In this document: positions 1 through 38,431 of the stretch, one piece after another | Numbering within the stretch: the first letter of the stretch is position 1 | How the letters are laid out: each line of letters begins with the position of its first letter | IMG/VR virus record: IMGVR_UViG_3300045988_147738 | Coordinates: 1-38,431 of that record | DNA length: 38,431 nt | Strand: one strand, 5' to 3' | DNA from: a virus | Notes under the pieces: generated by a model | What the model was told of the DNA's origin: nothing | Databases searched by the model: none | The model's input: the letters and a program-made list of their open reading frames with translations, nothing else | Translations under genes and position numbers: made by a program

Positions 1-74
1 AAATGATTATGGTAGAATGATGATATTGATAAAAGAAAATGATTATGGTAGAATGATGATATTGATAAAAGAAA
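1..74. repeat. 36-bp tandem direct repeat (two full copies and a partial third) containing TTGATA and TGGTAGAAT promoter-like hexamers
   Basis: aatgattatggtagaatgatgatattgataaaagaa is repeated back to back at positions 3-38 and 39-74. Confidence 0.8.
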
Positions 75-242
75 ATGATAGAAGTTTGGTGCCCCCGCTC
101 GGTACCAACTCATCACTCAATTTCATCATTATCGTCATCCTCTGAATTTTTCAAGATACCCTTTCCAAAAAACGTCGAGCCCAGGTATTCTAATCGCCAA
201 TTTCCCAAATAAAAAATACCTGGGCCGACACGTTAATCGAAA

Positions 243-617
243 TTAAATGCGAGAAATCCAGTCGTTGAGGATTTCATCTACGGTTTTGCCCTTCTTAATC
301 GCACCCTTAGAGTTCGTCTCAAAACGGAAACCGGGGAGCTCAATCTTGAAGTTGCCTGGGTCCTTGTAGAATTTAAGGAAACTGTCCATTACCTTAATGA
401 CATCCTCGCCCTTCAACTCTGCGCCCTTATAGCCGACATAGGCCGCATAGTCGTTGATAGCATCGGCAACCGCTTCCGCTCGGGCCATCTTTTCCTTGTC
501 CTTCTTCTGGTCAGCATATGCCTTAGTGGCGTCATTCAGCATTGCAGTCATTTCCTTAGCAATATCCTCAGCGCTCTCGCCATTCATTAAACGCGTCAGA
601 ATATCGTTCTTATCCAT
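243..617 (-). CDS. hypothetical protein (124 aa)
   Basis: Intact ORF with ATG start, TAA stop and an AAGAGG ribosome-binding site. Two tandem TTGACA/TTGACT-N17/18-TATAAT promoters lie at 640-715 on the minus strand. Confidence 0.6.
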   Translation of the reverse strand: MDKNDILTRLMNGESAEDIAKEMTAMLNDATKAYADQKKDKEKMARAEAVADAINDYAAYVGYKGAELKGEDVIKVMDSFLKFYKDPGNFKIELPGFRFETNSKGAIKKGKTVDEILNDWISRI

Positions 618-847
618 TAAAATAACCTCTTTTCATTTTGTATACATATATTATACAAAAAATTTTTTTAAAAGTCAAGCGAGAAAAAAAATGGTTTTTT
701 TTATCATTATAACATAAATTTTTTTTTATGTCAAACCGGGCGGCATATGGGTACCGAGCGGGGCTCGGGTTTTGGGAAAATATGGGTGCATATGAGGGTC
801 GCTAGAATCACGGAAAATTTTCCATATGGGGTGGGAGAATGGAAATT

Positions 848-919
848 CGGACCGCAGCGCCCGCGCTCGGCCCGTTGTACCTCCCCTTTTATTATACCAC
901 ACCGGGCCCGCGTTGTCAA
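848..919. promoter_or_regulatory. promoter-hairpin module copy 1 (minus-strand TTGACA-N17-TGGTATAAT followed by an imperfect GC hairpin)
   Basis: Reverse complement of 891-919 reads TTGACAacgcgggcccggtgtggTATAAT. Hairpin at 848-875. A bidirectional terminator sits immediately to the right at 941-961. Confidence 0.6.
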
Positions 920-940
920 TAGGCAAAATGAACAAAAATT

Positions 941-961
941 AAGGGTGGATTTCTCCACCCT
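941..961. terminator. intrinsic terminator hairpin GGGTGGA-ttt-TCCACCC, with a T-run on the minus strand
   Basis: Perfect inverted repeat followed on the minus strand by TTAATTTTTGTT. Confidence 0.6.
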
Positions 962-1170
962 TAACAGAAGTTGTCAAAAATGTCATCAGACACTTGGCAC
1001 TCATACCAGCCGAAATATTCCCGGCGTGAGCGGAGTTCGCCCTCGATTTCATCCTCGTCTATGTCGGGATTTTGTATGTGGAGATACTGGATGACCCAGT
1101 GCTCGCTCGCGCATACATTCTCGTCAGCGTTGAAGTAAAATTTAGGGGTCACGATTATTCCTCCTCCCAC
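961..1170 (-). CDS. small acidic hypothetical protein; the likely GTG start at 1152 gives about 63 aa
   Basis: ORF ends in TAA. GGGAGGAGG ribosome-binding site 7 nt upstream of the GTG at 1150-1152, overlapping the stop of the upstream HD gene, which suggests translational coupling. Confidence 0.5.
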   Translation of the reverse strand: MGGGIIVTPKFYFNADENVCASEHWVIQYLHIQNPDIDEDEIEGELRSRREYFGWYECQVSDDIFDNFC

Positions 1171-1766
1171 GGCAGTTCGGGCGAAATTTCGTCCAGTTCC
1201 GCCTTGTCGTTATAGTCGGCGTTGATTGCTGGAATGTCGATAAACGCTCGGCTTGCCACATAGTCAGCCATGTGTACCAGTCTGTCGATAGGAGTGAAAG
1301 GTCTGTCCGCCTTGTCGGTAGTCCACTGACCCATGTGAGACTTGATGGCTTGCGTCAACTCATAGGGGCAGTCGCTCTCGAAAAACACCATCCATGTGCG
1401 GCAAACTTGGTCAGCGGCAATCGCGCCGTGCTTGGGGTACAACTCCTTGTCGAACTCGTGTAAGCCATACTTGGCTGTATCGTGGAGCAGACAGGCAACT
1501 CTTGCGTAGTCCTTGCGCTCGTCAGTGAGATACGCCCACTGGCTCATGCGGAGCAATTCCTCACAAAACCACGCGACCGCCTTAGTGTGGCGCACCAAAC
1601 CGCCCTCGCCTTGGCTCATAGCCGGATGGAACTTGCCGGAAGAACTCGCGCCGATAGTCCAGAAATAGTCGGGAACAATACAGTCGAAGTAGTAGCGCAC
1701 GAATGAGCGCAAATCCTCAGACTGAATGAACTCGATTTCGTGGTCAAAAAACTGGCTCTTATTCAT
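1155..1766 (-). CDS. HD-domain metal-dependent phosphohydrolase
   Basis: Motifs HTKAVAWF, LLHDTAKY and HMADYVASR match the HD superfamily H..HD..D pattern. Start chosen at MNKSQFF because of a GGAGG ribosome-binding site; the track's longer ORF runs into the promoter module. Confidence 0.65.
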   Translation of the reverse strand: MNKSQFFDHEIEFIQSEDLRSFVRYYFDCIVPDYFWTIGASSSGKFHPAMSQGEGGLVRHTKAVAWFCEELLRMSQWAYLTDERKDYARVACLLHDTAKYGLHEFDKELYPKHGAIAADQVCRTWMVFFESDCPYELTQAIKSHMGQWTTDKADRPFTPIDRLVHMADYVASRAFIDIPAINADYNDKAELDEISPELPWEEE

Positions 1767-1889
1767 AGATGCCTCCGTGCTGTTGGTGGGTTCCAGCTCC
1801 CTCAGATTGTTTATAGTATAGCGCATTTCGGGACAAAATGCAATAGTCAATTTATACAAATTTTCACCGGAAAAATTGTTGAAAATGTG

Positions 1890-1962
1890 TATTGACAAAA
1901 ATGCCGGGCGCCACAATCGTGAACGCCCGACCCATTATACCACAGTCAGAGGGCGTTGTCAA
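1890..1962. promoter_or_regulatory. promoter-hairpin module copy 2
   Basis: Minus strand reads TTGACAacgccctctgactgtggTATAAT, then hairpin GGGCG-ttcacgattgtg-GCGCCCG. Near-identical to copy 7 at 11226. Confidence 0.65.
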
Positions 1963-1983
1963 TAGTCAAATTGAATAAAAAAA

Positions 1984-2537
1984 TTATACTAAATTTTTTA
2001 TCATTTGTAAGGTTTTATCATACCCATATTTTTCAAGTAAACGAGTGATTTCTTTATCAAAAGGTTTTCTATTTTCAAAATTTAATTTTATATTTTCTTC
2101 ATTTATTACCCATCTTAAATTTTCAAGTCTATTATCTGTTTTTATTCCATTGATGTGGTCAACAACTAAATTGTTCGCATTTATATTTGTTTGAAAAGTA
2201 TTTAATACAAGTCTATGAATTCTATATTTTTTCTTATTTGGTAAATTTAAATATAAATATCCATTATTTAATACCCCTTTATAAAATACACCATCTTTTT
2301 TAATACGCCCCATTGTAGATATTAAATAGTCTGGTAAATCATAACACTGTTTCCATTCTTCATCAGGTAAATCCTAGGTTTCATCTTTTATAATATTATA
2401 ATAATTAGTGTGATTACGTTTTTCTATAAATACTAATTCAATTCCACGTCTTTTACAAAAAGCGATAAAAATATTTTTATCTACTCGTGAAGTTGTTAAA
2501 TTATATTTTTCTATAATTTCTTTTGTTGATAACATTA
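1984..2537 (-). CDS. HNH homing endonuclease (HNH_3-type) with one in-frame TAG at 2376-2378; AT-rich insert
   Basis: C-terminal region YRIHRLVLNTF...NLVVDHINGIKTDNRLENLRWV is a canonical HNH motif. Reading through TAG joins it in frame to an upstream 56-aa HTH-like region and an EEWK...GRIKKDG motif, with an AAGGAGG ribosome-binding site before the ATG at 2537. About 25% GC inside a 50% GC region. Confidence 0.7.
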
Positions 2538-2570
2538 TAGAACCTCCTTTAATATTCTATTATATTTAAA

Positions 2571-2628
2571 AAAACACACAAAATCATTACCCTGTTTTGT
2601 CCTGGGTAATGATTTTGTGTGTTTTATT
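2571..2628. terminator. long perfect hairpin (19-bp stem) flanked by an A-run and a T-run; bidirectional terminator
   Basis: ACACACAAAATCATTACCC-tgttttgtcc-tGGGTAATGATTTTGTGTGT. Confidence 0.7.
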
Positions 2629-3022
2629 ATAGGGCGATTTGGTAAGTTCGACGAATGGTAATTTCAACAGATTTCGGCTTCACAGGACAGGCAAATCTGT
2701 CATTTCTCACAAACACGCCGTATCCCTTTTTCTGCCAGTTCTCACGATTTTTGTCCTCGTATCGCAAAGTGTTATACTTGGAGAGCGGTAGCGAAAAATC
2801 GTAAATAAATTCAGAATTGTGCGGTAAACGGTGAACGGCGGTCTTGCGGTAGTTTCTTGTGTGTTCCTGCTGTCTACGCTTTAAGTCGTTAGTCGTGCCT
2901 ATTTTCAGAATGTAGACACCATTTTCATCATAATAGTGTCCAACATACAAAAATTCCTTGTTTTTCACACTTTTTTCCTCATTTTCTGGGGAAAATGGGG
3001 GATTTCTCCCCCATTTTCTCAA
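2627..3022 (-). CDS. GIY-YIG (T5orf172-like) domain protein
   Basis: FLYVGHYYDENGVYILKIGTTNDLKRRQQEH fits the GIY...YIG...R...E nuclease motif. The start is uncertain: TTG at 3022 or a downstream GTG with a GAGGA ribosome-binding site. Confidence 0.5.
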   Translation of the reverse strand: MRKWGRNPPFSPENEEKSVKNKEFLYVGHYYDENGVYILKIGTTNDLKRRQQEHTRNYRKTAVHRLPHNSEFIYDFSLPLSKYNTLRYEDKNRENWQKKGYGVFVRNDRFACPVKPKSVEITIRRTYQIAL

Positions 3023-3417
3023 CTTTTCGGCTTGCGCTTCTGCACAAGGGTCAGTTCATAGGAATTTTCACCAACCGAAAATGCAATCTGTCTCTCTTTA
3101 TTAGTTATTTCCACATTTTCGCAGGCATTTTCGCTGTTTTCGGTCAAAAATGTTGCGAGTTCAGCGATAATGGACGCTTTCGTGGGATTTGCCTTGCGTT
3201 CCCTTGTGGTGAATTTGTATGCGGTGGGGGTCTTGCGTGTGCCAGTCTTAGCGAATTTCTGTGCGACTTTGAGCTGTTCTTTCGACAGGTCAAAATCCTG
3301 TGCCTTACCCTTGTCGATTTCTCGGTCAGAGTTCCACACGGCTTCCGCTTCATCGGCAGTCCAGCCCATTTTCGCCATAGCGTTTTTCAGCCATTCGGTT
3401 TTGGAGATTTCAGCCAT
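3019..3417 (-). CDS. hypothetical protein (132 aa), paralog of 5565-5921
   Basis: Shares KTPTAYKFTTRERKANPTKASII with RQPTAYKFAPRERKANLTKQGII in the paralog. TGA stop. Confidence 0.6.
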   Translation of the reverse strand: MAEISKTEWLKNAMAKMGWTADEAEAVWNSDREIDKGKAQDFDLSKEQLKVAQKFAKTGTRKTPTAYKFTTRERKANPTKASIIAELATFLTENSENACENVEITNKERQIAFSVGENSYELTLVQKRKPKS

Positions 3418-3478
3418 AAAACACCGCCTTTTCAGATTTTAGAGGAGAGAGGGGGAGAGGTTATCTCCCCCTCTTGTC

Positions 3479-3976
3479 TCACTTGGCGGTGAAATACGCC
3501 TTGCGCTTATCCTCGATACGGTCTGCCTGACCGTCCAGCACCATCTGACGCACCAGAGAAGAAACCTTCTGATTGGACGCATCGGCGATAGCGGGGACAG
3601 ACTTCATCAGAGCGGACACGGTGTACTTCTCGCCCTTGTGGGCGTCCAGAAACGCCTTGATGTCAGCCTTGATACCCTCGTTTGCCACCTGCATGGCGGT
3701 CGGCTTCTTGTCCACGGTGTTCTTGCGGTCGAGCAGTTCCAGCTCGTGGTTCAGGAAGCCCGCCACATCAGCACCGGAAACCTTGACAGTGGCATCACCC
3801 TTGGAAATGTCATAGGTGGCGTCCATATCCACCTTGGACAGAATGGCGGTGAAATAGTCGCGCTTGGTCAGACGAACAGAGGAAGTGGTGTTAGTCATAG
3901 TATCAACCCTTTCTGCGTTTTTAGGTGTCGCCCACCATATTGTTGTTTCCCTCTTGGAACATCTATATTCTAACAC
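3479..3976 (-). CDS. hypothetical protein (165 aa), paralog of 5973-6374
   Basis: Shares LLDRKNTVDKKPT and SNQKVSSLVRQMVLDGQADRIEDKRKAYF with the paralog. A GC hairpin at 3440-3472 separates it from the downstream gene, as in the other copy. Confidence 0.6.
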   Translation of the reverse strand: MLEYRCSKRETTIWWATPKNAERVDTMTNTTSSVRLTKRDYFTAILSKVDMDATYDISKGDATVKVSGADVAGFLNHELELLDRKNTVDKKPTAMQVANEGIKADIKAFLDAHKGEKYTVSALMKSVPAIADASNQKVSSLVRQMVLDGQADRIEDKRKAYFTAK

Positions 3977-4163
3977 ATATCCGAAGCCTTGTCAAGACTT
4001 TTTTTCGGATTTGTGGAATTTTTTTAAGGTACACGCCCCGCCGGGAGGTCTTACCCTCTCCCTTGGAACAATTATATATTACCACACCCTTGGGCAAATT
4101 ACAATAGTCAATACTCACAAAAAAATGGGATTTTCAACATCTAAAATTTGTGCAAAAAAACAC

Positions 4164-4259
4164 TTGACAAAATTTGTGCCACGTGGTATAATGGAAATTT
4201 CGGGCGCCACATCCGTGAGCGCCCGACTCATTTTAACACATTTGAGCGCATTTGTCAAT
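4164..4259. promoter_or_regulatory. promoter-hairpin module copy 3: convergent plus and minus consensus promoters flanking a GC hairpin
   Basis: Plus strand reads TTGACA(4164)-N17-TATAAT(4187). Hairpin GGGCGCC-acatccgtga-GCGCCCG at 4202-4225. Minus strand reads TTGACA(rc 4254-4259)-N17-TAAAAT. Confidence 0.7.
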
Positions 4260-4299
4260 AGGCAATTTGCACAAAAATAAACCAGCGTAGTTGGCTACT

Positions 4300-4625
4300 A
4301 CGCTGGTTCCCCTGTTGATACTCGCCAGCCGTCCGGACAGCCAGCCCACTTCTACACAGCAGACCTAATCAGACGGGCGCAATGCCCACATAGATGGTCT
4401 TTCTCGGCACGCGGTGAATGTGGTTAGAACTTCGTACCCAGTCCCAATTTCTAACGAGGGGTTCAAGATAGCGTTTGAGAAGAAACTGTCGAGGGGACAA
4501 ACACTCTGTTAAAATCCATCTTGGCCGGGGAATTAAATATAATCAATCATTAAACTATCTAATCAAACAATGATTGACTACTAAGGTGGTCGATACAATC
4601 GCCATTTCATTTTTCTCACCTCACA
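4300..4625 (-). ncRNA. candidate noncoding RNA or long leader: an ORF-free interval between a consensus minus-strand promoter and a terminator
   Basis: No ORF longer than 10 codons has a ribosome-binding site. A minus-strand promoter at 4631-4660 (reverse complement TTGACAaatcgccccgcctgtgcTATACT) and the minus terminator hairpin at 4283-4310 bracket it. The plus-strand promoter of module 3 also reads into this interval. Confidence 0.35.
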
Positions 4626-4668
4626 ATATTAGTATAGCACAGGCGGGGCGATTTGTCAAGAGTTTTTT

Positions 4669-5352
4669 TCAAAACTCTAACTCGTCCCGAACGCCATAGC
4701 CGGAGAAATCGAGGATAACAGGAGAAATGCCAATGTACCCAATGTTTGAGCCGTGGAGGTCGTTTATGTGATACTTCTTGACGAACTCACAGAGGGCGAT
4801 AACCTTGCGCTTACCGTGGAGGGAAACGGCGACTTTTGCCCACAATCCATCAAGGTTGCGCCCATAGCCATTTTGGTCTGCCTTGCGGAACTGCCGTTCA
4901 ATCTGATTAACTCGGCAATCAGGAACAGTCTTTGCGATACGGATAAGACGATTTTTCAGCCCATCCTCTTGCCAGCAGATTTTATGAGCACAGTTGGTGA
5001 TAATCTGTTGAGCGGTGAACGCAATCGCTTCGCCATCACGAGGAGAAACAATGTAGCCAGCCAACATAGTGGCGGGGAAAAAATCAGCGAGGTTTGCGTC
5101 TACGGCTTTCTGATACACAGCCACTTCGCGCTCTGCGTCCCGCGTCTCCATAGACCATTTGAGAACATAGCCCAGCTCAGGAAACACCAGACATTCCTTG
5201 GTCGCGCCGTTGCTGGTGACTATCTTGACATTAGGGTATTCGTTGTGGATAACGCGGCACAGACTGTCTGCCTGTCTGACCAGTCTCGGCTTTTCAGATA
5301 CCGCCTGCTGAATGGTCAGGATAAAATCCTGAACTCTCGGAAACTCCATCAT
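4669..5352 (-). CDS. putative protein-kinase-like (APH/ePK-fold) protein
   Basis: HINDLHGSNIGY...ILDFSG resembles a kinase catalytic loop (HxDLHxxN) followed by a DFG-like motif. GAAAGGAG ribosome-binding site. Weak assignment. Confidence 0.35.
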   Translation of the reverse strand: MMEFPRVQDFILTIQQAVSEKPRLVRQADSLCRVIHNEYPNVKIVTSNGATKECLVFPELGYVLKWSMETRDAEREVAVYQKAVDANLADFFPATMLAGYIVSPRDGEAIAFTAQQIITNCAHKICWQEDGLKNRLIRIAKTVPDCRVNQIERQFRKADQNGYGRNLDGLWAKVAVSLHGKRKVIALCEFVKKYHINDLHGSNIGYIGISPVILDFSGYGVRDELEF

Positions 5353-5429
5353 TCATCGCTCCTTTCAGTATCATCATTATAGCACATTACAGGAGAATTA
5401 CAATAGGCAAAATGCACAAAATTTTGCGG

Positions 5430-5523
5430 AAAAAATTTCTGAAATTGTATAATGTGCCGAAAACCGGGCGCCAGGACCGTAAGCGCCCGGCCAAATTATA
5501 CCACACGCGCTCGGATTTGTCAA
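5430..5523. promoter_or_regulatory. promoter-hairpin module copy 4
   Basis: Minus strand reads TTGACAaatccgagcgcgtgtggTATAAT, then hairpin GGGCGCC-aggaccgtaa-GCGCCCG. A plus-strand TATAAT lies at 5448. Confidence 0.65.
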
Positions 5524-5564
5524 TAGGCAAAATACACAAAAAAAATGAGGGAGATTTCTCTCCC

Positions 5565-5921
5565 TCACTTGCGCGGGCAACTAAGCACAACCTTATATTT
5601 TGTTCCATCAAGCGTGAATAAAAATTCGCGCTCCGCGTTGCTCACGTTCAGGTCAGTCGCGCCGTATGTGGTCAGTGTCTCGGTCAGCAAGGTGATAATG
5701 CCTTGCTTCGTAAGATTAGCCTTTCTTTCTCTTGGCGCGAACTTGTATGCGGTCGGCTGGCGTCCTACTCCACGCGCTTTCTTGCTTGCCTTTTCCTGTT
5801 CCTCGGTCAGCGGAAACGGATTGCCGCCCTTGTCGATGATAGCATCTTGAACAATAATGTCCTTTGCTTCGGCTTCGGTACAATCCAGCTTTCGCATGAG
5901 GTCGGCAACTCGGTCAGTCAT
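5565..5921 (-). CDS. hypothetical protein (118 aa), paralog of 3019-3417
   Basis: See the paralog. TGA stop. Confidence 0.6.
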   Translation of the reverse strand: MTDRVADLMRKLDCTEAEAKDIIVQDAIIDKGGNPFPLTEEQEKASKKARGVGRQPTAYKFAPRERKANLTKQGIITLLTETLTTYGATDLNVSNAEREFLFTLDGTKYKVVLSCPRK

Positions 5922-5972
5922 GCGGTACTCCTTTCAGGGTTAGGGTGGGGAGCAATCCCCACCCTTTGAGGT

Positions 5973-6374
5973 TTACGCGCTCACCTTGCGGAAGAACGCC
6001 TTGCGCTTGTCCTCCACGCGCTCCACCTGCTTATCCAGCACCATCTGCCGGACGAGGGAGGACAGCTTCTGATTGCTCATGTCCTTACAGACGGGGAACT
6101 CTTTGAGCATCTCGCTGATGGAATACAGCCGGTTGCTCTCCATAGCGGACAGGACAGAGGTCTTGATAACCTCATTCTCCTGCTGGGTCTTGGTGGGCTT
6201 CTTGTCCACGGTGTTCTTGCGGTCGAGCAGGTCGATTTCGTGGGTGATGAACTCCACCAGCTTGGGGTCAGCCTTGACCTCGGACAGCTTGAGCAGGGCG
6301 GTGAAATTGTCGCGCTTGGTGGGCTTACGGGTGGCGGTGTTAGTGTTAGCCATAGTATCAATTCCTTTCTCCAT
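5973..6374 (-). CDS. hypothetical protein (133 aa), paralog of 3479-3976
   Basis: See the paralog. Proximal promoter at 6399-6450 (reverse complement TTGACAatcccagcgcaagctgtTATAAT). A GC hairpin at 5936-5962 lies between the two genes of the cassette. Confidence 0.6.
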   Translation of the reverse strand: MEKGIDTMANTNTATRKPTKRDNFTALLKLSEVKADPKLVEFITHEIDLLDRKNTVDKKPTKTQQENEVIKTSVLSAMESNRLYSISEMLKEFPVCKDMSNQKLSSLVRQMVLDKQVERVEDKRKAFFRKVSA

Positions 6375-6454
6375 TTGGTTTTGAGGGCTTTACCCTCCTG
6401 ACATTATCTATTATAACAGCTTGCGCTGGGATTGTCAAGACTTTTTTTCAAAAT

Positions 6455-6900
6455 TCTTGATTTTTTTTAATAGTGTCAACAGGGGAACGTCCCACAAGTA
6501 TTCACAACGACTTACAACCTCGCCTGACGAATAAGGTGTTGCTTGTTGGTTCAACGTTTCCATGCGCATGGACGAACTGACCAATCCACTCACTTTTCGT
6601 TCATCGTTTGGGATTACTGCGCTGGTATAGGGCTTACTTCCTTTACTCTCTCACGGTTCGCGACCCGTGGATTTCTTGGGTGGGGCTGTTCCCCTCTTGA
6701 CATTATCAATTATAGCACAGGTGCTGGGGATTGTCAAGAGGGAATTTGCGGGTCAGTTACCGAGTTATCACACCCGCCAGCGTGGCTCTTGCGAGGCGAC
6801 TTGCTGTTCCCTCTTGACATTATGTAGTATAGCACAGGTGGGTATGGATTACAATAGGCAAACTATACAAGTTTCGGGAAAAATAAATAAAAAAATTTAT
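6455..6900 (-). ncRNA. ORF-free interval driven by two tandem minus-strand promoters; candidate noncoding RNA(s)
   Basis: Promoters at 6715-6745 (reverse complement TTGACAatccccagcacctgtgcTATAAT, embedded in the palindrome CCTCTTGACA-N28-TGTCAAGAGG) and 6810-6845. No ORF in 6470-6700 has a ribosome-binding site. The 16-mer GTTCCCCTGTTGAYAC is shared with the interval at 4307. Confidence 0.3.
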
Positions 6901-6912
6901 GTAAAAAAACTC

Positions 6913-7007
6913 TTGACAAAATTGCTGGCGGGGTGTATAATGGTGAATTCCGGCCGAGACGCGCGAAATCGGCCGGCCATTATACCACACCCAGGCACAT
7001 TTGTCAA
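6913..7007. promoter_or_regulatory. promoter-hairpin module copy 5
   Basis: Plus strand reads TTGACAaaattgctggcggggtgTATAAT. Hairpin GGCCG-agacgcgcgaaat-CGGCC. Minus strand reads TTGACAaatgtgcctgggtgtggTATAAT. Confidence 0.7.
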
Positions 7008-7022
7008 TAGGTAAAAATGCAC

Positions 7023-7056
7023 AAAAAATGAGGGGAAAATCCCCTCATTTTTTTAG
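7023..7056. terminator. bidirectional intrinsic terminator
   Basis: aaaaaATGAGGGGAaaaTCCCCTCATttttttt. Confidence 0.7.
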
Positions 7057-7586
7057 TCCATCTGACAAGCGAGAAATGTGTCCCGCTTTTCGTTCAGTTT
7101 GACGATTTCGCCCGCCAGCGCATCAGCCCTCATAGCCAACAGACGCCCATAGCCCTTGCGCCAGTTCAGCATACCATCGGGATTGACCGTGTAAATGAGC
7201 TTCTCCTTTTCCACGGTCTTGGTGTCCTTGCACTCCGTGCGGAAATCCTGTCCATTCATAGCCAGCAGAGCGTTCTGCGCCACTCCCGGCAAACGCATCC
7301 AGTCATACTCGGTCATCAGAGCGTTGCCATCCTTGTCAATCATCCAGATTTCCGCTTCCCACGGGTCAATCTTGATTTCCTTGGTGCTTTTCTCGGTGCG
7401 TACCACCTTGATGATACCCTCGTCCCGCAGGAACGACAGGGAATTGTAGGTGTACCGCCGGTAGTCGTGCTTTGCCTTGGAGAAGTCCTCGGAAGTGAAC
7501 TCCTTGTTTCCGAATAGGTCTACCAGCCACTTGTAGGTCTTGACCGTGCGGTTGAAATTGTGAACATTGGCATAGCGAGCTTTCAT
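7053..7586 (-). CDS. hypothetical protein (about 177 aa)
   Basis: Start taken at MKARYANVHNF with an AAAAGGAG ribosome-binding site. Upstream promoter reads TTGACAacgcccccattccatgcTATAAT, with its -35 inside the terminator loop at 7660-7690. Confidence 0.55.
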   Translation of the reverse strand: MKARYANVHNFNRTVKTYKWLVDLFGNKEFTSEDFSKAKHDYRRYTYNSLSFLRDEGIIKVVRTEKSTKEIKIDPWEAEIWMIDKDGNALMTEYDWMRLPGVAQNALLAMNGQDFRTECKDTKTVEKEKLIYTVNPDGMLNWRKGYGRLLAMRADALAGEIVKLNEKRDTFLACQMD

Positions 7587-7699
7587 AGTTTTTTCTCCTT
7601 TTCTGTTGGTGGGGCTTACCATCGTTTCCCCTACCTTGAATTTGTAATGTTATTATAGCATGGAATGGGGGCGTTGTCAACCCCCATTCCAAACTTTTT

Positions 7700-7912
7700 T
7701 TACGGGGTGTCGTGCTTGCGGTATTCAGTCAGGTCAGGGTCGCCAATCCATTCCGAAAAGTCAACCCAGTAGTCGAATTCATGGAGAATGGTAGTTTCCT
7801 CGCCCTCGAATACTCCACCACAGCAGGCACAAATGACATTTCCGTCATCAGTCTGAATACCCGCCTGAACGCCATCTGAATGGTCGCTCTTAAACAGAAC
7901 TTGCTTCGGCAT
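7700..7912 (-). CDS. small Cys-containing hypothetical protein (70 aa)
   Basis: AAGGAGG ribosome-binding site. Promoter at 7935-7975 (reverse complement TTGACAgtccctttctcatgtggTATAAT). Confidence 0.55.
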   Translation of the reverse strand: MPKQVLFKSDHSDGVQAGIQTDDGNVICACCGGVFEGEETTILHEFDYWVDFSEWIGDPDLTEYRKHDTP

Positions 7913-7979
7913 TTCGCTTACCTCCTTATTTCAGTATAGTCATTATACCACATGAGAAAGGGACTGTCAAGCCCCAATC

Positions 7980-8636
7980 TCAAAACTTGGGAAAACATTT
8001 TACCTCAAAGGGTGCGTCCCATGCGTGGACGTTCTTGGTGTATCGCTTGTGCATCTTCTGACAGGCAAGGAAAATTTCCATTTCCTGCATAGCGTCAGAC
8101 AGGGCGGTGTGTTCTTCCTCAAAGTCAGGATTGCCGTGGAGATAGCCATACACCGCTTCGACAGAGGTTGCACAGGTCTTGCCATTCTTGGAACGCTTGC
8201 CATGCTCTCGGCAATATTCCGCATAGGACTTCTTGTGGGTGATAGTTTCCAGTGCCATAAGATACAGGTCGATGAACTCGAAAGTGTCCAGCAGGTCGCG
8301 GAAACAGGTCTTGCAGAAGTCAAAACCGGAATTGTATGCCATCACATAGCGAACGCCGTAATGGTCGCACAGGTTTTTGATTACCTCATAGGCTTCGCGC
8401 TCCGTGGCGATAGCGGAGATTTCACCAGCTTTGAGCCGTTCGGCATACTTGGGAAAATTCTTCTTGGCATAGCCATCGGTGGCGATTTCGTCATAATGCT
8501 CCATCACCAGCAGGGAAGTGGTGGCAAGGATTTCGCCCTTGCGGTCGTGGATAATCGCGCCCACATTATACATTCCCGTGGGGTGAGCCGCACCGCCTAC
8601 CGTTTCAGTGTCCAGCGTGCAGTAGATATTTTTCAT
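7980..8636 (-). CDS. DEDDh-family (DnaQ-like) 3'-5' exonuclease
   Basis: Exo I motif CTLDTETVGG, Exo II motif YNSGFDF and Exo III motif HTALSDAMQEMEIF. AAAAGGAG ribosome-binding site. Confidence 0.65.
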   Translation of the reverse strand: MKNIYCTLDTETVGGAAHPTGMYNVGAIIHDRKGEILATTSLLVMEHYDEIATDGYAKKNFPKYAERLKAGEISAIATEREAYEVIKNLCDHYGVRYVMAYNSGFDFCKTCFRDLLDTFEFIDLYLMALETITHKKSYAEYCREHGKRSKNGKTCATSVEAVYGYLHGNPDFEEEHTALSDAMQEMEIFLACQKMHKRYTKNVHAWDAPFEVKCFPKF

Positions 8637-8748
8637 TGTTCATTCTCCTTTTCTCTTGGTTGGGCTTACCATCGTGTCCCATACCTTAATTACATTACAT
8701 ATTATAGCAAATAGGGGCGAGATTGTCAACCCCTATTTGCTATTTTTT

Positions 8749-9194
8749 TTACAGGTTGCGCAGAATTTCCATAAGCAGGTCGGCATTGTATGCCATATTA
8801 TGGGTGTTTGCCGTCCACTCGTTGAGGTTGCGCTGTTCATCATCGAATAGAATAGACGCGGGGCAGGTGGCGCAGGTGGACTTGGGGACGCCATAGGGGA
8901 CAATATGGATTTCGTCCCACTGAACGCTGGGGAGATGCTTTGCCAGCCATTCTCGCTTGACCTCGGCTACTTCGGCATTGAACTTATCCGTTCCGCTCTT
9001 GGACAGCCAACTGATGATGCCGATATTGTAGCCACGCGCCTGTAAGCGGTTCAGATAGCGGGCGAGGGTGGAGAAGTGGACAAGCGGGCGGGCGTCCGCA
9101 TATACGCTCGTGTCCGCGGCTTCCAGCTTTGCCAGCCAGTTAGGGTCGCCATACAGGTCGGTGATAGTCCCGTCCATGTCCAGATAGATAGTCA
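8749..9194 (-). CDS. HAD-superfamily hydrolase-like protein (possibly a nucleotidase)
   Basis: N-terminal IYLDMDGTITDL matches HAD motif I (DxDGT). Start taken at MTIYLDMDGT with an AAAGGAAG ribosome-binding site. Proximal promoter at 9225-9262 (reverse complement TTGACAaatcgcgttttatcctgTATAAT). Confidence 0.5.
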
Positions 9195-9344
9195 TAGTAT
9201 CAACTTCCTTTCTTGATTGTAATGCTATTATACAGGATAAAACGCGATTTGTCAACAGTTTTTTCAATTCTGCTCTTGGTCATTTCGCACAAATTTTCGG
9301 GATGCGCGCTTGGGCAAATTTGTTCAATTTACCTATTGACAAAA

Positions 9345-9430
9345 TTGCTGGCAGGGTGTATAATGGAAATTTCGAGCGCCAGGGCCGTGGGCGCTCGGCC
9401 GAGTATACCACAAATAGGGGCGTTTGTCAA
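9345..9430. promoter_or_regulatory. promoter-hairpin module copy 6
   Basis: Plus strand reads TTGACAaaattgctggcagggtgTATAAT. Hairpin GCGCC-agggccgtgg-GCGC. Minus strand reads TTGACA-N17-TATACT. Confidence 0.7.
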
Positions 9431-9442
9431 TAGGTAAAATGA

Positions 9443-9475
9443 ACAAAAAAAATCTCCCAAATTTGGGAGATTTTT
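9443..9475. terminator. bidirectional terminator
   Basis: aaaaaaaaTCTCCCAaatttGGGAGAttttt. Confidence 0.7.
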
Positions 9476-9481
9476 CATTTA

Positions 9482-9696
9482 TTAACTCTTGACAGTGACG
9501 CGGAAGATGGAGCGCAGGATTGCGACAATGAGCCAAACCACCAGCACCAGTTTCCACGAGAACGCGATAACGAAAGAGCCGATGGACACGATGCCAATGG
9601 CGGGGAGAAGCCAGCAGAGAAGCCAGACCAGTCCAGCAGAGAACAGGAAGTCGATGCCAAGGCATACCAGTACCAAAAACAGAGCAGTAAACATTT
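9482..9696 (-). CDS. small membrane protein (about 71 aa, 2 predicted transmembrane helices)
   Basis: Hydrophobic MFTALFLVLVCLGIDFLFSAGLVWLLCWLL... AAGGAGGA ribosome-binding site before the internal ATG. Confidence 0.5.
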
Positions 9697-9707
9697 GTTG
9701 TTCCTCC

Positions 9708-9857
9708 TTAATAAATTTGTTCGCCGTTGTGGTAGCGTTCGTATCTCGCTTCAAGGAAGTCGAAAATGAACTCGAAGTCGTCCGCGTCCGCGGGGTCTAC
9801 GAACGTCTTTTCAAGGATTTCGCCAGTGTGGTCATTGAAAACTTTAATCATTTCCAT
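9708..9857 (-). CDS. small acidic hypothetical protein (about 49 aa)
   Basis: AGGGAGGA ribosome-binding site before MEMIKVFNDHTGEIL. Confidence 0.45.
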   Translation of the reverse strand: MEMIKVFNDHTGEILEKTFVDPADADDFEFIFDFLEARYERYHNGEQIY

Positions 9858-9923
9858 TTTGTTGTCCTCCCTTATTTGATGATACCATTCTAACACAGAG
9901 GGGCTGATTTGTCAACCCCTATT

Positions 9924-10394
9924 TTACAAATTTTTGCTTTCTGCCACGAAATATTTTGCGCCATATTGCGCCACAATGTCTTTGACCTTTTTGCTCTCGG
10001 CTTGCGTGGCACAATAGAAATTGAATAGCGTGTGTTTATTGCTAATCTCAATGTATGAATGGGGAATGTCTCGCAGGTCAAAATCCACAGCGGCACGATA
10101 CTTTGTGGGGACAGTCATTTCAATCTTCCACAATTTTTCCTTGCGCGCCAGCTCTTCCACCCACTTAACCGCCAGTACACCGATGAAATTACAGGCGGCG
10201 GTGATGCTCATTTTTGCCAGTGTAGAAACGCCGTCAATGTTGGTTAGGATAATGACATAGGAATAGAAGCCATAGGTCAGCGCATTGATACCGGCGGCTA
10301 CCCACTTATTGCCTTTGACAGTCAGAATGGATTTGATGGTGGACAGCACCACATTGATAGCGGTACAGACAATGAATAGGATAATTGCGTTCAT
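9924..10394 (-). CDS. membrane protein: N-terminal 3 transmembrane helices plus a C-terminal soluble domain (about 157 aa)
   Basis: Start at MNAIILFIV with an AAAGGAG ribosome-binding site. Promoter TTGACA-N17-TATTAT at 10415-10455 on the minus strand. Confidence 0.5.
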   Translation of the reverse strand: MNAIILFIVCTAINVVLSTIKSILTVKGNKWVAAGINALTYGFYSYVIILTNIDGVSTLAKMSITAACNFIGVLAVKWVEELARKEKLWKIEMTVPTKYRAAVDFDLRDIPHSYIEISNKHTLFNFYCATQAESKKVKDIVAQYGAKYFVAESKNL

Positions 10395-10536
10395 AATCAT
10401 CACTCCTTTTTCAGTATAATAATAATAACACATTTAATTGAAAATGTCAAGAAAAATTTTTGTCGTAGTTAAATTCTCACAAGATTAGATTTTTGTTCCG
10501 TGTAGTTAGTCAGGACTAAACCCAACAAGAGGGGCG

Positions 10537-10908
10537 TTAATGCCCCTCCGTCAGTTTATTATACATACTCCACAGCGTATCACAGGAATTGTTTGTGTTT
10601 TCAGCCATCCATACAATTTGTTCATCAGTCGGCAGGTATTTATCATTTTGAAAACCAAACCATCTATCACAGGACTGATACGCCTTATACTCGTCCTCTG
10701 TCAGCTTGCCACGCAACCACCAGTCCCAGCGGATAGAACTTATCAGAGTATACGCGCACGCGCCCGCGATAGTCAGGGTCAGGATGGCGACAGCCCCGTA
10801 CAGCACCAGCGTGGACTTTATCATACCATACACCAGCAGACCGAAACCGCACACAATGAGGAAATTGCACACCCATTTTTTGAGCGTCAGTTTCTGAAAA
10901 TCAGACAT
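10537..10908 (-). CDS. membrane protein (123 aa, 2 predicted transmembrane helices)
   Basis: AAGGAG ribosome-binding site. The stop codon lies inside the hairpin GAGGGGCgttaaTGCCCCTC. Confidence 0.5.
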   Translation of the reverse strand: MSDFQKLTLKKWVCNFLIVCGFGLLVYGMIKSTLVLYGAVAILTLTIAGACAYTLISSIRWDWWLRGKLTEDEYKAYQSCDRWFGFQNDKYLPTDEQIVWMAENTNNSCDTLWSMYNKLTEGH

Positions 10909-11119
10909 TTTCTCTACTCCTTAACATATTGTCGCAAAATTCATTGGAGAACTTCTCAGCGAAATCATCATCATAGGCGCGATTGGCAATGACTTCCATA
11001 ACCGTACTGATGCCGGACATAAAGTAGGGATTGCCATTGATGGTGTCATACCGCCCTTGGAACATAGGGCATTCACGCAGGTCTGCGAAAACCATCTGAT
11101 ACGCTTTCTTCAACTCCAT
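10901..11119 (-). CDS. hypothetical protein (72 aa)
   Basis: AAGGAGG ribosome-binding site. Overlaps the downstream gene start by 8 nt. Promoter at 11140-11200 (reverse complement TTGACTtctatcccgtaatacggTATAAT). Confidence 0.5.
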   Translation of the reverse strand: MELKKAYQMVFADLRECPMFQGRYDTINGNPYFMSGISTVMEVIANRAYDDDFAEKFSNEFCDNMLRSRENV

Positions 11120-11225
11120 TGTTCTTACCTCCTTGTTTCAGTATAGCCATTATACCGTATTACGGGATAGAAGTCAATCGTCAAAATGCACAAAATTGCG
11201 GTGAAAAATTTGTGAAGTATACCTA

Positions 11226-11275
11226 TTGACAAAAATGCCGGGCGCCACAATCGTGAGCGCGCGGCCGAAAATGTC
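11226..11275. promoter_or_regulatory. promoter-hairpin module copy 7 (degenerate, no clear -10)
   Basis: TTGACAaaaatgccGGGCGCCacaatcgtgaGCGCgcggcc is nearly identical to copy 2. Confidence 0.5.
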
Positions 11276-11331
11276 AAGTGGAAAATTATACAAAAATTGG
11301 GCTGGATTTTTGTTCATCCAGCCCAAATGAT

Positions 11332-11538
11332 TTACTTTCCTGATTTCGGCACGAAACCTCGGCAGAATTGACGACACCAGGTGCGCTCGTTCTTTCGCTT
11401 CATACATTTACTCTCACCCATACTGTTCATTACCTTGCCGTGGTTATAACCCCAGTATTCACAGTTGGAGCATCTTACCTTATCAGGCTCTACACAATAG
11501 CGGTCAGCCAGTTCAGTTCTGATTGCAAAAGTAGTCAT
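11332..11538 (-). CDS. Cys-rich small protein (68 aa), possible zinc-binding protein
   Basis: CxxC...C...C spacing. AAGGAGGA ribosome-binding site. Promoter reverse complement TTAACAaaccttttagggtgtgtTATAAT at 11560-11600. Confidence 0.5.
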   Translation of the reverse strand: MTTFAIRTELADRYCVEPDKVRCSNCEYWGYNHGKVMNSMGESKCMKRKNERTWCRQFCRGFVPKSGK

Positions 11539-11601
11539 TCGGGGCGTCCTCCTTCATTTGATGTATTTATTATAACACACCCTAAAAGGTTTGTTAATAA
11601 T

Positions 11602-11636
11602 TAAAATGAAAAATGTGGGATTTCTCCCACATTTTT
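11602..11636. terminator. bidirectional terminator
   Basis: aaaaATGTGGGAtttcTCCCACATttttttt. Confidence 0.7.
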
Positions 11637-11867
11637 TTATTTATTTTCTAACCGCATTTTGTCAGACCCGATAAGCGCAGCCAGCAGGTTTGAGGTATCA
11701 CGGACTTGGCTCATAGAATACTCTTCGCCAATGTTGGAAATAGCGTATTCTTGTTCGTAGTCATACATCAAATCAAAAAGGTGAGAAATAACTTCGCGGG
11801 CGTCTTGGAGTTTGTCCTTTTCCTCTTGGGTGAGTTGAACCTGAACGTTTGAGGTAATGATGTTCAT
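11637..11867 (-). CDS. small acidic protein, member 1 of a tandem paralog triplet (76 aa)
   Basis: AAAAGGAGA ribosome-binding site. Pattern I..V.V.LT.EE...L.DA..V/I..L.DLMYD.E.EY is shared with the next two genes. Confidence 0.5.
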   Translation of the reverse strand: MNIITSNVQVQLTQEEKDKLQDAREVISHLFDLMYDYEQEYAISNIGEEYSMSQVRDTSNLLAALIGSDKMRLENK

Positions 11868-11882
11868 TTGTTTTATCTCCTT

Positions 11883-12113
11883 TTATTTACTACGGATTTC
11901 CACTTTTTCAGTGGGGGCAAGCATTTGAAGCACATTAGCCGTAAGCGCGACATCAACTCTGTCATAGCCATTCCCGCAAGTATCGCTTACATACTCGCAG
12001 TCATTATCGGCGATGATGTCATACAATTCATTGAGAATGTCATAGGCGTCGCGCAGGGTTTTCCGCTCCTTCTCTGTTATTTTGACATAGATGGGGGCTT
12101 TAATAACTTCCAT
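11883..12113 (-). CDS. small acidic protein, paralog 2 (about 76 aa)
   Basis: MEVIKAPIYVKITEKERKTLRDAYDILNELYDIIADNDCEYV aligns with MEFIEAPIYVKLSDEERNSLNEVYTILNDLVNAAEENDCEYV in paralog 3. GAGGGAGG ribosome-binding site. Confidence 0.55.
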   Translation of the reverse strand: MEVIKAPIYVKITEKERKTLRDAYDILNELYDIIADNDCEYVSDTCGNGYDRVDVALTANVLQMLAPTEKVEIRSK

Positions 12114-12127
12114 TTTGTTTCCCTCCC

Positions 12128-12358
12128 TCAATTACTAATTTCTAGTTTTTCAGCAGGTGCGAACACTCGGCAGATTTCAGCAGCTTGGCTGAGGTCAAAC
12201 CGCCCGTAGCCATCGCCAGTCAACGGATTGCCCACATACTCGCAGTCATTCTCTTCGGCGGCGTTTACAAGGTCATTCAGAATGGTATAAACTTCATTGA
12301 GTGAATTGCGCTCTTCATCACTCAACTTGACATAGATAGGGGCTTCAATAAATTCCAT
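12128..12358 (-). CDS. small acidic protein, paralog 3 (about 76 aa)
   Basis: See paralog 2. AAAGGAGA ribosome-binding site. Promoter -35 inside the hairpin at 12395-12425. Confidence 0.55.
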   Translation of the reverse strand: MEFIEAPIYVKLSDEERNSLNEVYTILNDLVNAAEENDCEYVGNPLTGDGYGRFDLSQAAEICRVFAPAEKLEISN

Positions 12359-12429
12359 TTTGGCATTCTCCTTTCTCTTGGTATTATCTATTATAGCAGA
12401 AATGGGGCTTGTTGTCAAGCCCCAATTTT

Positions 12430-12753
12430 CTACTTCACCACATAAAATTCAGGGTGGCGTTCCTCATTCTTGCGGATACGCTTGACCAACTGCTGGGGCA
12501 GGCGGTTTTTGCCAGCACTCTTGTATATAGCGACAGCCCGTTCAAAAGTTGCGGGATATGCGGTGATGATGAAATTCTCATATAAGTCCAGCACCAAGAT
12601 GATGCCAGTCGAGAGCAAACGCAGTCGAGCGGTTTGGCGTTGGTCGATGACCTCAATCATCACGCGGTCGGAATATCCGAGGTATTCCTGTAAGAGGGCG
12701 AGCCGGTTAGCCCGCTCCTCTGTCAGATGGTTCGACATAGTGTAGTTTTCCAT
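12430..12753 (-). CDS. hypothetical protein (about 107 aa) terminated by TAG; a TGA follows 5 codons downstream at 12415
   Basis: The reverse complement reads gtg aag TAG aaa att ggg gct TGA. This is the only TAG stop among the early genes. Confidence 0.45.
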   Translation of the reverse strand: MENYTMSNHLTEERANRLALLQEYLGYSDRVMIEVIDQRQTARLRLLSTGIILVLDLYENFIITAYPATFERAVAIYKSAGKNRLPQQLVKRIRKNEERHPEFYVVK

Positions 12754-12754
12754 A

Positions 12755-12931
12755 TTACCACCCCATATTGAACACGAAGCGCACCAGACCGATACAGGCA
12801 ACGCCATATAGGATAGAGCCAACGAGGAAGTGCCAGTCGTGCGTCTGACGATAGACCATATACCCGCCGACACACTGAACGCCAGCGAAGCCAGCGAGGG
12901 CGAGGATTGCGAGGATTGCGATAGTAGCCAT
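12755..12931 (-). CDS. small membrane peptide (58 aa), not in the supplied ORF track
   Basis: MATIAILAILALAGFAGVQCVGG... with an AAAGGAGG ribosome-binding site. Promoter reverse complement TTGACAacgcccagtaggtgtgcTATACT at 12950-12990. Confidence 0.5.
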   Translation of the reverse strand: MATIAILAILALAGFAGVQCVGGYMVYRQTHDWHFLVGSILYGVACIGLVRFVFNMGW

Positions 12932-13049
12932 TGTGAATGACCTCCTTTAATTGATGGTATAAGTATAGCACACCTACTGGGCGTTGTCAACCGTCAAATT
13001 GCACAAATTTTGGGATAAAAAATTGTTGAAAATACCGAACACAAAACGC

Positions 13050-13145
13050 TTGACAAATTGGCTGGGCTGTGGTATAATGGTAAATTTCGCGCGCCAGGAC
13101 CGTGGGCGCGCGACCGAGTATAACACAAATGGGGCAGAATGTCAA
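13050..13145. promoter_or_regulatory. promoter-hairpin module copy 8
   Basis: Plus strand reads TTGACAaattggctgggctgtggTATAAT. Hairpin GCGCGCC-aggaccgtgg-GCGCGC. Minus strand reads TTGACA-N17-TATACT. Confidence 0.7.
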
Positions 13146-13223
13146 TAGGCAAAATCACCAAAATTTTCAACCGAATTATGGGCATAATGCCATATAAAAA
13201 AAACAAGGGCTTTCGCCCTTGTC

Positions 13224-13415
13224 TTAGTAGCCCCGCTTTTCCAGTCTTTCCAGCCTATCGGCGAGACACCGCGCCAGCAGTACCTTTTTCCATTTCATCA
13301 GCTCGGCTTTGTTGCCCTCGGTGTTCGCCCAGATGCCCCAAGTGATGCCCTCGTTGATGATTTCCGCTTTCTTCATACCCATCAGGTTTTCGAGATACTG
13401 TTCAAAGTTTGTCAT
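13224..13415 (-). CDS. hypothetical protein (about 63 aa)
   Basis: Start at MTNFEQYLENL with an AAGGAGG ribosome-binding site. The leader CATCAAATGAAGGAGG matches that of gene 11332-11538. Promoter reverse complement TTGACAaatcccgaaataggtgcTATAAT. Confidence 0.5.
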   Translation of the reverse strand: MTNFEQYLENLMGMKKAEIINEGITWGIWANTEGNKAELMKWKKVLLARCLADRLERLEKRGY

Positions 13416-13526
13416 AGTCTTGCGACCTCCTTCATTTGATGGTTTAATTATAGCACCTATTTCGGGATTTGTCAATACCTTTTTCAAAATTTTTTCAAAA
13501 AAAAATAGGGCTTTCACCCTATTATT

Positions 13527-13835
13527 TTAGCAATAGGCAAGCGTCATAGTCGCCCATTTCAGCACGGAAATTTGATTACACGCTCTGTCGATTTCCATTG
13601 CTTCACGCTTCGTTGCCACGCGCTTGCTTCGGTCAACGAAATAGGTTCCCTCGCTCAGCCACACCCCACAGTTGCCGCCGAACTCCCGAACGGCGTCAAT
13701 GGCTTCCTGTGCGGTCTTGCATTCCACGCCCTCCGTGGCAACCTGCCAGCCGGATTTATAGTTTACCTTTTTGCCCATTTTGAGGGTCAGCCCATCATTA
13801 TTGCCCAGCTTGCGGATAGAACGAATGTTAATCAT
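13527..13835 (-). CDS. hypothetical protein (102 aa)
   Basis: AAAGGAGA ribosome-binding site. Promoter TAGACA-N17-TATAAT at 13860-13910. Confidence 0.55.
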   Translation of the reverse strand: MINIRSIRKLGNNDGLTLKMGKKVNYKSGWQVATEGVECKTAQEAIDAVREFGGNCGVWLSEGTYFVDRSKRVATKREAMEIDRACNQISVLKWATMTLAYC

Positions 13836-13954
13836 GTGTGTATCTCCTTTGTTGTTTTGTTGTATTCATTATAACACGCTTATTTCATTTTGTCTATTGG
13901 CAAACTATACAAATCGGGATTGCGAATTTTGTGCGAAATTTTCGCATTTTTCTC

Positions 13955-14020
13955 TTGACAACTGGTGGGCTGCTGTGGTATAATATTTCGGGGCGCCACG
14001 TGCTTGATGAGCGCGACGAT
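13955..14020. promoter_or_regulatory. promoter-hairpin module copy 9, followed by an iteron-like TTTTAACAATCC at 14027
   Basis: Plus strand reads TTGACAactggtgggctgctgtggTATAAT, then hairpin GGCGCC-acgtgcttgatga-GCGC. Confidence 0.55.
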
Positions 14021-14064
14021 GCTCGTTAAAATTTTAACAATCCAATAGCAAAAAAATAGGACGC

Positions 14065-14253
14065 TTATTCAGCGTCCCAAGTCAGGATTTCCTCAGCGGT
14101 CAAGTCGTAAGGAGCGATTGCCCTTGCCAGTCTCTGTTCAGCGTCAGCGGAGAAATTCGACTGATAGTAGTAGTCCATCAGATTACAAATGCCAGCCCAA
14201 TCATCAGCGGGGATTTCGTCAATGATGTTCTCGATTTCATAGATGTTCTTCAT
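14065..14253 (-). CDS. small acidic hypothetical protein (62 aa)
   Basis: GAGGT ribosome-binding site. The stop lies inside the terminator hairpin GGACGCTtattcAGCGTCC. The promoter at 14275-14325 is a near-duplicate of the promoter at 13860-13910. Confidence 0.5.
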   Translation of the reverse strand: MKNIYEIENIIDEIPADDWAGICNLMDYYYQSNFSADAEQRLARAIAPYDLTAEEILTWDAE

Positions 14254-14367
14254 TTTGTGTACCTCATTTCTTAATTTCTGTATTCATTATAACACGCTTA
14301 TTTGTGTTTGTCAATAGTTTTTTTCGCATTTTATAAAAAAGATAACAGGACTTGCGCCCTGTTTATT

Positions 14368-14562
14368 TTATTTAATTTTCAGAATTTCCTTGCCCAGCTT
14401 GCCGGACTTGAATACACGGCGAACGCTCACGATGTTGGCTTTCCGCAAAAAACCTATTGCGATATTGTGGGCTTCGTTGCCCGTGCGGGCGATGATGGAG
14501 AGCGTCTGCCCCTCGGCATTGATACAGATGTAGGTATTAGCGATAGTGCGTGTCATAGTCAT
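14368..14562 (-). CDS. hypothetical protein (about 64 aa)
   Basis: AAGGAGGA ribosome-binding site before MTMTRTIANTYICINAEGQ. Confidence 0.45.
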   Translation of the reverse strand: MTMTRTIANTYICINAEGQTLSIIARTGNEAHNIAIGFLRKANIVSVRRVFKSGKLGKEILKIK

Positions 14563-14569
14563 TTCCTCC

Positions 14570-14808
14570 TTAATACATTTCCTCGGACTTATCAAGATAG
14601 AAATGGTCAATCTTGGTCATGTCCAGCAGTTCGTACTTTTCCACACCCTCGGCAAGCATAGCGTTCAGCTTGTCCACCAGCTCTGTGCCATTGTCCTTGC
14701 GTGCCTGAACAAACAGAAAGTCAGAACAGGTTTTCTCCCATTGTGTACCCTTGTTGTAGACAACAGGCTCTTTCGTGGTGTAGCAGACTCCATAGATGTT
14801 AGACATTG
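14570..14808 (-). CDS. hypothetical protein (about 79 aa)
   Basis: AAAGGAGG ribosome-binding site before MSNIYGVCYTTKEP. Promoter reverse complement TTGACAaattgccccaagtgtgcTACAAT at 14840-14880. Confidence 0.5.
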
Positions 14809-14879
14809 TATCGTCCTCCTTTGTTTTACTGTAATCATTGTAGCACACTTGGGGCAATTTGTCAAGAGGTTTTTTCAAA

Positions 14880-15735
14880 AATAACCTATTTATTTTCGGG
14901 ACAGAGATTGTGATTATTTTAACAATCGGATTTGCGATTTTTTTCTTTAACACTTTAACGTGGTGAAGTTAGGAGCGCGGCGTCCGTGTTCGGCATCCAA
15001 CAGCGAATGTGAAATTTTTAACAATTAAACAGCACATTCACCACATCCACACATTGTGAAATTTTTAACAATCTTGCTCGGTCAGCGAATGTATCAACTG
15101 TGCCGTGTGTATCCTCCTTGCTACCTGTGCAAGCGCACTCTTTACTCTCTTGCTCTTGGCTCTCACATTGTTAAACTTTTAACAATCTTGCTCGCTCCTC
15201 TGTGAGAGCTGTGTGTTGCGGGATGCGCGCTGTTCAGCGCTTGCGCCCTTGTGTTATTTGGCAATTGTGCGAGGGCTTATCCTTGGGCGATTAGGGCCGT
15301 TAACGATGATGAACCCAAAAGAGAAATAGAATACCTGCATTAGATTTGTTGGTGCGCGGTTCCCGGTGTACCCGACCGGTGGGAAGCGCGTCCGCTCTCT
15401 TATTGTTGGTCTACTCTCTCTCCCTACCTACTACCATAGCCCACCCCACCCCATACCCTACCATACCATACCATACTACTATACTACATTGTTAATACAT
15501 TAACAATGTATCTATCATTGTGTTGTGTTGTGTGTGTTGTTCTCTTTGTCTGTTGGTCGCTCGCTCGTTGGCTCGCTCTGCCTTGTCCACTGTGCCGTGC
15601 GTGTCCTTGTCCTCTCTTGGTTGAGTGATTGTTAAATTTTTAACAATCTCGCTACATCGTTAAATTTTTAACAATCTTGCTACATCGTTAAATTTTTAAC
15701 AATCTTAGGGCAACAAAAAACCTCCCTCAATGAGG
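14880..15735. promoter_or_regulatory. ORF-free iteron and palindrome region: candidate origin of replication, packaging site or partition site
   Basis: At least 7 copies of the TTTTAACAATC(T/C)TGCT iteron at 14913, 15016, 15063, 15172, 15641, 15667 and 15693; the last three are tandem with a 26-bp period. Perfect 24-bp palindrome ACATTGTTAATACATTAACAATGT at 15481-15504. A G-free C/A/T tract at 15417-15478 and a G/T tract at 15516-15557. GC-rich hairpins at 15200-15400. Confidence 0.5.
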
Positions 15736-15831
15736 GAGGCAGATGAGGCACATCAGGATGCCAGTACCCGCGACAACAGCGACCGCGGTAATGAAGCGCA
15801 CGACTTTGTAGATGATAGACATAGACTATTC
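15735..15831 (-). CDS. 31-aa hydrophobic peptide
   Basis: MSIIYKVVRFITAVAVVAGTGILMCLICLPH with a GGAGGA ribosome-binding site. Terminator hairpin CCTCCCTCAaTGAGGGAGG plus a T-run immediately downstream. Promoter TAGACA-N17-TATAAT at 15836-15880. Confidence 0.4.
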
Positions 15832-16250
15832 CTCCTTTGATAGTGCTATTATACCACGTTTCAGGATGCGTGTCTATTGGCAGAATACACAAATTTGTGA
15901 GAGATTTTTTGTGGAGTTTGTATTTATTGCGAATGAGGACCGCGACGCCCATTCGCGGTCCTGCGAGTTGAGGGGCTGTATTGGGGATGGTCTAGCCTTT
16001 CCACGTGCGCCAAGCCCAAGAAAGTCTCGATAGTGTTCAGATTTTTTCTCAGATAAAAACCGACCGGGGGGGGTGGGTTTCGGGAAAAAATTTTTTTTGA
16101 TTTTTATTTTTTTGTTTGGCTGGTACAAACTCTCACCAAAACTTTTTTCAATTCAAATAACGGTAAAAAATTACTTTTTAATTTTATTTCTACCAAAAAA
16201 CCAGATAGGAAAAAATAAAATTAATCCTATTAATGCTAATGCTTCAAGAA

Positions 16251-16394
16251 TCATTTTTTATTCTCCTTCTTAGGACGACCACGTTTAGGATTTTCGCCCC
16301 ATACAATTTGATGAACTGCTTTAGTAGCATAATAATTAGCTTTTTTCTGCATTTTAGCAGCGAGGGCATTTCCAAAGCTTTTATATTTAGGCAT
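16251..16394 (-). CDS. 47-aa basic peptide (not in the ORF track)
   Basis: MPKYKSFGNALAAKMQKKANYYATKAVHQIVWGENPKRGRPKKENKK. Its start overlaps the stop of the upstream AbrB-like gene (taATGtaatATG). Confidence 0.4.
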   Translation of the reverse strand: MPKYKSFGNALAAKMQKKANYYATKAVHQIVWGENPKRGRPKKENKK

Positions 16395-16395
16395 A

Positions 16396-16713
16396 TTACA
16401 TTACTCCATTAATAGCATCGGTTAATTTTTGAGGAATTTCAATTCCTAAATCATCTAATACTTCTTTAGCACGTAAATACTCTATTCTACTACCATATCG
16501 TTTACTCACTCGCACTCCAACATAAACTTCACCATTATATTCAATAGTATAAAATTCCATACGGTCGCCAGGAGTAATACCATATTTTTGTCTTAAATTT
16601 TTAGGAAAAACAAGACGGCCTAAACTATCAACCTAATGAATAGAACCTTCATTATGAACTATTGCTTGGCCTTCTCGCATTACAATATCAAAATAATTTT
16701 TTCCATCTTCCAT
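16396..16713 (-). CDS. AbrB/MazE-type (SpoVT-AbrB domain) DNA-binding protein with an in-frame TAG at 16633-16635
   Basis: VDSLGRLVFPKNLRQKYGITPGDRMEFY matches the AbrB swapped-hairpin motif (VDELGRVVIPIELRRTLGI...GD.LEIY). GGAGGAG ribosome-binding site. The domain is in frame only if TAG at codon 27 is read through. Confidence 0.55.
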
Positions 16714-16717
16714 AAAA

Positions 16718-17011
16718 TCACTTCTCCTCCATTATATGACATTTTTCTCCAGAAGATTTAATGATATGCCAAATATACTCACCATCATTAATAACTCCTA
16801 AATACTTGTCATTATTATTTACATATTTATCCAGTTCCCAACCTGTGCCAACAGCATTAATTTGAAAATATTTTTTGGGTGCTTTTTCATCATAAACTGC
16901 CCATACGCATGGATTATTATTTACATCTAATCCAGTAGATACAATATCAGTCAGATGATCCATAATATGAGTTGACCCTGGAGTTTCAATTAAATATTTA
17001 TAAATCTTCAT
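16718..17011 (-). CDS. hypothetical protein (97 aa)
   Basis: Intact ORF in the AT-rich region. Confidence 0.45.
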   Translation of the reverse strand: MKIYKYLIETPGSTHIMDHLTDIVSTGLDVNNNPCVWAVYDEKAPKKYFQINAVGTGWELDKYVNNNDKYLGVINDGEYIWHIIKSSGEKCHIMEEK

Positions 17012-17012
17012 A

Positions 17013-17339
17013 TTACTCCTCTTTTAACACTTCTGCCCAAACGCGCACATCTCTATCTTCTGCATTCATTACTCGATTTTTATTATATACAAAAATAGGG
17101 CAATGTAGTGGATAACAATTTAATCGCATAATTTTAATATCAATATTATCTACATAAATAATCATATTATCTTGAACATATGGCCAATAATCTTGACCTT
17201 TACCCAATAGAATACAAGTATATCCTGCTTCAGTTAATTGTTCAAGATTAATATATTGATTAAATGACACACCCATAAATAGAATAGTAGTGCCTCGTTT
17301 AAAATTTTTCAAAATATATTTAATCTATTTTTCAGTCAT
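17013..17339 (-). CDS. hypothetical protein (about 108 aa) with an in-frame TAG at codon 5 (17325-17327)
   Basis: The ATG at 17337-17339 is in frame with the track ORF through the TAG: MTEK-TAG-IKYILKNFKRGTT... Confidence 0.4.
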
Positions 17340-17522
17340 CACCATTCCACCCTTCCGGTAAAAATATATCTAAAATTCTTTGTAATAAATCACTCGCAGC
17401 AAATATTGGGCCACCAATAAAAAATATTAAACAAACAATTAATTTATTTTCACCGGCGCTTTAAATTGCATCAATATATTCAAACATTACTAATGCTGAA
17501 ATGATTATCCAAAAGATAACAA
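17340..17522 (-). other. possible short membrane-protein gene interrupted by an in-frame TAA (pseudogene, two tiny ORFs or sequencing error)
   Basis: The minus-strand frame gives VIFWIIISALVMFEYIDAI-TAA-SAGENKLIVCLIFFIGGPIFAASDLLQRILDIFLPEGWNGDD-TGA, hydrophobic throughout. Confidence 0.2.
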
Positions 17523-17921
17523 TTACATAGGCTCCCAAAAATATTCACCATCCTTATATTTATTTACTCGAACATTGTGGACTAATATTCTTATAGAGCC
17601 ATCTTCTTCCAGTTGATTGGCGTATCCAGGCGGTGGCGGGCCCTTGGACAAAACTGAATAAGCGATTATATTAGAATTTTCATAATTAGAGAAGTCTGTA
17701 ATTTTTGCGGATTCTTTCGCATTAAATTGGAGATGTAATAGCAAACAACAAGGGAAACTTTCTTCAATGTTATTTGCATCTCCATAATAATCTGCTATTA
17801 AATTATATTTTTGTTCAATGTTTTCAGGGTCAAGAAGTTTAGCGACTCCTTTTGTAAACAATATATTATATATAATAGATAATATTAATAATATACTTAA
17901 TATAATAATAGCAATTACCAT
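17523..17921 (-). CDS. membrane-anchored hypothetical protein (132 aa)
   Basis: N-terminal transmembrane segment MVIAIIILSILLILSIIYNILF. AAAAGGAGA ribosome-binding site. Promoter reverse complement TTGACAataaaaaaaattttttgTATTAT at 17945-17990. Confidence 0.5.
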   Translation of the reverse strand: MVIAIIILSILLILSIIYNILFTKGVAKLLDPENIEQKYNLIADYYGDANNIEESFPCCLLLHLQFNAKESAKITDFSNYENSNIIAYSVLSKGPPPPGYANQLEEDGSIRILVHNVRVNKYKDGEYFWEPM

Positions 17922-18036
17922 AAACTTCTCCTTTTATTTTTTATTATAATAATAATACAAAAAATTTTTTTTATTGTCAAATTTTTTCCAATTAATAGTA
18001 TCGTTTAAAAATTTTTTAAATGCATTTATTAAAATT

Positions 18037-18066
18037 TGACACCTGGAAAAATTTTTTGTATAATGA
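18037..18066 (+). promoter_or_regulatory. consensus sigma70-type promoter for the late/structural operon
   Basis: TTGACAcctggaaaaattttttgTATAAT, followed by a GGAGG ribosome-binding site and the ATG at 18090. Confidence 0.6.
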
Positions 18067-18089
18067 AAACGTAAAAAAATCTGGAGGTA

Positions 18090-19152
18090 ATGATGATAAA
18101 ATTAGATTATTCCTTACAAACTCCAGAAGAAAGAAATGAATTAGTCAAGAAAATATTAGAGGAAACCCCAGACCCCTCTCCTCGATATTTAGAAATATTA
18201 GGGGACTATATCATTCTTTGTATGGAGAAACAAGAGAAAAAGGAGCGTAAATTATTAACTGATAATCGTATGGCAACAGTTAATAAACGTGAAACATCTT
18301 TTGAAGGTCTTGTTTCCCAATTTGAGAATGGCGAAGATGGAATTTATAATTTAATTACTGAAAATAAAAATACAATATTTTAGCCTAAAATTACAATTAC
18401 TAAAAAAGATATAGAAGAAATACCTCATTTAAAATAGTTAAGAGACGCCATTACTACTTGGGAAGCCAAATTACGAGTTAGCGAAGGACGCAAGGCATTT
18501 ATAATTAAACGTGCTATTATTGAAATGCGTAAAGATTAGTATGTTATTAAAAATGCAGTTCGTCGTCCAATTGTTATGACTAAAATTACTCGTTCAAGAA
18601 ATTTTATTCCATTAGAGGACACGACTTGCATTTTTGATGATGATGGTTATCCAATCCCGGATGGCGTTTCACTCTTAGACCCTAGAGTATGTTCTGCAAT
18701 TTTATGTAATTATTCTCGTTTAAAACAAGATAGTTGGGGAGATTTTGAAAGAGATTTATGGTATATTATGGAAGATTTCGATAATTTATGTACCATTGCT
18801 CTTAAAGATTACCCTTTATATGATAGAATAGTTGAATATAAAATTGATGGATTATAGAATATAGACATTCAAAAGAAAATTCAAGAGGAATTTAATATTA
18901 CTCATAGTTTAGAATATATTTCTAGTTTATGGCGTAATAAAATTCCAAAATTAATCGCCTCTGCGGCTGAAGACCAATACCTATATGATTATTATTTACA
19001 TAAAGCAAAAGGTAAATATAAAAAATGTAGTCGCTGTGGGCAAATTAAATTAGCACATAATAAATATTTTAGCAAAAATAAAACTAGTAAAGATGGTTAT
19101 TATAGTATTTGTAAAAAATGCCGTAATGCTAAGAACAAGGGCAAACAGTTAT
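18090..19152 (+). CDS. hypothetical protein (about 353 aa) with a C-terminal CxxC...CxxC zinc ribbon; 4 in-frame TAG
   Basis: Track ORFs 18090-18383 and 18576-18857 are in the same frame and are joined by reading through TAG. No TAA or TGA occurs until 19150. Confidence 0.55.
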
Positions 19153-19196
19153 AATTTTGAGATGCCTGTTATTGGATAGATATAAGGAGGAAAATT

Positions 19197-20393
19197 ATGA
19201 CTGTAGATAATGATAAAAAAGTATATTATTGCGAACGATGTAATAGAACTATGGGCGCTGACCAGTTTTATACATCTAATAATTTAGAAAAATATCCAAA
19301 TGATGGAAAACTCTCTCAATGTAAAAAATGTATTACAATGCTTGTAGATAATTGGAATCCAGAAACTTATATGTGGATTCTACAAGAAATTGATGTACCT
19401 TATGTTCCAGATGAGTGGAGTAAATTAATGGTAAAATATGGACAAGATAAATCTAAATTAACTGGTATGAGTATTTTAGGTAGATATTTGTCCAAAATGA
19501 AACTTAAACAATATAGAGATTATCGATGGAAAGATTCTGAGTTTTTATAGGAAGTGGCTAATAATAAATTAGAACAAACTATGAAACGCCAAGGCTATGA
19601 TGCTCAGCAAATAGCAACAGCTATTGCTAAATCTACTGTCGCTATTCCAGAAGAAGAATTAAAACCTTACACTCCTGAATTACCAGAACGTTTTAGAGAT
19701 GGTGATGATTATTTTGATCAATAGAATGGTATTGAACATGACCCAGCAGATGACCTCGATTTAACAGAAGAAGATATTTTATATCTTCGTATGAAGTGGG
19801 GTAAAGCATATAAACCTGAAGAATGGGTTAAACTAGAGCAACTCTATGAAGAAATGATGAGTTCTTACGATATCCGCGGCGCTGGTCATATTGATACATT
19901 AAAATTAATTTGTAAGACATCCTTAAAAGCAAACTAGTTGATCGATATTGGTGATATCGAAGGTTTCCAAAAGATGAGCAAGGTTTATGATAGTCTAATG
20001 AAATCAGGTAATTTCACCGCCGCTCAAAACAAAGCAGATACAGGAGAAGCATTTGATTCTATTGGAGAATTAGTGGCCATGTGTGAAACTGAAGGATTTA
20101 TTCCTCGGTATTATACAGAAGGTCCAAAAGATAAAGTTGATGAAACTTTACAAGATTTAAAGAATTATACACACACATTAGTCACTGAAGAGATGAATCT
20201 AGGTAATCTCATTGAAGGGGCTATTAAGAAAATGCAAGAAGAAGAAAATAAAGAAGAAGACCAAGATATTGAAGAAGATTTAACGATGGAAGAAATCGAT
20301 CATCTTAAAGATGAAGATTTAATTGAATATAATGATTTCCTTGAAGAAGAGTCTGAAATAGACGCTCAGACTTTAAGGAATTTAGAAGGATAA
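19197..20393 (+). CDS. hypothetical protein (about 398 aa, N-terminal CxxC pair, acidic C-terminus), possible small terminase or DNA-binding partner; 3 in-frame TAG
   Basis: Track ORFs 19197-19550 and 19938-20393 share a frame. The in-between sequence has no TAA or TGA. Confidence 0.45.
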
Positions 20394-20394
20394 T

Positions 20395-22128
20395 ATGGCT
20401 TTATAGGATTTACTTGATTTATCTTAGAAGCGTAAAAAGATTGGAATTTCAGAGGACCGTCTTCGTGCGATTATACCAGAAGCAAGATAGTACATAGCCT
20501 TTTGGAGAGAATACCCAGATATGTTTATCGACTTCATGGCAGGACCTGATGGCGGCCCTCAACATTTTAAACTCTATTTTTATTAGAGAATCTTTTTGCG
20601 CGCTGCGATGCGTCATAAATATATTTATGCTGTATTCCCTCGTGCTTATTCAAAATCTTTTTTATCAATGATAGTCTTAATGTGTCGTGCGATTCTATAT
20701 CCTAGATGTAAATTATTTATTACTTCTGGTGGTAAAGAACAAGCGGCTGGAATTGTAAAAGAAAAAGTTCAAGAAATTTGTACTCTTATTCCTGCATTTT
20801 AGAAAGAAATAGATTGGCGTCGTGGTTAGACACTTGAAGGTAAGGATTATGTTAAATATGTATTTAAAAATGGTTCATATTTTGATAATATTGCTGCAAG
20901 AGAATCTTCTCGTGGTAAACGTCGCCATGGTGGTTTAATTGAAGAGTGTGTTGGCGTTGATGGGGATATTTTATCACAAGTTATTATTCCTACAATGAAT
21001 ATTTCTCGTATGTGTATGGATGGTACTACTCAACCTGATGAAACTCTTAATAAATCTCAAATTTATATTACTACTGCTGGATATAAAAATACTTTCCCCT
21101 ATGATAAATTAATCCAATTATTAGTTTGGGAGATTGTTAAACCTTAGCAATCTATTATTATGGGTGGTACTTATCGTATTCCTGTTTTAATGAAATTGTT
21201 AGATGCGAATTTTATTAAAGACTTAAAAATGGACGGAACGTTCAATGAAAGTTCATTTGACCGAGAGTATGAAAGTAAATGGTCTGGCACAGTAGAAGAT
21301 GCATTTTTTAATGCTGAAATATTTGATAGAAATAGAATATTAAATTAGCCTGAATATGAAGCATCCGGGCGTAATTCAAAATTAGCATCTTATGTACTTG
21401 CTGTCGACGTTGGCCGTAAAGGATGCGATTCAGTTATTTGTGTATTTAAAGTAACTCCACAATCACAAGGTGGTTCAATTAAAAGTTTAGTAAATATATA
21501 TACATTATCTGATGAACATTTTGAAGACCAAACTATTAAATTAAAAAAATTATATTATAAATATAATGCTGATAGAATTGTAATTGATGGCAATGGTTTA
21601 GGAATTGGTTTAATTGATTATATGGTTAAAACATAGATTGACCCTGAAACCAATGAAATTTTCCCTGATTTTGGTGTTGTTAATGATGATGATTTATTTT
21701 ATAAAAAATATAAAACATCTAATACAGTATTAGATGCTATGTATATTATAAAAGCTAATGCGCCACTTAATACTGAAGCTCATGCGATTGCTAAATCACA
21801 ACTTGCTTCTGGAAAAGTGAAATTTTTAATTGATGAGCGTGTAGCAAAAAATAAACTTCTTGCTAAAAAGAAAGGTCAAACCATGACTCCAGAATAGAGG
21901 GCAGAAGAATTAAAACCATTTACATTAACTTCCATATTAAAAGAAGAAATGATGAATTTGCGTGAAGAAACTGAAGGAGTAAATATTATCCTGAAGCAAG
22001 CAAATAAAAGTATCCGAAAAGATAAATTTTCTGCTTTTGAATATGGATTATATTATTTAAAATTAGAAGAAGATAAAAAGAAGAAACGTAAAAAGTTTAA
22101 TGCTAAAGATTGGTGTTTCTTGAATTGA
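20395..22128 (+). CDS. terL: terminase large subunit (about 577 aa) with about 10 in-frame TAG
   Basis: ATG at 20395 with a GAAGGA ribosome-binding site. Walker A-like FPRAYSKS and a LIEEC Walker B-like acidic patch. RNaseH-like nuclease region YVLAVDVGRKGCDSVICVF...IVIDGNGLG. Track ORFs 20596-20802 and 21160-21348 fall in the same frame. TGA stop. Confidence 0.7.
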
Positions 22129-22138
22129 GGAGGTAATT

Positions 22139-22495
22139 ATGAGAGCGTCTAGAGGCGAAATTAAAATTGAAGAGATTTTGCGACAAGCTGAATTACCATT
22201 TAAGATGGAATATATTTTTCCAGATTTGAAGGCACCAAGTGGTAGACCCTTACGTTTCGATTTTGTTGTTTTTGATGATGATGGTAGAATTGATTTTATT
22301 ATTGAATATTAGGGTAAATAGCACTATGAGCCTAGCGCAAAATTTGGTGGTAAAAAAGGTTTATATCAACAACAATATAATGATAATCAAAAACGACGTT
22401 TTTGTGCTTTACATGATTTTAAATTAATAGAGATTCCTTATACAGATGAAAATCTTATTACATATGATTATATAATGCAATTAGCTGGATATTAA
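22139..22495 (+). CDS. PD-(D/E)xK (DUF559/Vsr-like) endonuclease-fold protein (118 aa); 2 in-frame TAG
   Basis: RFDFVVFDDDGRIDFIIEY-Q-GKQHY fits the hhhD...hhE.G.QH core. GAGGAGG ribosome-binding site. Confidence 0.4.
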
Positions 22496-22507
22496 GGAGG
22501 TGGAATT

Positions 22508-24169
22508 TTGGATACTAAAGAATTATCACGTTAGGAAATCATCCACTCCAAAGGATTTAATATCAGCAATGGAACAAGTGATTATCGAACTGCTGATCCA
22601 ACAGAATATCGTAAGATAAAAGTCGGGGTTCAAACATTAGATGATGCTGTATTAGATTTAGGGTCATTTGCTCGACTATATCCTAATCGTCGTGGTCCAT
22701 GCCGCATGGTCACTAAAAATGATGTATTACGAGCTATGATAAATCGTGATATTGTTGAAATGCGTAGAATTTCTAATTTATTTTATGATATTAGCGGCAT
22801 TTATGAGCGAGTATGTAATTATTTTGCTTATTTGTATAGATATGATTGGTATGTCGCTCCAGAGATTTTAGATGATACGGTAAAAGATGAAAAAGTTTTA
22901 AAAGATTTTTCAAAGTTATTAAATTATTTAGATAATACTTATATTAAAAAAATCTGCGGTGATATTGCTCAAAGTATTATGAAAAATGGTTGTTATTATG
23001 GATATATAGTACAATCTGCAAATAGTTTAATGTTACAAGAATTGCCTGCTAGTTATTGTCGTTCTAGATATTTTGTGGCTGGTATGCCAGCGATTGAGTT
23101 TGATATGCGGTTTTTTGATTAGTTTCCAGACCCTAATTATCGTATGCGCGTATTAAAATTATTTCCTGAAGAATTTTAGCGTGGATATGTTTTATATAAG
23201 AAAGGAAAATTACTTCCTGATATTAAGGGAGATTATAGTGGAAGTTGGTATTTACTATCTCCAGAATTAAGTGTGAAATTTAATTTTAATGGTAGCGATA
23301 CTCCACCATTTATTAATTCTATTCCTGCTCTTATGGATTTAGATGCTGCTCAAGATTTAGACCGCAGAAAACAAATGTAGAAGTTGTTAAAAATTATTGT
23401 TCAAAAACTTCCTATGGATAAAAATGGTGATTTAATATTTGATATTGATGAATCTCGTGATATACATAATAATGCTGTTGCTATGTTATCAAGAGCCATT
23501 GGCGTTGATGTTTTAACAACATTTACTGATGTTCAATCTATTGATTTATCAGATAAAAATACTACAACTACTACAGATGATTTAGCAAAAGTTGAACGTA
23601 CTGTTTATAATAATTTAGGTATTTCTCAAAATCTATTCAATACTGATGGTAATTTATCATTAGAGAAGTCTATTCTTAATGATGAATCAACTGTTAGAAA
23701 CTTGTTGTTGCAATTTAACATTTTTTTTGATAGAATAGTAAAGATGAAAGTTGCGAACAATAAGAAATATAGTTTTAAATTTTATATGCTTGAAACTACA
23801 CAATATAATTATAAAGAAATGTCAAAATTATATAAAGAACAAACGCAACTTGGTTATTCTAAGATGCTACCTCAAATTGCTCTTGGTCACTCTTAGAGTT
23901 TTATTTTAAATACTGCGGTGTTTGAAAATGATGTGTTGAAATTAACTGAAATTATGATCCCACCATTAATGTCTTCTACTATGAGTAGTCAAGATGTTTT
24001 GGGTAATAAAGGTTCAAACAATTAGAATAAAACACAAAATAATCCAGGAAGTAGTAATCAATAGACTACTACAAAACAGACTACTGAAACAAAATAGTCT
24101 GGGCGACCTGAAAAGGCTGATGATTAGAAAAGTGAAAAAACCATAAAAAATAAAGAGTCAATGAATTAA
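22508..24169 (+). CDS. putative portal protein (about 553 aa) with about 9 in-frame TAG
   Basis: Size and position directly after terL. Track ORFs 22706-23122 and 23384-23896 share a frame. TTG start with an AAGGAGG ribosome-binding site. Only TAG interrupts the frame. Confidence 0.5.
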
Positions 24170-24180
24170 GGAGGTAAATC

Positions 24181-25773
24181 ATGAAGCATCAAAGTATTAA
24201 ACTTGAAACGCCTTGTGAATTTATTAATGTAACTCCTATTAATCCTTTGATTTCTAAATGCCAAATTAAAGTTTGCTACGTTGGGGATGAACCAAATCGC
24301 AATCGAAGCATTATTTCTAAAGAAACTGCAAGGGAGATGGCTAATAGTCTCCCTGGCAGTCCTATTGTTGGTTTTTACAATGAATCTAATGGAGATTTTG
24401 AGGAACACAATAGAATTATTGATATTTCAAATGGAAAGTTTGAAATGAAAGATACTACTAAACCTTATGGTTTTGTAGATTTAGGTGCCAAGGTTTGGTT
24501 TTAGAAATTTTTAGATGATGGCGTTAATGAACATGAATATCTTATGACTGAAGGATATTTATGGACCGGCCAATATCCAGAATGTAAGCGCATCATTGAG
24601 CAAGGCAATAATCATTCTATGGAGCTCGATGAAGGTACTTTAGATGGAACTTGGACGAAAGATAATAATGGAAAGCCGTAGTTTTTCATTATTAATGAAG
24701 CAATTATTTCTAAACTTTGTATTTTAGGAGAAGAGTGTGAACCTTGCTTCGAAGGCTCCTCTATTACAAAGTTTTCTCTTTCATTTGATGATAGTTTTAA
24801 AAATGAACTATACTCAATGATGAATGAACTAAAAGAATTATTAAAAGAAGGAGGAGCAAAAGTGTTTAATAGATATGCCGTAGAAATCGGAGATTCTCTA
24901 TGGAGTGCTTTATGGGAATATGTAAATAAGGCTTTCCCTGATGGCTCTAACAATTATTGCTCTAAATATCGTATTGATGGCGTTTTTGAAGATAATAGTC
25001 AGAAATTTGCTATTCTTCAAGACCGCGGCGATATGAAATATTATCGTTTAAACTTTTCTTTGAATGATTCTGATGGTCTTGTTCCTGGCGAAGGTTTAAT
25101 TGAAGTAACTAAATCTTATACTCCAGCAGCAGAGCCTCAGTTTGCTTTGGACGCGGTTGAAGCATATGAAACCGAGTTTAAGAAAAAGCAAGAAGAAGAC
25201 GAAGAAAATAAAAAGACAAATGATAATAAGGGCGATAATTCTGGCGACCCTGAGAACAAAAAAGATGATGGTTCTTCTAAAAATAATGGTCAAAAGTCAG
25301 AAAATGAAGATGACGATCCTTCAGAAGATGATGAGGATAAAAAGAAAAAGAAAAAGTATTCCTTGGATGAAATTGAAGAATATGTTAGCTTAAAGGCAGA
25401 ATATGAAGAGTTGCAAAATAAATTTAGTTTATTAGAGGCTGAAAATAAAACTCTAAGCGAAACTAATACTTCTTTGACTGAGTTTAAGAATAGTATTGAG
25501 CGCAAGGACAAAGAAGCTATGATTCAATCATTCTATATGCTGTCTGATGATGATAAGAAAGATGTTATTGATAACATTGATAAATATTCTGTTGATGATA
25601 TTGAAGCAAAACTTTCTGTTATTTGTGTTCGCAACAAGGTTAATTTTAATCTTGATGATGATAATAATGATAAAGGCCCAACTACCTATAATTTAAGCAA
25701 TTTAGATGATGACAGAGATGCTGGAATGCCAGCTTGGGTCAAGGCTGTTTTAGAATCAGCCAATAAAAACTAA
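24181..25773 (+). CDS. prohead protease (U35/S78-like N-terminal domain) fused to a scaffold-like acidic coiled-coil region (about 530 aa); 2 in-frame TAG
   Basis: N-terminal CYVGDEPNRNRSII...GSPIVGFYNESNGDFEEHN resembles the HK97-family prohead protease. The C-terminal half is a D/E/K-rich low-complexity coiled coil. Track ORFs 24181-24504 and 24817-25773 share a frame. Confidence 0.5.
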
Positions 25774-25791
25774 TAAGGAGGACATACTTAA

Positions 25792-26727
25792 ATGTTTAAG
25801 GATTTTTTAAATTCTCGTTTAGGCGTTGGTAAAAATCCACCTAAGTCACAGGCTAAGTATGTTGAGTTTGGTTATGGTCAGGTTGAGCCAAATCACCTGT
25901 CTGCACAAAGAACCGCTCAAATTTATGCTCAGTTGCCTGCTAACAAGGATATTAATATTCTTGAAAACGGCCAGTTTGTCAAGTATGATTATGCTGCTAA
26001 TGCCAATGGTATTGGTGAAGTGAATTTTACTGGCAAGGGCGAGTGGATGCTAGTTTATAATGAGATTAAGTTATATCGCGATCATCCTGATGGAACTAAG
26101 CAGTGGGATTGCGAATTTGCTATGCTAAAGGATGACTATCAGGCTCGTATTTATTCTCCATATGATTGGGAGCATACCGAGGTTGAATATGGTGGACGTT
26201 TCTGGAATGGTGTTGATGAAACTGGTGCTGATCACAAGGTGCTTGAGCACACTGTTGCTTTAGACCAGGGTCTAAAGACTGTTACCATCGCTGGCGAAGT
26301 TTATGACGTTAAGGACAATAAGTTTACTTATAATGGTGTAGAGTATGAGATTGATCCTAAGACCAATCAGACTAAGACTCCTGTGCCTGTAAAGTATGCT
26401 TATGATAAGGTTTTAACTGATGTCGCTGACATTTACGAAGAGCTGACTTGGACTAATGATCCATATAAGAAGCTTGGTGTTTATCATGAGAAGCGCATGA
26501 CTCCAGGCACTGCAATGGTTCCTCGTGTCTTCAAGACTAATGTTGGTGATCATTATACTACTAATATGATTAATGAAGATAGTGTTTCTGTTGGTGATAT
26601 TTTAGCTCCAGCAGCTGCTGACGGAATTCTTGTAAAAGATGAGAGTCAGGATATGAAGTGGCAGGTTGTTAAGGTATATACTATGCCTGATGGACAACGT
26701 GGCGCTAAGATTCTACGTATTGCGTAA
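25792..26727 (+). CDS. structural protein (311 aa), possibly a capsid decoration or auxiliary capsid protein; no TAG
   Basis: Intact standard ORF with a GGAGG ribosome-binding site. GC is higher than in its neighbours. Confidence 0.45.
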   Translation: MFKDFLNSRLGVGKNPPKSQAKYVEFGYGQVEPNHLSAQRTAQIYAQLPANKDINILENGQFVKYDYAANANGIGEVNFTGKGEWMLVYNEIKLYRDHPDGTKQWDCEFAMLKDDYQARIYSPYDWEHTEVEYGGRFWNGVDETGADHKVLEHTVALDQGLKTVTIAGEVYDVKDNKFTYNGVEYEIDPKTNQTKTPVPVKYAYDKVLTDVADIYEELTWTNDPYKKLGVYHEKRMTPGTAMVPRVFKTNVGDHYTTNMINEDSVSVGDILAPAAADGILVKDESQDMKWQVVKVYTMPDGQRGAKILRIA

Positions 26728-26744
26728 GAAAGGAGAGAAGAATA

Positions 26745-27851
26745 ATGTTAGATAGAAACAATTTAGTTGCTTTAATGAAGACTGTTGCTAAGGCTGATCC
26801 TTCTTCTCCTGTGGCTTACAGTTATAATGGTCAGAACCTTTCTTATGAGGCTCTGAACGATACTTTACGTAATGAGATGAATGAGCTAGCTGGTACTAAT
26901 GCTCTATATCGTGAAAATAAAAATTTAATTTTCTCAATGATTGAGGAGACTTTGGATGAAGTTCTTCCTAAGAAGGTTTCTCAATCTTATGAGCAGTTTG
27001 CTGAAGTTAAGCAGTTTGCTCAGGGTGATAAACCCATTTTCCGTCGTCCTCTAAACACACGCGCACGTGCTAAGCAGTTTGTGACTCGTGTTGGACTGGC
27101 TGGTATCTATGAAGTCTTCAAGCTGGGACCTGCTGAGAGCGAGAGCTTTGAGGTCCGTACCTCTGCTATCGGTGGAGCTGCTCAAATCGGCTTCGAAGAG
27201 TTCTTAGATGGTCGTGTTGATTTTGCTGAAGTTACCAAGATTATTATGGATGGTATGGATGAACTGATTTACAAGGAAGTTGCTTTGGCTTTGAAGTCTT
27301 CTATTAATCAGCTACCTCCTGCTAACCGTGTTGCTGCAGCAGGTTTTGATGAAGGTGCTATGGATCGTTTGATTACCATTGCTTCTGCTTATGGTACTCC
27401 TACTATTTATTGTACTTATGAATTTGCTGTTCGTATGATTCCTAATGAAGCTTGGCGTTATACTGAAGCTATGAAGACTGAGCTGTGGAATACTGGTCGT
27501 TTGGCTACCTATAAGGGAACCAAGGTTGTTATTCTAGAACAGGGCTTCGAAGATGAAAGTAATACTCGTAAGGTTATTGATCCTGGCTACGCTTGGATTA
27601 TTCCTACTGGTGTTGATGGCAAGCCTGTAAAGATTGCTTTCGAGGGTGGAACTATTGTTGATGAATTCAGCAATTACGATCGTTCTCGTGAGATTCAGGT
27701 TTATAAGAAGGTCGGCGTTGGTTGTATGTTGGCTAACAACATTTGCTCTTATGTTGACACTTCCTTAATGGGTCAAATGTATACTTGGAATTATGATGGC
27801 ATTACTGGTAAGGTTGTTACCTATGATGGCCGTAAGAGTGGTACTATTTGA
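26745..27851 (+). CDS. putative major capsid protein (368 aa); no TAG
   Basis: Size and position after the protease-scaffold gene. AGGAGAG ribosome-binding site. Followed by a strong terminator. Confidence 0.5.
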   Translation: MLDRNNLVALMKTVAKADPSSPVAYSYNGQNLSYEALNDTLRNEMNELAGTNALYRENKNLIFSMIEETLDEVLPKKVSQSYEQFAEVKQFAQGDKPIFRRPLNTRARAKQFVTRVGLAGIYEVFKLGPAESESFEVRTSAIGGAAQIGFEEFLDGRVDFAEVTKIIMDGMDELIYKEVALALKSSINQLPPANRVAAAGFDEGAMDRLITIASAYGTPTIYCTYEFAVRMIPNEAWRYTEAMKTELWNTGRLATYKGTKVVILEQGFEDESNTRKVIDPGYAWIIPTGVDGKPVKIAFEGGTIVDEFSNYDRSREIQVYKKVGVGCMLANNICSYVDTSLMGQMYTWNYDGITGKVVTYDGRKSGTI

Positions 27852-27867
27852 TTAAAACCTTAATATA

Positions 27868-27918
27868 ACTATTGTTTAAGGGGAGAAGGGATTTACTCCC
27901 TCTCCCCTTATTTTTTTT
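27868..27918 (+). terminator. intrinsic terminator after the capsid gene
   Basis: AAGGGGAGAAGGGAtttaCTCCCTCTCCCCTT followed by TTTTTTTT. Confidence 0.7.
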
Positions 27919-27939
27919 AGAGAAAAAGGAGATAATAAA

Positions 27940-28527
27940 ATGATTCATTCTGAAGATATGTTTAATGTAAAAAATAGAAGTACTAGTGTTGTTGTATATA
28001 GAATTCCTGAGAGTAATTTGAGACGTGAGTGGACGCCTGGTGAAGTAAAGCGCATTCCATTTAGTGAATTAGAAAAATTGACTTATCAACCTGGTGGTCG
28101 TGAGTTAATTGCTAATTTTTTACAAATTATGGAAAATGAAGTTACTGATGATTTAAATGTCCATCGTGAACCTGAATATAATATGTCAGAAGAACAAGTG
28201 CGTGATTTAATTCTTAGTGGTTCTATTGATGCATTTTTAGATGCTCTTGATTTTGCTCCTATTGGAGTTATTGATTTGATTAAAACCATGTCTGTTCAAC
28301 TACCCATTACTGATATGGCTAAGCGTGAAGCTCTAAAAGCTAAAACTGGTTTTGATGTAGATAAGGCTATTGAAAATGACCGCGCTAGTAAAGAAGATGA
28401 TAAAAAGGAAACTATCGCAGATAAACCAGCTGAAAGACGTGTTACAGAATCTGCTCCCGCAGGACGTCGTACTTCTGGAAATGCTTACAAAGTAGTAAAG
28501 CAAACTGAAACTAAATCTGCTGAATAA
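27940..28527 (+). CDS. hypothetical head-associated protein (195 aa); no TAG
   Basis: Intact ORF with an AAGGAGA ribosome-binding site. Confidence 0.45.
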   Translation: MIHSEDMFNVKNRSTSVVVYRIPESNLRREWTPGEVKRIPFSELEKLTYQPGGRELIANFLQIMENEVTDDLNVHREPEYNMSEEQVRDLILSGSIDAFLDALDFAPIGVIDLIKTMSVQLPITDMAKREALKAKTGFDVDKAIENDRASKEDDKKETIADKPAERRVTESAPAGRRTSGNAYKVVKQTETKSAE

Positions 28528-28548
28528 TAAATAAATAGGAGGCGTATC

Positions 28549-29136
28549 ATGGGAACTAAATTCACTGATATTTATAATCGCTTCCTTGGGAAAATTACTG
28601 ATGACCTTTATATTGAATTAACTCCAGAAGATACAATTAAAGATTTACGTGCAATACTTTTAAATATTTTACCTGAATTTGAATTTCCTAGATTTGATAT
28701 TTATGATTATACTATTGATTAGGAAATTAAATATGAAGATGAAATATTAGAAGATGATTTTGTAATTGGTCTTTTGTGGGAAGATGAAATAGATGAAGAA
28801 TCAGAAATCCGCCCTCCTCGTGTAATGGTAGAGCATTCATCTTTTGGAGCTGAATTAACACCGGAGGAAATTAATATTTTAGCTATATTGATGATGGTGA
28901 ATTGGGTACAACGCCAAGTCACTTCTATTGAACACACTCGTATGAAATATAGTGGTTCAGATTTTAAAATGACTTCATAGGCTAATCATTTACAAAAATT
29001 GATGTCTTTATTAAGTGAATGTTAGAGACAATCATTCCATATGCAACGTTTATATAAACGTCGTAAATTAGTAGAAGGGAAATATGAATCCAATTGGGGC
29101 GTATTTCATTATAAGAATTATCCTTATGATAACTAA
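28549..29136 (+). CDS. putative head-tail connector (gp6-like) protein (about 195 aa); 3 in-frame TAG
   Basis: ATG at 28549 with an AGGAGG ribosome-binding site. Track ORF 28774-28980 lies in the same frame. TAA at 29134. Confidence 0.4.
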
Positions 29137-29425
29137 ATATCATACAGATATTTCTGATGAAGTCATGGAGAAAAATATAGTAAGATTAACTAATCAACTG
29201 TGGAAATTAATCCCTATGAGAGAAAATGAAGAAGATTGGGATAAACAATTAAATACAGTTATTATTGAAATTGCGGGCTTAAATGAAATTTTTATTTAGG
29301 ACCCGCGATTTTTATAGTTGCTTAGTAAATTAGAAGGGCTAAATGTTTTAAATGATATTGAGTTCTCAATTTATAGAAAAACTGTATTTGAATGTATTAG
29401 TTTATTATAGGAGATTAAAAAGTAA
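29084..29425 (+). CDS. hypothetical protein (about 113 aa) overlapping the previous gene; 3 in-frame TAG
   Basis: Track ORF 29084-29299 extends to the TAA at 29423 when TAG is read through. An alternative start ATG lies at 29126. Confidence 0.35.
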
Positions 29426-30579
29426 TGCCAAAACGTCCAGAAAAGATGGAAAAATTATTGCCTTATGGTTTAAATACTAATAAAAGTGTAAATCTTGTAG
29501 GGGCTCGTTTAGGTGATACAAGTATAAAAATTCCTTAGCCAGATTCAGTTGATGGTAGTTTAGATATGGCTAAAAGATTAATGAGTGCGGGTGGTTTTGC
29601 CCAACAGTAGCGAATGATCAAAGATAAACGACATTCGTTAGATCAAGCCACTAAGTATTCTTATTAGGCGGCTTGGGTGCGTAAATGTGCGGCTACAGAG
29701 GTAGAAACTAAAAAAGAAAAAAATATTTTACCTCCTGTTCGAGCATTAATGAATCCTAATAAATTAAAATAGGATTATGATGATAAAGTTATTTCAATTG
29801 GATTTGAACATAAATTTAATTGTGGAGATGTATTTGAATGGTGTAATACTGGAACTTATTGGTTAATTTATTTATAGGATTTAGATGAATTAGCTTATTT
29901 CCGTGGGGACGTTCGTAGATGTACTTATCAAATTCCATTTATGATGGATGATGAATTAAATGTAGTTTATGTGGCTAATCGAGGTCCAGTAGAAACTAAA
30001 ATTGATTATATTCAAAAACATACTACTAGTGTAGATAATCCAAATTATTCTTTAAATTTATTAATTCCTAAAAATGAAAAAACTTTGAAATTTTTTAAAC
30101 GGTATTAGAAGTTTTATATTTGGCCGGAAGACGGTTCAGTTTATGATACTTGCTGGAGAGTTGAAGCTGTAAATAATATTAGTATGACTGGCGTTATTGA
30201 AGTAAATGCTGTTGAATATTATGCTAATGAATTTACAGATGATCGAGATGCAGGATTAGCTGATGTATTTAAAATACCAGATCCAATATTAAAACGTAAA
30301 ATTATAGATGATAATAAAGATAATAATAAAATTTTAAATATAGTTGGTGAAACCTTTATTAAGCCTAAAAAAGAATATGATTTTAATTTAAATATTAAAA
30401 ATGTTCGAGGAACTTGGAAAATTGAAGGCAATGATGTCCCTATTCGAATTATTAGTGAAGGGACTAATGATAAAGGATTTTCAACAATTAGACTTAAATG
30501 GGACTCTACTTATAGTGGTTAGTTTGATTTAGTATATGGAACTAGTCGAAAAACTATAGTAGTAGAATCATTGTTCTAA
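29425..30579 (+). CDS. structural protein (about 384 aa); 7 in-frame TAG
   Basis: ATG overlaps the upstream stop (taATGcca). Frame verified codon by codon through to track ORF 30184-30522. TAA at 30577. Confidence 0.45.
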
Positions 30580-30601
30580 TGAGTAAAAGGAGATTGAAAA
30601 C

Positions 30602-31204
30602 ATGAGAATAGACGGATATCATATTCCAAAATCAAGTTTTCTATCTATGGAAAAAGATACTGGGATTATTATTAATGAAATATTAAAAAATAATCGTTTA
30701 AAAAAATTATTATATTATACTACTAGTGATGCTATGGAAAAACCTAATCTTACTGAAGATTAGTCTTTAAGTTTACTAGGAACTAATATTAAAATAGTGC
30801 CTAAATTATATGTTGATGGTTCTGTTTTAAATTATGTATTAATTAATTTCGATAATTTTACTCCCAGTGAAAATCCAGAGTTTAGAGATAATACTATTCA
30901 ATTTGATATTGTATGTCATTTTGACCAATGGAATTTAAGAGATTATGCATTACGCCCATATAAGATTGCCGGAGAAATTGATTCAATGTTTAATTTGAAA
31001 AAATTAACTGGTATTGGTTATTTAGAATTTATGGGTGCTACTTAGATTGTCTTAACTGATGAATTTGCTGGGTTATGTTTGATGTATCGCACTGTCCATG
31101 GCGGCGAAGATGAAAAATATATGCCAACTTATCCTGATAAAAATAGCGGCAAAATTAAAGAGGAACAATTTATTAAAGAATTTAAGGATTACATTAGTAA
31201 ATAA
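30602..31204 (+). CDS. putative neck or tail-completion protein (about 200 aa); 2 in-frame TAG
   Basis: AAAGGAGA ribosome-binding site. Track ORF 30797-31045 lies in frame. Confidence 0.4.
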
Positions 31205-31932
31205 TGGATTACCGCTTAAATTTAATTTGCGGAACTGATATGTTGATTCCTGAATGTAATTTAGTCGCTCATCAACCAAGGATAAAAGAAATTTCATTTA
31301 TTGGGGAATCTGATTTTTTTATTGGAGCATAGACCCTCTGTTTACATAAAACAATGTTTATAGAGGACAAAACTATTCTAGACAGTATCAATAATTTTTA
31401 GATATTTATGACGATAATGTTATAGGATGAAACAAAGGATAAAAAAGCTAACATTTTAAATGTTTTAAATTTATTATTTCCATCATATAAAATAAATGTG
31501 ACACCAAACTCATTATTATTTATAAAGGAAGGTGTTCCTCCTATTACTGTAGATGGAAATAATTTTGAAGCATTACAAGAAGTGTTGCGTTTAATCTTTT
31601 GTATGCACAATGGCCCGATGGATTAGTAGGCTTTCAATCCTGCCAACGATAAGGCTCGTGAGATTGCTCAAAAGCTAATGCGAGGGAGACAGCGAGTTGC
31701 CGCCCAAAATGGTAATTCGAATGTAAGTGTTTTTAGTTAGTATATGTCAATCTTGACTATTGGATTAGGTTCAATGTCATTATAGGATTTGACAAATCTG
31801 ACAATGTTCCAATTATATGATTTAATGGAGAGATATACGCTATATACTGCTTGGGACCTGGATGTGCGCTAGCGTTTAGCTGGCGGTAAACCTGAAGGGA
31901 CCCCGGATAATTGGATGAAAAACATTCATTAA
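31204..31932 (+). CDS. hypothetical structural protein (about 242 aa); 8 in-frame TAG including a TAG-TAG doublet
   Basis: Start overlaps the upstream stop (TAATGG). Frame verified line by line with no TAA or TGA. Invisible in the standard-code track. Confidence 0.4.
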
Positions 31933-31959
31933 TTAAAAATACAAGGAGGAAATAACACT

Positions 31960-33039
31960 ATGAAATTCGGTGTCCGCGAAATTTGTGATGTTGTATTAAA
32001 GGCTAAGTCAGCACAGAAAATTGGTAATAAGATATTCTATGCTGGTGAACCTGTTATTTATTTTGACACCCTAAAAACTTCTAGTTTAGAAGGTGCTGCT
32101 ACCACTGTATATGCACAAGGTGGTCGTGGTAACTCTCGTTTGGTAGCATGGGAAGGTGAAAGAACTCTAACCTTCACTATGGAGGATGCTTTAATTTCTC
32201 CTGAAGGATTTATGATTCTTTCCGGTGCTGGCCTAATTGCTGCTAATGCAGATAAGCCAATTTATCAGCATATGACTGAAACTGTTGATGCTAGCGATTC
32301 TTTACGTTTTAAGTTTGATGCTGCTGGATTTAAGTTCGCTGTTTATACTGAAAATAAGCCTTATCTACCTGCTAATGCTGGTGATAACTTCGCTTATGTA
32401 ATGTTTATGAAGAATGGTGAAATTACTACTGAGCCTTATATTCCTGTTCATGAGGGTGATGATACAACTATTGATAATGAGGCTATGCCTGAGACTGTAA
32501 CTGATGTAGATGGTAAAACTTATTATCGTGTAGCTGTTATGGATCATAAAATGTATGTTGGTTTGGCTTCTTACGAGGATGAGCAAAATGGGGGCCATAA
32601 GTATACTCCAGAAAGTGGAGATAATACTGCTTATGATGTAGTTACTCTACCAAATCGTCTAAAGTTCGATTCTGTGTTAGTTGATTATTACACTGAGCGT
32701 AAGTCTGGCGCTACTCAGATGGAAATTACTGCTGATAAGTTTGGTGGTAACTATTATCTTGAGGCTTCTACTCTATTCCGTGATACTAATGGTGTAGATA
32801 TGCCTGCTGAGTTTATTATTCCTAACTGCAAGATTCAGTCTAACTTCACCTTTACTATGGCTTCTTCTGGTGATCCAAGTACATTTACTTTCACCTTAGA
32901 CGCATTCCCTGATTATACTCGTTTCGATCATAGTAAGAAAGTTCTGGCTGCAATTCAAGTAATTGAATATCTGGATAATGAGGATTTACATCGTCATAGC
33001 ACAGTTCACCAGAAATCTCACGATAGTTATAATTGGTAA
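31960..33039 (+). CDS. putative major tail protein (359 aa); no TAG
   Basis: Intact ORF with an AAGGAGG ribosome-binding site, followed by a terminator. Its position before the chaperone and tape-measure genes matches a siphovirus tail module. Confidence 0.45.
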   Translation: MKFGVREICDVVLKAKSAQKIGNKIFYAGEPVIYFDTLKTSSLEGAATTVYAQGGRGNSRLVAWEGERTLTFTMEDALISPEGFMILSGAGLIAANADKPIYQHMTETVDASDSLRFKFDAAGFKFAVYTENKPYLPANAGDNFAYVMFMKNGEITTEPYIPVHEGDDTTIDNEAMPETVTDVDGKTYYRVAVMDHKMYVGLASYEDEQNGGHKYTPESGDNTAYDVVTLPNRLKFDSVLVDYYTERKSGATQMEITADKFGGNYYLEASTLFRDTNGVDMPAEFIIPNCKIQSNFTFTMASSGDPSTFTFTLDAFPDYTRFDHSKKVLAAIQVIEYLDNEDLHRHSTVHQKSHDSYNW

Positions 33040-33057
33040 TTTAATTAAAAATTTTAT

Positions 33058-33095
33058 GGGGAGAGGATTTATTCCTCTTCCCATTTTTTTATTTT
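33058..33095 (+). terminator. intrinsic terminator
   Basis: GGGGAGAGGAtttaTTCCTCTTCCC followed by ATTTTTTTATTTT. Confidence 0.65.
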
Positions 33096-33107
33096 AGGAG
33101 AAAAAGA

Positions 33108-34199
33108 ATGGTTAATCAAGAAGGTATAGTTTTTGGAGGATATTTTTTATATAAAGAAGAATTTAAAAAGATCTTTCAAGAATTTTGGAATAGTGAATTA
33201 AAAAATATTTTTATTGAAAAAATATAGACTATAATTAAAAATTATTTAACTGAGGTAAATGGTAATATATTAGCAGTAAAAAATCCAAAAGCATTATATA
33301 ATTCTTGGGAATAGATTAATACTGAAGTATTTGGAAATACTCCAGTTTCTTTATTAGGTATTTTAAAATGGGATAAAAAATATCATTATACTTTTGTTAA
33401 TAAAGAATCTGATTTAATAAATAGCTATACTTCTCAGAAAATACAAGTTAATAAGACATTAATAGAAAAATATCGAACAACTTTAAATACAATATATTAG
33501 AGTGATATTGAAATGGCTTTAGAAGCACATTTTAATGATATGAAAAAATCAATTGATAAAGTAAAATTAACTAAGGTGGAAGGGCATGACGTACATTTAA
33601 CTTTAGGTAAATATTATAAAAATACAGAATGGTATAAACGAATTCAAGATACACATATGACTAATAAGAGTTTATCTGAAATATTTTATAAGAAAAATAA
33701 AGTAGCTGCTCAAGGATAGATGTATGATGCTTTTATTAATCATATTAGTCGAAAACATGTGGAATATTTAAGAGCTTTAAATAATTTAGACAGTCCAATA
33801 GAACTTTCTCCATTTGACAAATCAGTTTATAATGAAGAAGGACGATGGAATTTTATCCAATTAGTTATGGACTCTTTGAATTCAACGGCTTGGTATCGCG
33901 GAGGTGATGCTATTGCGGCGGATAGCAGAACTCGTCAAGTATTATTTAATATTTAGGTAAAATCAGGTAAAAAAGGACGTAGTTGGGATATTGCTAGTAT
34001 TTAGTTTTTAACCTTTATTAATAATTTAAATTCCTATTTAAATAAAACGGGAGAGGAAATAGCTGTTTTTTTATATGAAAATTTAAAAATTACTATGGCG
34101 ACATCTGTTGATAGTAAAAAAATTGATAAAGATTTAGAAAAAGAAATTTTAGATAATGTAAGAAAAAATTTAAAATTATCTGGGTTGACAATAAACTAA
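33108..34199 (+). CDS. hypothetical protein (about 363 aa); 6 in-frame TAG
   Basis: Track ORFs 33513-33719 and 33720-33956 are joined in frame. Frame verified with no TAA or TGA until 34197. Confidence 0.45.
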
Positions 34200-34242
34200 A
34201 TTTTTAGTATAATATAAATAAGTGTAAAAGGAGGATTTTGAA

Positions 34243-34767
34243 ATGGCAAAAGTAACATTTTCAAAGTTAAGTTTAAGTAAAAATACAGAAGTATCAACCT
34301 TTGAATGGGGAGACTAGATTATTGAAGTCAAAGATTATCTTCCTATTGGAGATAAGTTAAATCTTATTTCAGAAATTATTAATGATTCCATTGATAAAAA
34401 CGGTTATTATAACCCTGCCCGTGTATATCTTCATACTATTTTAAAAATGATTATGGCATATACAAATATAAGTTTTACTGACAAGCAAAAAGAAGACCCA
34501 AAGAAATTATATGATTTAGTAGTAGGTTCTGGTTTTTCCGCTAAGGTATTTGGAGAAATTAATCCAGGAGAATATGCACAAATTAAAAGTTGGGTAGCAG
34601 AAACTATTCATTCAATTTATGAGTATAAAAATTCTGCGGCGGGTATTTTAGATATTATTTCAACCGATTATAAAGATACAACATTTGATATGGAACAATT
34701 AACTAATGATATTCAGAATCCTGAAACATTAGGATTACTAAAAGATGTTTTGACCAAGTTGGGATAA
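34243..34767 (+). CDS. putative tail assembly chaperone (about 174 aa); 1 in-frame TAG
   Basis: AAAGGAGG ribosome-binding site. Lies immediately upstream of the tape-measure gene. Track ORF 34447-34767 is in frame. Confidence 0.4.
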
Positions 34768-34814
34768 TTAAACTATTTAATTTTTTAAAATTAAATAGGA
34801 ATAATCAAGTGTAT

Positions 34815-34853
34815 GGGTGTGAGAAGATTATTTCTCACACCCATTTTTTTTGT
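34815..34853 (+). terminator. intrinsic terminator or attenuator before the tape-measure gene
   Basis: GGGTGTGAGAAgattatTTCTCACACCC followed by ATTTTTTTT. Confidence 0.6.
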
Positions 34854-34882
34854 TTATATTATGAGAGAAAGGAGTCCCGTTT

Positions 34883-37800
34883 ATGGCAAAACAATTAAAT
34901 GTTGCATTAGATTTTACTGCGAATACTACTCAAGCGAAATAGCAGATTTAGGAATTGCAGTAGTTATTAACTAAAGTAGCATATAGTACTGATTTAGGTA
35001 TTGATCCCAGTCAAATGAAAGCAGCTTCTGCTGCGGCTAAAGAGCTAGCTATTCATTTAAATGAAGCATATAATTAGAAAACTGGTAATTATGATTTAAG
35101 TAAATTAAATGCTAGTTTAGCTAAATCAAAAACTAATGTGACTGAATTATCTACCAGTTTACTTCAAGCGGGAACAACTGGACAACAAGCATTTATAAAA
35201 TTAGCTCAATCAATAGCGGCGGCTGATTAGCCAATGATTACATTAAATGCTCGTTTACAAGATTTTTTAACTACTGTTAAAAATACAGTTAAATGGCAAA
35301 TTTCTTCAAGTATGATTCATGGTGTAATGGGGGCTTTGCAAGGAGCTTATCATTACGCTTAGAATTTAAATAGTTCATTAAATGATATCCGAATTGTTAC
35401 TGGTCATAATATTGACTATATGGATAAATTTGCTGATAGAGCAAATAAAGCAGCAAAGGCATTAAGCACTTCTACATTAAATTATACTGATGCTTCTTTG
35501 ATTTACTATCAACAGGGTTTATCAGATAAAGAAGTAGAAGATAGAACTGCGGTCACAATTAAAATGGCTAATGCTGCTGGCGAAAGCGCAGATAAGATAT
35601 CAGATCAATTAACTGCTGTCTGGAATAACTTCTATGATGGATCATAGTCATTAGAATATTATGCTGATGTTATGACTGCATTAGGTGCAGCTACTGCATC
35701 AAGCACAGATGAAATTGCGGCTGGATTAGAAAAATTCGCGGCTGTGTCTAATACAGTAGGTTTAAGTTATGAGTACGCTACTTCTGCTTTAGCAACTGTT
35801 ACTGCAACAACTCGTCAATCTGCTGATGTAGTTGGTACTGCATTTAAAACATTATTTGCTCGTATTCAAGATTTAGAGTTAGGTAAAACTCTTGATGATG
35901 GTACTACATTAGGCAAATATTCTCAAGCTCTTGAAACTGTTGGTGTTTCTATTAAAACAGCAGACGGCGAGTTGCGAGAGATGGATGATATTCTTGATGA
36001 TTTAGGTGAAAAATGGAATTCATTTGACGCTGAAGGGAATCCATTAATTTCTAAAGATGCTAAAGTGGCATTAGCTCAAACTGTTGCTGGTGTTCGTCAA
36101 TATACACAATTAATGGCATTAATGGATAAATGGGATTTTATGAAAGAAAATCTCGAAACTGCTCGTAATGCTACTGGAACATTAACTGAACAATAGAAAA
36201 TTTATGAAGAATCTTGGGAAGCCGCTAATAAGCGTTTACAAGCTTCATTCCAAGCTTTATACACCGATTTAATTGATGATAAATTTTTTATTAAATTTAC
36301 AGATTTTTTATCTGATATGGTTGATGGTGTTGATTCTTTTATTGATAAAATTGGTGGAATTAAACCTTTATTATTAGGATTTTTATCATTAATTGGTTAG
36401 ACATTAAGCTCTAAAATTTAGCCGGCTTTAGATAATGTAATAAATAATATTCAAATTTTAGTAGGTGGAGCAGATAAAGTTTATGCTAAAATATCTAAAG
36501 AAACTTCTGATAATATCAAACTATAGTTAGAAGCAAGAACTAATTTTACTCCAGCTCAAGAGTAGGAATTAAAAAATTCTTAGGAATTATTAGGAGTAAA
36601 AAATAAATTAGCAACAGTGTCTGAAAATTTATCTGTTAGTGAAAAAAGATATTATGAAAATGAAATTCAATTTATTGAAAAACAATAGTAGGAAACAGTA
36701 AAATTAATTAAATTACGAGAACAATTAAATAAAGATACTAATCCTATTGATTTAAATGCTCCTAATCAAATTTATGATTATGGTACTAGTTATTTACAAA
36801 AATTAAAAGCTAATAAAGATAAAGCTTAGTAGTCATATCGTAATAATCCATCTGAAAGTAATTAGGCAGATTTAGTTGCTGCTAGAAATGATTTAGTTTT
36901 TTTCTAGAATGATAAATTAGATGTTCAGGAATAGGCAGCGTCTCAATTAGCACAAACAGTTGAAAAATTAACAAATGCTTATAAAACTTTTATTGAAGTT
37001 GGGCATGAAACAAATGAAACTTTATTATCAGGAAATGATTTATACTCTTTAACAATTGAAGGACTTAAAAAATTAGGGACTCAGTATACTAAATTAAATG
37101 GTGAAATTGATTTTGAAACGGTTCGAACTTCTATTGATATGCTTATTGGTCCAGTAGATGAAGTAACAAAATCTTCAAAAGATTTTCAAAATGCTTTAGA
37201 AGCTATTGAAAGTGCATTAGATGGAGGAAAGCCAAAAGAAGTAAGTTAGGCTTTTAAATAGTTGGCAGAAGTTCTAAAAAATACTACTGTTGAAGGAAAA
37301 AATGCGGCTAATGCTTTAGAACAAATGGGTCGTTCAACAAGTAAATCAATGAAATAGGCTAAAGGTGATATTTAGGCGCATGGTAAAGCATTAAAATAGT
37401 GGGGATAGGCTACTAAAGAAGCAAAAGAGGCACAAGAAGGACTCAATCAAGCAGTTATTAATTTTAAACCAGTTCATAAAATACCTTTTACTTAGAGTTT
37501 AATATCATTGGCTTCTGCTTGTGGTTCTGCCGCGATGACATTGCAATCATTTAATTCTATGATGCAAACATTATCTGATCCTGATATTTCTGAATGGGAA
37601 AAATTTACATCTGTTTTATTTAGTATTTCTATGATTGTTCCTGGGGTGTCTAGTGTTTTACGAGGATTAGGTACTGCTAATGCCTTTTTACAACAATAGT
37701 CTTAGAAACAATTTCTTACACTTTCTTTAGAAAATGTAGCGATAGAGGCTAATACAATAATATTAACTCAGAATCAAAAAAAGAAAATAGATAATATATT

Positions 37801-38431
37801 AGCTAGTAAAAAATTAAATGATGCTTTTAAAAAGAATGCTATACAAGCAGTTTTAGCTGCAGGAGGAGTGGTTACTGAAACTACAGCGTTGCAAGCTGAA
37901 GCTATTGTAGCAGGAAAGGCGACGGTAACAACCAATGCTTTTTCTACAGCTTTAAAAGGTTTATGGTTAAATATTGCTCCAGTTTTAGCCACTATTTGGC
38001 CTTTAATTATAGCTTTAGGAGCTTTGGTAGCGGCTTGGGCGATATATAATAATGCTACTGGGGCAGCAGCTGAAAACGCGGAATAGAATAATAAAAATTT
38101 AGAAGAAACTAAAACTGCTTTAGATGATGTAAATAGTAGATTAAATACATTAAATAGTACTTTATCTGGTTTAAATGATAAACGTAAAAATATTGACAAT
38201 CTTACTTATGGAACTGTAGAATGGCGAGATGCTGTTAATGAGTTAAATGATGAAGTTGATGATTTAATTGAAAAATATGGTTTAATAAAAGGATAGGATT
38301 GGGATATTGATGCTCAAGGGCGTAAGTATATTACAGATACTGGCGCGGAGACTATGCGTACTTCAATGGATGAAGAACGTTCTAATTTATTATCAGCAAA
38401 AGCTGCTCAATAGAAATTTAAAGATAAATAT
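34883..38431 (+). CDS. tail tape-measure protein, partial (at least 1183 aa, runs off the window end), with about 33 in-frame TAG
   Basis: Track ORFs 35420, 35672, 37508 and 37868 are all in one frame (position mod 3 = 2). TP901-type tape-measure-like region ALGAATASSTDEIAAGLEKFAAVSNTVGLSYEYATSALA. Hydrophobic segment LAPVLATIWPLIIALGALVAAWAIY. No TAA or TGA across 3.5 kb. GAAAGGAG ribosome-binding site. Confidence 0.7.

What the first reader, a model, noticed from the sequence alone, without database searches (positions are those of the whole stretch)
1..38431. Sharp split in composition and genetic code near 16 kb: unrecoded GC-rich early region versus recoded AT-rich late region
Positions 1-16,050 are about 50% GC. 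They hold about 30 short minus-strand genes with no in-frame TAG, and TAG serves as a stop only once (12430). From about 16,050 the sequence is about 30% GC and TAG is a frequent sense codon. Both halves use the same TTGACA-N17-TATAAT promoters and AAGGAGG ribosome-binding sites, so they appear adapted to the same host transcription machinery. This fits the reported pattern for recoded phages, where early genes can be translated before a suppressor is expressed. The size of the GC difference is unusual, so the early region might have been acquired horizontally, or the contig might be a chimeric assembly.
Basis: seen in the sequence. Interest (0 to 1): 0.75.

Follow-up and report, generated by a model that had tools for sequence, protein, structure and literature searches.

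The report
GC-rich early block in recoded gut phage
The window comes from a very common ~198-kb human-gut phage that reads TAG as glutamine, and the sharp composition break is the real edge of its early gene block, which avoids TAG entirely and stays far more GC-rich than the phage's own mutation bias would allow.

Summary
GC drops from 44.6% to 28.7% at position 16,084. Third-codon-position GC (GC3) is 0.61 in the left genes and 0.20 in the late genes. TAG is a sense codon (Gln) in the AT-rich part and is absent from the GC-rich genes, both as sense and as stop.

The contig is not a chimera. More than 20 independent assemblies from different samples and assemblers carry the same junction.

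The left block is a ~15.4-kb early region. It holds about 30 short lineage-specific genes and 33 near-consensus sigma-A promoters, against 4 such promoters in the 20 kb of late genes. The right part is an SPbeta-like (Yon/Yom) structural module.

Conspecific genomes carry an array of at least 28 tRNAs, including a CUA suppressor behind a perfect consensus promoter.

Three details are wrong: promoters are not shared by both halves, TAG-containing AT-rich genes sit inside the "early" half, and the strand switch is at ~18 kb, not at the GC break.

Simple horizontal acquisition is not supported. Block genes have syntenic homologues in related phages, and TAG stops are purged.

Isolated-singleton polymorphisms put the AT-rich part at mutational equilibrium, while the early block sits far above it.

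The same GC step recurs across a clade with standard-code, TAG-recoded and TGA-recoded members.

The recoding pattern is known. The composition partition looks undescribed.

The parts
650..16084 (-). Immediate-early block: about 30 short genes (GC3 0.45-0.87), free of TAG as sense and as stop. It is dense in near-consensus sigma-A promoters with an extended -10 element and in intrinsic terminators. Gene content varies between strains.
   Evidence: Identity to other strains is 87-94% with gene gain and loss, against 96-98% for the late module.
1984..2535 (-). AT-rich island (GC 0.22, GC3 0.12): HNH_3/NUMOD4 homing-endonuclease gene with an in-frame TAG at codon 55 and a strong AAGGAGGT ribosome-binding site.
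14807..16250 (-). Gene-poor boundary region of 1.4 kb with GC 0.447. It holds six copies of the palindrome ATTGTTAAAAATTTAACAAT (15,006-15,704), an A/C-rich stretch followed by a G/T-rich low-complexity stretch, hairpins, and one mini-gene.
   Evidence: No gene is called here on the identical contig.
15727..15822 (-). ORF for a 31-aa hydrophobic peptide with its own promoter (15876-15848, TAGACA-17-TATAAT with TG), an AAAGGAGG ribosome-binding site and a terminator (15740-15720).
   Evidence: Read from the sequence; promoter and terminator. The gene itself is inferred and is not in the public gene calls.
16055..16120 (-). The composition step itself (maximum-likelihood change point 16,084). 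It lies in the intergenic stretch after the last AT-rich minus-strand gene, next to a C-rich hairpin plus T-run.
16251..17921 (-). AT-rich minus-strand operon of five genes (GC3 0.12-0.23) behind an 11/12 promoter at 17980-17952. It includes a DUF7352 protein (16718-17011) and an AbrB/MazE-type DNA-binding protein (16396-16713) with an in-frame TAG at codon 27.
   Evidence: (proteins 2-5 only).
18090..38431 (+). Late module, AT-rich with TAG read as Gln. SPbeta-like Yon/Yom proteins: large terminase 20395-22128 (10 TAG), portal 22706-24169, major capsid YonB-like 26745-27851 (0 TAG), tail tube YomU-like 31960-33039 (0 TAG), tape measure 34883 onward (32 TAG, runs off the window).
   Evidence: (Pfam YonB, YonD_N, YonG_N, YomU, YomV, YomW on identical products).
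4157..4280 (+). One of four copies of a ~137-nt module (also at about 1848, 6893 and 9316; a related copy at 13043). Each has a consensus plus-strand (antisense) promoter, a GC-rich hairpin, and a facing minus-strand promoter.
   Evidence: (families D2, D6, D12).

Best explanation
The break at about 16,084 is a boundary between two classes of genes within one genuine phage genome.

Left of the break is the immediate-early regulon. It consists of about 30 small, fast-evolving, lineage-specific genes. Each is served by near-consensus host sigma-A promoters, so host RNA polymerase can transcribe them and host tRNAs and release factors can translate them right after injection. These genes carry no TAG as sense or as stop, so they give the same product whether TAG terminates or is read as Gln.

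The rest of the genome sampled here sits at the phage's AT-biased mutational equilibrium of about 31% GC. That includes the structural module, the homing endonucleases and a radical-SAM cluster outside the window. This part lacks consensus promoters. It tolerates TAG because the phage carries a CUA suppressor tRNA within an array of at least 28 tRNAs.

Under TAG=Gln a CAG-to-TAG change is synonymous. AT-biased mutation therefore fills AT-rich genes with TAG (91 TAG against 17 CAG in ordinary late genes). This accounts for the gene-by-gene coupling of low GC3 with TAG.

Shown here: contiguity, the promoter partition, TAG absence and TAG=Gln, the suppressor tRNA, the AT mutational equilibrium of the late part, and a net GC-eroding mutation flux in the early block.

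Inferred:
- That the block is temporally early.
- That its GC-richness is actively maintained. Candidate forces are selection for efficient expression by the unmodified host machinery, GC-biased gene conversion in this highly recombining block, or a mix of both.
- That TAG is excluded from the block because it would terminate early proteins before suppression is established.
For: Contiguity:
- The window is identical to ENA ERZ28661994 scaffold_15 (199,522 bp).
- The same GC step appears in 10 + 4 + 7 further loci from other samples.

Partition by gene:
- GC3 is bimodal, 0.45-0.87 against 0.12-0.23, with nothing in between.
- TAG occurs only in the low-GC3 genes. These include AT-rich inserts inside the GC-rich region.

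TAG exclusion:
- The early genes have 0 TAG among 93 CAA+CAG Gln codons. The late genes have a 32% TAG share.
- 0 of 27 early genes end in TAG, against 15% in standard-code relatives.

Code and tRNAs:
- TAG aligns with Gln in standard-code relatives in 123 of 264 aligned cells.
- A suppressor tRNA(CUA) lies in an array of at least 28 tRNAs in two conspecific IMG/VR genomes.
- A 12/12 consensus promoter sits about 110 nt upstream of the suppressor.

Promoters: 33 on the left against 4 on the right.

Mutation spectrum, from isolated singletons among 17 strains:
- Late: 68 GC-to-AT changes and 67 AT-to-GC changes. The implied equilibrium GC of 0.31 equals the observed value.
- Early: 41 GC-to-AT and 16 AT-to-GC (p=0.0013). 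The implied equilibrium is about 0.25 against an observed 0.457.

The force or history acts over a long time:
- A GC step between the small-gene block and the always AT-rich late module (0.30-0.385) recurs in relatives whose large terminase is only 47-89% identical to the two relatives' terminases used as queries. These relatives include standard-code, TAG-recoded and TGA-recoded members.
- phAss-1 shows 34-40% against 50-56% GC, and its TAG share is 33-40% in genes with GC3 below 0.35 and 7-9% above.

The block is ancestral:
- Its genes have homologues in the syntenic blocks of EF1 and phAss-1.
- The family of gene 5973-6353 is confined to this lineage.

tRNA match: ordinary late genes use codons cognate to the phage tRNAs more often than early genes do, 49.9% against 28.8%.
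Against: - No expression data exist. 'Early' rests on promoter sequence only.
- The AT-rich operon 16,251-17,921 also has a near-consensus promoter and one TAG. Promoter class, composition and code therefore do not coincide perfectly.
- GC enrichment is not confined to codons. The noncoding boundary region is 44.7% GC and intergenic DNA in the block is 42%, against 29% in the late part. Codon selection alone cannot explain the enrichment.
- Early-gene codon preferences (CTG, GGC, CGC, ATC, ACC) differ from those of the TAG-free, presumably highly expressed late genes (GCT, GGT, CGT, ACT). The correlation of the two shifts is only r=0.34. This does not look like one shared set of host-optimal codons.
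- The net GC-to-AT flux in the early block is also what a decaying foreign segment would show.
- Some recoded relatives have no step (L147, L115, L128) and some standard-code relatives have one (L065, L133-135, L137). The step is therefore not tied to recoding itself.
- The host is unknown, so 'host-like' composition could not be tested.
Confidence: 0.6

Rival explanations
1. The early block, or much of its content, was acquired horizontally from a GC-richer donor such as another phage or the host gene pool. It has not yet ameliorated to the phage's AT-rich equilibrium. Its lack of TAG sense codons reflects an origin under the standard code.
For: - Point mutations in the block are net GC-eroding, 41 against 16.
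- Codon usage is that of a ~50%-GC genome and differs from the codon bias of the TAG-free late genes.
- Noncoding DNA in the block is GC-rich too.
- The block is the most mosaic part of the genome between strains.
Against: - The block is present with the same boundaries in every strain seen.
- Four of its genes have homologues in the syntenic small-gene blocks of EF1 (AT-rich there) and phAss-1, at 25-48% identity over the aligned stretches, so they are old residents.
- The most GC-rich gene has only 199 homologues among 5.8 billion proteins, all on contigs of at most about 200 kb.
- TAG stops, which a standard-code donor would bring at about 15%, are absent at 0 of 27.
- The promoters and ribosome-binding sites are uniform and phage-specific repeats.
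- A GC step recurs in deep-branching relatives whose synonymous sites must be saturated.
Confidence: 0.2
2. GC-biased gene conversion. The early block recombines far more often than the rest of the genome, and biased repair of heteroduplexes pushes all of its sites, coding and noncoding, toward GC.
For: - The block is mosaic, with 22-23% of sites segregating against 8% in the late genes.
- GC is raised at all three codon positions and in noncoding DNA.
- Mutation is AT-biased, yet GC is high.
Against: - Clustered variants in the block, which are probably recombination imports, are themselves biased GC-to-AT, 157 against 100. This is the opposite of what conversion-driven enrichment predicts in this sample.
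- AT-rich inserts persist inside the block.
- I found no paper describing GC-biased conversion in phages, though I did not search for one specifically.
- This rival does not explain why TAG is excluded.
Confidence: 0.12
3. Assembly chimera, or a junction between a prophage and host DNA. The two halves would come from different organisms.
For: Only the size of the GC step.
Against: - The identical junction appears in many samples and with several assemblers, inside 195-201-kb contigs whose start points differ.
- The left half encodes phage-type genes (PHROG 5889 and 20187, NT5C-like, HNH) and carries phage-specific repeats.
- Phage genes continue for more than 70 kb beyond it, including the tRNA array.
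Confidence: 0.01

Closest known systems
Stop-codon-recoded (code 15, TAG=Gln) gut phages with early genes compatible with the standard code. Examples are crAss-like, Lak and the 'gemstone' clades of Borges et al. (bioRxiv 10.1101/2021.08.26.457843). Their Agate clade is the best fit by description: a mean of ~154 kb, with standard-code, TGA-recoded and TAG-recoded members.
   Same: - In-frame TAG is concentrated in structural genes.
- A suppressor tRNA is encoded by the phage.
- One set of genes is free of the recoded codon.
- Close relatives use different codes: standard-code, TAG-recoded and TGA-recoded members all appear.
   Different: - That paper links recoding to low GC of whole genomes. 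Its text shows no mention of an intragenomic GC partition.
- Here GC3 is 0.61 against 0.20 within one genome.
- TAG is purged as a stop as well as a sense codon in the early block.
- The suppressor sits behind a consensus host-type promoter.
- Membership in Agate could not be tested, because no reference sequence was available.
[quoted passage not shown]
   Same: - The major capsid protein is 50% identical to phAss-1 and 41% to EF1.
- TAG=Gln, a tRNA array with CUA suppressors, and a long tape-measure protein.
- Homologous small-gene block proteins.
- phAss-1 shows the same coupling of low GC3 with TAG.
   Different: - About 198 kb against 136 kb.
- No nucleotide-level similarity, so it is not in that genus.
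- In the sections I read, the paper does not mention GC heterogeneity, the promoter-dense block, or TAG avoidance as a stop.
- EF1 uses the standard code and has no GC step.
Host-takeover or pre-early modules of large virulent phages, such as the Bacillus phage SPO1 terminal-redundancy genes and the T5 pre-early region. This comparison rests on my own knowledge, not on a paper read here.
   Same: A compact cluster of many very short, lineage-specific genes, each with strong host-type promoters and terminators. It is bordered by a repeat-rich noncoding stretch.
   Different: - No homology to those modules was found. PHROG hits are few and of unknown function.
- A terminal redundancy could not be tested.
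- A composition step of this size is not a feature I know from those phages.
Bacillus phage SPbeta structural module (Yon/Yom proteins).
   Same: Pfam YonB, YonD_N, YonG_N, YomU_Tube, YomV_2nd and YomW hit the products of the late module.
   Different: From my own knowledge, SPbeta is a standard-code temperate phage of ~134 kb. No integrase or lysogeny gene was seen in the ~130 kb examined here.

Membership tests
Code-15 (TAG=Gln) recoded phage | In-frame TAG in conserved essential genes, which become intact only if TAG is read as sense | tested here: met
   ORF coverage rises from 0.51 to 0.98. The large terminase has 10 TAG, the portal 8 and the tape measure 32.
Code-15 (TAG=Gln) recoded phage | TAG positions correspond to glutamine in homologues that use the standard code | tested here: met
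   Gln in 123 of 264 aligned cells. The next most frequent are Glu (25) and Lys (21).
Code-15 (TAG=Gln) recoded phage | Phage-encoded suppressor tRNA with anticodon CUA | tested here: met
   Not in the window. It is present in conspecific genomes IMGVR_UViG_3300045988_140174 and _160359 (L188 12351-12424, L192 12523-12596). Its amino-acid identity was not determined.
Code-15 (TAG=Gln) recoded phage | A subset of genes free of the recoded codon, translatable by the host code | tested here: met
   0 TAG in about 30 GC-rich genes. The same holds for the GC-elevated genes farther left.
Phassvirus genus (phAss-1) | Nucleotide identity of about 80% or more, and shared synteny with phAss-1 | tested here: not met
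   No megablast match to OQ749652. The capsid protein is only 50% identical. The relationship is at family-group level only.
Agate clade (Borges et al.) | Placement within the clade on a large-terminase tree | not testable with these tools
   No Agate reference sequence is available. The match is by description only: genome size, gut origin and mixed codes.
SPO1/T5-type early host-takeover module | A cluster of short genes, each behind strong host-type promoters | tested here: met
   28 gene-strand promoters with at most 1 mismatch in 15.4 kb. The generic scan found 90 sites against 37 expected.
SPO1/T5-type early host-takeover module | Location in a long terminal repeat, or in the DNA that enters the cell first | not testable with these tools
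   This needs read coverage or physical ends. Contig start points differ between assemblies.
SPO1/T5-type early host-takeover module | Sequence homology to known takeover genes | tested here: not met
   Of 20 block proteins, 17 have no PHROG hit at all. The other 3 hit families of unknown function, an NT5C-like nucleotidase, or give only weak matches (E > 0.002).

The most novel reading that the evidence does not exclude
Composition and code together would form a two-regime translation programme. The early block would be kept GC3-rich and TAG-free by selection so that the unmodified host apparatus decodes it. Everything else would drift to the AT equilibrium and depend on the phage's own near-complete tRNA set, including the suppressor. 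Module-level AT-richness would then be the precondition that lets either TAG or TGA recoding arise repeatedly in this clade. This is the low-GC precursor model of Borges et al., acting within genomes rather than between them.
Probability: 0.25. Interest if true: 0.8.

Novelty: new variant of a known kind. Interest (0 to 1): 0.55.

Why it matters
Recoded phages are thought to switch the cell's genetic code part-way through infection, but how recoding arises and how genes are sorted between the two codes is unsettled.

This very common gut phage shows three partitions that largely coincide at one boundary. The first is promoter class, the second is synonymous-site composition, and the third is use of TAG as either sense or stop. 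Population data add that only the early block is held away from the mutational equilibrium.

Close relatives with standard, TAG and TGA codes share the AT-rich late module. The clade is therefore a natural series for testing two questions. One is whether module-level AT-richness precedes recoding. The other is whether early genes are under selection to be readable in both codes.

In practice, the GC step will split such genomes in composition-based binning. Relatives were found inside bins labelled Mollicutes, Gastranaerophilales, Bacteroidales and Treponema.

Tried and rejected
- **Nucleotide searches.** The two halves against GenBank phages gave nothing useful.
- **tRNAs and RNA families in the window.** No tRNA and no Rfam family at gathering score.
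- **First polymorphism analysis.** Searches suggested that both compartments are displaced from a common equilibrium in opposite directions. I rejected that reading after separating isolated from clustered singletons. The AT-to-GC excess in the late region lies in clustered variants, which are probably recombination imports. Isolated variants there are balanced.
- **One shared set of host-optimal codons.** The idea that early genes share the codon set of the highly expressed late genes is only weakly supported: r=0.34, with different preferred codons in four-fold families.
- **AbrB-like regulator as a timer.** I considered that its TAG at codon 27 might be a conserved sensor of suppression. 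The TAG is present in 21 of 21 strains. But relatives at 31-41% identity have Lys (AAA/AAG) at that position whatever their code, so there is no clade-level support.
- **Structure in the low-complexity boundary stretch.** Folding as RNA gave z=-1.1, so no notable structure.
- **Host identification.** The one genome-contig scan returned relatives inside MAG bins of many unrelated taxa, which is evidently mis-binning. The host remains unknown.
- **An error of mine.** I discarded that result and repeated the search with the real sequence.
- **The TAG-terminated ORFs 12430-12990 and 15680-15952.** They have no convincing ribosome-binding site and are not in the public gene calls.

Full report
**1. 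The observation**

Sliding-window GC shows 42-51% over most of 1-16,000 and 26-34% over most of the rest. The means are 0.456 and 0.316. A two-segment likelihood fit puts the step at 16,084, with 0.446 on the left and 0.287 on the right.

With the standard code, ORFs of at least 100 codons cover 51% of the right half. With TAG as sense they cover 98%. With TGA as sense they cover 56%. The resulting plus-strand ORFs are long and carry up to 32 in-frame TAGs each.

The left half holds about 30 minus-strand genes with AAGGAGG-type ribosome-binding sites.

The split is mainly at synonymous sites:

| Measure | Left (GC-rich) genes | Late genes |
|---|---|---|
| GC1 | 0.51 | 0.435 |
| GC2 | 0.365 | 0.326 |
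| GC3 | 0.61 | 0.20 |
| Non-genic DNA | 0.42 | 0.29 |

Per gene, GC3 is bimodal. Values are 0.45-0.87 or 0.12-0.23, with nothing in between.

**2. Not an assembly artefact**

A TAG-free protein just right of the break (16718-17011) occurs with exactly this sequence in 326 blocks of the public collection. Ten loci from different samples and assemblers show the same gene order and the same GC step.

The window is 100% identical to ENA ERZ28661994 scaffold_15 (199,522 bp). Window position 1 corresponds to record position 5,367.

Four further genomes of 176-201 kb, found through the terminase, and seven IMG/VR contigs show the step too.

Variants of the large terminase at 99% identity or more fill the top 120 hits. 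Single variants occur on up to 705 contigs. This is one of the common large phages of the human gut.

**3. What the two parts are**

*Right part.* Products identical to those of the window hit Pfam YonB, YonD_N, YonG_N, YomU_Tube, YomV_2nd and YomW. This is an SPbeta-like head and tail module with terminase, portal, capsid, tube and tape measure.

TAG positions in eight late proteins align with Gln in 123 of 264 cells in relatives that use the standard code. The next most frequent residues are Glu (25) and Lys (21). TAG therefore encodes Gln.

Four late genes have no TAG: 25792-26727, the capsid gene, 27940-28527 and the tube gene. They have a distinct codon bias toward GCT, GGT, CGT, ACT, AAG and CAG.

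*Left part.* Few proteins have recognisable families:
- an HD-domain protein (1155-1766);
- an NT5C-like nucleotidase (8749-9195);
- a PHROG 20187 protein (7980-8636);
- most others have no hit.

The block is packed with repeats that turn out to be promoters. There are 33 matches to TTGACA-N16-18-TATAAT with at most one mismatch in 1-16,050. Of these, 28 are on the gene strand, and most have the extended -10 TG. The 20 kb of late genes have only 4 such matches. Terminator-like hairpins are also enriched, 32 found against 18 expected.

Between strains the block is mosaic, at 87-94% identity with genes gained and lost. The late module is 96-98% identical.

The statement about ribosome-binding sites holds.

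**4. TAG in the block**

With gene models that agree with the calls on the identical contig, none of the GC-rich genes has a TAG sense codon. That is 0 TAG against 93 CAA+CAG codons, where the late genes have a 32% TAG share.

None ends in TAG either. The other TAG-terminated ORF, 15680-15952, lacks a ribosome-binding site and is not on record.

The same simple caller finds 15% TAG stops (20 of 131) in the equivalent blocks of standard-code relatives, against 0 of 27 here. The one apparent TAG stop here is the in-frame TAG of the HNH gene.

The block is thus free of TAG altogether, so its products are the same in either code.

The exceptions are informative. Each of the following is both AT-rich (GC3 0.12-0.26) and TAG-containing, apart from one of the three flanking genes, which has no TAG:
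- the 30%-GC island at 1984-2535, an HNH_3/NUMOD4 homing endonuclease with TAG at codon 55;
- three opposite-strand genes just left of the window;
- a 309-aa insert in another strain.

**5. The boundary itself**

The strand switch is at 17,921/18,090, not at the GC step. Between the two lie five AT-rich minus-strand genes behind an 11/12 promoter at 17980-17952.

Next comes a 1.4-kb gene-poor region (14,807-16,250), which is already GC-rich at 0.447. It holds:
- six copies of the palindrome ATTGTTAAAAATTTAACAAT, all within 15,006-15,704, and none in about 110 kb of other sequence from this phage;
- an odd A/C-rich stretch followed by a G/T-rich stretch, which has no notable RNA fold;
- a 31-codon hydrophobic mini-ORF with its own promoter, ribosome-binding site and terminator.

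**6. The rest of the genome**

I walked leftward on IMG/VR contig 140174 (197,697 bp). The features met, in order, are:
- TAG-free genes with raised GC (40-46%), which continue to about 42 kb from the break. Consensus promoters are confined to the first 15.4 kb.
- An 11-kb stretch of 20% GC, with GC3 of 0.11. It encodes radical-SAM-type proteins with up to 12 TAG each.
- An array of at least 28 tRNAs. It includes tRNA(CUA), which has a 12/12 consensus promoter about 110 nt upstream.

The genome is therefore a patchwork in which low GC3 and TAG always go together. The break near 16 kb is the sharpest of several such boundaries.

**7. Relatives**

The closest described phage is phAss-1 (OQ749652, PMC10607447). 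Its capsid protein is 50% identical. Enterococcus phage EF1 is at 41%.

phAss-1 also reads TAG as Gln and has 36 tRNAs with three CUA suppressors. My analysis shows it has the same heterogeneity. GC is 34-40% around the terminase and portal genes and 50-56% in its small-gene and tRNA region. The TAG share of Gln-type codons is 33-40% in genes with GC3 below 0.35 and 7-9% above. In the sections I read, the paper does not mention this.

EF1 uses the standard code and has no step.

Four block proteins have homologues in the syntenic small-gene blocks of EF1 and/or phAss-1.

I surveyed about 50 loci found with the large terminases of two standard-code relatives, which they match at 47-89% identity:
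- The late module is always 30-38.5% GC, while the upstream block ranges from 30% to 47%.
- A step occurs in standard-code members (L065, L133-135, L137), TAG-recoded members (L092, L094, L095, L120, L130) and TGA-recoded members (L142, L148, L159).
- A step is absent in some recoded members (L147, L115, L128) and in many standard-code members.

I could not test that assignment.

**8. Mutation pressure**

I projected 17 non-redundant strains onto the window. The first counts suggested that both compartments were moving toward the middle.

Separating isolated singletons from clustered ones changed the picture. Isolated singletons stand in for point mutations. Clustered ones are probably recombination imports.

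| Singleton class | Region | GC-to-AT | AT-to-GC | Reading |
|---|---|---|---|---|
| Isolated | Late | 68 | 67 | Balanced; implied equilibrium GC 0.31, as observed |
| Isolated | Early block | 41 | 16 | p=0.0013; equilibrium about 0.25, against observed 0.457 |
| Clustered | Late | 71 | 135 | Excess of AT-to-GC, consistent with imports from GC-richer relatives |
| Clustered | Early block | 157 | 100 | Net GC-to-AT |

The noncoding boundary region behaves like the block, with 89 GC-to-AT changes against 56 AT-to-GC.

The AT-rich genome is therefore simply at its mutational equilibrium. The early block is either held above it or decaying toward it.

**9. Explanation**

The best reading is a partition by gene class. 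One class is a host-transcribed immediate-early regulon that is neutral with respect to the code and GC-rich. The other is the rest of the genome, which sits at the AT equilibrium and tolerates TAG because the phage supplies a suppressor.

Under TAG=Gln a CAG-to-TAG change is synonymous. AT-biased mutation then explains why ordinary late genes have 91 TAG but only 17 CAG, and why TAG tracks low GC3 gene by gene.

Several observations argue that the high GC is maintained rather than freshly imported:
- the recurrence of the step in deep relatives;
- the old residency of block genes;
- the lineage-restricted family of the most GC-rich gene (199 homologues, 52-98% identity, all on contigs of at most about 200 kb);
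- the purge of TAG stops.

What maintains it is not settled. Ordinary late genes use phage-tRNA-cognate codons more than early genes do, 49.9% against 28.8%. That fits a host-tRNA regime and a phage-tRNA regime. But noncoding DNA in the block is GC-rich too, and early-gene codon preferences differ from those of the TAG-free late genes. Codon selection alone is therefore insufficient.

Horizontal origin with slow decay, and GC-biased gene conversion, remain as rivals. Chimerism and a prophage-host junction are excluded.

**10. Verdict**

The feature is real.

The recoding pattern is known. I did not find the following described in the papers I read:
- the sharp, promoter-linked GC3 partition;
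- the complete absence of TAG from the early block;
- the evidence that only this block is away from mutational equilibrium;
- the recurrence of the step across a clade with three codes.

Noticed in passing
window 16396-16713 (-): An AbrB/MazE-type DNA-binding protein (PF04014, residues 26-63) has an in-frame TAG at codon 27, right before the domain. The TAG is present in 21 of 21 strains. Relatives at 31-41% identity have Lys at that position whatever their code. The gene lies next to the palindrome cluster, so it is a candidate regulator of the early block.
   Followed up: partly
window 15006-15704: There are six copies of the 20-nt palindrome ATTGTTAAAAATTTAACAAT, three of them spaced 28 nt apart. 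They are confined to the noncoding boundary region and absent from about 110 kb of other loci of this phage. This could be an operator cluster or an origin. A weaker seventh copy lies at about 14023.
   Followed up: partly
window 15400-15600 (-): A strand-asymmetric low-complexity stretch: about 100 nt of A/C-rich sequence (ACACAACAC...), then about 80 nt of G/T-rich sequence (GGTATGGTATGG...GGGGTGGGG). Folding as RNA shows no notable structure (z=-1.1). Its function is unknown.
   Followed up: partly
window 15727-15822 (-): A 31-codon ORF (MSIIYKVVRFITAVAVVAGTGILMCLICLPH) with an extended -10 promoter, an AAAGGAGG ribosome-binding site and a clean terminator. It is not in the public gene calls and is probably a small membrane peptide.
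   Followed up: no
window 4157-4280, 6906-7029, 9329-9452, 13043-13164 (also 1848-1984): A repeated module of about 137 nt. Each copy has a perfect plus-strand promoter, antisense to the genes, then a GC-rich hairpin, then a facing minus-strand promoter. These could produce short antisense RNAs or cause promoter interference.
   Followed up: no
window 11637-11867, 11883-12113, 12128-12358 (-); also 3479-3976 vs 5973-6353: Tandem paralogues within the early block. Three consecutive 76-aa ORFs share 15-36 identical residues of 76 in pairwise comparison. Two other genes share a 98-nt stretch at 78% identity.
   Followed up: partly
window 25792-28527 and 31960-33039 (+): Four late genes lack TAG entirely, are GC-richer (38-41%), and prefer GCT, GGT, CGT, ACT, AAG and CAG. 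This looks like translational selection on the most abundant virion proteins. Their codon set differs from that of the early block.
   Followed up: partly
L171 7000-18900 / L188 13900-17900 (IMG/VR 140174, about 94.7-106 kb and 120-124 kb): Blocks of extremely AT-rich DNA (18-24% GC, GC3 about 0.1). They encode several proteins with radical-SAM (CxxxCxxC) motifs, one of them confirmed by Pfam, plus unassigned proteins of 380-510 aa. Genes carry up to 12 TAG each. One block is absent next to the tRNA array in some strains.
   Followed up: partly
L188 / L192 (tRNA array): The array of at least 28 tRNAs includes unusual anticodons: Ile-UAU and Phe-AAA. It has U34 species for nearly all four-codon boxes. 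No tRNA-Gln was seen in the part read. Perfect consensus promoters precede several of the tRNAs, including the suppressor.
   Followed up: partly
L103, L108, L142, L148, L159 (IMG/VR relatives): Some relatives of the same clade appear TGA-recoded, with ORF coverage rising from 0.69-0.81 to 0.93-0.96 when TGA is read as sense. Others use the standard code. Three codes therefore occur around one conserved structural module.
   Followed up: partly
L022-L042 (genome contigs): Relatives of this phage sit in MAG bins labelled Mollicutes, Gastranaerophilales, Erysipelotrichaceae, Bacteroidales, Treponema and Muribaculaceae. This is most likely composition-driven mis-binning of AT-rich phage contigs.
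   Followed up: no
L084 and L097 (IMGVR_UViG_3300032167_000002, 402,311 bp): One 402-kb IMG/VR contig carries two different large-terminase relatives, matching the query terminase of relative L025 at 75% and 67% identity, about 200 kb apart. This could be two phage genomes joined in one record.
   Followed up: no
L008 19641-20294: In one strain a GIY-YIG homing endonuclease occupies a position within the early block. This is further evidence of mobile-endonuclease traffic in the region.
   Followed up: no

What the first reader, a model, noticed from the sequence alone, without database searches (positions are those of the whole stretch)
243..18066. Dense array of at least 25 near-perfect TTGACA-N17-TATAAT promoters, many with the -35 inside the loop of the preceding gene's terminator hairpin
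Almost every early gene has its own promoter about 30 nt upstream of an AAGGAGG ribosome-binding site. Examples are the promoters at 4631, 6399, 7660, 7935, 8711, 9225, 9895, 11140, 11560, 12395, 12950, 13440, 13860, 14275 and 14840. In several, TTGACA sits in the loop of a GC hairpin that is followed by a T-run on the plus (antisense) strand. So the same 40 bp could terminate antisense transcription and start sense transcription. Leader sequences are reused between genes, for example CATCAAATGAAGGAGG at 11546 and 13424, and the 13860 and 14275 promoter-leaders are near-identical.
Basis: seen in the sequence. Interest (0 to 1): 0.6.

Follow-up and report, generated by a model that had tools for sequence, protein, structure and literature searches.

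The report
Phage early promoter–hairpin cassette array
A 16-kb early-gene block of a large gut phage carries about 35 near-perfect host-type promoters, some fused to hairpins; this design is already known from T4-type and SPO1 phages, but a conserved backward-facing promoter-plus-hairpin unit inside it appears undescribed.

Summary
Window 243-18066 holds 20 perfect and 35 at-least-11/12 TTGACA-N16-18-TATAAT sites; shuffles give 0.01 and 0.39. The late half of the window is at chance. Twenty-nine sites lie on the gene (-) strand. Sixteen end 25-35 nt before a start codon that has an AAGGAGG-type ribosome-binding site. The consensus includes the Gram-positive TGTGnTATAAT extension.

The block is the standard-code, GC-rich early module of a large siphovirus-like phage of Bacillota whose late genes are TAG-recoded. 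The same array occurs in 18 related metagenomic contigs, in phAss-1 and in cultured Enterococcus phage H1.

It matches two described designs: the promoter-early stem-loop (PeSL) cassettes of T4-type phages and the SPO1 host-takeover module. Gene gain and loss between close relatives crosses over inside the cassettes.

The -35-in-hairpin claim holds for 5 of 29 promoters, not "many".

Each drives GGAAATTTC plus a covarying GC hairpin, back towards the upstream operon; four of them sit 37-38 bp face-to-face with a sense promoter. This unit recurs in about 45 phage contigs and matches no Rfam family. Its function is unknown; stable antisense RNA is my best guess. No transcription data exist.

The parts
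243..18066 (-). Early-gene module: 35 standard-code ORFs (median about 98 aa) on the - strand. The core, about 740-16100, is GC-rich at 44-49%.
650..678 (-). Promoter, 11/12 (TTGACT/TATAAT), A7T6 spacer; 32 nt to the start of gene 617-243.
706..734 (-). Promoter, 12/12, AT-only spacer; in tandem with the promoter at 678.
891..919 (-). Promoter, 12/12; followed by a purine-rich leader and the GC hairpin at 849-873.
1815..1843 (-). Weaker promoter (TTGCAT-N17-TATACT) in front of the HD-domain gene 1766-1155.
1934..1962 (-). Promoter, 12/12; followed at once by hairpin 1905-1929 and a T-run.
3967..3995 (-). Promoter, 11/12, with an A-tract upstream.
4076..4104 (-). Weaker promoter (TTGTAA-N17-TAATAT), 154 bp downstream of promoter 4258.
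4230..4258 (-). Promoter, 11/12; sense partner of a face-to-face pair.
4164..4192 (+). Antisense promoter, 12/12; drives GGAAATTTC plus hairpin 4200-4226.
4200..4226 (+). GC hairpin between the two -10 hexamers (37 bp apart).
4631..4659 (-). Promoter, 11/12; drives a roughly 340-nt stretch without a gene, ending at terminator 4279-4309.
5376..5403 (-). Weaker promoter, 10/12; in front of gene 5352-4669.
5495..5523 (-). Promoter, 12/12; followed by hairpin 5464-5490. The facing antisense promoter is degenerate (9/12).
5464..5490 (+). GC hairpin; covariance-model hit at 5448-5496 on the + strand.
6410..6438 (-). Promoter, 12/12; 35 nt to the start of gene 6374-5973.
6709..6737 (-). Promoter, 12/12; drives about 270 nt without a gene.
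6826..6854 (-). Weaker promoter (TTGTAA-N17-TATACT), 153 bp downstream of promoter 7007.
6979..7007 (-). Promoter, 12/12; sense partner of a face-to-face pair.
6913..6941 (+). Antisense promoter, 12/12. Its predicted RNA runs to the two-way terminator at 7023-7053, about 105 nt.
6950..6976 (+). GC hairpin between the two -10 hexamers.
7652..7680 (-). Promoter, 12/12, with its -35 in the loop of hairpin 7661-7691; 65-nt conserved leader.
7661..7691 (.). 11-bp hairpin bracketing the -35, 9 nt after the stop of gene 7912-7700; T-run on the + strand.
   Evidence: (D13)
7942..7970 (-). Promoter, 12/12, with its -35 in hairpin 7960-7975.
7960..7975 (.). Short GC hairpin around the -35; the scan calls it terminator-like on the - strand.
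8701..8729 (-). Promoter, 12/12, with its -35 in the loop of hairpin 8704-8743; 64-nt leader.
8704..8743 (.). 14-bp hairpin bracketing the -35; T-run on the + strand.
   Evidence: (D13)
9227..9255 (-). Promoter, 12/12; 31 nt to the nucleotidase-like gene 9195-8749.
9402..9430 (-). Promoter, 11/12; sense partner of a face-to-face pair.
9336..9364 (+). Antisense promoter, 12/12. Its predicted RNA ends at the two-way terminator 9447-9476.
9373..9397 (+). GC hairpin between the two -10 hexamers.
9887..9915 (-). Promoter, 11/12, with its -35 in the loop of hairpin 9899-9920.
9899..9920 (.). 5-bp GC hairpin bracketing the -35.
10422..10450 (-). Promoter, 11/12.
11149..11177 (-). Promoter, 11/12.
11237..11265 (+). 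GC hairpin followed by a T-run on the sense strand, with no flanking consensus promoters; partial covariance-model hit.
11569..11597 (-). Promoter, 11/12; carries the reused leader CATCAAATGAAGGAGG.
12390..12418 (-). Promoter, 12/12, with its -35 in hairpin 12403-12424.
12403..12424 (.). 8-9-bp hairpin containing the -35, 6 nt after the stop of gene 12753-12430; terminator-like on both strands.
12962..12990 (-). Promoter, 11/12, 155 bp downstream of promoter 13145.
13117..13145 (-). Promoter, 11/12; sense partner of a face-to-face pair.
13050..13078 (+). Antisense promoter, 12/12.
13087..13113 (+). GC hairpin. The crossover seen in the comparison with L001 lies here or in the adjacent -10.
13447..13475 (-). 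Promoter, 12/12; carries the reused leader.
13868..13896 (-). Promoter, 11/12.
13955..13984 (+). Antisense promoter, 12/12 (18-nt spacer); drives the divergent hairpin 13990-14022. It has no facing sense promoter.
13990..14022 (+). GC hairpin next to the palindrome at 14023-14040.
14286..14314 (-). Promoter, 12/12.
14837..14865 (-). Promoter, 11/12.
15848..15876 (-). Promoter, 11/12; in front of a 31-aa hydrophobic ORF.
17952..17980 (-). Promoter, 11/12, A8T6 spacer; first unit of the - strand block.
18036..18064 (+). Promoter, 12/12; divergent from 17980, in front of the first TAG-recoded gene (18090-19154).
849..873 (.). GC hairpin downstream of promoter 919.
1905..1929 (.). GC hairpin followed by a T-run, directly after promoter 1962.
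938..965 (-). Intrinsic-terminator-like site after gene 1152-961.
4279..4309 (-). Intrinsic-terminator-like site.
5543..5570 (-). Intrinsic-terminator-like site after gene 5921-5565.
7023..7053 (.). Symmetric A6-hairpin-T6 terminator, usable in both directions.
9447..9476 (.). Terminator called on both strands.
10528..10549 (-). Intrinsic-terminator-like site.
11297..11326 (-). Intrinsic-terminator-like site.
11608..11637 (.). Terminator called on both strands.
13200..13225 (-). Intrinsic-terminator-like site.
13504..13523 (-). Intrinsic-terminator-like site.
14057..14079 (-). Intrinsic-terminator-like site.
14344..14363 (.). Terminator-like site on both strands.
15720..15740 (-). Intrinsic-terminator-like site.

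Best explanation
This is the immediate-early transcription module of a large, siphovirus-like phage of Bacillota (Firmicutes).

1. Sense promoters (inferred). The host housekeeping-sigma (sigma A) RNA polymerase reads about 29 near-consensus promoters on the gene strand. Each has TTGACA(A), a 17-nt spacer, TGTGnTATAAT, and often an A-tract upstream. Each serves one small gene or a 2-3 gene operon.

2. Early translation (inferred). Leaders are short, roughly 22-25 nt, and carry an AAGGAGG-type ribosome-binding site. The early proteins can therefore be made in the standard genetic code before the TAG-recoded late genes can be translated.

3. Unit boundaries (inferred). Units are closed by intrinsic terminators. 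In five cases the terminator hairpin of one unit is fused with the -35 of the next promoter. The A-run 5' of that hairpin reads as a T-run on the opposite strand, so the cassette can also stop antisense transcription.

4. Recombination substrates (shown by comparison). The cassettes are 45-137-nt repeats, 60-90% identical. Recombination between them adds and removes gene cassettes, as described for PeSL elements of T4-type phages.

5. Antisense units (structure shown, function inferred). Five perfect promoters on the opposite strand sit just downstream of sense terminators. Each starts an RNA with GGAAAUUUC followed by a covarying GC hairpin, running back across the terminator and into the 3' end of the upstream operon. 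The hairpin would begin at most a few nt from the 5' end, although the start site itself is unmapped. I infer stable antisense RNAs, and/or polymerase collision, that insulate or time early operons. Four of the five face a sense promoter with 37-38 bp between the two -10 hexamers, so the two polymerases should exclude each other.
For: Enrichment and strand bias. 20 perfect and 35 at-least-11/12 sites, against 0.01 and 0.39 in shuffles; 29 of the 35 are on the gene strand; the late region is at chance.

Promoter logo. TTGACAA and TGTGnTATAAT with upstream A-tracts, the same in the window (n=29) and in 171 distinct promoters of distant relatives. 25 of 29 have the TG extension.

Position. 16 of 29 end 25-35 nt before a start codon that has an AAGGAGG-like site. 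33 terminator-like sites against 18.9 +/- 4.9 expected.

Conservation. 18 related loci from contigs of 29-201 kb, most of them over 100 kb and drawn from eight metagenome data sets, carry 19-43 such sites per locus of 12-21 kb, even at 61-68% identity of the marker protein. Cultured Enterococcus phage H1 has 18 in 7.5 kb, many with the -35 inside AAAAGGGG...CCCCTTTT hairpins. phAss-1 also has the array.

-35 hairpins. 72 of 517 promoters (14%) against 2.7% of random positions, with different stem sequences at different promoters.

Cassette shuffling. Breakpoints against five close relatives lie a median of 50 bp from a promoter, against 159 bp for random positions. 57% lie within 60 bp, against 23% (P about 0.0005). 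The window module 13230-12990 equals the left half of one L001 module joined to the right half of another that lies 1 kb away.

Antisense unit.
- Almost every antisense consensus promoter in the family is followed by GGAAATT(T)C and a GC hairpin.
- A covariance model finds 77 hits in 38 sources, and in the window and the loci oriented by the marker gene these all lie on the strand opposite the early genes.
- 89.5% of cells are paired, against 68% in shuffles and 31-45% when the partner is slid; all 7 pairs have changes on both sides.
- There are 14 G-U pairs in the antisense-RNA orientation, against 2 A-C cells that would be G-U on the other strand.
- Downstream lies the reverse complement of the upstream gene's terminator.

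Precedent. PeSLs have near-perfect TTGACA-N17-TATAAT promoters and five stem-loop positions, one of which overlaps the -35 (PMC2839356, PMC4122927). The SPO1 host-takeover module is a block of small early genes with strong promoters and ribosome-binding sites (PMC6873191).
Against: - There are no transcription data of any kind; activity, start sites and termination are all inferred from sequence.
- Three of the five -35 hairpins lack a convincing U-tract in the sense direction, so they may terminate the upstream gene poorly.
- Ten strong sense promoters have no gene directly downstream.
- Breakpoints falling near promoters is partly expected, simply because both are intergenic.
- The host is unknown. 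It is inferred from the ribosome-binding sites, the -16 motif and terminase relatives in Enterococcus, Geobacillus and Bacillus phages.
- The covariance-model alignment is fitted to the model, which inflates the percentage paired.
- The proposed role of the antisense unit has no direct support.
Confidence: 0.8

Rival explanations
1. The inverted repeats around the -35, and the GC hairpins after the -10, are DNA operators. A dimeric phage or host regulator binds them to switch early promoters off. They are not RNA terminators or RNA hairpins.
For: The repeats overlap core promoter elements, where repressors commonly bind. A separate 18-bp palindrome family is clustered in the same block. A distinct promoter class has a conserved A7T5 spacer.
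Against: Stem sequences differ from promoter to promoter and from genome to genome while pairing is kept. That is the signature of a folded strand, not of one protein's recognition site. G-U pairs outnumber A-C cells 14 to 2 in one orientation, an asymmetry that double-stranded DNA cannot show. Cultured phage H1 has canonical A-run/hairpin/T-run terminators at the same position.
Confidence: 0.08
2. The main job of the array is to soak up host RNA polymerase. Dozens of perfect promoters, some facing each other and some leading nowhere, would starve host genes. Expression of the small ORFs would be secondary.
For: 10 of 29 strong sense promoters and all 5 internal antisense promoters have no gene directly downstream. 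Face-to-face pairs with 37 bp between the -10 hexamers should trap polymerase in mutually exclusive complexes (geometry inferred). Many have a G-rich discriminator after the -10 (TATAATGG), which by my own knowledge favours long-lived open complexes.
Against: Most promoters are placed precisely in front of conserved ORFs with strong ribosome-binding sites. The hairpin downstream of the antisense promoters covaries as RNA, so the transcript is under selection. One phage genome adds few sites compared with the host's own promoters, at least before replication.
Confidence: 0.08
3. The antisense promoter-hairpin units are not regulators of early operons. Either they are origins or primers for DNA replication, where transcription from a strong promoter into GC-rich DNA forms an R-loop. 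Or they are decoy RNAs against a host defence, for example CRISPR-repeat mimics.
For: In the window and in phage H1, one unit lies next to a long non-coding stretch full of palindromes and iteron-like repeats. The sense-strand form GTCGCGCGCC-CACGG... loosely recalls the 5' half of type I-C CRISPR repeats (my own recollection, not tested).
Against: There are 5-6 units per genome, always just downstream of a sense terminator, which is not an origin-like distribution. Stems vary freely between copies, which is unlike mimics of one repeat.
Confidence: 0.1
4. The pattern is an artefact: a chance low-complexity match, or a chimeric assembly that joined a GC-rich fragment to an AT-rich phage.
For: GC content jumps from about 47% to about 30% at about 16100.
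Against: Shuffles give 0.01 perfect sites against 20 observed. The same GC-rich block, flanked by AT-rich DNA, is present in 17 of 18 related loci, which come from independent contigs of eight metagenome data sets.
Confidence: 0.01

Closest known systems
PeSL (promoter-early stem-loop) cassettes of T4-type phages (Arbiol et al. 2010, PMC2839356; Comeau et al. 2014, PMC4122927)
   Same: - Near-perfect TTGACA-N17-TATAAT promoters joined to stem-loop terminators.
- Stem-loops that can overlap the -35, lie upstream, or lie just after the -10.
- Cassettes between small genes of unknown function in a plastic region.
- Insertions and deletions between close relatives, with crossovers inside the cassettes.
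   Different: - The host is Gram-positive and the phage is siphovirus-like, unrelated to T4, so this is an analogue and not a homologue.
- The promoters carry the Gram-positive TRTG -16 motif.
- The array fills one contiguous 16-kb GC-rich block.
- It contains conserved antisense promoter-hairpin units and face-to-face pairs. I found no mention of these in the two PeSL papers (the word 'bidirectional' does not occur in PMC2839356).
- Mini-circles were not tested.
SPO1 host-takeover module (Stewart et al. 1998, as summarised in PMC6873191)
   Same: A 12-kb block of about 24-26 small early genes in a Bacillus phage, arranged in many short operons, each with a strong sigma A promoter and a strong ribosome-binding site.
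   Different: - No homology to the SPO1 module proteins was found. The only SPO1 match is the HD-domain protein, to gp32.6, which lies outside that module.
- Location in a terminal redundancy could not be tested.
- SPO1 is a myovirus with standard code throughout.
Convergent-promoter devices and cis-antisense RNAs of temperate phages (186 pR/pL face-to-face promoters; lambda OOP RNA against cII). Own knowledge; 186 context in PMC3675496 and PMC5001618.
   Same: A promoter fires against the direction of a neighbouring operon. Transcripts overlap, giving transcriptional interference or antisense control.
   Different: Here the device is present 5-6 times per genome, in a lytic-type early block. 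It has a fixed 37-bp spacing between -10 hexamers and a conserved 5' hairpin. No repressor or switch context is visible.
5'-terminal stem-loop stabilisers of Bacillus subtilis mRNAs (aprE, ermC and SP82 leaders; own knowledge)
   Same: A strong hairpin that would lie within a few nt of the RNA 5' end, the arrangement that protects against 5'-end-dependent decay in Bacillota.
   Different: Those examples stabilise coding mRNAs. Here the hairpin heads a non-coding antisense RNA. The 5' end itself is only predicted.

Membership tests
Housekeeping-sigma (sigma 70 / sigma A) promoters | -35 TTGACA and -10 TATAAT separated by 17 +/- 1 bp | tested here: met
   35 sites with at least 11/12 matches, 20 of them perfect; 0.39 and 0.01 expected.
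Housekeeping-sigma (sigma 70 / sigma A) promoters | Gram-positive extension TRTGnTATAAT and an A/T-rich upstream region | tested here: met
   25 of 29 have TG. The logo reads TGTGnTATAAT with A-tracts in the window and in 171 promoters of relatives.
Housekeeping-sigma (sigma 70 / sigma A) promoters | Placed upstream of genes, in the right orientation | tested here: met
   29 of 35 are on the gene strand. 16 end 25-35 nt from a start codon with a ribosome-binding site, and 3 more end 64-68 nt away.
Housekeeping-sigma (sigma 70 / sigma A) promoters | Transcription starts there with host holoenzyme | not testable with these tools
   No RNA data are available; needs start-site mapping or in vitro transcription.
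PeSL cassettes | Strong early promoter physically combined with a stem-loop terminator | tested here: met
   5 hairpins bracket the -35, 9 GC hairpins follow a -10, and about 13 terminators lie within about 50 nt upstream of a promoter.
PeSL cassettes | Repeated, mutually similar copies between small genes of unknown function | tested here: met
   Repeat families D1-D13: 45-137 nt, 60-90% identical, 3-14 copies. Most ORFs have no Pfam or PHROG function.
PeSL cassettes | Gene gain and loss between close relatives with crossovers inside the cassettes | tested here: met
   The window module is a hybrid of two L001 modules that flank a 1-kb insert. Breakpoints are enriched near promoters.
PeSL cassettes | Excised mini-circles formed by recombination between cassettes | not testable with these tools
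   Needs inverse PCR on infected cells or virions.
PeSL cassettes | Belongs to T4-type myoviruses (the family in which PeSLs were defined) | tested here: not met
   The terminase is closest to Enterococcus, Geobacillus and Bacillus siphovirus-type phages and to phAss-1. It works like a PeSL but is not a homologous member.
SPO1 host-takeover module | Block of small early genes, each operon with a strong sigma A promoter and ribosome-binding site | tested here: met
SPO1 host-takeover module | Homology to SPO1 gp37-gp60 | tested here: not met
   No PHROG or Pfam link was found. The only SPO1 hit is gp32.6 (HD domain, 35% identity). Only 10 of the 35 ORFs were scanned.
SPO1 host-takeover module | Lies in the terminal redundancy of the genome | tested here: inconclusive
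   Related loci lie at contig ends in some contigs and mid-contig in others. True genome ends are unknown.
Face-to-face promoter switch (phage 186 type) | Two convergent promoters with overlapping transcripts | tested here: met
   Four pairs in the window with 37-38 bp between the -10 hexamers. The same spacing (34-39 bp) is seen in relatives.
Face-to-face promoter switch (phage 186 type) | Single copy at a lysis-lysogeny decision, controlled by a repressor | tested here: not met
   There are 5-6 copies per genome, and no integrase or repressor context in the block.
RNA anti-CRISPR (solitary repeat unit) | Close similarity to a CRISPR repeat of the host | tested here: inconclusive
   The genome scan found only single hits and no arrays, and it was cut at 120 rows. 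Stems differ between copies.
Any Rfam family | Match to a curated covariance model | tested here: not met
   No hit at gathering score. The best E-value in the relaxed search is 0.05, at terminators.

The most novel reading that the evidence does not exclude
The antisense unit is an undescribed, widely conserved phage regulatory RNA element. It consists of a perfect sigma A promoter, the start sequence GGAAAUU(U)C, and a covarying GC hairpin at the RNA 5' end. It sits just downstream of the terminator of an early operon and points back into it. It is present 5-6 times per genome, in about 45 large phage contigs and in cultured Enterococcus phages. In one lineage it has been locked face-to-face with a sense promoter at a fixed 37-bp spacing. 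The reading is that it makes abundant, stable antisense RNAs, or colliding polymerases, that set the level or timing of early gene expression. This would be a layer of control not reported for PeSL-type or SPO1-type early modules.
Probability: 0.35. Interest if true: 0.65.

Novelty: new variant of a known kind. Interest (0 to 1): 0.45.

Why it matters
Most of the finding is a clean new example of a known design: strong host-type promoters fused with terminators, one per small early gene, which also serve as recombination points. It extends that design from T4-type phages of Gram-negative hosts to a large family of gut phages of Bacillota whose late genes use TAG as a sense codon.

This gives a concrete picture of how such a phage separates its two programmes. 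The early genes are in standard code, GC-rich, read from host promoters and translated through strong ribosome-binding sites. The late genes are AT-rich and recoded.

The array also marks the early gene set of a mostly unannotated phage group. It supplies about 30 natural, very strong promoter-terminator parts for Gram-positive hosts.

The antisense promoter-hairpin unit is the part that could be new biology. It can be tested directly, because cultured Enterococcus phages (H1, VRE9, EF1) carry it.

Tried and rejected
- **Nucleotide search against 50,697 phage records.** The early block found nothing, and the late half found only a 180-bp match. Relatives had to be found through proteins.
- **Rfam and tRNA scans.** No Rfam hit at gathering score or in the relaxed search; no tRNA genes.
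- **14-nt DNA pattern for the motif upstream of the -35 (TTGCCTATTGACAA).** It was too unspecific: 120 mostly unrelated contigs.
- **CRISPR-repeat mimicry of the GC hairpin.** It is uninformative, leaning negative.
- **Operator reading of the -35 inverted repeats.** Rejected because the stems covary rather than keep one sequence.
- **Type I toxin-antitoxin reading of the antisense units.** Only one of the five upstream genes (9694-9482) is a small hydrophobic protein, so I rejected it as a general explanation.
- **Literature.** No description of promoters in the phAss-1 paper or in the stop-codon-recoding paper. No paper found on antisense units in these phages.
- **An apparent ORF-free gap at 12430-12754.** This was my own mis-annotation. 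It holds a 107-aa gene at 12753-12430.

Full report

Yes. A consensus scan of 1-19500 finds 97 promoter-like sites against 44.5 +/- 5.3 in shuffles, and 33 terminator-like sites against 18.9 +/- 4.9.

With a stricter count in 243-18066 there are 20 perfect TTGACA-N16-18-TATAAT sites and 35 with at least 11 of 12 matches. Two hundred dinucleotide-preserving shuffles give means of 0.01 and 0.39. The other half of the window (18067-38431) is at chance: 4 sites against 1.66 expected.

Twenty-nine of the 35 lie on the - strand, which is the coding strand of this block. The reused leader CATCAAATGAAGGAGG occurs exactly at 11548-11563 and 13426-13441. The promoter-leaders at 13861-13897 and 14279-14315 are 89% identical.

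**2. Anatomy of the block**

The block holds 35 ORFs on the - strand with a median length of about 98 aa. They read in the standard code and use stop codons 24 TAA, 9 TGA and 1 TAG among the 34 ORFs counted.

Sixteen of the 29 sense promoters end 25-35 nt before a start codon with an AAGGAGG-like site. Three more have conserved 64-68-nt leaders. Ten precede hairpins, tandem promoters or stretches without a gene.

The promoter logo is TTGACAA-N-TGTGnTATAAT with upstream A-tracts. By established knowledge this is the strong sigma A form of Gram-positive bacteria, with its -16 TRTG motif. Twenty-five of 29 carry the TG extension.

I see three upstream contexts:
- an A-tract, such as GAAAAAAACTC;
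- a conserved TTTGTGCAnTTTGCCTA motif;
- a GC hairpin with the -35 in its loop.

**3. The hairpins that hold the -35**

Five promoters (12418, 9915, 8729, 7970, 7680) have an inverted repeat bracketing the -35. The repeat starts 0-20 nt after the stop codon of the preceding gene.

On the sense strand an A-run precedes the hairpin, so on the + strand the hairpin is followed by a T-run. Examples are GGAATGGGGGCGTTGTCAACCCCCATTCC-AAACTTTTTTT and the 8704-8743 hairpin followed by TTTTTTTT (family D13).

Only two of the five (12403-12424 and 7960-7975) also look like terminators in the sense direction.

Across the window and 18 related loci, 72 of 517 promoters (14%) have such a bracket, against 2.7% of random positions. 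The stems differ in sequence (GGGGCTT, GGGGGTT, ATGGGGA, GGGCGGGGC and others). That argues for a folded strand rather than a protein site.

In cultured Enterococcus phage H1 the same position holds textbook two-way terminators, AAAAGGGG-TTGACAA-CCCCTTTTTT.

It applies to 'several' promoters, not 'many'.

**4.

Six perfect sites lie on the + strand. One (18036) starts the late operon.

The other five (4164, 6913, 9336, 13050, 13955) are inside the early block. Four of them face a - strand promoter with 37-38 bp between the two -10 hexamers, across a GC hairpin. The fifth (13955) has the hairpin but no facing promoter. If transcription starts at the usual 7 nt after the -10 (an inference), the two start sites are about 24 bp apart. 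Two polymerases could then not sit there together.

In all family members, almost every antisense consensus promoter is followed by GGAAATT(T)C and a GC hairpin. A narrow pattern for this unit found 50 stretches in about 45 viral contigs. In these, 43 of 53 hits have TTGACA at exactly 17 nt, and all but one of the 34 distinct sequences fold into a GC hairpin.

A covariance model built from 23 copies finds 77 hits (E at most 0.01, rough) in 38 sources. In the window and the loci oriented by the marker gene these always lie on the strand opposite the early genes. The evidence for a conserved structure is:
- 89.5% of cells are paired, against 68% in shuffles and 31-45% when the partner is slid;
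- all 7 pairs show changes on both sides;
- G-U pairs outnumber A-C cells 14 to 2 in the antisense-RNA orientation;
- that orientation folds better in 30 of 43 copies, against 9 for the other strand.

So the selected structure is an RNA hairpin that would lie close to the 5' end of the antisense transcript; the start site itself is unmapped.

Downstream of the hairpin lies an A-run, then the reverse complement of the upstream gene's terminator, then the gene's 3' end. Where that terminator is symmetric (7023-7053 and 9447-9476), the predicted RNA is about 105-110 nt. Only 9 of 34 distinct units in the wider set have a facing sense promoter. The antisense unit is therefore the ancestral core, and the face-to-face pairing is a lineage feature.

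Nothing in Rfam matches.

**5. What genome is this?**

Reading TAG as sense raises + strand ORF content beyond 18000 from 2336 to 6501 aa. It restores a terminase, a portal and a tape-measure protein of more than 1183 aa with 32 in-frame TAGs.

The terminase is 52% identical to those of Enterococcus phages VRE9_4, H1 and EF1. It is 50% identical to Geobacillus virus E3 and 44% to phAss-1. phAss-1 is filed under a 'code 15 clade' and is predicted to infect Clostridia (PMC10607447).

The early block is 44-49% GC and the rest is 26-33%. The same contrast is seen in 17 of 18 related loci, so this is not an assembly chimera.

Few early proteins have recognisable domains. Those found are an HD phosphohydrolase, a 5'-nucleotidase-like protein, an HNH endonuclease and a weak T5orf172 match.

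**6. How it most likely works**

Inferred from sequence:
- Host sigma A polymerase fires from the sense promoters as soon as the DNA enters the cell.
- Short leaders and strong ribosome-binding sites give fast translation in the standard code, before the recoded late genes can be translated.
- Terminators, some merged with the next -35, keep units separate in both directions.

Shown by comparison: the cassettes are recombination substrates.
- Breakpoints against five relatives that are 85-95% identical lie a median of 50 bp from a promoter, against 159 bp at random. 57% lie within 60 bp, against 23% (P about 0.0005).
- The window module at 13230-12990 is the left half of L001 2975-3215 joined to the right half of L001 3990-4235. 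The crossover falls in the hairpin or the antisense -10, and removes a 1-kb cassette.

Inferred with low confidence: the antisense units make stable RNAs. A 5' hairpin within a few nt of the end is a known stabiliser in Bacillus. These RNAs, or colliding polymerases, would limit, insulate or time the upstream operon.

**7. Comparison with what is known**

The closest match is the PeSL cassette of T4-type phages. PeSLs have near-perfect sigma 70 promoters joined to stem-loop terminators, and five stem-loop positions, one of which overlaps the -35. They lie between small orphan genes and mediate modular shuffling (PMC2839356, PMC4122927). Every sequence-level PeSL feature is met here. Descent from T4-type phages is not, so this is an analogue.

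The SPO1 host-takeover module is the closest Gram-positive analogue (PMC6873191). No protein homology to it was found, and the terminal-repeat location could not be tested.

I found no description of the promoters in the phAss-1 paper or the recoding paper. I also found none for the antisense unit.

**8. Verdict**

The kind of element is already known. This is a new lineage-specific variant in a TAG-recoded phage family of Bacillota.

The part worth further work is the conserved antisense promoter-hairpin unit, together with its face-to-face form. All functional statements await transcript mapping, which is feasible in the cultured Enterococcus relatives.

Noticed in passing
window 18067-38431 (+ strand): The late genes are TAG-recoded. 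Reading TAG as sense raises ORF content from 2336 to 6501 aa and restores a terminase (20395-22128, 11 TAGs), a portal (22706-24169) and a tape-measure protein (34883 to the window end, 32 TAGs). The two ORFs at 25792-27851 and the ORF at 31960-33039 (functions not assigned) contain no TAG. No suppressor tRNA lies in the window.
   Followed up: partly
window about 740-16100 against the rest: The early block is 44-49% GC, while both flanks and the late genes are 26-33% GC. The same contrast occurs in 17 of 18 related loci. An early module in standard code that is 15-20 GC points richer than the recoded remainder of the genome is unusual and unexplained.
   Followed up: partly
window 14023-15702: The 18-bp palindrome TTGTTAAAAATTTAACAA occurs at 8-9 sites (0.4 expected), including three copies at 28-bp spacing at 15629-15702. 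Enterococcus phage H1 has an analogous cluster (TGTGAATTTTTTCACA) in its long intergenic stretch (L139 24000-24800). These could be operators or an origin.
   Followed up: partly
window 14807-15726: A 920-nt stretch has no ORF. It contains purine-rich and CA-rich low-complexity tracts, a (CCATA)5 repeat at 15451-15476 and G-rich runs, lying between the palindrome copies.
   Followed up: no
window 4279-4631 (- strand): Promoter 4659 drives about 340 nt that end at a strong terminator. The stretch contains only a 9-codon ORF (MKWRLYRPP) behind a ribosome-binding site, and has no Rfam match. It is a candidate non-coding RNA or leader-peptide element. In relative L006 it is absent, together with gene 5352-4669.
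   Followed up: no
window 3940-3966, 4050-4075, 6385-6409, 6680-6708, 6800-6825 (- strand): Five promoters share a leader that begins (A/T)ATAATGTCAAGAGGG(A/G)AAC, a purine-rich sequence resembling a ribosome-binding site right at the predicted 5' end. Three of them stand in tandem upstream of gene 6374. Relatives differ in the copy number of this promoter-leader unit.
   Followed up: no
window 7595-7651 and 8645-8700 (- strand): Two genes (7586-7053 and 8636-7980) share a conserved leader of about 56 nt, AAGGTAGGGGAAACGATGGTAAGCCCCACCAA. It has a possible small hairpin and no Rfam match.
   Followed up: no
window 1985-2631: This AT-rich insert carries an HNH endonuclease gene (1984-2313) and a 53-aa ORF. 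It is absent from relatives L001, L003, L005 and L006 and sits next to promoter module 1962. It is a likely homing-endonuclease insertion.
   Followed up: partly
window 3019-3940 against 5565-6374; also 11637-12358: A two-gene unit is duplicated, with 76-78% DNA identity over parts. Separately, three 76-aa paralogues stand in tandem in one operon.
   Followed up: partly
window 650-678, 706-734, 17952-17980, 18036-18064: This is a separate promoter class whose spacer is a conserved A-run followed by a T-run, as in TTGACA-nAAAAAAATTTTTnTG-TATAAT. It sits at both edges of the GC-rich block. The same class drives many genes beyond the early block in phAss-1 (L140, 8 copies) and L014 (6 copies). 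It may be a differently regulated, delayed class.
   Followed up: partly
window 34185-34213 (+ strand): This is the only perfect consensus promoter in the late region. It lies 29 nt upstream of gene 34243-34767, ahead of the tape-measure gene.
   Followed up: no
window 1-79: A perfect 36-bp tandem repeat (2.2 copies) lies at the very edge of the window. The related contig behind L001 ends within about 70 bp of this point. This may mark a genome end or an assembly break.
   Followed up: no
window 9482-9694 and 15727-15822 (- strand): These are very hydrophobic small ORFs (70 aa and 31 aa), each with its own consensus promoter. The 70-aa ORF lies directly upstream of an antisense unit, an arrangement that recalls type I toxin-antitoxin pairs. 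The other antisense units do not share this.
   Followed up: no

What the first reader, a model, noticed from the sequence alone, without database searches (positions are those of the whole stretch)
848..14020. Nine copies of a promoter-hairpin module with face-to-face consensus promoters and a GC stem that covaries between copies
Modules at about 848, 1890, 4164, 5430, 6913, 9345, 11226, 13050 and 13955 share one architecture. A terminator of the upstream operon is followed by a minus-strand TTGACA-N17-TATAAT promoter, a GC hairpin at the transcript 5' end, and usually a strongly conserved plus-strand promoter (TTGACAaaattgctggcggggtgTATAATgg) pointing the opposite way. The stem sequence differs between copies while pairing is kept (GGGCGCC/GCGCCCG, GGCCG/CGGCC, GCGCGCC/GGCGCGC), and the loop is conserved (ca-g/c-R-R-Y-ccgtg-R). 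That pattern indicates selection on RNA structure, perhaps an antitermination, processing or stability element. The convergent plus-strand promoters would produce roughly 100-nt antisense transcripts ending at the bidirectional terminators (6931 to 7046, 9372 to 9470).
Basis: seen in the sequence. Interest (0 to 1): 0.8.

Follow-up and report, generated by a model that had tools for sequence, protein, structure and literature searches.

The report
Hairpin between face-to-face early promoters
Between its early operons, a large gut phage that reads TAG as an amino acid in its late genes carries repeated control cassettes in which two perfect host-type promoters face each other across a conserved GC-rich hairpin; the arrangement is real, shared by related phages and apparently undescribed, but its function is untested.

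Summary
Seven of the nine copies (M2-M8) carry a clear 8-9 bp GC hairpin. M1 and M9 are irregular. Only five copies have a perfect plus-strand promoter, and only four are true face-to-face pairs, with 37-38 bp between the -10 elements.

The cassette reads: terminator, strong promoter P1, hairpin, opposing promoter Panti, AT-rich spacer, weaker promoter P2. It recurs in phage contigs of about 100-200 kb and in the published phage phAss-1. Those phages share only 26-68% protein identity with the window in the one neighbouring gene compared, and their stems have entirely different sequences.

Across 52 distinct copies, 8 of 9 stem pairs show compensatory changes. The element almost always lies in one orientation relative to the genes. 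It matches no Rfam family.

The hairpin is the constant core; the promoters come and go. Copies without a Panti -10 have a U-run after the hairpin and look like terminators. Indels between relatives break at the cassettes, as with T4 PeSLs.

Best reading (about 0.4): an insulator or interference node between early operons. It would make a short counter-transcript capped by the 5' hairpin. A conserved loop hints at an unknown binding factor. I rate it a new variant of known kinds, of moderate to high interest.

The parts
938..965 (-). M1: intrinsic terminator of the upstream operon
   Evidence: stem plus T-run on the minus strand
891..919 (-). M1: P1, perfect TTGACA-N17-TATAAT
849..873 (.). M1: irregular GC hairpin, 17 nt from the P1 -10. 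Only a degenerate remnant of the plus-strand promoter remains (GAGAAT plus GGAAATTC at 835-850).
   Evidence: (z -0.96)
706..734 (-). M1: P2. A further promoter lies at 650-678.
1934..1962 (-). M2: P1, perfect consensus
1905..1929 (.). M2: hairpin, short form. In the gene direction it is followed by GCATTTTTGTCAA, which looks like a terminator tail.
1892..1897 (+). M2: plus-strand TTGACA with no -10 (short form)
1815..1843 (-). M2: P2 (TTGCAT-N17-TATACT)
   Evidence: sequence
4279..4309 (-). M3: terminator of the upstream unit (minus-strand only)
4230..4258 (-). M3: P1 (TTGACA-N17-TAAAAT)
4200..4226 (.). M3: hairpin TCGGGCGC-CACATCCGTGA-GCGCCCGA
   Evidence: (-20.5 kcal/mol, z -4.6)
4164..4192 (+). 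M3: Panti, perfect consensus, facing P1
4076..4104 (-). M3: P2 (TTGTAA-N17-TAATAT)
5543..5570 (-). M4: terminator
5495..5523 (-). M4: P1, perfect consensus
5464..5490 (.). M4: hairpin CCGGGCGC-CAGGACCGTAA-GCGCCCGG
5424..5453 (+). M4: weak Panti (TTGCGG-N18-TATAAT)
5376..5403 (-). M4: P2 (TTGTAA-N16-TATAAT)
7023..7053 (.). M5: bidirectional terminator (A-run, stem, T-run)
   Evidence: sequence
6979..7007 (-). M5: P1, perfect consensus
6950..6976 (.). M5: hairpin with an unrelated stem and loop, CCGGCCGA-GACGCGCGAAA-TCGGCCGG
6913..6941 (+). M5: Panti, perfect consensus
6826..6854 (-). M5: P2 (TTGTAA-N17-TATACT)
9447..9476 (.). M6: bidirectional terminator
   Evidence: listed on both strands
9402..9430 (-). 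M6: P1 (TTGACA-N17-TATACT)
9372..9398 (.). M6: hairpin TCGAGCGCC-AGGGCCGTG-GGCGCTCGG
9336..9364 (+). M6: Panti, perfect consensus
9227..9255 (-). M6: P2, perfect consensus
11297..11326 (-). M7: terminator
11238..11264 (.). M7: hairpin with a conserved G-G mismatch. It is flanked by TTGACA (11226-11231) and TGTCAA (11272-11277), and both -10 elements are missing.
11149..11177 (-). M7: P2
13200..13225 (-). M8: terminator
13117..13145 (-). M8: P1 (TTGACA-N17-TATACT)
13087..13113 (.). M8: hairpin TCGCGCGCC-AGGACCGTG-GGCGCGCGA
13050..13078 (+). M8: Panti, perfect consensus
12962..12990 (-). M8: P2
13955..13984 (+). M9: Panti, perfect consensus with an N18 spacer. No facing P1.
13990..14024 (.). M9: irregular GC structure where the hairpin should be
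   Evidence: (z -0.40)
14025..14041 (.). M9: palindromic box GTTAAAATTTTAACAAT. The same box follows canonical hairpins in L043-L049.
14057..14079 (-). M9: terminator of the upstream gene
13868..13896 (-). M9: P2 (TAGACA-N17-TATAAT)

Best explanation
**What is shown.** Bases ~100-16000 form the early region of a large phage whose late genes are TAG-recoded. This region uses the standard code, has 42-50% GC, carries its genes on the minus strand and is driven by sigma-A-type promoters. Between its operons lies a repeated cassette. In the direction of the genes it reads:
1. the intrinsic terminator of the upstream operon;
2. a strong consensus promoter, P1;
3. a GC hairpin with an 8-9 bp stem and a 9-11 nt loop;
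4. a consensus promoter pointing backwards, Panti;
5. an AT-rich spacer;
6. a second promoter, P2, often with a weakened -35;
7. the next operon.

The hairpin is the invariant core. It keeps its pairing through compensatory changes and almost always lies in the same orientation relative to the genes.

**What is inferred.**
- The two -10 elements are 32-38 bp apart. The two predicted start sites are therefore about 23-25 bp apart, at either base of the hairpin.
- RNA polymerase covers roughly -55 to +20, so the two promoters cannot be occupied at once. A polymerase leaving one must run through the other.
- Panti should make a non-coding counter-transcript that starts flush with the hairpin and runs into the back of the upstream terminator. 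That gives an RNA of roughly 60-130 nt.

**Proposed function.** I propose the cassette is an insulator or valve between early operons.
- Occlusion and head-on collision stop read-through and throttle P1. Expression of the next operon is then set mainly by P2.
- The hairpin serves at the RNA level as a flush 5' cap against 5'-end-dependent decay in a Firmicute host (RppH, RNase J1).
- In copies without a Panti -10, where a U-run follows the hairpin, it serves instead as a second terminator in the gene direction.
- The conserved loop (WGGNYCGUR on the antisense-direction RNA) and the conserved GCTGG in the Panti spacer suggest that unknown factors read both. That would make the valve adjustable.

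**Evolutionary side.** The cassettes are also recombination points where gene cassettes are gained and lost.
For: **Promoters.** Perfect promoters are far in excess of chance. All five on the plus strand abut the hairpin.

**Geometry.**
- The distance between the -10 elements is 37-38 bp in the window and 32-38 bp in distant relatives and phAss-1.
- The Panti -10 lies 7-8 nt from the stem. The P1 -10 lies 2-4 nt from it.
- Strong hairpins directly after the -10 go with a facing antisense promoter. Mean folding energy of the first 40 nt is -11.4 kcal/mol for 17 such promoters, against -3.8 for 229 others.

**Covariation.**: 8 of 9 pairs with changes on both sides, 91% of cells paired against 74% in shuffles, 28-45% in slid controls.

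**Conservation.**
- The whole architecture, including P2, is kept with unrelated stems in L029, L030, L031, L036 and phAss-1.
- 60 of 64 covariance-model hits lie on the strand antisense to the genes, and all window hits lie in the early region.
- In distant relatives the unit of Panti, the start sequence GGAAATTYC and the hairpin occurs without P1, directly behind the upstream terminator.
- The terminator lies a median of 51 nt beyond the hairpin.

**Other features.**
- Short forms carry hairpin plus CAUUUUUGUC in the gene direction.
- Panti has its own spacer motif: GCTG[GAC] in 14 of 25 distinct Panti promoters, against 0 of 43 P1 and 0 of 246 other promoters.
- Indel breakpoints fall at the cassettes.
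Against: - No transcript ends have been mapped. Every start site, collision and RNA length is inferred from consensus spacing.
- P1 would start 2-4 nt inside the stem, so its RNA carries a shortened hairpin.
- Many copies have no adjacent promoter: form D accounts for 5 close and 14 distant copies. The hairpin must therefore do something that needs neither promoter.
- A plain 5' cap or a terminator does not need a conserved 9-nt loop, and such a large loop weakens a terminator.
- Most upstream terminators have no U-run in the antisense direction. Bidirectionality is not enriched where Panti is present, so the counter-transcript may not be short.
- It is odd to place a strong promoter (P1) only in order to throttle it.
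- Wobble pairs at the loop-closing position favour pairing on the gene-direction RNA (18 against 1). That fits poorly with the antisense RNA being the only functional strand.
Confidence: 0.4

Rival explanations
1. **A nut/boxB-like site that modifies RNA polymerase.** An early phage protein, or the RNA itself, binds the promoter-proximal hairpin on the nascent transcript and makes the polymerase resistant to terminators. Short counter-transcripts, or P1 transcripts, would then be converted later into long read-through RNAs. These would shut off the early operons by antisense transcription, or extend early operons.
For: - The hairpin lies at +1 to +30 of consensus promoters, as nut and put sites lie close to lambda and HK022 early promoters (my own knowledge).
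- The loop motif is asymmetric and is kept across distant relatives, as expected for a site that is read by a protein.
- The region is packed with terminators, including ones that act only on antisense transcription.
- A palindromic box containing TTTAACAA, which loosely recalls boxA (from memory), follows the hairpin in M9 and in L043-L049.
Against: - The loops are 9-11 nt, not GNRA-like pentaloops.
- No consistent boxA-like element lies at a fixed distance.
- Pfam found no family for six of the ten early proteins scanned, and none of the four assignments is an antiterminator.
- M5-type, L029, L031 and L036 hairpins lack the loop motif.
- Many copies have no promoter.
Confidence: 0.15
2. **Counter-transcript (antisense) control through the shared hairpin,** as in IS10 RNA-OUT/RNA-IN or plasmid CopA/CopT. 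The Panti RNA and the P1 RNA are exactly complementary over the hairpin. Their large GC-rich loops would kiss and the RNAs pair. The duplex would then be cut (RNase III) or the P1 mRNA destabilised.
For: - Face-to-face promoters whose transcripts overlap only at their 5' ends.
- GC-rich loops of 9-11 nt suit loop-loop contact.
- The hairpin forms on both strands.
- Loop centres differ between modules (ATC, GGA, GGG, AAT). That could give each pair its own specificity.
Against: - The overlap is about 25 nt and lies more than 150 nt upstream of any ribosome-binding site, so translational control as in IS10 is excluded.
- P2 transcripts would escape it.
- Forms with only one promoter, or with none, are common.
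Confidence: 0.13
3. **Mostly an evolutionary by-product.** The cassettes are PeSL-like terminator-promoter repeats that spread and recombine. The hairpin is a terminator variant. The face-to-face arrangement arose by cassette rearrangement and has no role of its own.
For: - Indels between relatives break at the cassettes: window 4277-5465 is missing in L028 at an M3/M4 junction, there are insertions at M8, and different module variants occupy one position.
- Short forms look like ordinary terminators.
- Promoters come and go.
Against: - The distance between the -10 elements and the presence of the hairpin are kept in phages with 26-68% protein identity, although the stems are unrelated.
- The loop motif, the orientation, the Panti start sequence GGAAATTYC and the spacer motif are conserved.
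- Ordinary terminators in the same region have 3-8 nt loops and long U-runs.
Confidence: 0.12
4. **A DNA-level hairpin or cruciform.** The palindrome would be extruded, helped by the two flanking open complexes. It would then act as a site for a phage enzyme: a hairpin promoter for a phage RNA polymerase as in N4, or a nicking, priming or recombination site.
For: - Pairing is selected but the strand is undecided.
- The element is kept without promoters.
- It lies upstream of every following operon in a fixed orientation, as a promoter would.
- The invariant CGC/GCG next to the loop could be a recognition core.
Against: - Convergent transcription builds up positive supercoiling between the two promoters, which disfavours extrusion (established principle).
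- The early genes already have sigma-A promoters.
- N4-type promoter hairpins have 3-nt loops (from memory).
- No phage RNA polymerase or nickase was identified here; this was not searched for thoroughly.
Confidence: 0.08
5. **An RNA polymerase sink.** Pairs of very strong promoters that fire into each other, or into an immediate terminator, would soak up host sigma-A holoenzyme on replicating phage DNA. That would help to shut off the host at little cost.
For: - Perfect consensus promoters with an extended -10 and upstream T-rich elements, whose products seem to lead nowhere: P1 into the hairpin plus U-run, Panti into a terminator.
Against: - This idea does not explain the conserved loop, the covariation or the fixed orientation.
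- The phage needs the same polymerase for its roughly 28 other early promoters.
Confidence: 0.04

Closest known systems
PeSL (promoter-early stem-loop) cassettes of T4-like phages (PMC2839356, PMC4122927)
   Same: - Repeated intergenic cassettes in the early, highly variable part of the genome.
- They combine a terminator stem-loop with a consensus host-type early promoter that has an AT-rich upstream region.
- Indels between close relatives break at the cassettes.
   Different: - PeSLs have one stem-loop, which is the terminator, and one promoter.
- Here a second, non-terminator hairpin with a conserved loop follows the promoter.
- There is also an opposing consensus promoter and a second downstream promoter.
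- The phage lineage and the host phylum are different.
IS10 pIN/pOUT (RNA-IN/RNA-OUT) and other counter-transcript systems such as CopA/CopT, ColE1 RNA I/II and P22 sar (from memory)
   Same: - Face-to-face promoters whose transcripts overlap at their 5' ends.
- The overlap forms a stable stem-loop.
   Different: - The overlap here is about 25 nt and contains no ribosome-binding site or start codon.
- There are up to nine copies per genome rather than one.
- The target mRNA has a second, unaffected promoter (P2).
Face-to-face promoter interference in coliphage 186 (pR/pL) and P2 (Pe/Pc). The literature on 'sitting duck' and occlusion interference turned up; the details are from memory.
   Same: Convergent strong promoters close enough for occlusion and collision.
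   Different: - In those phages it is a single lysis-lysogeny switch with repressor operators and start sites about 60 bp apart.
- Here the start sites are about 25 bp apart, a hairpin fills the gap, and the unit is repeated between early operons of an apparently lytic phage.
Lambda-type nut (boxA/boxB) and HK022 put sites (from memory)
   Same: A hairpin in the nascent RNA just downstream of an early promoter, in a region full of terminators.
   Different: - The loop size and sequence differ.
- There is no clear boxA.
- No N-like protein was found.
- There are many copies, and many of them lack a promoter.
5'-terminal stabiliser stem-loops of Firmicute mRNAs, e.g. the aprE and ermC leaders (from memory)
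   Same: A GC stem-loop within 0-3 nt of the predicted 5' end of the Panti RNA.
   Different: - Stabilisers do not need a conserved loop.
- They are not shared by two opposing promoters.

Membership tests
PeSL cassettes (T4-like phages) | A repeated intergenic motif holding a sigma-70-type consensus early promoter with an AT-rich upstream region | tested here: met
   P1, P2 and Panti share the upstream element TTTGTGCA-N2-TTGCCTA.
PeSL cassettes (T4-like phages) | An adjacent stem-loop that terminates transcription coming from upstream | tested here: met
   Terminator stems with T-runs lie directly upstream of P1 in M1 and M3-M8. This is sequence evidence only.
PeSL cassettes (T4-like phages) | Insertions, deletions and replacements between close relatives break at the cassettes | tested here: met
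   L028 lacks window 4277-5465, with a 76-bp overlap at the M3/M4 junction. L023, L024 and L027 carry insertions of about 0.9 kb at M8; different module variants occupy the same position.
PeSL cassettes (T4-like phages) | The cassette consists of one stem-loop and one promoter, in T4-like myoviruses | tested here: not met
   There is an extra hairpin after the promoter, an opposing promoter and a second promoter. The phage belongs to the TAG-recoded phAss-1/EF1-related group.
Convergent-promoter interference or counter-transcript modules (186 pR/pL, IS10 pIN/pOUT) | Two promoters facing each other, close enough for the transcripts and the polymerase footprints to overlap | tested here: met
   The -10 elements are 37-38 bp apart in the window and 32-38 bp apart in relatives. 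The overlap of footprints is inferred from the known size of the footprint.
Convergent-promoter interference or counter-transcript modules (186 pR/pL, IS10 pIN/pOUT) | Both promoters are active and one lowers the output of the other | not testable with these tools
   This needs 5'-end mapping and reporter assays.
Convergent-promoter interference or counter-transcript modules (186 pR/pL, IS10 pIN/pOUT) | The antisense RNA covers the ribosome-binding site or start codon of its target (IS10 type) | tested here: not met
   The overlap is the hairpin alone. The next start codon lies more than 150 nt downstream, beyond P2.
Lambda-type nut site | A boxB hairpin with a short GNRA-like loop in the promoter-proximal RNA | tested here: not met
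   The hairpin is promoter-proximal, but its loops are 9-11 nt with the motif WGGNYCGUR.
Lambda-type nut site | A boxA element at a fixed distance, and an N-like arginine-rich protein | tested here: inconclusive
   No common motif lies next to the hairpins. A TTTAACAA-containing palindrome follows only M9 and L043-L049. Pfam and PHROGs gave no RNA-binding assignment for the ten early proteins scanned.
Intrinsic (Rho-independent) terminator | A GC-rich stem with a short loop, followed directly by a U-run | tested here: inconclusive
   Short forms have CAUUUUUGUC after the stem in the gene direction. Full forms have AAAUUUCC. Loops of 9-11 nt fall outside the 3-8 nt range of the terminators in this region.
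Any described RNA family (Rfam 15) | A match to a curated covariance model | tested here: not met
   No hit at the gathering score in the whole window. At E up to 1 only sub-threshold matches appeared, mostly over flanking terminators and none on the hairpins. No tRNA or tmRNA was found.
5'-terminal stabiliser stem-loop (Firmicutes) | The stem-loop begins within a few nucleotides of the RNA 5' end | not testable with these tools
   It is predicted for Panti, whose -10 lies 7-8 nt from the stem. Start sites have not been mapped.

The most novel reading that the evidence does not exclude
The hairpin is an RNA recognition element read by a phage early protein. That protein reprogrammes host polymerase starting at Panti, and perhaps at P1, to ignore terminators. 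As the protein accumulates, the harmless short counter-transcripts become long antisense transcripts. These sweep back through the standard-code early operons and shut them off, just as the phage switches to its TAG-recoded late genes. This would be a multi-copy, nut-like timing device tied to a change of genetic code.
Probability: 0.12. Interest if true: 0.85.

Novelty: new variant of a known kind. Interest (0 to 1): 0.6.

Why it matters
- **Regulation in recoded phages.** Phages that recode a stop codon are thought to use the code change to time late-gene expression. How their early, standard-code regions are regulated is essentially unknown. The one genome paper on a relative that I checked does not mention promoters at all.
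- **A defined, testable element.** The cassette is compact and can be tested with Firmicute or E. coli polymerase and with reporters. A covariance model is in hand to find more copies.
- **If the insulator or valve reading holds.** It would be a new way of wiring many small early operons.
- **If the loop is a protein-binding site.** It could lead to a new antitermination or RNA-stability factor.
- **Practical use.** The cassettes mark recombination joints that help explain mosaicism in these uncultured phages. They also offer very strong, well-insulated promoter and terminator parts.

Tried and rejected
1. **tRNA, tmRNA or a known RNA family.** Nothing was found.
2. **Mimic of a CRISPR repeat (RNA anti-CRISPR).** Rejected on the sequence. 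Stems differ between copies within one genome, loops are 9-11 nt, and there is no repeat-like handle. This is a comparison from memory only.
3. **Operator for a dimeric DNA-binding protein.** Rejected for the stem, because the variable positions stay complementary and at least 12 different stems occur.
4. **A small peptide encoded by the Panti RNA.** The in-frame ATG is TATA-ATG, which overlaps the -10 and lies upstream of the predicted start site. The frames also differ between modules.
5. **The same hairpin in unrelated viral contigs.** The L013, L014, L017, L018 and L022 family, and single hits in GC-rich coding DNA, agree with the few chance matches I estimate for that pattern. They have no promoter context and look like an ordinary terminator on the other strand.
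6. **Are upstream terminators more often bidirectional where Panti is present?** They are not. My stem-extension rule hides some A/T-run terminators, so this test is weak.
7. **G-U versus A-C wobble, to decide the functional strand.** The result is mixed. It favours the gene-direction RNA at the loop-closing pair (18 against 1), but internal pairs give 6 against 4.
8. **A cultured relative carrying the cassette.** Enterococcus phage EF1 has only one weak antisense promoter followed by a small hairpin. Megablast of bases 1-16000 against INPHARED found nothing.
9. **Function of the neighbouring proteins.** Pfam and PHROGs gave only an HD domain, an HNH domain, T5orf172 and a deoxyribonucleotidase.

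Full report
**Setting**

The window has two parts.
- Bases ~100-16000 have 42-50% GC. Their genes are small and lie on the minus strand.
- From ~16000 onwards GC falls to 26-40% and the genes lie on the plus strand.

Reading TAG as sense in the second part raises the summed length of open frames of at least 150 codons from 2336 to 6501 codons. It also joins the portal fragments. It changes almost nothing in the first part. The window therefore comes from a TAG-recoded phage whose early region uses the standard code.

The few assignable early proteins fit a host-takeover region: an HD-domain protein, a 5'(3')-deoxyribonucleotidase, a T5orf172 protein and an HNH endonuclease. The nearest published genomes are phAss-1 (OQ749652, 'code 15 clade') and, more distantly, Enterococcus phage EF1. 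The phAss-1 paper predicts Clostridia as hosts and never mentions promoters.

Yes, with corrections.
- Bases 1-16000 hold 19 perfect TTGACA-N17/18-TATAAT sites, 14 on the minus strand and 5 on the plus strand. I calculate about 0.006 expected by chance. The looser scan finds 73 sites against 26.0 +/- 5.4 in shuffles.
- Most carry TRTG before the -10, the extended -10 typical of Firmicutes (my own knowledge).
- All five perfect plus-strand promoters (4164, 6913, 9336, 13050, 13955) sit immediately upstream of a GC palindrome.
- The nine modules align but are not alike:
  - M3, M5, M6 and M8 are true face-to-face pairs, with 37-38 bp between the -10 elements.
  - M4 has a weak plus-strand -35.
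  - M2 lacks the plus-strand -10, and M7 lacks the -10 elements of both promoters.
  - M1 has only a degenerate remnant of the plus-strand promoter.
  - M9 has the plus-strand promoter but no facing promoter.
- The M2-M8 hairpins fold at -14 to -21 kcal/mol. The structures at M1 and M9 fold no better than shuffled sequence.

**Anatomy**

In the direction of the genes each cassette reads:
1. the terminator of the upstream operon;
2. P1;
3. the hairpin;
4. the reverse complement of the opposing promoter, which I call Panti;
5. an AT-rich spacer of about 70 nt;
6. a second promoter, P2, about 154 bp after P1 and often with a weakened -35 such as TTGTAA or TTGCAT;
7. the next operon.

The P1 -10 is only 2-4 nt from the stem, so P1 should start inside the 5' arm. 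The Panti -10 is 7-8 nt away, so Panti should start flush with the stem.

P1, P2 and Panti share an upstream element, TTTGTGCA-N2-TTGCCTA, that the ordinary early promoters lack. Panti also has its own spacer motif: GCTG[GAC] occurs in 14 of 25 distinct Panti promoters, against 0 of 43 P1 and 0 of 246 other promoters.

**Relatives**

- A hairpin pattern scanned against IMG/VR found orthologous modules in seven contigs of 100-198 kb from one sample. It also found a handful of matches elsewhere, which I judge to be chance.
- A neighbouring early gene (7980-8636) retrieved 18 loci at 61-100% protein identity.
- In the distant ones (61-68%) the whole architecture recurs, P2 included. It has 34-38 bp between the -10 elements and stems of unrelated sequence.
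- phAss-1 has two full cassettes, with 32 and 34 bp between the -10 elements. It also has one P1-hairpin-U-run unit.
- Enterococcus phage EF1 has nothing convincing.
- The pattern TATAATGGAAATTYCGNNCGC occurs in IMG/VR only in 14 stretches, all on phage contigs of 97-198 kb from two samples.
- Among the many consensus early promoters in these loci, a strong hairpin right after the -10 goes with a facing antisense promoter. Mean folding energy is -11.4 kcal/mol for those 17 promoters, against -3.8 for 229 others.

**Covariation**

- In 14 distinct window-clade hairpins, 4 of 9 pairs change on both sides. 92% of cells pair, against 83% in shuffles. No shuffle in 500 reaches the observed covariation score, and the slid controls show none.
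- A covariance model built from them found 64 matches in 14 loci. Sixty lie on the strand antisense to the genes, and all window hits lie in the early region.
- Across the 52 distinct sequences, 8 of 9 pairs change on both sides. 91% of cells pair, against 74% in shuffles and 28-45% in slid controls.

Two caveats apply. That alignment was fitted to the model, and many rows are orthologues, so the number of independent events is smaller than the cell counts suggest. Even so, at least a dozen different stems occur. Selection for intrastrand pairing is well supported. A duplex operator for a dimeric protein is not.

The loop and the 5' flank are also conserved: GGAAATTYC, stem, WGGNYCGTR, stem, read on the antisense strand.

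**Which strand?**

This is unsettled.
- For the antisense RNA: in distant relatives the unit of Panti, GGAAATTYC and hairpin occurs without P1, directly behind the upstream terminator.
- For the gene-direction RNA: at the loop-closing pair the antisense strand shows C-A in 18 distinct copies. On the gene-direction RNA that position is a U-G wobble. Only one copy shows the reverse. Internal pairs are balanced, 6 against 4.

**The hairpin is the core; the promoters are optional**

| Form | Close relatives | Distant relatives |
|---|---|---|
| Both promoters | 24 | 1 (four more were missed by the model) |
| Panti only | 0 | 8 |
| P1 only | 7 | 2 |
| Neither | 5 | 14 |

Forms that lack the Panti -10 keep TTGACA about 6 nt from the stem. 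In the gene direction this gives hairpin plus CAUUUUUGUCAA, a respectable intrinsic terminator. The junction recurs in distant phages.

**Evolutionary behaviour**

Indels between the window and six close relatives break at the cassettes.
- L028 lacks window 4277-5465, with a 76-bp overlap at an M3/M4 junction.
- L023, L024 and L027 have insertions of about 0.9 kb at M8.
- Different module variants occupy the same position in different phages.

This is how the PeSL cassettes of T4-like phages behave.

**Mechanism**

Shown so far: the parts, their spacing, their conservation and the pairing.

Inferred: with start sites about 25 bp apart and a polymerase footprint of about -55 to +20, P1 and Panti cannot be occupied together. 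Each polymerase must run through the other promoter. Panti should give a non-coding RNA that begins with the hairpin and runs into the back of the upstream terminator, which lies a median of 51 nt beyond the hairpin.

I favour, at about 0.4, an insulator or valve between early operons. Occlusion and collision would stop read-through and throttle P1, leaving P2 to set expression. The hairpin would cap the 5' end of the RNA. In short forms it would act as a second terminator.

The weak points are these:
- The conserved loop is not explained.
- Copies without any promoter are not explained.
- Most upstream terminators have no U-run in the antisense direction.
- It is odd to have a strong promoter that exists only to be throttled.

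The rivals are:
- a nut-like antitermination site (0.15);
- loop-loop antisense control (0.13);
- a PeSL-like by-product (0.12);
- a DNA hairpin site (0.08);
- a polymerase sink (0.04).

**Comparison and verdict**

No Rfam family matches. The cassette shares the terminator-promoter repeat and the recombination behaviour of PeSLs. It shares the face-to-face geometry of IS10 pIN/pOUT and of phage 186 pR/pL. It fails defining features of each:
- it has an extra hairpin and two extra promoters;
- there is no ribosome-binding site in the overlap;
- there is no repressor switch.

I file it as a new variant of known kinds. The structure and its conservation are solid. The function is open.

Noticed in passing
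window 16000-38431 compared with 1-16000: The late region is TAG-recoded. Reading TAG as sense raises the summed length of open frames of at least 150 codons from 2336 to 6501 codons, and it joins the portal fragments at 22706-23122 and 23384-23896. The early region uses the standard code and has 42-50% GC, against 26-40% in the late region. The switch is sharp, near 16000.
   Followed up: partly
window 1984-2631: An AT-rich (30% GC) insert next to M2 encodes an HNH endonuclease whose frame is interrupted (ORFs 1984-2313 and 2374-2535). It is absent from all six close relatives, which have a terminator at that place.
   Followed up: partly
window 14023-15702: Nine copies of an 18-bp palindromic box, TTGTTAAATTTTTAACAA, starting at 14023, 14908, 15007, 15054, 15168, 15489, 15629, 15657 and 15685. 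Most lie in a non-coding stretch of about 800 bp that also holds CCATAC-like simple repeats (15420-15480). The same box follows canonical hairpins in L043-L049 and in L037/L038. It may be an operator array, an origin or a boundary signal.
   Followed up: partly
window 7652-7700, 8701-8750, 9887-9935, 12390-12430: Ordinary early promoters whose -35 hexamer sits in the loop of an 8-10 bp inverted repeat. The T-run lies only on the plus strand, so these are terminators that act only on antisense transcription and are merged with the promoters. The stems differ between copies (family D6/D13, 32).
   Followed up: no
window 6393-6424, 6692-6723, 6809-6840, 3945-3965, 4060-4085: A second conserved 5' leader lies directly after several -10 elements: GATAATGTCAAGAGGGRAAC, or GTTCC-AAGAG-GGAAC. 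It forms a small hairpin at the predicted RNA 5' end and also occurs in distant relatives (family D12, 23, 24, 31).
   Followed up: no
window 4290-4630 and 6440-6700: Two stretches of about 260-340 nt lie downstream of consensus promoters (4659 and 6737) and have no convincing ORF. They may be non-coding RNAs. The first lies inside the segment missing from L028. Rfam finds nothing there.
   Followed up: no
window 3019-3898 compared with 5565-6353; 11883-12131 compared with 12128-12360: Segmental duplications of early gene pairs at 72-78% DNA identity. Each of the first pair lies downstream of a module (M3 and M5). Those two modules have unrelated hairpin sequences (families D14, D16, D17).
   Followed up: no
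window 1-80: A tandem direct repeat of about 38 nt (AAATGATTATGGTAGAATGATGATATTGATAAAAGAAA) at the very start of the window, just outside the GC-rich island.
   Followed up: no
L041 (phAss-1) 6700-6900: In phAss-1, the 3' end of a tRNA gene (GGTTCGACTCCCGTACACTCCACCA) lies about 90 nt upstream of a unit made of P1, hairpin and U-run.
   Followed up: no
L013, L014, L017, L018, L022: An identical hairpin, CGCGCGC-CAGATCCGTGG-GCGCGCG, occurs in five unrelated viral contigs from different samples. It has no promoter context. It is probably a terminator on the other strand and a chance match to the search pattern.
   Followed up: partly

What the first reader, a model, noticed from the sequence alone, without database searches (positions are those of the whole stretch)
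1984..2628. AT-rich HNH homing-endonuclease island carrying a sense TAG inside the GC-rich, otherwise TAG-free early region
The HNH gene is about 25% GC in a 50% GC neighbourhood, consistent with a mobile homing-endonuclease insertion. It has an in-frame TAG at 2376-2378 that joins its N-terminal HTH-like and EEWK...GRIKK motif to the HNH catalytic core. A 19-bp-stem perfect hairpin (2571-2628) follows it. So this endonuclease apparently uses the late-region code, and would be full length only once a suppressor is active. The adjacent GIY-YIG gene (2627-3022) is a second nuclease of the homing-endonuclease type.
Basis: partly seen in the sequence, partly recalled or inferred. Interest (0 to 1): 0.6.

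Follow-up and report, generated by a model that had tools for sequence, protein, structure and literature searches.

The report
Mobile HNH nuclease gene needing amber read-through
A 646-bp selfish DNA-cutting-enzyme gene has inserted between two early genes of a large gut phage, and it can only be translated in full when the phage's late-stage reading of the stop codon TAG as glutamine is active; this is a clear new example of an idea already proposed for other recoded phages.

Summary
Window 1985-2630 (minus strand) is a 22.5%-GC island among ~50%-GC genes. It holds one 183-codon frame (ATG 2535 to TAA 1984) broken only by TAG at codon 54 (2376-2374). Twenty-plus metagenome contigs carry orthologues. 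All keep the frame free of TAA, TGA and frameshifts. TAGs sit at different codons (6, 13, 14, 16, 54, 63, 188) and swap with CAA/CAG at codons 54 and 63. dN/dS is 0.07-0.41 upstream of the internal Met. So TAG is a sense (Gln) codon here, as in the window's late genes. It is not a nonsense mutation, and the protein does not start at MGRIKK. Five close relatives have an empty site: the island replaces 13 bp of the neighbour gene's terminator and brings its own covarying 22-bp terminator hairpin. The HNH gene is 90% identical between lineages whose flanking genes are saturated at synonymous sites, which indicates recent horizontal spread. The AlphaFold model (pLDDT 93.5) best matches I-HmuI. Corrections: the hairpin lies upstream of the gene, and the neighbouring "GIY-YIG" gene is a resident T5orf172-like gene, not a demonstrated homing endonuclease. 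No suppressor tRNA was found, and late timing is inferred. Borges et al. proposed the same logic for a TGA-recoded intron endonuclease.

The parts
1985..2630 (-). Mobile island (about 646 bp), in order: terminator hairpin, -10-like box, ribosome-binding site, HNH reading frame.
   Evidence: It is absent from relatives L021-L025, where 13 bp (CGATTGAGGGCGA) stand in its place. GC is 22-23% against ~50% in the flanks.
1984..2535 (-). HNH homing-endonuclease gene, 183 codons with TAG read as Gln. Domains in order: N-terminal helix-helix-beta-hairpin domain, NUMOD4-type beta region, HNH core, long C-terminal helix.
   Evidence: Pfam HNH_3 scores 37.4 bits (cut-off 24.8) and NUMOD4 19.8 bits. PHROG HNH families reach E = 5e-26. 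The AlphaFold model has pLDDT 93.5 and pTM 0.81. The best PDB match is I-HmuI 1u3e, E = 1.8e-5. D126, H127, N135 and N148 are invariant in the 22-sequence family alignment; D126, H127 and N135 are also invariant among 56 homologues.
2374..2376 (-). In-frame TAG, codon 54, read as glutamine.
   Evidence: Allele L020 has CAA at this codon. TAGs sit at other codons in other alleles, and none has TAA, TGA or a frameshift.
2571..2625 (-). Intrinsic-terminator hairpin with a 22-bp stem and 11-nt loop, followed by a run of 7 T (2574-2568, the first four of them inside the stem). It ends the upstream transcription unit and insulates the HNH gene.
   Evidence: dG is -39.2 kcal/mol, z = -8.1. Seven of 22 pairs show compensatory double changes among 7 alleles, the loop GGACA is invariant, and the T-run is conserved.
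2543..2564 (-). Conserved TATAAT box (2564-2559) with no good -35, and the Shine-Dalgarno AAAGGAGG (2550-2543), 7 nt before the ATG.
   Evidence: Read from the sequence. Both are conserved in all alleles. Allele L032 has a full TTGACT-17-TATAAT promoter here.
2627..2968 (-). Resident upstream gene, 113 aa, T5orf172-like (GIY-YIG superfamily motif). Its 3' end and native terminator form the insertion site.
   Evidence: T5orf172 scores 21.5-23.9 bits (cut-off 20) in four orthologues, while GIY-YIG is below its cut-off. The gene is present in both empty and occupied genomes. Its C-terminus reads QIALD* in empty genomes and QIAL* in occupied ones.
1934..1962 (-). Perfect sigma70-type promoter (TTGACA-17-TATAAT, with TG) of the next early gene (HD-domain protein, 1155-1766). 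It begins 22 nt after the HNH stop codon.
   Evidence: It belongs to an array of about 30 near-consensus promoters on the minus strand of 1-18 kb.

Best explanation
Window 1985-2630 is a free-standing homing-endonuclease cassette. It sits in the early, host-code region of a roughly 197-kb gut phage whose late genes read TAG as glutamine.

The cassette has four parts on the minus strand. First comes a strong intrinsic terminator, which replaces the native terminator it destroyed on insertion. Then come a -10-only promoter-like box and a strong ribosome-binding site. Last is a 183-codon gene for an I-HmuI-like HNH (NUMOD4 + HNH_3) nuclease with an extra N-terminal winged-helix-like domain.

The gene is written in the phage's late dialect: GC3 is 0.12, and one amber codon lies between the N-terminal domain and the nuclease. 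Shown here: the island is an insertion polymorphism with exact borders; it has spread recently between diverged phages to the same site; the whole frame, including the part before the TAG, is under purifying selection; and TAG alternates with CAA/CAG among alleles.

Inferred: while host release factor 1 reads TAG as stop, ribosomes release a 53-residue fragment with no nuclease. Once amber suppression is established (in the nearest described recoded group, phAss-1, by phage tRNA-Sup-CTA), the full nuclease is made. It then nicks or cuts the empty site (around AAATCGCTCTCGATTGAGGGCGATTTTTTT) in co-infecting relatives, and repair copies the cassette in. The upstream terminator and the amber codon together keep the nuclease low or off early in infection. 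Whether that delay is selected, or is merely a by-product of residing in TAG=Gln phages, is open.
For: Single frame and domains.

TAG positions vary by allele (6, 13, 14, 16, 54, 63, 188), with CAA/CAG at codons 54 and 63 in other alleles, and no TAA, TGA or frameshift in any of seven allele groups on more than 25 contigs.

dN/dS is 0.07-0.41 for codons 1-73 and 0.06-0.17 for codons 74-183.

Empty sites in L021-L025 with base-level junctions.

HNH dS is 0.27 while flanking genes have pS 0.73-0.86 between the window and L001 lineages. High identity starts and ends at the island borders (79/94 and 497/552 inside; 23/39 and 36/63 outside).

Terminator energy and covariation.

Late genes need TAG as a sense codon (TerL has 10 TAGs, portal 8). 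In TerL, TAG aligns with Gln of the standard-code relative Enterococcus phage H1 at 4 of 10 sites, two of them also Gln in Geobacillus E3, including the conserved YQR motif.

TAG share of Gln-like codons is 0/78 in early genes, 56/198 in late genes and 1/4 in the HNH gene.

The model is confident across the TAG position and matches I-HmuI.

Other AT-rich endonuclease genes in the early regions of relatives also carry TAGs (a SegE-like gene has 6).

Nearest described recoded relative: phAss-1, TAG to Gln, three tRNA-Sup-CTA genes: and PMC10607447.

The same idea was published for a TGA-recoded intron endonuclease in Agate phages: 10.1101/2021.08.26.457843.
Against: No tRNA of any kind was found in the window, in the close relatives' loci, or with a Gln-type CTA anticodon-arm pattern in the relatives' contigs. 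Only about 85 kb of the ~197-kb genome type was examined.

Nothing here measures when the gene is transcribed or translated.

With TAG at 28% of Gln-like codons in late genes, one or two TAGs per allele is what neutral usage predicts. The data therefore do not show that the amber codon is selected as a timer.

Some early-region endonuclease genes in relatives have no TAG (the 172-aa HNH in L016/L017). One ordinary early gene (HD in L025) has one.

Cleavage activity and the target site are not shown.
Confidence: 0.8

Rival explanations
1. Same element, but the amber codon has no regulatory role. The cassette circulates only among TAG=Gln phages, so CAA/CAG-to-TAG changes are neutral synonymous drift. 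Expression is governed by the terminator and promoter alone.
For: TAG share in the HNH gene (1 of 4) equals the late-gene average of 28%. TAG positions turn over freely among alleles. Some sister endonuclease genes have no TAG.
Against: All seven allele groups examined keep at least one TAG, and each has one in the first third of the frame. GC-rich early neighbours avoid TAG almost completely (2.8% in the family-wide crude count). Whatever its origin, an amber codon must block full-length synthesis while release factor 1 is unopposed.
Confidence: 0.35
2. The gene is a decaying pseudogene: the TAG is a nonsense mutation in a dead endonuclease.
For: Under the standard code the frame is broken, and gene callers split it into 53 + 109 aa.
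Against: Purifying selection acts on both sides of the TAG. There is no TAA, TGA or indel in any allele down to 37% identity. TAGs fall at different codons that are Gln elsewhere. Catalytic residues are invariant. The gene has spread horizontally in the recent past.
Confidence: 0.02
3. Two separate products by design: a 53-aa DNA-binding protein ending at TAG, and a nuclease starting at Met75 (MGRIKK).
For: An ATG exists at 2313 and a 109-aa ORF follows. The N-terminal 53 residues form a compact helix-helix-hairpin unit in the model.
Against: Met75 is not conserved; it is Q, Y, L, F, K or T in homologues. No Shine-Dalgarno sequence precedes it. Starting there would cut the NUMOD4 sheet in half. 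In other alleles the TAG is at codon 6, 13, 14 or 16, which would yield peptides of only 5-15 residues.
Confidence: 0.03
4. Assembly chimera: an AT-rich fragment from another genome was joined into a GC-rich contig.
For: The composition changes abruptly at both borders.
Against: The same island with the same junctions occurs on more than 15 independent contigs from different samples and assemblers. The genome-wide GC step is also reproduced in independent IMG/VR contigs.
Confidence: 0.01

Closest known systems
I-HmuI, the intron-encoded HNH nicking homing endonuclease of Bacillus phage SPO1 (PDB 1U3E)
   Same: It is the best structural match (Foldseek E = 1.8e-5, 29% identity over 121 columns). 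Both have an N-terminal NUMOD4-type beta sheet followed by an HNH beta-beta-alpha core with the D-H...N...N residues.
   Different: The window's gene is free-standing in an intergenic site, not in an intron. It has an extra N-terminal helix-helix-hairpin domain and one long C-terminal helix, instead of I-HmuI's C-terminal helices plus helix-turn-helix. Its gene contains a sense TAG.
Group I intron endonuclease in an early gene of TGA-recoded 'Agate' phages (Borges et al., bioRxiv 10.1101/2021.08.26.457843, published 2022)
   Same: A homing endonuclease located in an early, standard-code region carries recoded stop codons. The authors proposed that this prevents production until late in infection.
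   Different: That case is TGA read as Trp and is intron-encoded. This one is TAG read as Gln, free-standing, with an exact empty site, its own terminator, and allele-level TAG/CAR exchanges documented.
Phage T4 free-standing and intron homing endonucleases (mobE, segF, I-TevI-III; review PMC2988022)
   Same: The same layered restraint of a selfish nuclease: terminators at or in front of the gene, weak or late promoters, and translation restricted to late times. Phage 25 seg43(25) has a very stable hairpin just upstream of the ribosome-binding site, as here.
   Different: T4 delays translation by sequestering the ribosome-binding site in early transcripts. Here the proposed block is a stop codon that becomes a sense codon.
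phAss-1 / 'Phassvirus' group of TAG-to-Gln gut phages (PMC10607447)
   Same: It is the only described TAG-recoded phage among the listed terminase matches (terminase large subunit 44% identical). TAG is read as Gln in virion and packaging genes, and it carries phage-borne tRNA-Sup-CTA genes.
   Different: The window's lineage is larger (~197 kb against 136 kb). It has a sharp two-compartment composition (GC3 0.61 early, 0.21 late). Its suppressor tRNA has not been located.

Membership tests
HNH_3 / NUMOD4 homing endonucleases (I-HmuI-like) | HNH_3 domain above the curated threshold | tested here: met
   PF13392 scores 37.4 bits against a cut-off of 24.8, residues 104-148.
HNH_3 / NUMOD4 homing endonucleases (I-HmuI-like) | NUMOD4 motif N-terminal to the HNH core | tested here: inconclusive
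   PF07463 scores 19.8 bits, below the 23.4 cut-off, but covers profile positions 1-48 of 49 at residues 59-98. Many homologues carry a precomputed PF07463 hit.
HNH_3 / NUMOD4 homing endonucleases (I-HmuI-like) | Catalytic His and metal-binding Asn/Asp residues conserved | tested here: met
   D126, H127, N129, D134, N135 and N139 are invariant among 56 homologues; N148 is invariant in the 22-sequence alignment.
HNH_3 / NUMOD4 homing endonucleases (I-HmuI-like) | Fold similarity to a solved member | tested here: met
   The model (pLDDT 93.5) matches I-HmuI 1u3e_M at E = 1.8e-5, probability 1.00.
HNH_3 / NUMOD4 homing endonucleases (I-HmuI-like) | Presence/absence polymorphism at a fixed site, and phylogeny discordant with the flanks (mobility) | tested here: met
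   Empty sites in L021-L025. HNH dS is 0.27 against saturated flanks.
HNH_3 / NUMOD4 homing endonucleases (I-HmuI-like) | Site-specific nicking or cleavage of the empty allele | not testable with these tools
   This needs purified protein and the L021-type target DNA.
TAG-to-Gln (code 15) recoded phage | Essential late genes are intact only if TAG is a sense codon | tested here: met
   TerL has 10 in-frame TAGs, portal 8 and the sigma-like gene 4. PHROG matches span the TAGs.
TAG-to-Gln (code 15) recoded phage | TAG aligns with Gln in standard-code homologues or alleles | tested here: met
   In TerL, 4 of 10 TAGs align with Q in Enterococcus phage H1 (two of them also Q in Geobacillus E3), including the YQR motif. 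In the HNH gene, codons 54 and 63 alternate between TAG and CAA/CAG.
TAG-to-Gln (code 15) recoded phage | Phage-encoded amber suppressor tRNA (anticodon CUA) | tested here: inconclusive
   None was found in the window, in close relatives' loci covering about 85 kb of a ~197-kb genome, or by a pattern scan. A CTA tRNA is present in a distant relative, L131.
GIY-YIG homing endonuclease (claim for the adjacent gene 2627-3022) | GIY-YIG catalytic domain above threshold | tested here: not met
   PF01541 scores 13.5-15.5 bits against a cut-off of 22.6 in four orthologues. Only T5orf172 passes, at 21.5-23.9 against 20, and it covers about a third of the profile.
GIY-YIG homing endonuclease (claim for the adjacent gene 2627-3022) | Presence/absence polymorphism or discordant divergence | tested here: not met
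   The gene is present in both occupied and empty genomes. Its divergence equals that of the flanks (pS 0.86). Only L026 has a different gene in that slot.
Rho-independent terminator (hairpin 2571-2625) | Stable stem-loop followed by a U-tract, with the structure conserved by covariation | tested here: met
   dG is -39 kcal/mol, z = -8, followed by U7. Seven of 22 pairs have compensatory changes. Termination itself was not measured.

The most novel reading that the evidence does not exclude
Amber gating may be a selected containment device for selfish nucleases in recoded phages. On this reading, every allele of this cassette is kept with at least one N-proximal TAG, so that no active nuclease can be made before the code switch or in any standard-code genome it strays into. 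The gate would then act as both a timer and a host-range lock. The cassette's conserved hairpin loop (GGACA) would be an operator or antitermination site that couples its transcription to the same switch.
Probability: 0.25. Interest if true: 0.7.

Novelty: new member of a known kind. Interest (0 to 1): 0.5.

Why it matters
This is a clean natural test case for the proposal that stop-codon recoding times gene expression in phages. The gene's product is harmful if made at the wrong time. It sits among standard-code early genes yet is written in the late code. Empty and occupied genomes and many alleles are available for comparison.

It also shows how a selfish cassette can insert into a terminator without cost, by bringing a replacement terminator.

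For annotation, standard-code gene callers split this gene into 53 + 109 aa, whereas code-15 callers write the TAG as Q. Database proteins of this family therefore hide the recoded codon.

Tried and rejected
1. Megablast of window 1-8000 against GenBank phages found no match.

2. Suppressor tRNA hunt. ARAGORN was run on the window and on all fetched loci. Rfam found nothing in the window. phAss-1 1-50 kb has no tRNA. An exact probe from a relative's tRNA-Lys matched only its own contig. I walked one step along contig IMGVR_UViG_3300045988_140174. A Gln-type CTA anticodon-arm pattern gave 79 hits, none in the close relatives' contigs. Result: not found. The coverage is too small to call it absent.

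3. I looked for a shared late-promoter motif in front of late genes and the HNH gene. Only a bare TATAAT was found, identical to the -10 box of the early promoters, so there is no evidence for a late promoter.

4. A family-wide count of TAG in mechanically called ORFs was confounded by spurious antisense ORFs. The strand-restricted version is still crude and is used only as a rough figure.

5. I considered and rejected a pseudogene, a two-protein design, a start at Met75, and an assembly chimera (see rivals).

6. I considered the 118-aa 'homing endonuclease' PHROG gene between the terminase and portal genes as a second mobile element. It is at the same place in about 80 relatives, so it is resident.

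7. The weak second hairpin over the ribosome-binding site and AUG in the minimum-free-energy fold is not conserved in allele L001 and was dropped.

Full report
**What is in the sequence**

The feature lies on the minus strand. An ATG at 2535-2533, preceded at a 7-nt distance by AAAGGAGG (2550-2543), opens a frame of 183 codons that ends at TAA 1986-1984. The only interruption is TAG at codon 54 (2376-2374, inside CCTAGG).

GC content is 22.5% for the gene. The neighbouring genes have 47-56%.

Pfam places HNH_3 at residues 104-148 (37.4 bits, cut-off 24.8). A near-threshold NUMOD4 match covers residues 59-98 and begins five residues after the TAG. There is no ATG, GTG or TTG between the TAG and the EEWK motif. 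PHROG HNH families match at up to E = 5e-26, and two of them align across the TAG.

An open 73-codon stretch in DNA this AT-rich is unlikely by chance. Only 30 of 20,000 shuffles lack TAA/TGA, and the other two frames of the gene hold 15 and 25 TAA/TGA.

**Is the TAG a sense codon?**

A protein search returned 183-aa 'full-length' homologues with Q at position 54. The DNA shows that those Q residues are themselves TAG, translated by a code-15 gene caller.

I examined orthologues on more than 25 independent metagenome contigs, falling into seven allele groups with 37-97% protein identity. All of them keep one uninterrupted frame apart from TAG. The TAG positions differ by allele:
- The window type has a TAG at codon 54.
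- L018 and L001-L008 have TAGs at codons 54 and 63.
- L020 has TAGs at codons 16 and 63.
- L011-L013 have a TAG at codon 14.
- L031 has a TAG at codon 6.
- L032-L034 have TAGs at codons 13 and 188.

Codon 54 is CAA in L020. Codon 63 is CAG in the window, CAA in L009, and TAG in L001, L018 and L020.

Nei-Gojobori dN/dS is 0.07-0.41 for codons 1-73 and 0.06-0.17 for codons 74-183. The Met of MGRIKK (residue 75) is Q, Y, L, F, K or T in homologues.

An AlphaFold model built from 56 homologues is confident throughout (pLDDT 93.5, pTM 0.81). It shows an N-terminal helix-helix-beta-hairpin unit, a beta region, the HNH core and a long C-terminal helix. Its only significant PDB match is the SPO1 homing endonuclease I-HmuI (E = 1.8e-5).

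These results exclude a pseudogene, a start at Met75 and a two-protein design. TAG is read as an amino acid, and the allelic exchanges point to glutamine.

**The genome's two codes**

From about 18 kb onward, plus-strand genes are intact only if TAG is a sense codon. These include a sigma-factor-like protein, the terminase large subunit, the portal protein and virion proteins.

In the terminase, 4 of 10 TAGs align with Gln of the standard-code relative Enterococcus phage H1, two of them also Gln in Geobacillus E3, including the conserved YQR motif.

TAG accounts for 56 of 198 Gln-like codons in late genes, 0 of 78 in 23 GC-rich early genes, and 1 of 4 in the HNH gene. GC3 is 0.21, 0.61 and 0.12 respectively.

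The early block (1-18 kb, minus strand) carries about 30 near-consensus TTGACA-17-TATAAT promoters. The GC step between the blocks recurs in independent IMG/VR contigs, so it is not a chimera.

The terminase is 52% identical to large Enterococcus phages and 44% identical to phAss-1. phAss-1 is a described TAG-to-Gln phage with three tRNA-Sup-CTA genes (PMC10607447).

**Mobility**

Five IMG/VR relatives (L021-L025) are 90-95% identical to the window in the flanks. They come from contigs of 100-198 kb, two of them about 197.6 kb. All five lack exactly window 1985-2630.

The junctions, read on the minus strand, are:
- Empty site: ...CAAATCGCTCT CGATTGAGGGCGA TTTTTTTATTCAATTTGAC...
- Occupied site: ...CAAATCGCCCT [646 bp] TTTTTTTATTCAATTTGAC...

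The 13 lost bases are the 3' half of a small terminator hairpin belonging to the upstream gene. The C-terminus of that gene changes from QIALD* to QIAL*.

The island begins with its own terminator. It has a 22-bp perfect stem (2625-2604 / 2592-2571), dG -39 kcal/mol, z = -8, followed by U7. Among seven alleles, 7 of 22 stem pairs show compensatory changes, while the loop GGACA and the T-run stay constant.

Between the window lineage and the L001 lineage, the HNH gene is 90% identical (dS 0.27). The flanking genes are 57-65% identical, with synonymous sites saturated (pS 0.73-0.86). The high-identity block starts and ends at the island borders.

This is the signature of a homing element that spreads horizontally to one site.

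**How it probably works**

Transcripts from the upstream early promoters should stop at the island's terminator. Only a bare TATAAT (2564-2559) lies between the terminator and the ribosome-binding site. The next strong promoter starts 22 nt after the HNH stop codon and serves the HD-domain gene. The gene is therefore transcriptionally insulated.

Any message that is made yields a 53-residue fragment as long as TAG terminates. The full nuclease requires amber suppression, which the late genes of the same genome also require.

I infer that the nuclease appears late or at a low level, and that it attacks the empty site in co-infecting relatives.

This parallels the layered restraint of T4 homing endonucleases through terminators, late promoters and hairpins that block the ribosome-binding site (PMC2988022). 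It also repeats a proposal made for a TGA-recoded intron endonuclease in Agate phages (10.1101/2021.08.26.457843).

Other AT-rich endonuclease genes in the early regions of relatives also carry TAGs, for example a SegE-like gene with six. Some carry none.

**What is not shown**

No suppressor tRNA was found in the window or in about 85 kb of the close relatives' genomes.

Timing, cleavage and the target site are inferences.

One or two TAGs per allele is what late-gene usage predicts. Selection for the amber gate is therefore not demonstrated.

- The TAG coordinates are off by two bases.
- The hairpin stem is 22 bp, and on the coding strand it precedes the gene.
- The neighbouring gene (2627-2968) matches T5orf172 only just above threshold and GIY-YIG below it. 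It is present in both occupied and empty genomes and diverges like the flanks. It is a resident gene whose 3' end is the insertion site, not a demonstrated second homing endonuclease.
- The early region is not strictly TAG-free, because at least two early ORFs appear to end in TAG with a back-up stop.

**Verdict**

This is a new, well-documented member of a known kind: an HNH homing endonuclease in a TAG-to-Gln phage, with recoded-stop gating as previously proposed. Interest is moderate.

Noticed in passing
window 1-16200 versus 16200-38431: The genome has two compartments. The first has small minus-strand genes with GC 43-57%, GC3 0.61 and no internal TAG. The second has GC 26-40%, GC3 0.21 and TAG at 28% of Gln-like codons. 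The same GC step is seen in independent IMG/VR contigs of the family (L037-L109).
   Followed up: partly
window 1-18000, minus strand (e.g. 1962, 5523, 6438, 7007, 7680, 7970, 8729, 9255, 12418, 13475, 14314): About 30 near-consensus sigma70 promoters (TTGACA-17-TATAAT; 15 of them perfect, plus 7 perfect matches on the plus strand) stand in front of almost every early gene. They are embedded in a repeated 60-170-nt intergenic element.
   Followed up: partly
window 18036-19154 (+): A sigma-factor-like gene (phrog_5767) heads the AT-rich block. It has a perfect host-type promoter but four in-frame TAGs, so its translation would itself depend on amber suppression.
   Followed up: no
window 25792-28527 and 31960-33039 (+): Four virion-type genes inside the TAG-rich block have no TAG at all, and three of them prefer CAG. 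They include the phrog_4088 capsid-like protein and the phrog_2729 structural protein. Their GC is 0.35-0.41, higher than their neighbours.
   Followed up: no
window 22139-22495 (+): A 118-aa Vsr/DUF2726-like gene, annotated in PHROGs as a homing endonuclease, lies between the terminase and portal genes and has 2 TAGs. It sits at the same place in about 80 relatives, so it is resident rather than mobile.
   Followed up: yes
window 12430-12807 and 15680-15952 (-); L026 about 9180-9760; L025 10001-10609: Some early genes seem to end in TAG with a TGA/TAA back-up stop 3-5 codons later. One relative's HD gene has an internal TAG at codon 36. The early region is therefore TAG-poor, not TAG-free.
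   Followed up: partly
window 2593-2603 (loop of the hairpin) and the same place in L001, L011, L020, L031: The loop sequence GGACA is invariant among cassette alleles while the stem covaries. No explanation was found; it could be a protein-binding site.
   Followed up: no
L014, L015, L016, L017, L022-L024, L012, L034 (slot before the NT5C-like gene); L016 11253-11873: Relatives differ in other endonuclease insertions. The same slot holds a 172-aa HNH, a SegE-like GIY-YIG gene (1-6 TAGs), or nothing. A second copy of the window's HNH family (206 aa, 3 TAGs) lies after the HD gene in L016.
   Followed up: partly
window 3019-3417 / 5565-5921 and 3479-3898 / 5973-6374 (-): These are two pairs of paralogous early genes in the same order, which suggests a tandem duplication of a two-gene unit.
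   Followed up: no
window 16396-16713 (-): An AbrB/MazE-like small regulator lies in the AT-rich minus-strand stretch and has a TAG at codon 27.
   Followed up: no

What the first reader, a model, noticed from the sequence alone, without database searches (positions are those of the whole stretch)
3019..6374. Two-gene cassette present in two diverged copies, each with a conserved intergenic GC hairpin
Genes 3479-3976 and 3019-3417 are paralogous to 5973-6374 and 5565-5921 respectively, with about 35-45% identity and long identical motifs (LLDRKNTVDKKPT; SNQK.SSLVRQMVLD.Q..R.EDKRKA.F; PTAYKF..RERKAN.TK..II). Both pairs keep a stable hairpin between the two genes (3440-3472; 5936-5962) and each sits downstream of a promoter-hairpin module. 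Retention of a duplicated, diverging gene pair of unknown function in an early region could indicate specificity variants, such as anti-defence or host-takeover factors with different targets.
Basis: seen in the sequence. Interest (0 to 1): 0.55.

Follow-up and report, generated by a model that had tools for sequence, protein, structure and literature searches.

The report
Duplicated early phage gene pair
Two diverged copies of an uncharacterised early gene pair (a predicted winged-helix nucleic-acid binder plus a small basic partner with no known fold) sit in a large gut phage that reads TAG as a codon in its late genes; the pair is almost always linked in hundreds of related phages and is reshuffled by recombination, but what it does is still unknown.

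Summary
A1 (3479-3898, minus strand) and A2 (5973-6353) are 46% identical (E 7e-40). B1 (3019-3417) and B2 (5565-5921) are 35% identical (E 4e-18). Both alignments run full length and are not low-complexity. Each A-B spacer holds a 10-11 bp GC hairpin of about -22 kcal/mol with no U tract.

The host genome is a roughly 195-kb, TAG-recoded myophage related to Herelleviridae.

- **B** is a basic two-domain protein with no fold, Pfam or PHROG match. Its family has 1195 clusters at 50% identity.
- **Linkage:** 149 of 153 distinct B genes have an A gene directly upstream, and all 56 loci found through A contain B.
- **Evolution:** B1 and B2 are old, separate lineages. A copies are homogenised by gene conversion. 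One relative carries a single hybrid cassette, and near-identical phages carry different A1 N-domain inserts.
- **Hairpin:** it is conserved in position in 76 of 82 distinct spacers. In 31 of them a promoter follows it, as in the PeSL elements of T4-type phages.

Most likely A and B are an early-expressed, nucleic-acid-binding pair acting together. This is inferred. An anti-defence role is untested.

The parts
3967..3995 (-). Promoter of cassette 1 (TTGACA, 17 nt, TAGAAT, with TG before the -10)
   Evidence: Consensus scan, 11 of 12 matches. The same promoter is conserved in front of the A1 orthologues in L001 and L010-L015.
3479..3898 (-). A1, 139 aa, pI 9.05. Helical N-domain with a 14-residue insertion relative to A2 within DMDATYDISKGDATVKVSGADVAG, the conserved linker LLDRKNTVDKKPT, and a C-terminal winged helix.
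3702..3736 (-). 35-nt tract identical to 6196-6230. It encodes LLDRKNTVDKK and is the gene-conversion and crossover site between the A copies.
   Evidence: Longest identical run between A1 and A2; 11 codons are identical including their synonymous sites. The crossover of the hybrid cassette in L128 falls in this shared stretch.
3448..3474 (-). Intercistronic GC hairpin of cassette 1 (11 bp stem, no U tract)
   Evidence: RNA fold -22.4 kcal/mol, z -2.5. A hairpin occupies the same position in 76 of 82 distinct A-B spacers.
3019..3417 (-). B1, 132 aa, pI 8.9. N-terminal helices, a conserved low-confidence basic linker (PTAYKFTTRERKANPTK), and a C-terminal alpha-beta-beta-beta domain.
   Evidence: 35% identical to B2. 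AlphaFold2 model pLDDT 82. No significant fold match. Orthologues are 43-69% identical across the clade.
2992..3017 (-). Terminator of cassette 1 (AAAATGGGGGATTTCTCCCCCATTTT)
   Evidence: Fold -20.5 kcal/mol, z -4.3. Member of repeat family D20.
6410..6438 (-). Promoter of cassette 2 (TTGACA, 17 nt, TATAAT)
   Evidence: 12 of 12 consensus matches.
5973..6353 (-). A2, 126 aa, pI 9.6. Same architecture as A1 but without the N-domain insert.
   Evidence: Orthologues of 126 aa at 98% identity sit in 194-198-kb contigs.
6196..6230 (-). Copy-2 counterpart of the 35-nt identical tract
5942..5965 (-). Intercistronic GC hairpin of cassette 2 (10 bp stem, no U tract)
   Evidence: RNA fold -22.2 kcal/mol, z -3.1.
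5565..5921 (-). B2, 118 aa, pI 8.9. B2-type paralogue.
   Evidence: HMM score 129 bits. B2-type orthologues are 36-50% identical in relatives and lie upstream of the B1-type cassette wherever both are present.
5543..5570 (-). Terminator of cassette 2 (12 bp stem followed by U8)
   Evidence: -18.2 kcal/mol, z -5.1.
4669..5352 (-). 227-aa gene of unknown function lying between the cassettes. It is not part of the duplicated unit.
   Evidence: No Pfam, PHROG, NCBIfam or PADLOC match. In relative L010 the two cassettes are only about 400 nt apart, too little room for this gene, which is therefore inferred absent there.
4279..4659 (-). Promoter (4659-4631), then about 345 nt with no ORF over 43 aa, then a strong terminator (4309-4279). 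A candidate non-coding RNA unit that appears to travel with the 227-aa gene.
   Evidence: MFE z -3.0; no Rfam match; 87-97% conserved in 7 close relatives, no match in L010.

Best explanation
Each cassette is a small early operon of a large lytic phage of gut Firmicutes. The phage is related to Herelleviridae and reads TAG as a sense codon in its late genes.

Proposed sequence of events:
1. Host RNA polymerase starts at a consensus sigma-70 promoter and transcribes A, then B.
2. The GC hairpin just after the A stop codon has no U tract. It most likely acts as a weak terminator or a 3'-end stabiliser, so more A message than B message accumulates.
3. A canonical terminator closes the unit.

The proteins:
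- A binds nucleic acid, most probably DNA, through a C-terminal winged helix whose recognition helix and wing are almost invariant. Its helical N-domain carries a swappable insert.
- B is a basic two-domain protein of unknown fold that works with A, either as a partner or as a modulator.
- B1 and B2 are two old functional variants. The A copies are kept alike by gene conversion.

Origin: the duplication, and the copy number of 1 to 3 seen across relatives, come from homologous recombination between the repeated regulatory modules and between the A genes themselves.

Shown here: paralogy, gene order, hairpins, promoters, the predicted fold of A, and the recombination products. Inferred: nucleic-acid binding, an A-B partnership, the role of the hairpin, and early timing.
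For: - **Paralogy:**
- **Expression signals:** promoters and terminators. The early region 1-18000 holds 34 promoters matching at least 11 of 12 consensus positions.
- **Conserved binding surface:** S98, R102, R112, E114 and K116-K118 are invariant.
- **Charge:** all four proteins have pI 8.9-9.6.
- **Linkage:** 149 distinct B genes have A within 400 nt upstream, against 4 without. All 56 loci found through A contain B.
- **Hairpin:** 76 of 82 distinct spacers fold at -12 kcal/mol or better (median -24), with unrelated stem sequences. Only 12 have a T-rich tail, and 31 have a promoter after the hairpin.
- **B lineages and concerted evolution of A:** one search shows the two B lines. Within a genome, A copies have a median identity of 67% and B copies 38%, while A orthologues between genomes are mostly 30-60% identical (domain-wise identities; within-genome values).
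- **Recombination:** a 35-nt identical tract and the single hybrid cassette in L128.
- **Phage type:** TerL is 52% identical to Enterococcus Herelleviridae phages. TAG read-through in late genes is shown.
Against: - No binding site for A was identified, and I found no palindromic operator near the cassette promoters.
- No member of the A family reaches a Pfam gathering threshold. The best is 23.3 bits against a cut-off of 23.5.
- In 31 of 82 relatives B has its own promoter, so co-transcription is not universal.
- Swapping the A1 N-domain leaves B1 at 95-98% identity, so that domain probably does not contact B.
- Early timing is inferred only from promoter type and strand.
Confidence: 0.45

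Rival explanations
1. A and B are host-takeover or anti-defence effectors that act on host proteins. In this reading the winged helix of A serves as a protein-binding module. The swappable N-domain insert of A and the two B types would then track variable host targets in an arms race.
For: - The genes are small, sit in the early region and are driven by very strong promoters, like the SPO1 host-takeover genes (PMC6873191).
- Near-identical phages carry different A1 N-domain inserts.
- Copy number varies from 1 to 3.
Against: - The pair is present in every related locus examined. Known anti-defence genes are usually sporadic (my general knowledge).
- The recognition helix and the basic wing are invariant, and the proteins are basic, which is more typical of nucleic-acid binding.
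- There is no match to any defence-related or known takeover family.
Confidence: 0.25
2. A is an abundant architectural DNA-binding protein that coats or marks phage DNA, comparable in role to SPO1 TF1, or it is a replication-origin binding protein. B would be its loader or modulator. Several copies would serve gene dosage.
For: - There are several A copies per genome, including 33 A genes with no adjacent B, and they are kept similar by gene conversion. That pattern fits selection for dosage of a single activity.
- The promoters and ribosome-binding leaders are very strong.
- The proteins are basic.
Against: - There is no similarity to HU/TF1 or to known replication initiators.
- The hypervariable N-domain insert is hard to explain for a purely architectural protein.
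- B1 and B2 have stayed distinct for a long time, which argues against simple dosage.
Confidence: 0.12
3. The pair is a toxin-antitoxin-like or otherwise selfish addiction module, with A as the DNA-binding antitoxin and B as the toxin, duplicated as a mobile cassette.
For: - The gene order is a DNA-binding protein followed by a small partner of similar size.
- Homing-endonuclease genes lie next to cassette 1, consistent with a mobile neighbourhood.
Against: - B matches no toxin family or toxin fold.
- The genes are separated by 51-61 nt with a hairpin, and often by a separate promoter for B. Typical toxin-antitoxin operons are tightly coupled (my general knowledge).
- The pair is found only on contigs that look like phage. 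Every hit in the genome collection is on a metagenome-assembled-genome contig, and none is in an isolate genome. There are no plasmid hits.
- A genes commonly occur without an adjacent B, but B almost never occurs without A.
Confidence: 0.04

Closest known systems
PeSL elements (promoter-early stem-loops) of T4-type phages (Arbiol et al. 2010, PMC2839356; Comeau et al. 2014, PMC4122927)
   Same: - A G-run/C-run stem-loop sits directly upstream of a near-consensus sigma-70 promoter, followed by a Shine-Dalgarno sequence and the start codon. This is exactly the layout of the A-B spacer in 31 of 82 relatives.
- The same layout is repeated many times through the window's early region.
- The elements are associated with insertions, deletions and exchanges between close relatives.
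- 'Half' elements that keep only the stem-loop are described for T4-type phages and match the two A-B spacers in the window.
   Different: - The phage lineage is different: a Herelleviridae-like phage of Firmicutes, not a T4-type phage.
- The one crossover that could be mapped here lies inside the A coding sequence, in the conserved 35-nt tract, not in the regulatory element.
- The window's own A-B spacers have no promoter.
[quoted passage not shown]
   Same: - A cluster of small early genes arranged in short operons.
- Each operon has strong consensus promoters and ribosome-binding sites.
- The phage is a large myovirus of Firmicutes, and its TerL is related to Herelleviridae phages.
- The cluster lies close to one contig end in L001.
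   Different: - No sequence similarity to any SPO1 takeover protein was detected; PHROG and Pfam searches were empty.
- Location in a terminal redundancy is not shown.
- No host-shutoff activity has been tested.
Winged-helix transcription regulators (ArsR, PadR, MarR and Fur classes; Mnd1 HTH)
   Same: - The C-terminal 70 residues of A have the H1-S1-H2-H3-wing topology.
- There are recurrent sub-threshold sequence matches to these families.
   Different: - The winged helix is at the C-terminus, after a roughly 50-residue helical hairpin and a conserved KKPT linker. That is not the domain order of ArsR, PadR or MarR proteins.
- No family threshold is reached.
- No ligand-sensing or dimerisation helix follows the wing.
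- DNA binding is untested.
T4 MotA-AsiA and similar two-protein early-to-middle transcription switches (analogy from my own knowledge)
   Same: An early-expressed DNA-binding protein plus a small partner, in a phage whose early genes use host sigma-70-type promoters. This would be a natural role for an A-B pair.
   Different: - There is no sequence or fold similarity.
- MotA binds DNA through a 'double-wing' domain and AsiA is all-helical, whereas B has an alpha-beta-beta-beta domain.
- No MotA-box-like motif was found.
- MotA and AsiA are single-copy genes.

Membership tests
Winged-helix (wHTH) DNA-binding superfamily (protein A) | Three-helix core with a beta-hairpin wing (H1-S1-H2-H3-W1) | tested here: met
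Winged-helix (wHTH) DNA-binding superfamily (protein A) | Sequence-profile match above a curated family threshold | tested here: not met
   The best match is Mnd1 HTH at 23.3 bits against a cut-off of 23.5. TrmB, MarR_2 and Penicillinase_R are all below threshold. The window copies score E 0.05 at best or nothing.
Winged-helix (wHTH) DNA-binding superfamily (protein A) | Binds DNA through the recognition helix and the wing | not testable with these tools
   Only indirect support: invariant S98, R102, R112 and K116-K118 and pI 9.0-9.6.
PeSL-type promoter/stem-loop cassettes | Stem-loop immediately upstream of a sigma-70-like early promoter, followed by a Shine-Dalgarno sequence and the start codon | tested here: inconclusive
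   Met in 31 of 82 distinct A-B spacers of relatives, and in other intergenic regions of the window, such as repeat family D7 at 7652, 8701 and 9887. Not met in the window's own two A-B spacers, which keep only the stem-loop.
PeSL-type promoter/stem-loop cassettes | Repeated in variable early regions and lying next to insertions, deletions or exchanges between close relatives | tested here: met
   Ten or more repeated promoter modules. The 227-aa gene and the RNA unit are present in the window but inferred absent from L010. L128 has a single hybrid cassette. Homing-endonuclease genes are present or absent between relatives.
PeSL-type promoter/stem-loop cassettes | Occurs in T4-type myoviruses | tested here: not met
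   The closest TerL relatives are Enterococcus and Geobacillus Herelleviridae-like phages and phAss-1.
SPO1-type host-takeover genes | Small early genes with strong consensus promoters and ribosome-binding sites | tested here: met
   Promoters matching 11-12 of 12 consensus positions precede both cassettes. The conserved leader GAAAGGnnTTGATACTATG is present.
SPO1-type host-takeover genes | Homology to SPO1 gp37-gp60 | tested here: not met
   No PHROG or Pfam match. tblastn against 50,697 phage records finds only one unannotated faecal fragment for A and nothing for B.
SPO1-type host-takeover genes | Shuts off or redirects host processes | not testable with these tools
   This needs expression and infection experiments.
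Type II toxin-antitoxin module | The toxin belongs to a recognised toxin fold or family | tested here: not met
Type II toxin-antitoxin module | Tightly coupled bicistron found on chromosomes and plasmids | tested here: not met
   The spacers are 51-61 nt with a hairpin, and B often has its own promoter. There are no plasmid hits. Hits in the genome collection are all on metagenome-assembled-genome contigs, many of phage-like size.
eL38-like alpha/beta fold (C-domain of B) | Significant sequence or structure similarity to ribosomal protein eL38 | tested here: inconclusive

The most novel reading that the evidence does not exclude
A and B form a two-protein nucleic-acid-binding machine specific to this large clade of gut Firmicutes phages. 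The invariant winged helix of A would recognise a fixed DNA or RNA target. The recombination-swapped N-domain insert of A, together with the two ancient B types, would supply exchangeable specificity, for example towards different host factors or different promoter classes. The conserved 35-nt linker tract would serve as a built-in crossover point for shuffling domains. If B's weak resemblance to ribosomal protein eL38 reflects real RNA or ribosome binding, the pair could even connect early gene expression to translation in a phage that later switches to reading TAG as a codon.
Probability: 0.15. Interest if true: 0.65.

Novelty: new variant of a known kind. Interest (0 to 1): 0.4.

Why it matters
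- **Scale.** The B family has 1195 clusters at 50% identity, none annotated, and its partner A family is equally undescribed. Together they are a near-universal early gene pair in a big, uncultured group of 100-200-kb gut phages, some of which use an alternative genetic code.
- **A target for experiments.** Early genes of such phages are where host takeover and the switch to later gene expression are decided. A strictly linked winged-helix protein plus partner is a concrete candidate to test.
- **Recombination caught in the act.** Close relatives show tandem duplication, gene conversion, a single hybrid cassette and swapping of a domain insert. This extends the idea of shuffling through repeated regulatory cassettes, known from T4-type phages, to a Herelleviridae-like lineage.
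- **Limit.** Function is not established, so the present value is descriptive.

Tried and rejected
**Family and structure searches**
- Pfam, PHROG, NCBIfam and PADLOC scans of all four proteins and the 227-aa gene gave nothing at or above threshold.
- PDB sequence searches with single proteins and with three family profiles gave nothing for A and only sub-threshold eL38 matches for B.
- BFVD returned only one uncharacterised homologue. The afdb50 library was not available.
- A profile-profile comparison shows A and B are unrelated to each other.

**Searches of annotated collections**
- blastn and tblastn against GenBank phages and plasmids found no annotated relative.
- Cluster look-ups returned no names.
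- Walking outward from a divergent A copy reached only 'predicted transcriptional regulator' labels and winged-helix Pfam tags.
- The representative search for B found no fusions to known domains; all hits are 87-164 aa.

**Regulatory elements**
- I looked for an operator in 200 upstream regions and saw only promoter elements, a shared leader and small 5'-UTR hairpins.
- The leader GAAAGGnnTTGATACTATG is not specific to A. It also precedes the nucleotidase-like (NT5C-like) gene at 9193.

**The region between the cassettes**
- The blastn hit of 4295-4436 to phAss-1 does not hold up as a conserved RNA. The phAss-1 segment is a promoter/hairpin module, and the CDS annotated there looks spurious.
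- Rfam finds nothing in the window or in 4230-4700.

**Readings dropped**
- The toxin-antitoxin and defence-system readings were rejected for the reasons given in the membership table.

Full report
**1. Checking the observation**

On the minus strand the window carries two gene pairs. The upstream genes are 46% identical over their full length: 63 of 138 residues, BLASTP E 7e-40. The downstream genes are 35% identical: 43 of 123 residues, E 4e-18. I call the upstream genes A1 and A2 and the downstream genes B1 and B2.

The quoted motifs are all present. The similarity is not low-complexity, and HMMs built from each family find exactly these two copies in the window.

Two gene starts need correction:
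- The GTG at 3976 lies upstream of the -10 box of a TTGACA-17-TAGAAT promoter at 3995-3967.
- Both A genes are preceded by the same leader, GAAAGGnnTTGATACTATG.
- So A1 is 3479-3898 (139 aa) and A2 is 5973-6353 (126 aa). The A2 length agrees with the 126-aa orthologues.

The intercistronic hairpins are at 3448-3474 (11 bp) and 5942-5965 (10 bp). Each folds at about -22 kcal/mol, and neither has a U tract on the mRNA strand. Each cassette has its own near-consensus promoter, at 3995-3967 and 6438-6410, and ends in a canonical terminator, at 2992-3017 and 5543-5570.

**2. The genome**

On the plus strand from 18075 to the end of the window, ORFs tile the sequence only if TAG is read as a codon. 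The TerL-like ORF has 11 in-frame TAG codons and the tape-measure-like ORF has 32. The minus-strand early genes, including A and B, contain none.

TerL translated with TAG as Gln is 52% identical to Enterococcus phages VRE9_4, H1 and EF1, 50% to Geobacillus virus E3 and 44% to the TAG-recoded gut phage phAss-1 (PMC10607447). Nearly identical cassettes lie in human-gut metagenome contigs of 194-201 kb.

The first 18 kb of the window holds 34 promoters that match at least 11 of 12 consensus positions. They are mostly on the minus strand, and many are embedded in repeated modules. This resembles the organisation of the SPO1 host-takeover region (PMC6873191).

**3. The proteins**

Neither protein matches Pfam, PHROGs, NCBIfam, PADLOC or PDB sequences at significance.

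*Protein A.* The AlphaFold2 model of A2 (pLDDT 81) has these parts:
- a helical hairpin, residues 13-48;
- the conserved linker LLDRKNTVDKKPT;
- a canonical winged helix, residues 55-123.

*Protein B.* The model (pLDDT 82, pTM 0.39) has N-terminal helices, a low-confidence basic linker carrying the conserved PTxYKF..RxRKxNxTK motif, and a small alpha-beta-beta-beta domain.
- An exhaustive profile search finds 1195 clusters at 50% identity, all short stand-alone proteins with no fusions.
- A deeper profile weakly matches ribosomal protein eL38 (E 0.04). I treat this as a lead only.

A and B are unrelated to each other. All four proteins are basic, with pI 8.9-9.6.

**4. Linkage**

I collected 126 related loci from IMG/VR, from metagenome-assembled genomes (mostly binned as Clostridia) and from metagenome contigs.
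- Among them, 149 distinct B genes have an A gene within 400 nt upstream on the same strand. Only 4 do not, and one of those is a frameshifted copy.
- 33 A genes have no adjacent B.
- To remove ascertainment bias I fetched 56 further loci through A. Every one contains B.
- Loci carry between one and three A copies and between one and three B copies.

The pair is therefore a conserved unit of this phage clade, not a sporadic accessory.

**5. How the copies evolve**

B1-type and B2-type genes are distinct orthologue lines. The B1-type copy lies downstream of the B2-type copy wherever both are present, as in the window. It is 43-69% identical to B1 and about 30-40% to B2, and the reverse holds for the upstream copy.

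A behaves differently:
- Within a genome, the A copies have a median identity of 67% against 38% for the B copies. Between genomes, A orthologues are mostly 30-60% identical by domain. This is the signature of concerted evolution.
- In the window, A1 and A2 share a 35-nt identical tract (3702-3736 and 6196-6230) that encodes LLDRKNTVDKK. All 11 codons are identical, including their synonymous sites.
- Database proteins include reciprocal chimeras, with the N-half of A2 joined to the C-half of A1 and the reverse.
- The 199-kb relative L128 has a single cassette. Its promoter, leader and N-half match cassette 2 (93% over 345 nt). Its C-half and B gene match cassette 1 (92% over 751 nt). The two matches overlap in the shared tract.
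- In L010 the cassettes are only about 400 nt apart, effectively in tandem. In the window they are separated by an inserted 227-aa gene and a promoter-to-terminator unit with no ORF.
- Phages with 93-99% identical A1 C-domains and 95-98% identical B1 carry unrelated N-domain inserts, for example DMDATYDISKGDATVKVSG against GEFKFPISQRIGTSEDFETVYVDIS. The insert therefore varies independently of B.

**6. The hairpin**

A stable hairpin directly follows the A stop codon in 76 of 82 distinct spacers. The median energy is -24 kcal/mol and the median z is about -5. The stem sequences are unrelated, which argues for selection on the structure.

Only 12 spacers have a T-rich tail. In 31, the hairpin is followed by TTGACA-17-TATAAT and a ribosome-binding site for B. 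That is the anatomy of the PeSL elements of T4-type phages: a G-run/C-run stem-loop, then an early promoter, then a Shine-Dalgarno sequence (PMC2839356, PMC4122927). The window's two spacers are 'half' elements that have lost the promoter.

The most economical reading is that the hairpin is the generic intergenic stem-loop of this early region. It would act as a weak terminator or a 3'-end stabiliser that sets the A:B ratio, and as a patch of homology for recombination. None of these roles was tested.

**7. Interpretation**

The best-supported model is an early operon encoding a winged-helix nucleic-acid-binding protein (A) and an obligate partner or modulator (B). There are two long-lived B variants, and the A copies are kept alike by gene conversion.

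Timing, nucleic-acid binding and the A-B interaction are all inferred.

An anti-defence role has no positive evidence and sits poorly with the near-universal presence of the pair. A toxin-antitoxin reading is rejected; the reasons are in the membership table.

**8. Verdict**

This is a real, non-trivial feature.
- The regulatory architecture is a variant of a known kind: shuffling of early genes by repeated promoter/stem-loop cassettes.
- Protein A is a new, unclassified winged-helix family.
- Protein B is a large family with no recognisable fold.
- Function is unknown.

Interest is moderate. The strict A-to-B linkage, the scale of the families and the recombination intermediates caught among close relatives make it a good experimental target, but nothing found so far is mechanistically surprising.

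Noticed in passing
window 18075-38431, plus strand: The late structural genes (TerL 20377-22128, portal-like 22496-24169, tape-measure-like 34865-38431 and others) are open only if TAG is read as a codon, with up to 32 in-frame TAG codons per gene. The minus-strand early genes contain none. No suppressor tRNA is present in this window.
   Followed up: partly
window 4279-4659, minus strand: A promoter (4659-4631), then about 345 nt with no ORF over 43 aa, then a strong terminator (4309-4279). The fold has z -3.0 and there is no Rfam match. The unit is 87-97% conserved in seven close relatives. It has no match in L010, where the spacing also leaves no room for the neighbouring 227-aa gene. This is a candidate non-coding RNA carried as an insertion between the two cassettes.
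   Followed up: partly
locus L128 6851-7845 (199-kb relative): A single hybrid A-B cassette: the promoter and N-half match cassette 2, and the C-half and B gene match cassette 1. It is a direct recombination product between the two copies.
   Followed up: yes
window 1984-2313 and 2627-3022, minus strand: An HNH_3 homing-endonuclease gene and a weak T5orf172/GIY-YIG-like gene lie just downstream of B1. They are missing from the near-identical contig L001, so they look like recent mobile insertions.
   Followed up: partly
window 4164-4192, 6913-6941 and 9336-9364, plus strand: Perfect 12-of-12 sigma-70 promoters on the plus strand lie inside the repeated modules. They face the minus-strand early promoters across a GC hairpin (GGGCGC...GCGCCC). 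This could mean antisense or convergent transcription, or a 5' stem-loop on the early transcripts.
   Followed up: no
window 11640-12448, minus strand: Three tandem small paralogous ORFs (11640-11882, 11886-12131 and 12131-12448), 28-46% identical. They are another duplicated early gene family.
   Followed up: no
5' UTRs of A genes in the window (3899-3966, 6354-6409) and in many loci: Small hairpins recur in the leaders (GGGTnGCGACC or GAC-AAGGACA-GTC types), and the leader GAAAGGnnTTGATACTATG is highly conserved. In the loci, 92 of 116 occurrences of that leader are at A starts. It also precedes the nucleotidase-like (NT5C-like) gene at 9193.
   Followed up: partly
window 7581-7637 and 8631-8687: An 88% identical stretch of 57 nt covers the 5' UTR and start region of two unrelated early genes (the 189-aa ORF and the exonuclease-like ORF). 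This shows regulatory modules being shared between genes.
   Followed up: no

What the first reader, a model, noticed from the sequence alone, without database searches (positions are those of the whole stretch)
4260..4660. ORF-free interval of about 350 nt between a consensus promoter and a terminator, with promoters entering from both sides
A minus-strand promoter at 4631-4660 and the minus-strand terminator at 4283-4310 bracket a region with no ORF that has a ribosome-binding site. The plus-strand promoter of module 3 (4164-4192) also transcribes into it from the left. This could be a structured noncoding RNA, an antisense pair, or an unusually long regulatory leader. It contains the hairpin GTTAGAA-N20-TTCTAAC and the 16-mer GTTCCCCTGTTGATAC, which is shared with the second ORF-free interval at 6470.
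Basis: seen in the sequence. Interest (0 to 1): 0.55.

Follow-up and report, generated by a model that had tools for sequence, protein, structure and literature searches.

The report
Phage early RNA with tiny ORF
The "empty" 350-base interval encodes a conserved, folded minus-strand RNA of an amber-recoded gut phage; it starts with a ribosome-binding site and a nine-codon reading frame ending Pro-Pro-UAG, matches no described RNA family, and has no known function.

Summary
The promoter, the terminator and the opposing plus-strand promoter are real and are conserved in about 20 sequence variants from human-gut metagenomes. The window is a phage that reads TAG as an amino acid in its late genes. 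Between promoter and terminator lies a ~350-nt minus-strand transcription unit that I call RNA1. Base-pair-preserving substitutions support its folding, and the G·U pairs fit only the minus strand. Support is strong for helices P1 and P2, modest for Hx and H3, and rests on one-sided changes for H4 and the terminator. The 3' half is nearly invariant: 90-93% identity where the neighbouring gene is 75-83%.

Three details of the finding are wrong.
- The interval is not ORF-free. A strong Shine-Dalgarno (SD) sequence, GAGGTGA, at the extreme 5' end precedes a 9-codon ORF, M-K-[W/R]-R-L-[Y/L]-[R/K]-P-P-TAG. Frame, start and TAG stop are kept in all variants.
- The second copy of the 16-mer is inverted and has one mismatch, so the two minus-strand RNAs are complementary there.
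- The GTTAGAA/TTCTAAC hairpin is absent from a divergent subgroup.

RNA1 matches no Rfam family, tRNA or tmRNA, and no GenBank phage, plasmid or GTDB genome. My best reading is a stand-alone early RNA in two parts: a ribosome-engaging 5' module and a structured body that acts in trans. Function is not established. A link to UAG decoding is speculative but testable.

The parts
4631..4659 (-). Promoter of RNA1: -35 TTGACA (4659-4654), 17-nt spacer, TG-extended -10 TATACT (4636-4631). The start site is inferred at about 4624.
   Evidence: Consensus scan, 11 of 12 matches. Both hexamers are conserved in all relatives; some carry TATAAT.
4616..4622 (-). Shine-Dalgarno sequence GAGGTGA, at RNA positions +3 to +9, 8 nt upstream of the ATG.
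   Evidence: Read from the sequence. GTGAGGTGA is invariant in 20 variants and the SD-ATG spacing never changes.
4581..4610 (-). Mini-ORF ATG AAA TGG CGA TTG TAT CGA CCA CCT TAG (MKWRLYRPP*). A second in-frame TAG lies at 4578-4580.
   Evidence: Frame, ATG and TAG are kept in all 20 variants. Changes seen: TTG>TTA, CGA>CGT, CGA>AGA and CCA>CCC (synonymous); Y>L, R>K and W>R. It is the only SD-led ORF ending Pro-Pro-stop in the window.
4539..4581 (-). P1: AT-rich hairpin starting at the stop codon, with core UCAAUC/GAUUGA.
   Evidence: Compensatory changes at 4-5 pair positions. Loop length and sequence vary.
4464..4523 (-). P2 domain. An 8-bp closing helix, CAAGAUGG (4523-4516) with CUAUCUUG (4471-4464), encloses a conserved GUUUGU-containing interior.
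   Evidence: 4 of 8 pairs show compensatory double changes, and 0 of 144 cells are non-canonical when the arms are anchored by hand. MAFFT misaligns the type B arms.
4423..4455 (-). The 3' arm lies inside the Hx loop, so in the window's type it could form a pseudoknot with Hx. The 5' arm is not conserved.
   Evidence: The 5' arm is replaced by CTGGTGAAACC in L018, L022 and L032, where GGUGAA can instead pair with UUCACC of the same loop.
4406..4438 (-). Hx: a 6-bp helix, GGUACG (4438-4433) with CGUGCC (4411-4406), closing an invariant 21-nt loop AAGUUCUAACCACAUUCACCG (4432-4412).
   Evidence: One true compensatory change (C-G to U-A in L020). A second pair shows U.G, U-A and C-G. 100% of cells are paired.
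4362..4399 (-). Variable arm: H2, GACC (4399-4396) with GGUC (4365-4362), and the H3 hairpin GGGC...GCCC (4387-4375).
   Evidence: H3 covaries: C-G, A-U, G.U and U.G at the fourth pair, with 0 of 72 cells non-canonical. For H2, 85% of cells pair in the MAFFT alignment; register shifts occur in 3 sequences.
4324..4361 (-). Invariant 16-nt joiner UGCUGUGUAGAAGUGG (4361-4346), followed by the H4 hairpin GCUGGCUGU-CCGG-ACGGCUGGC (4345-4324).
   Evidence: H4 has three G.U pairs in most variants. Four one-sided changes keep pairing; one variant, L042, has a C.A mismatch. The proposed pairing of the joiner with CCAC/UUC of the Hx loop never varies, so it is untested.
4306..4323 (-). Tail GAGUAUCAACAGGGGAAC.
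   Evidence: It is complementary to GUUCCCCUGUUGR in the minus-strand RNA of the second interval. The tail itself varies in L020, L025, L031, L032 and L036.
4272..4306 (-). Intrinsic terminator: an 11-12-bp stem CCAGCGUAGU...ACUACGCUGG followed by UUUAUUUUU.
   Evidence: Scan. The stem is invariant apart from one U-A to U.G change, found in 4 variants.
4164..4192 (+). Opposing plus-strand consensus promoter. Its transcript would run antisense through the terminator and RNA1.
   Evidence: 12 of 12 matches. It is conserved in relatives, including L018, where the facing minus-strand promoter has lost its -10. No plus-strand terminator was called at the shared hairpin.
6473..6488 (-). GTTCCCCTGTTGACAC in the second ORF-free interval. 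As minus-strand RNA it is complementary to the RNA1 tail.
   Evidence: It is conserved in relatives as GTTCCCCTGTTGRCAC, or with an extra T. The whole interval is deleted in L025.

Best explanation
The interval is a stand-alone transcription unit of a TAG-recoded (code 15) gut phage. It lies in the phage's standard-code early region, which is dense in strong promoters.

Shown by sequence and comparison. A host-type promoter and an intrinsic terminator bracket a ~350-nt minus-strand RNA. The RNA has two parts. The first is a 5'-terminal ribosome-binding site with a 9-codon ORF ending Pro-Pro-UAG. The second is a folded body (P1, P2, Hx, H2/H3, H4) whose 3' half is almost invariant.

Inferred. 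Ribosomes load at the very 5' end, translate nine codons and terminate slowly at Pro-Pro-UAG. That occupancy shields the 5' end from 5'-exonuclease and keeps the adjacent hairpin P1 open. The structured body then acts in trans on a partner not yet identified. One candidate contact is the 13-nt tail, which is complementary to the leader RNA of the second ORF-free interval.

On this reading RNA1 works like a dual-function small RNA rather than a leader of a downstream gene.
For: Transcription unit. The promoter and terminator match consensus and are conserved in all relatives.

Selection on the RNA.
- Against relatives whose adjacent gene is 75-83% identical in DNA, the 3' domain is 90-93% identical and the 5' end plus ORF 84-100%.
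- Indels that are not multiples of three exclude a longer ORF.

Helices.
- P2: 4 of 8 pairs compensatory, 0 of 144 cells unpaired.
- P1: 4-5 compensatory pairs.
- Hx: one C-G to U-A double change plus a U.G/U-A/C-G pair.
- H3: one covarying pair.
- H4 and terminator: only G.U-compatible one-sided changes.
- 3' domain overall: 98.3% of cells paired, against 26-42% when partners are slid.
- The G.U pairs would be A.C mismatches on the plus strand.

Mini-ORF.
- A 7-nt SD at ideal spacing sits at positions +3 to +9.
- ATG, frame and TAG are kept in 20 variants.
- 4 synonymous and 3 amino-acid changes were seen.
- It is unique in the window.

Stand-alone status. No ORF lies before the terminator, and three more minus-strand promoters precede the next gene.

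Tail complementarity. The 16-mer pair is expected 0.01 times by chance and is conserved in relatives.

Precedents. PepNL, a 14-aa leader peptide, arrests the ribosome at its stop codon and is relieved by tRNA read-through (PMC11890864). Ribosome- or SD-dependent 5' stabilisers in Bacillus are cited from my own knowledge.
Against: - There is no expression or ribosome-occupancy data.
- Covariation in the 3' domain is thin: one double change, reached by 26-33 of 500 shuffles. The proposed pseudoknot never varies, and one variant breaks an H4 pair.
- The ORF evidence is weak statistically. The 4:3 ratio of synonymous to amino-acid changes gives p about 0.07 against a 1:3 expectation, and Trp3 changes to Arg.
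- Codons 8-10, CCACCUUAG, are also complementary to the SD. A modest hairpin of -6 to -8 kcal/mol forms in every haplotype, so their conservation may be an RNA constraint.
- No covariation links the tail to the second RNA, and the tail itself varies.
- No partner or target was found: nothing else in the window, no excess complementarity to E. coli 16S or 23S rRNA, and no paralogue.
Confidence: 0.5

Rival explanations
1. RNA1 is a purely noncoding structured RNA. The apparent ORF is incidental: the SD-like 5' end pairs with CCACCUUA to form a 5'-terminal hairpin that stabilises the RNA, and no peptide or ribosome is involved.
For: The SD/anti-SD hairpin is the minimum-free-energy fold in all four ORF haplotypes and appears in the consensus fold. 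Peptide conservation is loose, with W>R, Y>L and R>K. The synonymous excess is not significant.
Against: The hairpin is no more stable than shuffled sequence (z of -0.7 to -1.3), and CCA>CCC puts a U.C mismatch in its middle. The 28-nt loop never gains an indel, a stop codon or a lost ATG in 20 variants, whereas other loops vary freely. A 7-nt SD at ideal spacing from an ATG on an exposed 5' end would normally recruit ribosomes (my own knowledge).
Confidence: 0.25
2. The mini-ORF is a sensor or a trap for UAG decoding. Early in infection, Pro-Pro-UAG can be resolved only by release factor RF1, and slowly, so ribosomes (and possibly RF1) pile up on an abundant RNA. Once the phage's amber-reading tRNA appears, read-through to the next stop clears them. 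This would change RNA1 stability or folding, or RF1 availability, and help switch the cell to the phage's code.
For: Late genes carry 2-32 in-frame TAGs each, so efficient suppression is essential. The ORF stop is TAG in 20 of 20 variants, whereas 16 of 18 putative early genes end in TAA or TGA. A non-TAG stop follows within 1-5 codons. The PepNL precedent shows stop-codon arrest relieved by tRNA read-through. Pro-Pro-stop is a known poor termination context (my own knowledge).
Against: This is entirely inferential. It does not explain the elaborate and nearly invariant 3' domain. About 60 kb of another code-15 phage, phAss-1, holds no analogous mini-ORF. No suppressor tRNA or release-factor gene lies in any DNA held for this phage group. 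The TAG also sits inside the anti-SD pairing.
Confidence: 0.1
3. The functional unit is a sense/antisense pair. The conserved plus-strand promoter at 4164-4192 makes an antisense RNA across the terminator and 3' domain. Duplex formation or polymerase collision then sets the level of RNA1 and of the upstream 227-aa gene.
For: The plus-strand promoter is a perfect consensus match. It is conserved even where the facing minus-strand promoter has decayed. The shared hairpin lacks a T-run on the plus strand. Dual-strand constraint could help explain the invariance of the 3' domain. Similar face-to-face cassettes recur at 5430-5545 and 6892-7029.
Against: The G.U pattern shows selection on the minus-strand fold only. 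An antisense role does not need P1, P2 or the mini-ORF. In the 6892-7053 cassette the plus-strand transcript would stop at a bidirectional terminator after about 105 nt, which suggests that these promoters make short RNAs. This reading is compatible with the best explanation rather than exclusive of it.
Confidence: 0.1
4. RNA1 is a cis-acting leader, either riboswitch-like or a leader-peptide attenuator. Its terminator would be conditionally read through to control downstream genes.
For: The architecture of promoter, leader ORF, structured region and terminator resembles attenuators of Gram-positive bacteria. The 3' strand of H4 (GCUGG) could pair weakly with the 5' arm of the terminator (CCAGC).
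Against: The terminator is followed by three more minus-strand promoters (4258..4230, about 4108, and 3995..3967) before the next gene. The candidate antiterminator is only 5 bp, against a 9-bp H4 and an 11-12-bp terminator. The leader ORF lies about 290 nt from the terminator. No riboswitch or T-box model matches, even at E<=10.
Confidence: 0.05

Closest known systems
Dual-function small RNAs of Gram-positive bacteria (Staphylococcus aureus RNAIII with its hld gene; Bacillus subtilis SR1 with SR1P)
   Same: An independent promoter and terminator, a small ORF with its own SD, and a multi-hairpin RNA body that could act by base-pairing.
   Different: No sequence or Rfam relationship. The ORF has only 9 codons and sits at the extreme 5' end. 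No target has been shown. The RNA is phage-encoded.
Nascent peptides that arrest the ribosome at a stop codon (E. coli TnaC and PepNL; human cytomegalovirus uORF2, which ends Pro-Pro-stop)
   Same: A short SD-led ORF with a C-terminal proline before the stop. PepNL arrest is relieved by tRNA read-through of the stop (PMC11890864), which is the logic proposed for UAG here.
   Different: Those peptides control a downstream gene in the same transcript; here the next element is a terminator. Arrest has not been demonstrated, and the peptide sequence is unrelated and only loosely conserved.
5' mRNA stabilisers in Bacillus (phage SP82 polypurine element, the ermC leader with a stalled ribosome, the cryIIIA STAB-SD); cited from my own knowledge
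   Same: A strong SD, or a stalled ribosome, within a few nucleotides of the 5' end of a transcript in a Firmicutes-type context.
   Different: Those elements stabilise mRNAs of real genes. Here the protected body is a noncoding structured RNA. No decay data exist.
Phage lambda bar minigenes; cited from my own knowledge
   Same: A phage-encoded, SD-led ORF of a few codons whose effect comes from the act of translating it rather than from a protein product.
   Different: The bar ORFs have 2 codons and act through peptidyl-tRNA drop-off in hosts defective in peptidyl-tRNA hydrolase. There is no homology, and RNA1 carries a large conserved structure.

Membership tests
Any Rfam 15 family (riboswitches, T-box, 6S, RNase P, SRP, tmRNA, glmS, pRNA, GOLLD/ROOL and others) | A covariance-model match at or near the family's gathering score | tested here: not met
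   No gathering-level hit in the window. At E<=10 only snoRNA, miRNA and CRISPR-repeat noise 25-50 bits below threshold appears, both for the window copy and for the divergent L018 copy.
tRNA / tmRNA | Cloverleaf or tRNA-like domain with a tag reading frame | tested here: not met
   ARAGORN finds none in the window or in 16 related loci.
Independent bacterial-type transcription unit | A sigma-70-type promoter and an intrinsic terminator on the same strand, conserved in relatives | tested here: met
   conservation. Actual transcription cannot be tested with these tools.
Structured RNA under selection | Helices kept through compensatory or G.U-compatible substitutions | tested here: met
   P1, P2, Hx and H3 show compensatory changes. 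H4 and the terminator show only compatible one-sided changes, except for one C.A mismatch in L042. The 3'-domain statistics are modest.
Ribosome arrest peptide acting at termination | A short ORF with an SD and a conserved C-terminal motif at the stop codon | tested here: met
   The SD, the ATG and the ending ...[R/K]-P-P-TAG are invariant in 20 variants.
Ribosome arrest peptide acting at termination | Demonstrated stalling, and a downstream gene or structure controlled by it | not testable with these tools
   Needs toeprinting or ribosome profiling. No downstream ORF lies before the terminator.
Dual-function base-pairing small RNA | A seed region complementary to a target RNA, with supporting covariation | tested here: inconclusive
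   A 13-nt complementarity to the second interval's RNA is conserved, but it does not covary and the tail is variable.
Riboswitch or attenuator leader | A regulated ORF downstream in the same unit without its own promoter, and a competing antiterminator | tested here: not met
   Three promoters follow the terminator, and only a 5-bp alternative pairing exists.
Type I toxin-antitoxin | A hydrophobic toxin ORF of about 25-60 aa plus an overlapping antisense RNA | tested here: not met
   The ORF has 9 basic or proline residues. Only the convergent antisense promoter fits.

The most novel reading that the evidence does not exclude
RNA1 is part of the machinery by which an amber-recoded phage switches the infected cell from the standard code to code 15. 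Its abundant 5' mini-ORF ending Pro-Pro-UAG would hold ribosomes, and possibly RF1, at an RF1-only stop, or would report when UAG starts to be read as glutamine. The invariant structured body would couple that state to RNA stability or to a trans-acting activity.
Probability: 0.1. Interest if true: 0.9.

Novelty: new variant of a known kind. Interest (0 to 1): 0.6.

Why it matters
Phages that reassign TAG must get from a host that terminates at TAG to a state where genes with up to 32 in-frame TAGs are read through. How RF1 is overcome, and how the switch is timed, is an open question.

This locus is a conserved, probably highly expressed early RNA from such a phage. Its only reading frame ends at an RF1-only stop in one of the poorest termination contexts, and it is fused to an unusually constrained fold. 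That makes it a concrete candidate that is cheap to test.

Even if it has nothing to do with recoding, it is an undescribed RNA family from an abundant human-gut phage lineage. It is also a reminder that intervals called ORF-free can begin with a ribosome-engaging mini-ORF.

Tried and rejected
- Known RNA families: Rfam at gathering and at E<=10, on the window and on L018, gave nothing credible. ARAGORN found no tRNA or tmRNA.
- Host mimicry or host origin: two invariant 20-21-mers are absent from 185,579 GTDB genomes. There is no match in GenBank phages or plasmids.
- More distant homologues: four pattern scans of IMG/VR returned only the same five contigs or chance hits. The metagenome scan added 14 loci, all from the same lineage.
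- Paralogues: nhmmer over 336 kb of held sequence found only the terminator palindrome.
- Trans targets: no other complement of the invariant loop or joiner exists in the window. Duplex energies against E. coli 16S and 23S rRNA are no better than for shuffled sequence. The host is not E. coli, so only universal rRNA segments were effectively tested.
- A hidden ORF under code 15 or the standard code: read-through of TAG adds at most 5 codons, and indels that are not multiples of 3 break every longer frame.
- A single closing helix CCCCU/AGGGG for the 3' domain: not consistent across variants.
- A genome-wide covariation scan was swamped by the split between type A and type B sequences.
- MAFFT plus RNAalifold misaligns the type B P2 arms, so I used hand-anchored counts.
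- A generality test of the mini-ORF idea in phAss-1 (60 kb) was negative.
- The upstream 227-aa protein: no Pfam, PHROG or PDB sequence match. The AlphaFold2 model was too poor (pLDDT 48) to use in a fold search.

Full report
**Context.** The window is a phage.
- Positions 1-16,000 are about 47% GC. They carry short minus-strand genes in the standard code behind many perfect TTGACA-17-TGnTATAAT promoters.
- Positions 16,000-38,431 are about 30% GC. They form long plus-strand ORFs only if TAG is read as sense, with 2-32 in-frame TAGs per gene. Virion-protein families occur there.
- Relatives are 100-200-kb IMG/VR contigs and human-gut metagenome contigs.
- The only GenBank similarity is a 140-nt promoter-region match to phAss-1, a 'code 15 clade' phage thought to infect Clostridia (PMC10607447).

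**The observation.**
- The minus-strand promoter (4659..4631, 11 of 12 matches plus TG), the minus-strand terminator (4309..4279 plus a T-run) and the opposing plus-strand promoter (4164-4192, 12 of 12) are all present.
- The longest ORF in between is 43 aa.
- The 16-mer occurs twice, against 0.01 expected, but the second copy (6473-6488) is on the other strand and has one mismatch.
- The GTTAGAA/TTCTAAC arms are present, with a 19-nt loop.

The inferred start site is about 4624. The transcript begins GUGAGGUGAGAAAAAUGAAAUGG..., which is a 7-nt SD at positions +3 to +9, eight bases, then ATG. The ORF reads MKWRLYRPP, then TAG, then TAG (4610..4578). No other SD-led short ORF ending Pro-Pro-stop exists in the window.

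**Relatives.**
- I used the upstream 227-aa protein as an anchor and an invariant 21-mer as a probe. This gave 20 distinct versions of the interval.
- All of them keep the promoter, the SD, the SD-ATG spacing, the ATG, the frame, the TAG stop and the terminator.
- Most resemble the window ('type A'). L018, L022 and L032 ('type B') are only 57-64% identical in the P1 and P2 segments.
- Where the neighbouring gene is 75-83% identical in DNA, the 3' domain is 90-93% identical. Outside one variable hairpin it is almost invariant.
- Indels that are not multiples of three occur in loops and in the tail, so nothing longer than the mini-ORF is coding.

**Structure.** Counts with hand-anchored helices give the following.
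- P1, the AT-rich hairpin starting at the stop codon: compensatory changes at 4-5 positions.
- P2 (CAAGAUGG/CCAUCUUG): 4 of 8 pairs with double changes, for example G-C/A-U and A-U/C-G/U-A. No unpaired cell in 144.
- Hx (GGUACG/CGUGCC): one C-G to U-A double change, and one pair seen as U.G, U-A and C-G.
- H3: C-G, A-U, G.U and U.G at one position.
- H4: four one-sided changes, all keeping a pair.
- Terminator: one U-A to U.G change.

The counting tool, run on the 3' domain, gives 98.3% of cells paired against 26-42% for slid partners. It finds only one double change, which 26-33 of 500 shuffles also reach. One later variant has a C.A mismatch in H4. So support is strong for P1 and P2, modest for Hx and H3, and rests on compatibility alone for H4 and the terminator.

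Nearly all one-sided changes are interconversions between G.U and Watson-Crick pairs, and H4 carries three G.U pairs in most variants. On the plus strand these would be A.C mismatches, so the minus strand is the selected RNA.

In type B its 5' arm is replaced by a segment whose GGUGAA can pair with UUCACC of the same invariant 21-nt Hx loop. Both types can therefore mask part of that loop from the 5' side, as a pseudoknot. This pairing, and a possible one between the loop (CCAC, UUC) and the invariant joiner (GAAGUGG), never vary and remain untested.

**The mini-ORF.** Haplotypes differ as follows.
- Synonymous changes: TTG>TTA, CGA>CGT, CGA>AGA and CCA>CCC.
- Amino-acid changes: Y>L, R>K and W>R.
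- The 4:3 ratio, against a neutral expectation of about 1:3, gives p about 0.07. That is suggestive only.
- The codon after TAG is TAG, TAA, CTA, TTA or TCA. A non-TAG stop follows within 1-5 codons.
- Of 18 putative early genes, 16 end in TAA or TGA.

One caveat applies. CCACCUUAG is complementary to the SD, and a modest hairpin forms in every haplotype, although it is no more stable than shuffled sequence. Part of the conservation may therefore be an RNA constraint.

**Identity.**
- No Rfam family matches at any useful threshold.
- There is no tRNA or tmRNA.
- Nothing similar occurs in GenBank phages, plasmids or GTDB genomes.
- There is no paralogue.
- There is no excess complementarity to rRNA, and no other target in the window.

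**The 16-mer.** In RNA1 it is the tail between H4 and the terminator (UCAACAGGGGAAC). The second interval is transcribed on the minus strand from the promoter at 6737..6709. It carries GUUCCCCUGUUGR, so the two RNAs could pair over 11-13 bp. Both motifs are conserved, but no covariation links them. The tail varies in five variants. L025, which has lost the second interval, has an altered tail. This contact is a hypothesis.

**Mechanism.** The following is shown: a conserved promoter-to-terminator unit, selection on a minus-strand fold, and a conserved SD-led 9-codon frame ending Pro-Pro-TAG.

The rest is inferred. Ribosomes occupy the 5' end and terminate slowly. Pro-Pro-stop is a poor termination context (my own knowledge), and arrest at a stop codon relieved by tRNA read-through has a precedent in PepNL (PMC11890864). 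That occupancy would stabilise the RNA and open P1, and the body would act in trans.

A leader or attenuator role is unlikely, because three promoters follow the terminator. The conserved opposing promoter makes antisense control plausible as an added layer.

The most novel reading still open is a role in the switch to UAG read-through. It explains the invariant TAG, but nothing tested here supports it directly. A partial scan of phAss-1 found no analogue.

**Verdict.** This is a real, undescribed, conserved phage RNA with a ribosome-engaging mini-ORF. Its function is unknown. It deserves experimental follow-up, mainly because of its setting in a recoded phage.

Noticed in passing
window 16000-38431 versus 1-16000: There is a sharp compositional and coding split. 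The late plus-strand genes are about 30% GC and TAG-recoded (2-32 in-frame TAGs each). The early minus-strand region is about 47% GC and uses the standard code. Three late genes without TAG (25792-26727, 26709-27851, 31933-33039) are more GC-rich and use CAG for Gln.
   Followed up: partly
window 6440-6702 (minus strand; promoter 6737..6709): The second ORF-free interval also looks like a conserved RNA. Its ends are conserved, with 5' GUCAAGAGGGGAACAGCCCC and 3' GGGACGUUCCCCUGUUGAC, around a variable, indel-rich middle. There is no terminator before the next promoter, so it may be a long leader of the 133-aa and 118-aa genes. It is deleted in relative L025.
   Followed up: partly
window 4143-4280, 5430-5545, 6892-7029: Three repeated cassettes hold face-to-face consensus promoters whose start sites lie about 25 nt apart across a GC-rich hairpin. 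The hairpin covaries in L018. Each cassette sits just after a minus-strand terminator. The promoter at 6913-6941 and the bidirectional terminator at 7023-7053 would give a plus-strand RNA of about 105 nt.
   Followed up: partly
window 4669-5352 (minus strand): The 227-aa protein immediately upstream has no terminator of its own, so RNA1 is also its 3' UTR. It carries the protein-kinase-like motifs VLKWS, HINDLHGSN and ILDFSG. It matches no Pfam, PHROG or PDB sequence, and the AlphaFold2 model was poor (pLDDT 48). It is always adjacent to RNA1 in relatives.
   Followed up: partly
window 3019-3976 and 5565-6374: These are paralogous two-gene modules (165 aa + 132 aa and 133 aa + 118 aa). They share motifs such as LLDRKNTVDKKPT and RERKANxTK. 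Each has its own consensus promoter.
   Followed up: no
window 6740-6819 (minus strand): A unit of about 80 nt lies between two minus-strand promoters. Several early transcripts begin with the same leader, AUAAUGUCAAGAGGG(G)AAC, which resembles the RNA1 tail motif CAACAGGGGAAC.
   Followed up: no
related contigs: Many public assemblies of this region stop at about 2-2.5 kb. This probably happens because the repeated promoter and terminator cassettes break short-read assembly. The lineage is common: some protein clusters have hundreds of members.
   Followed up: no
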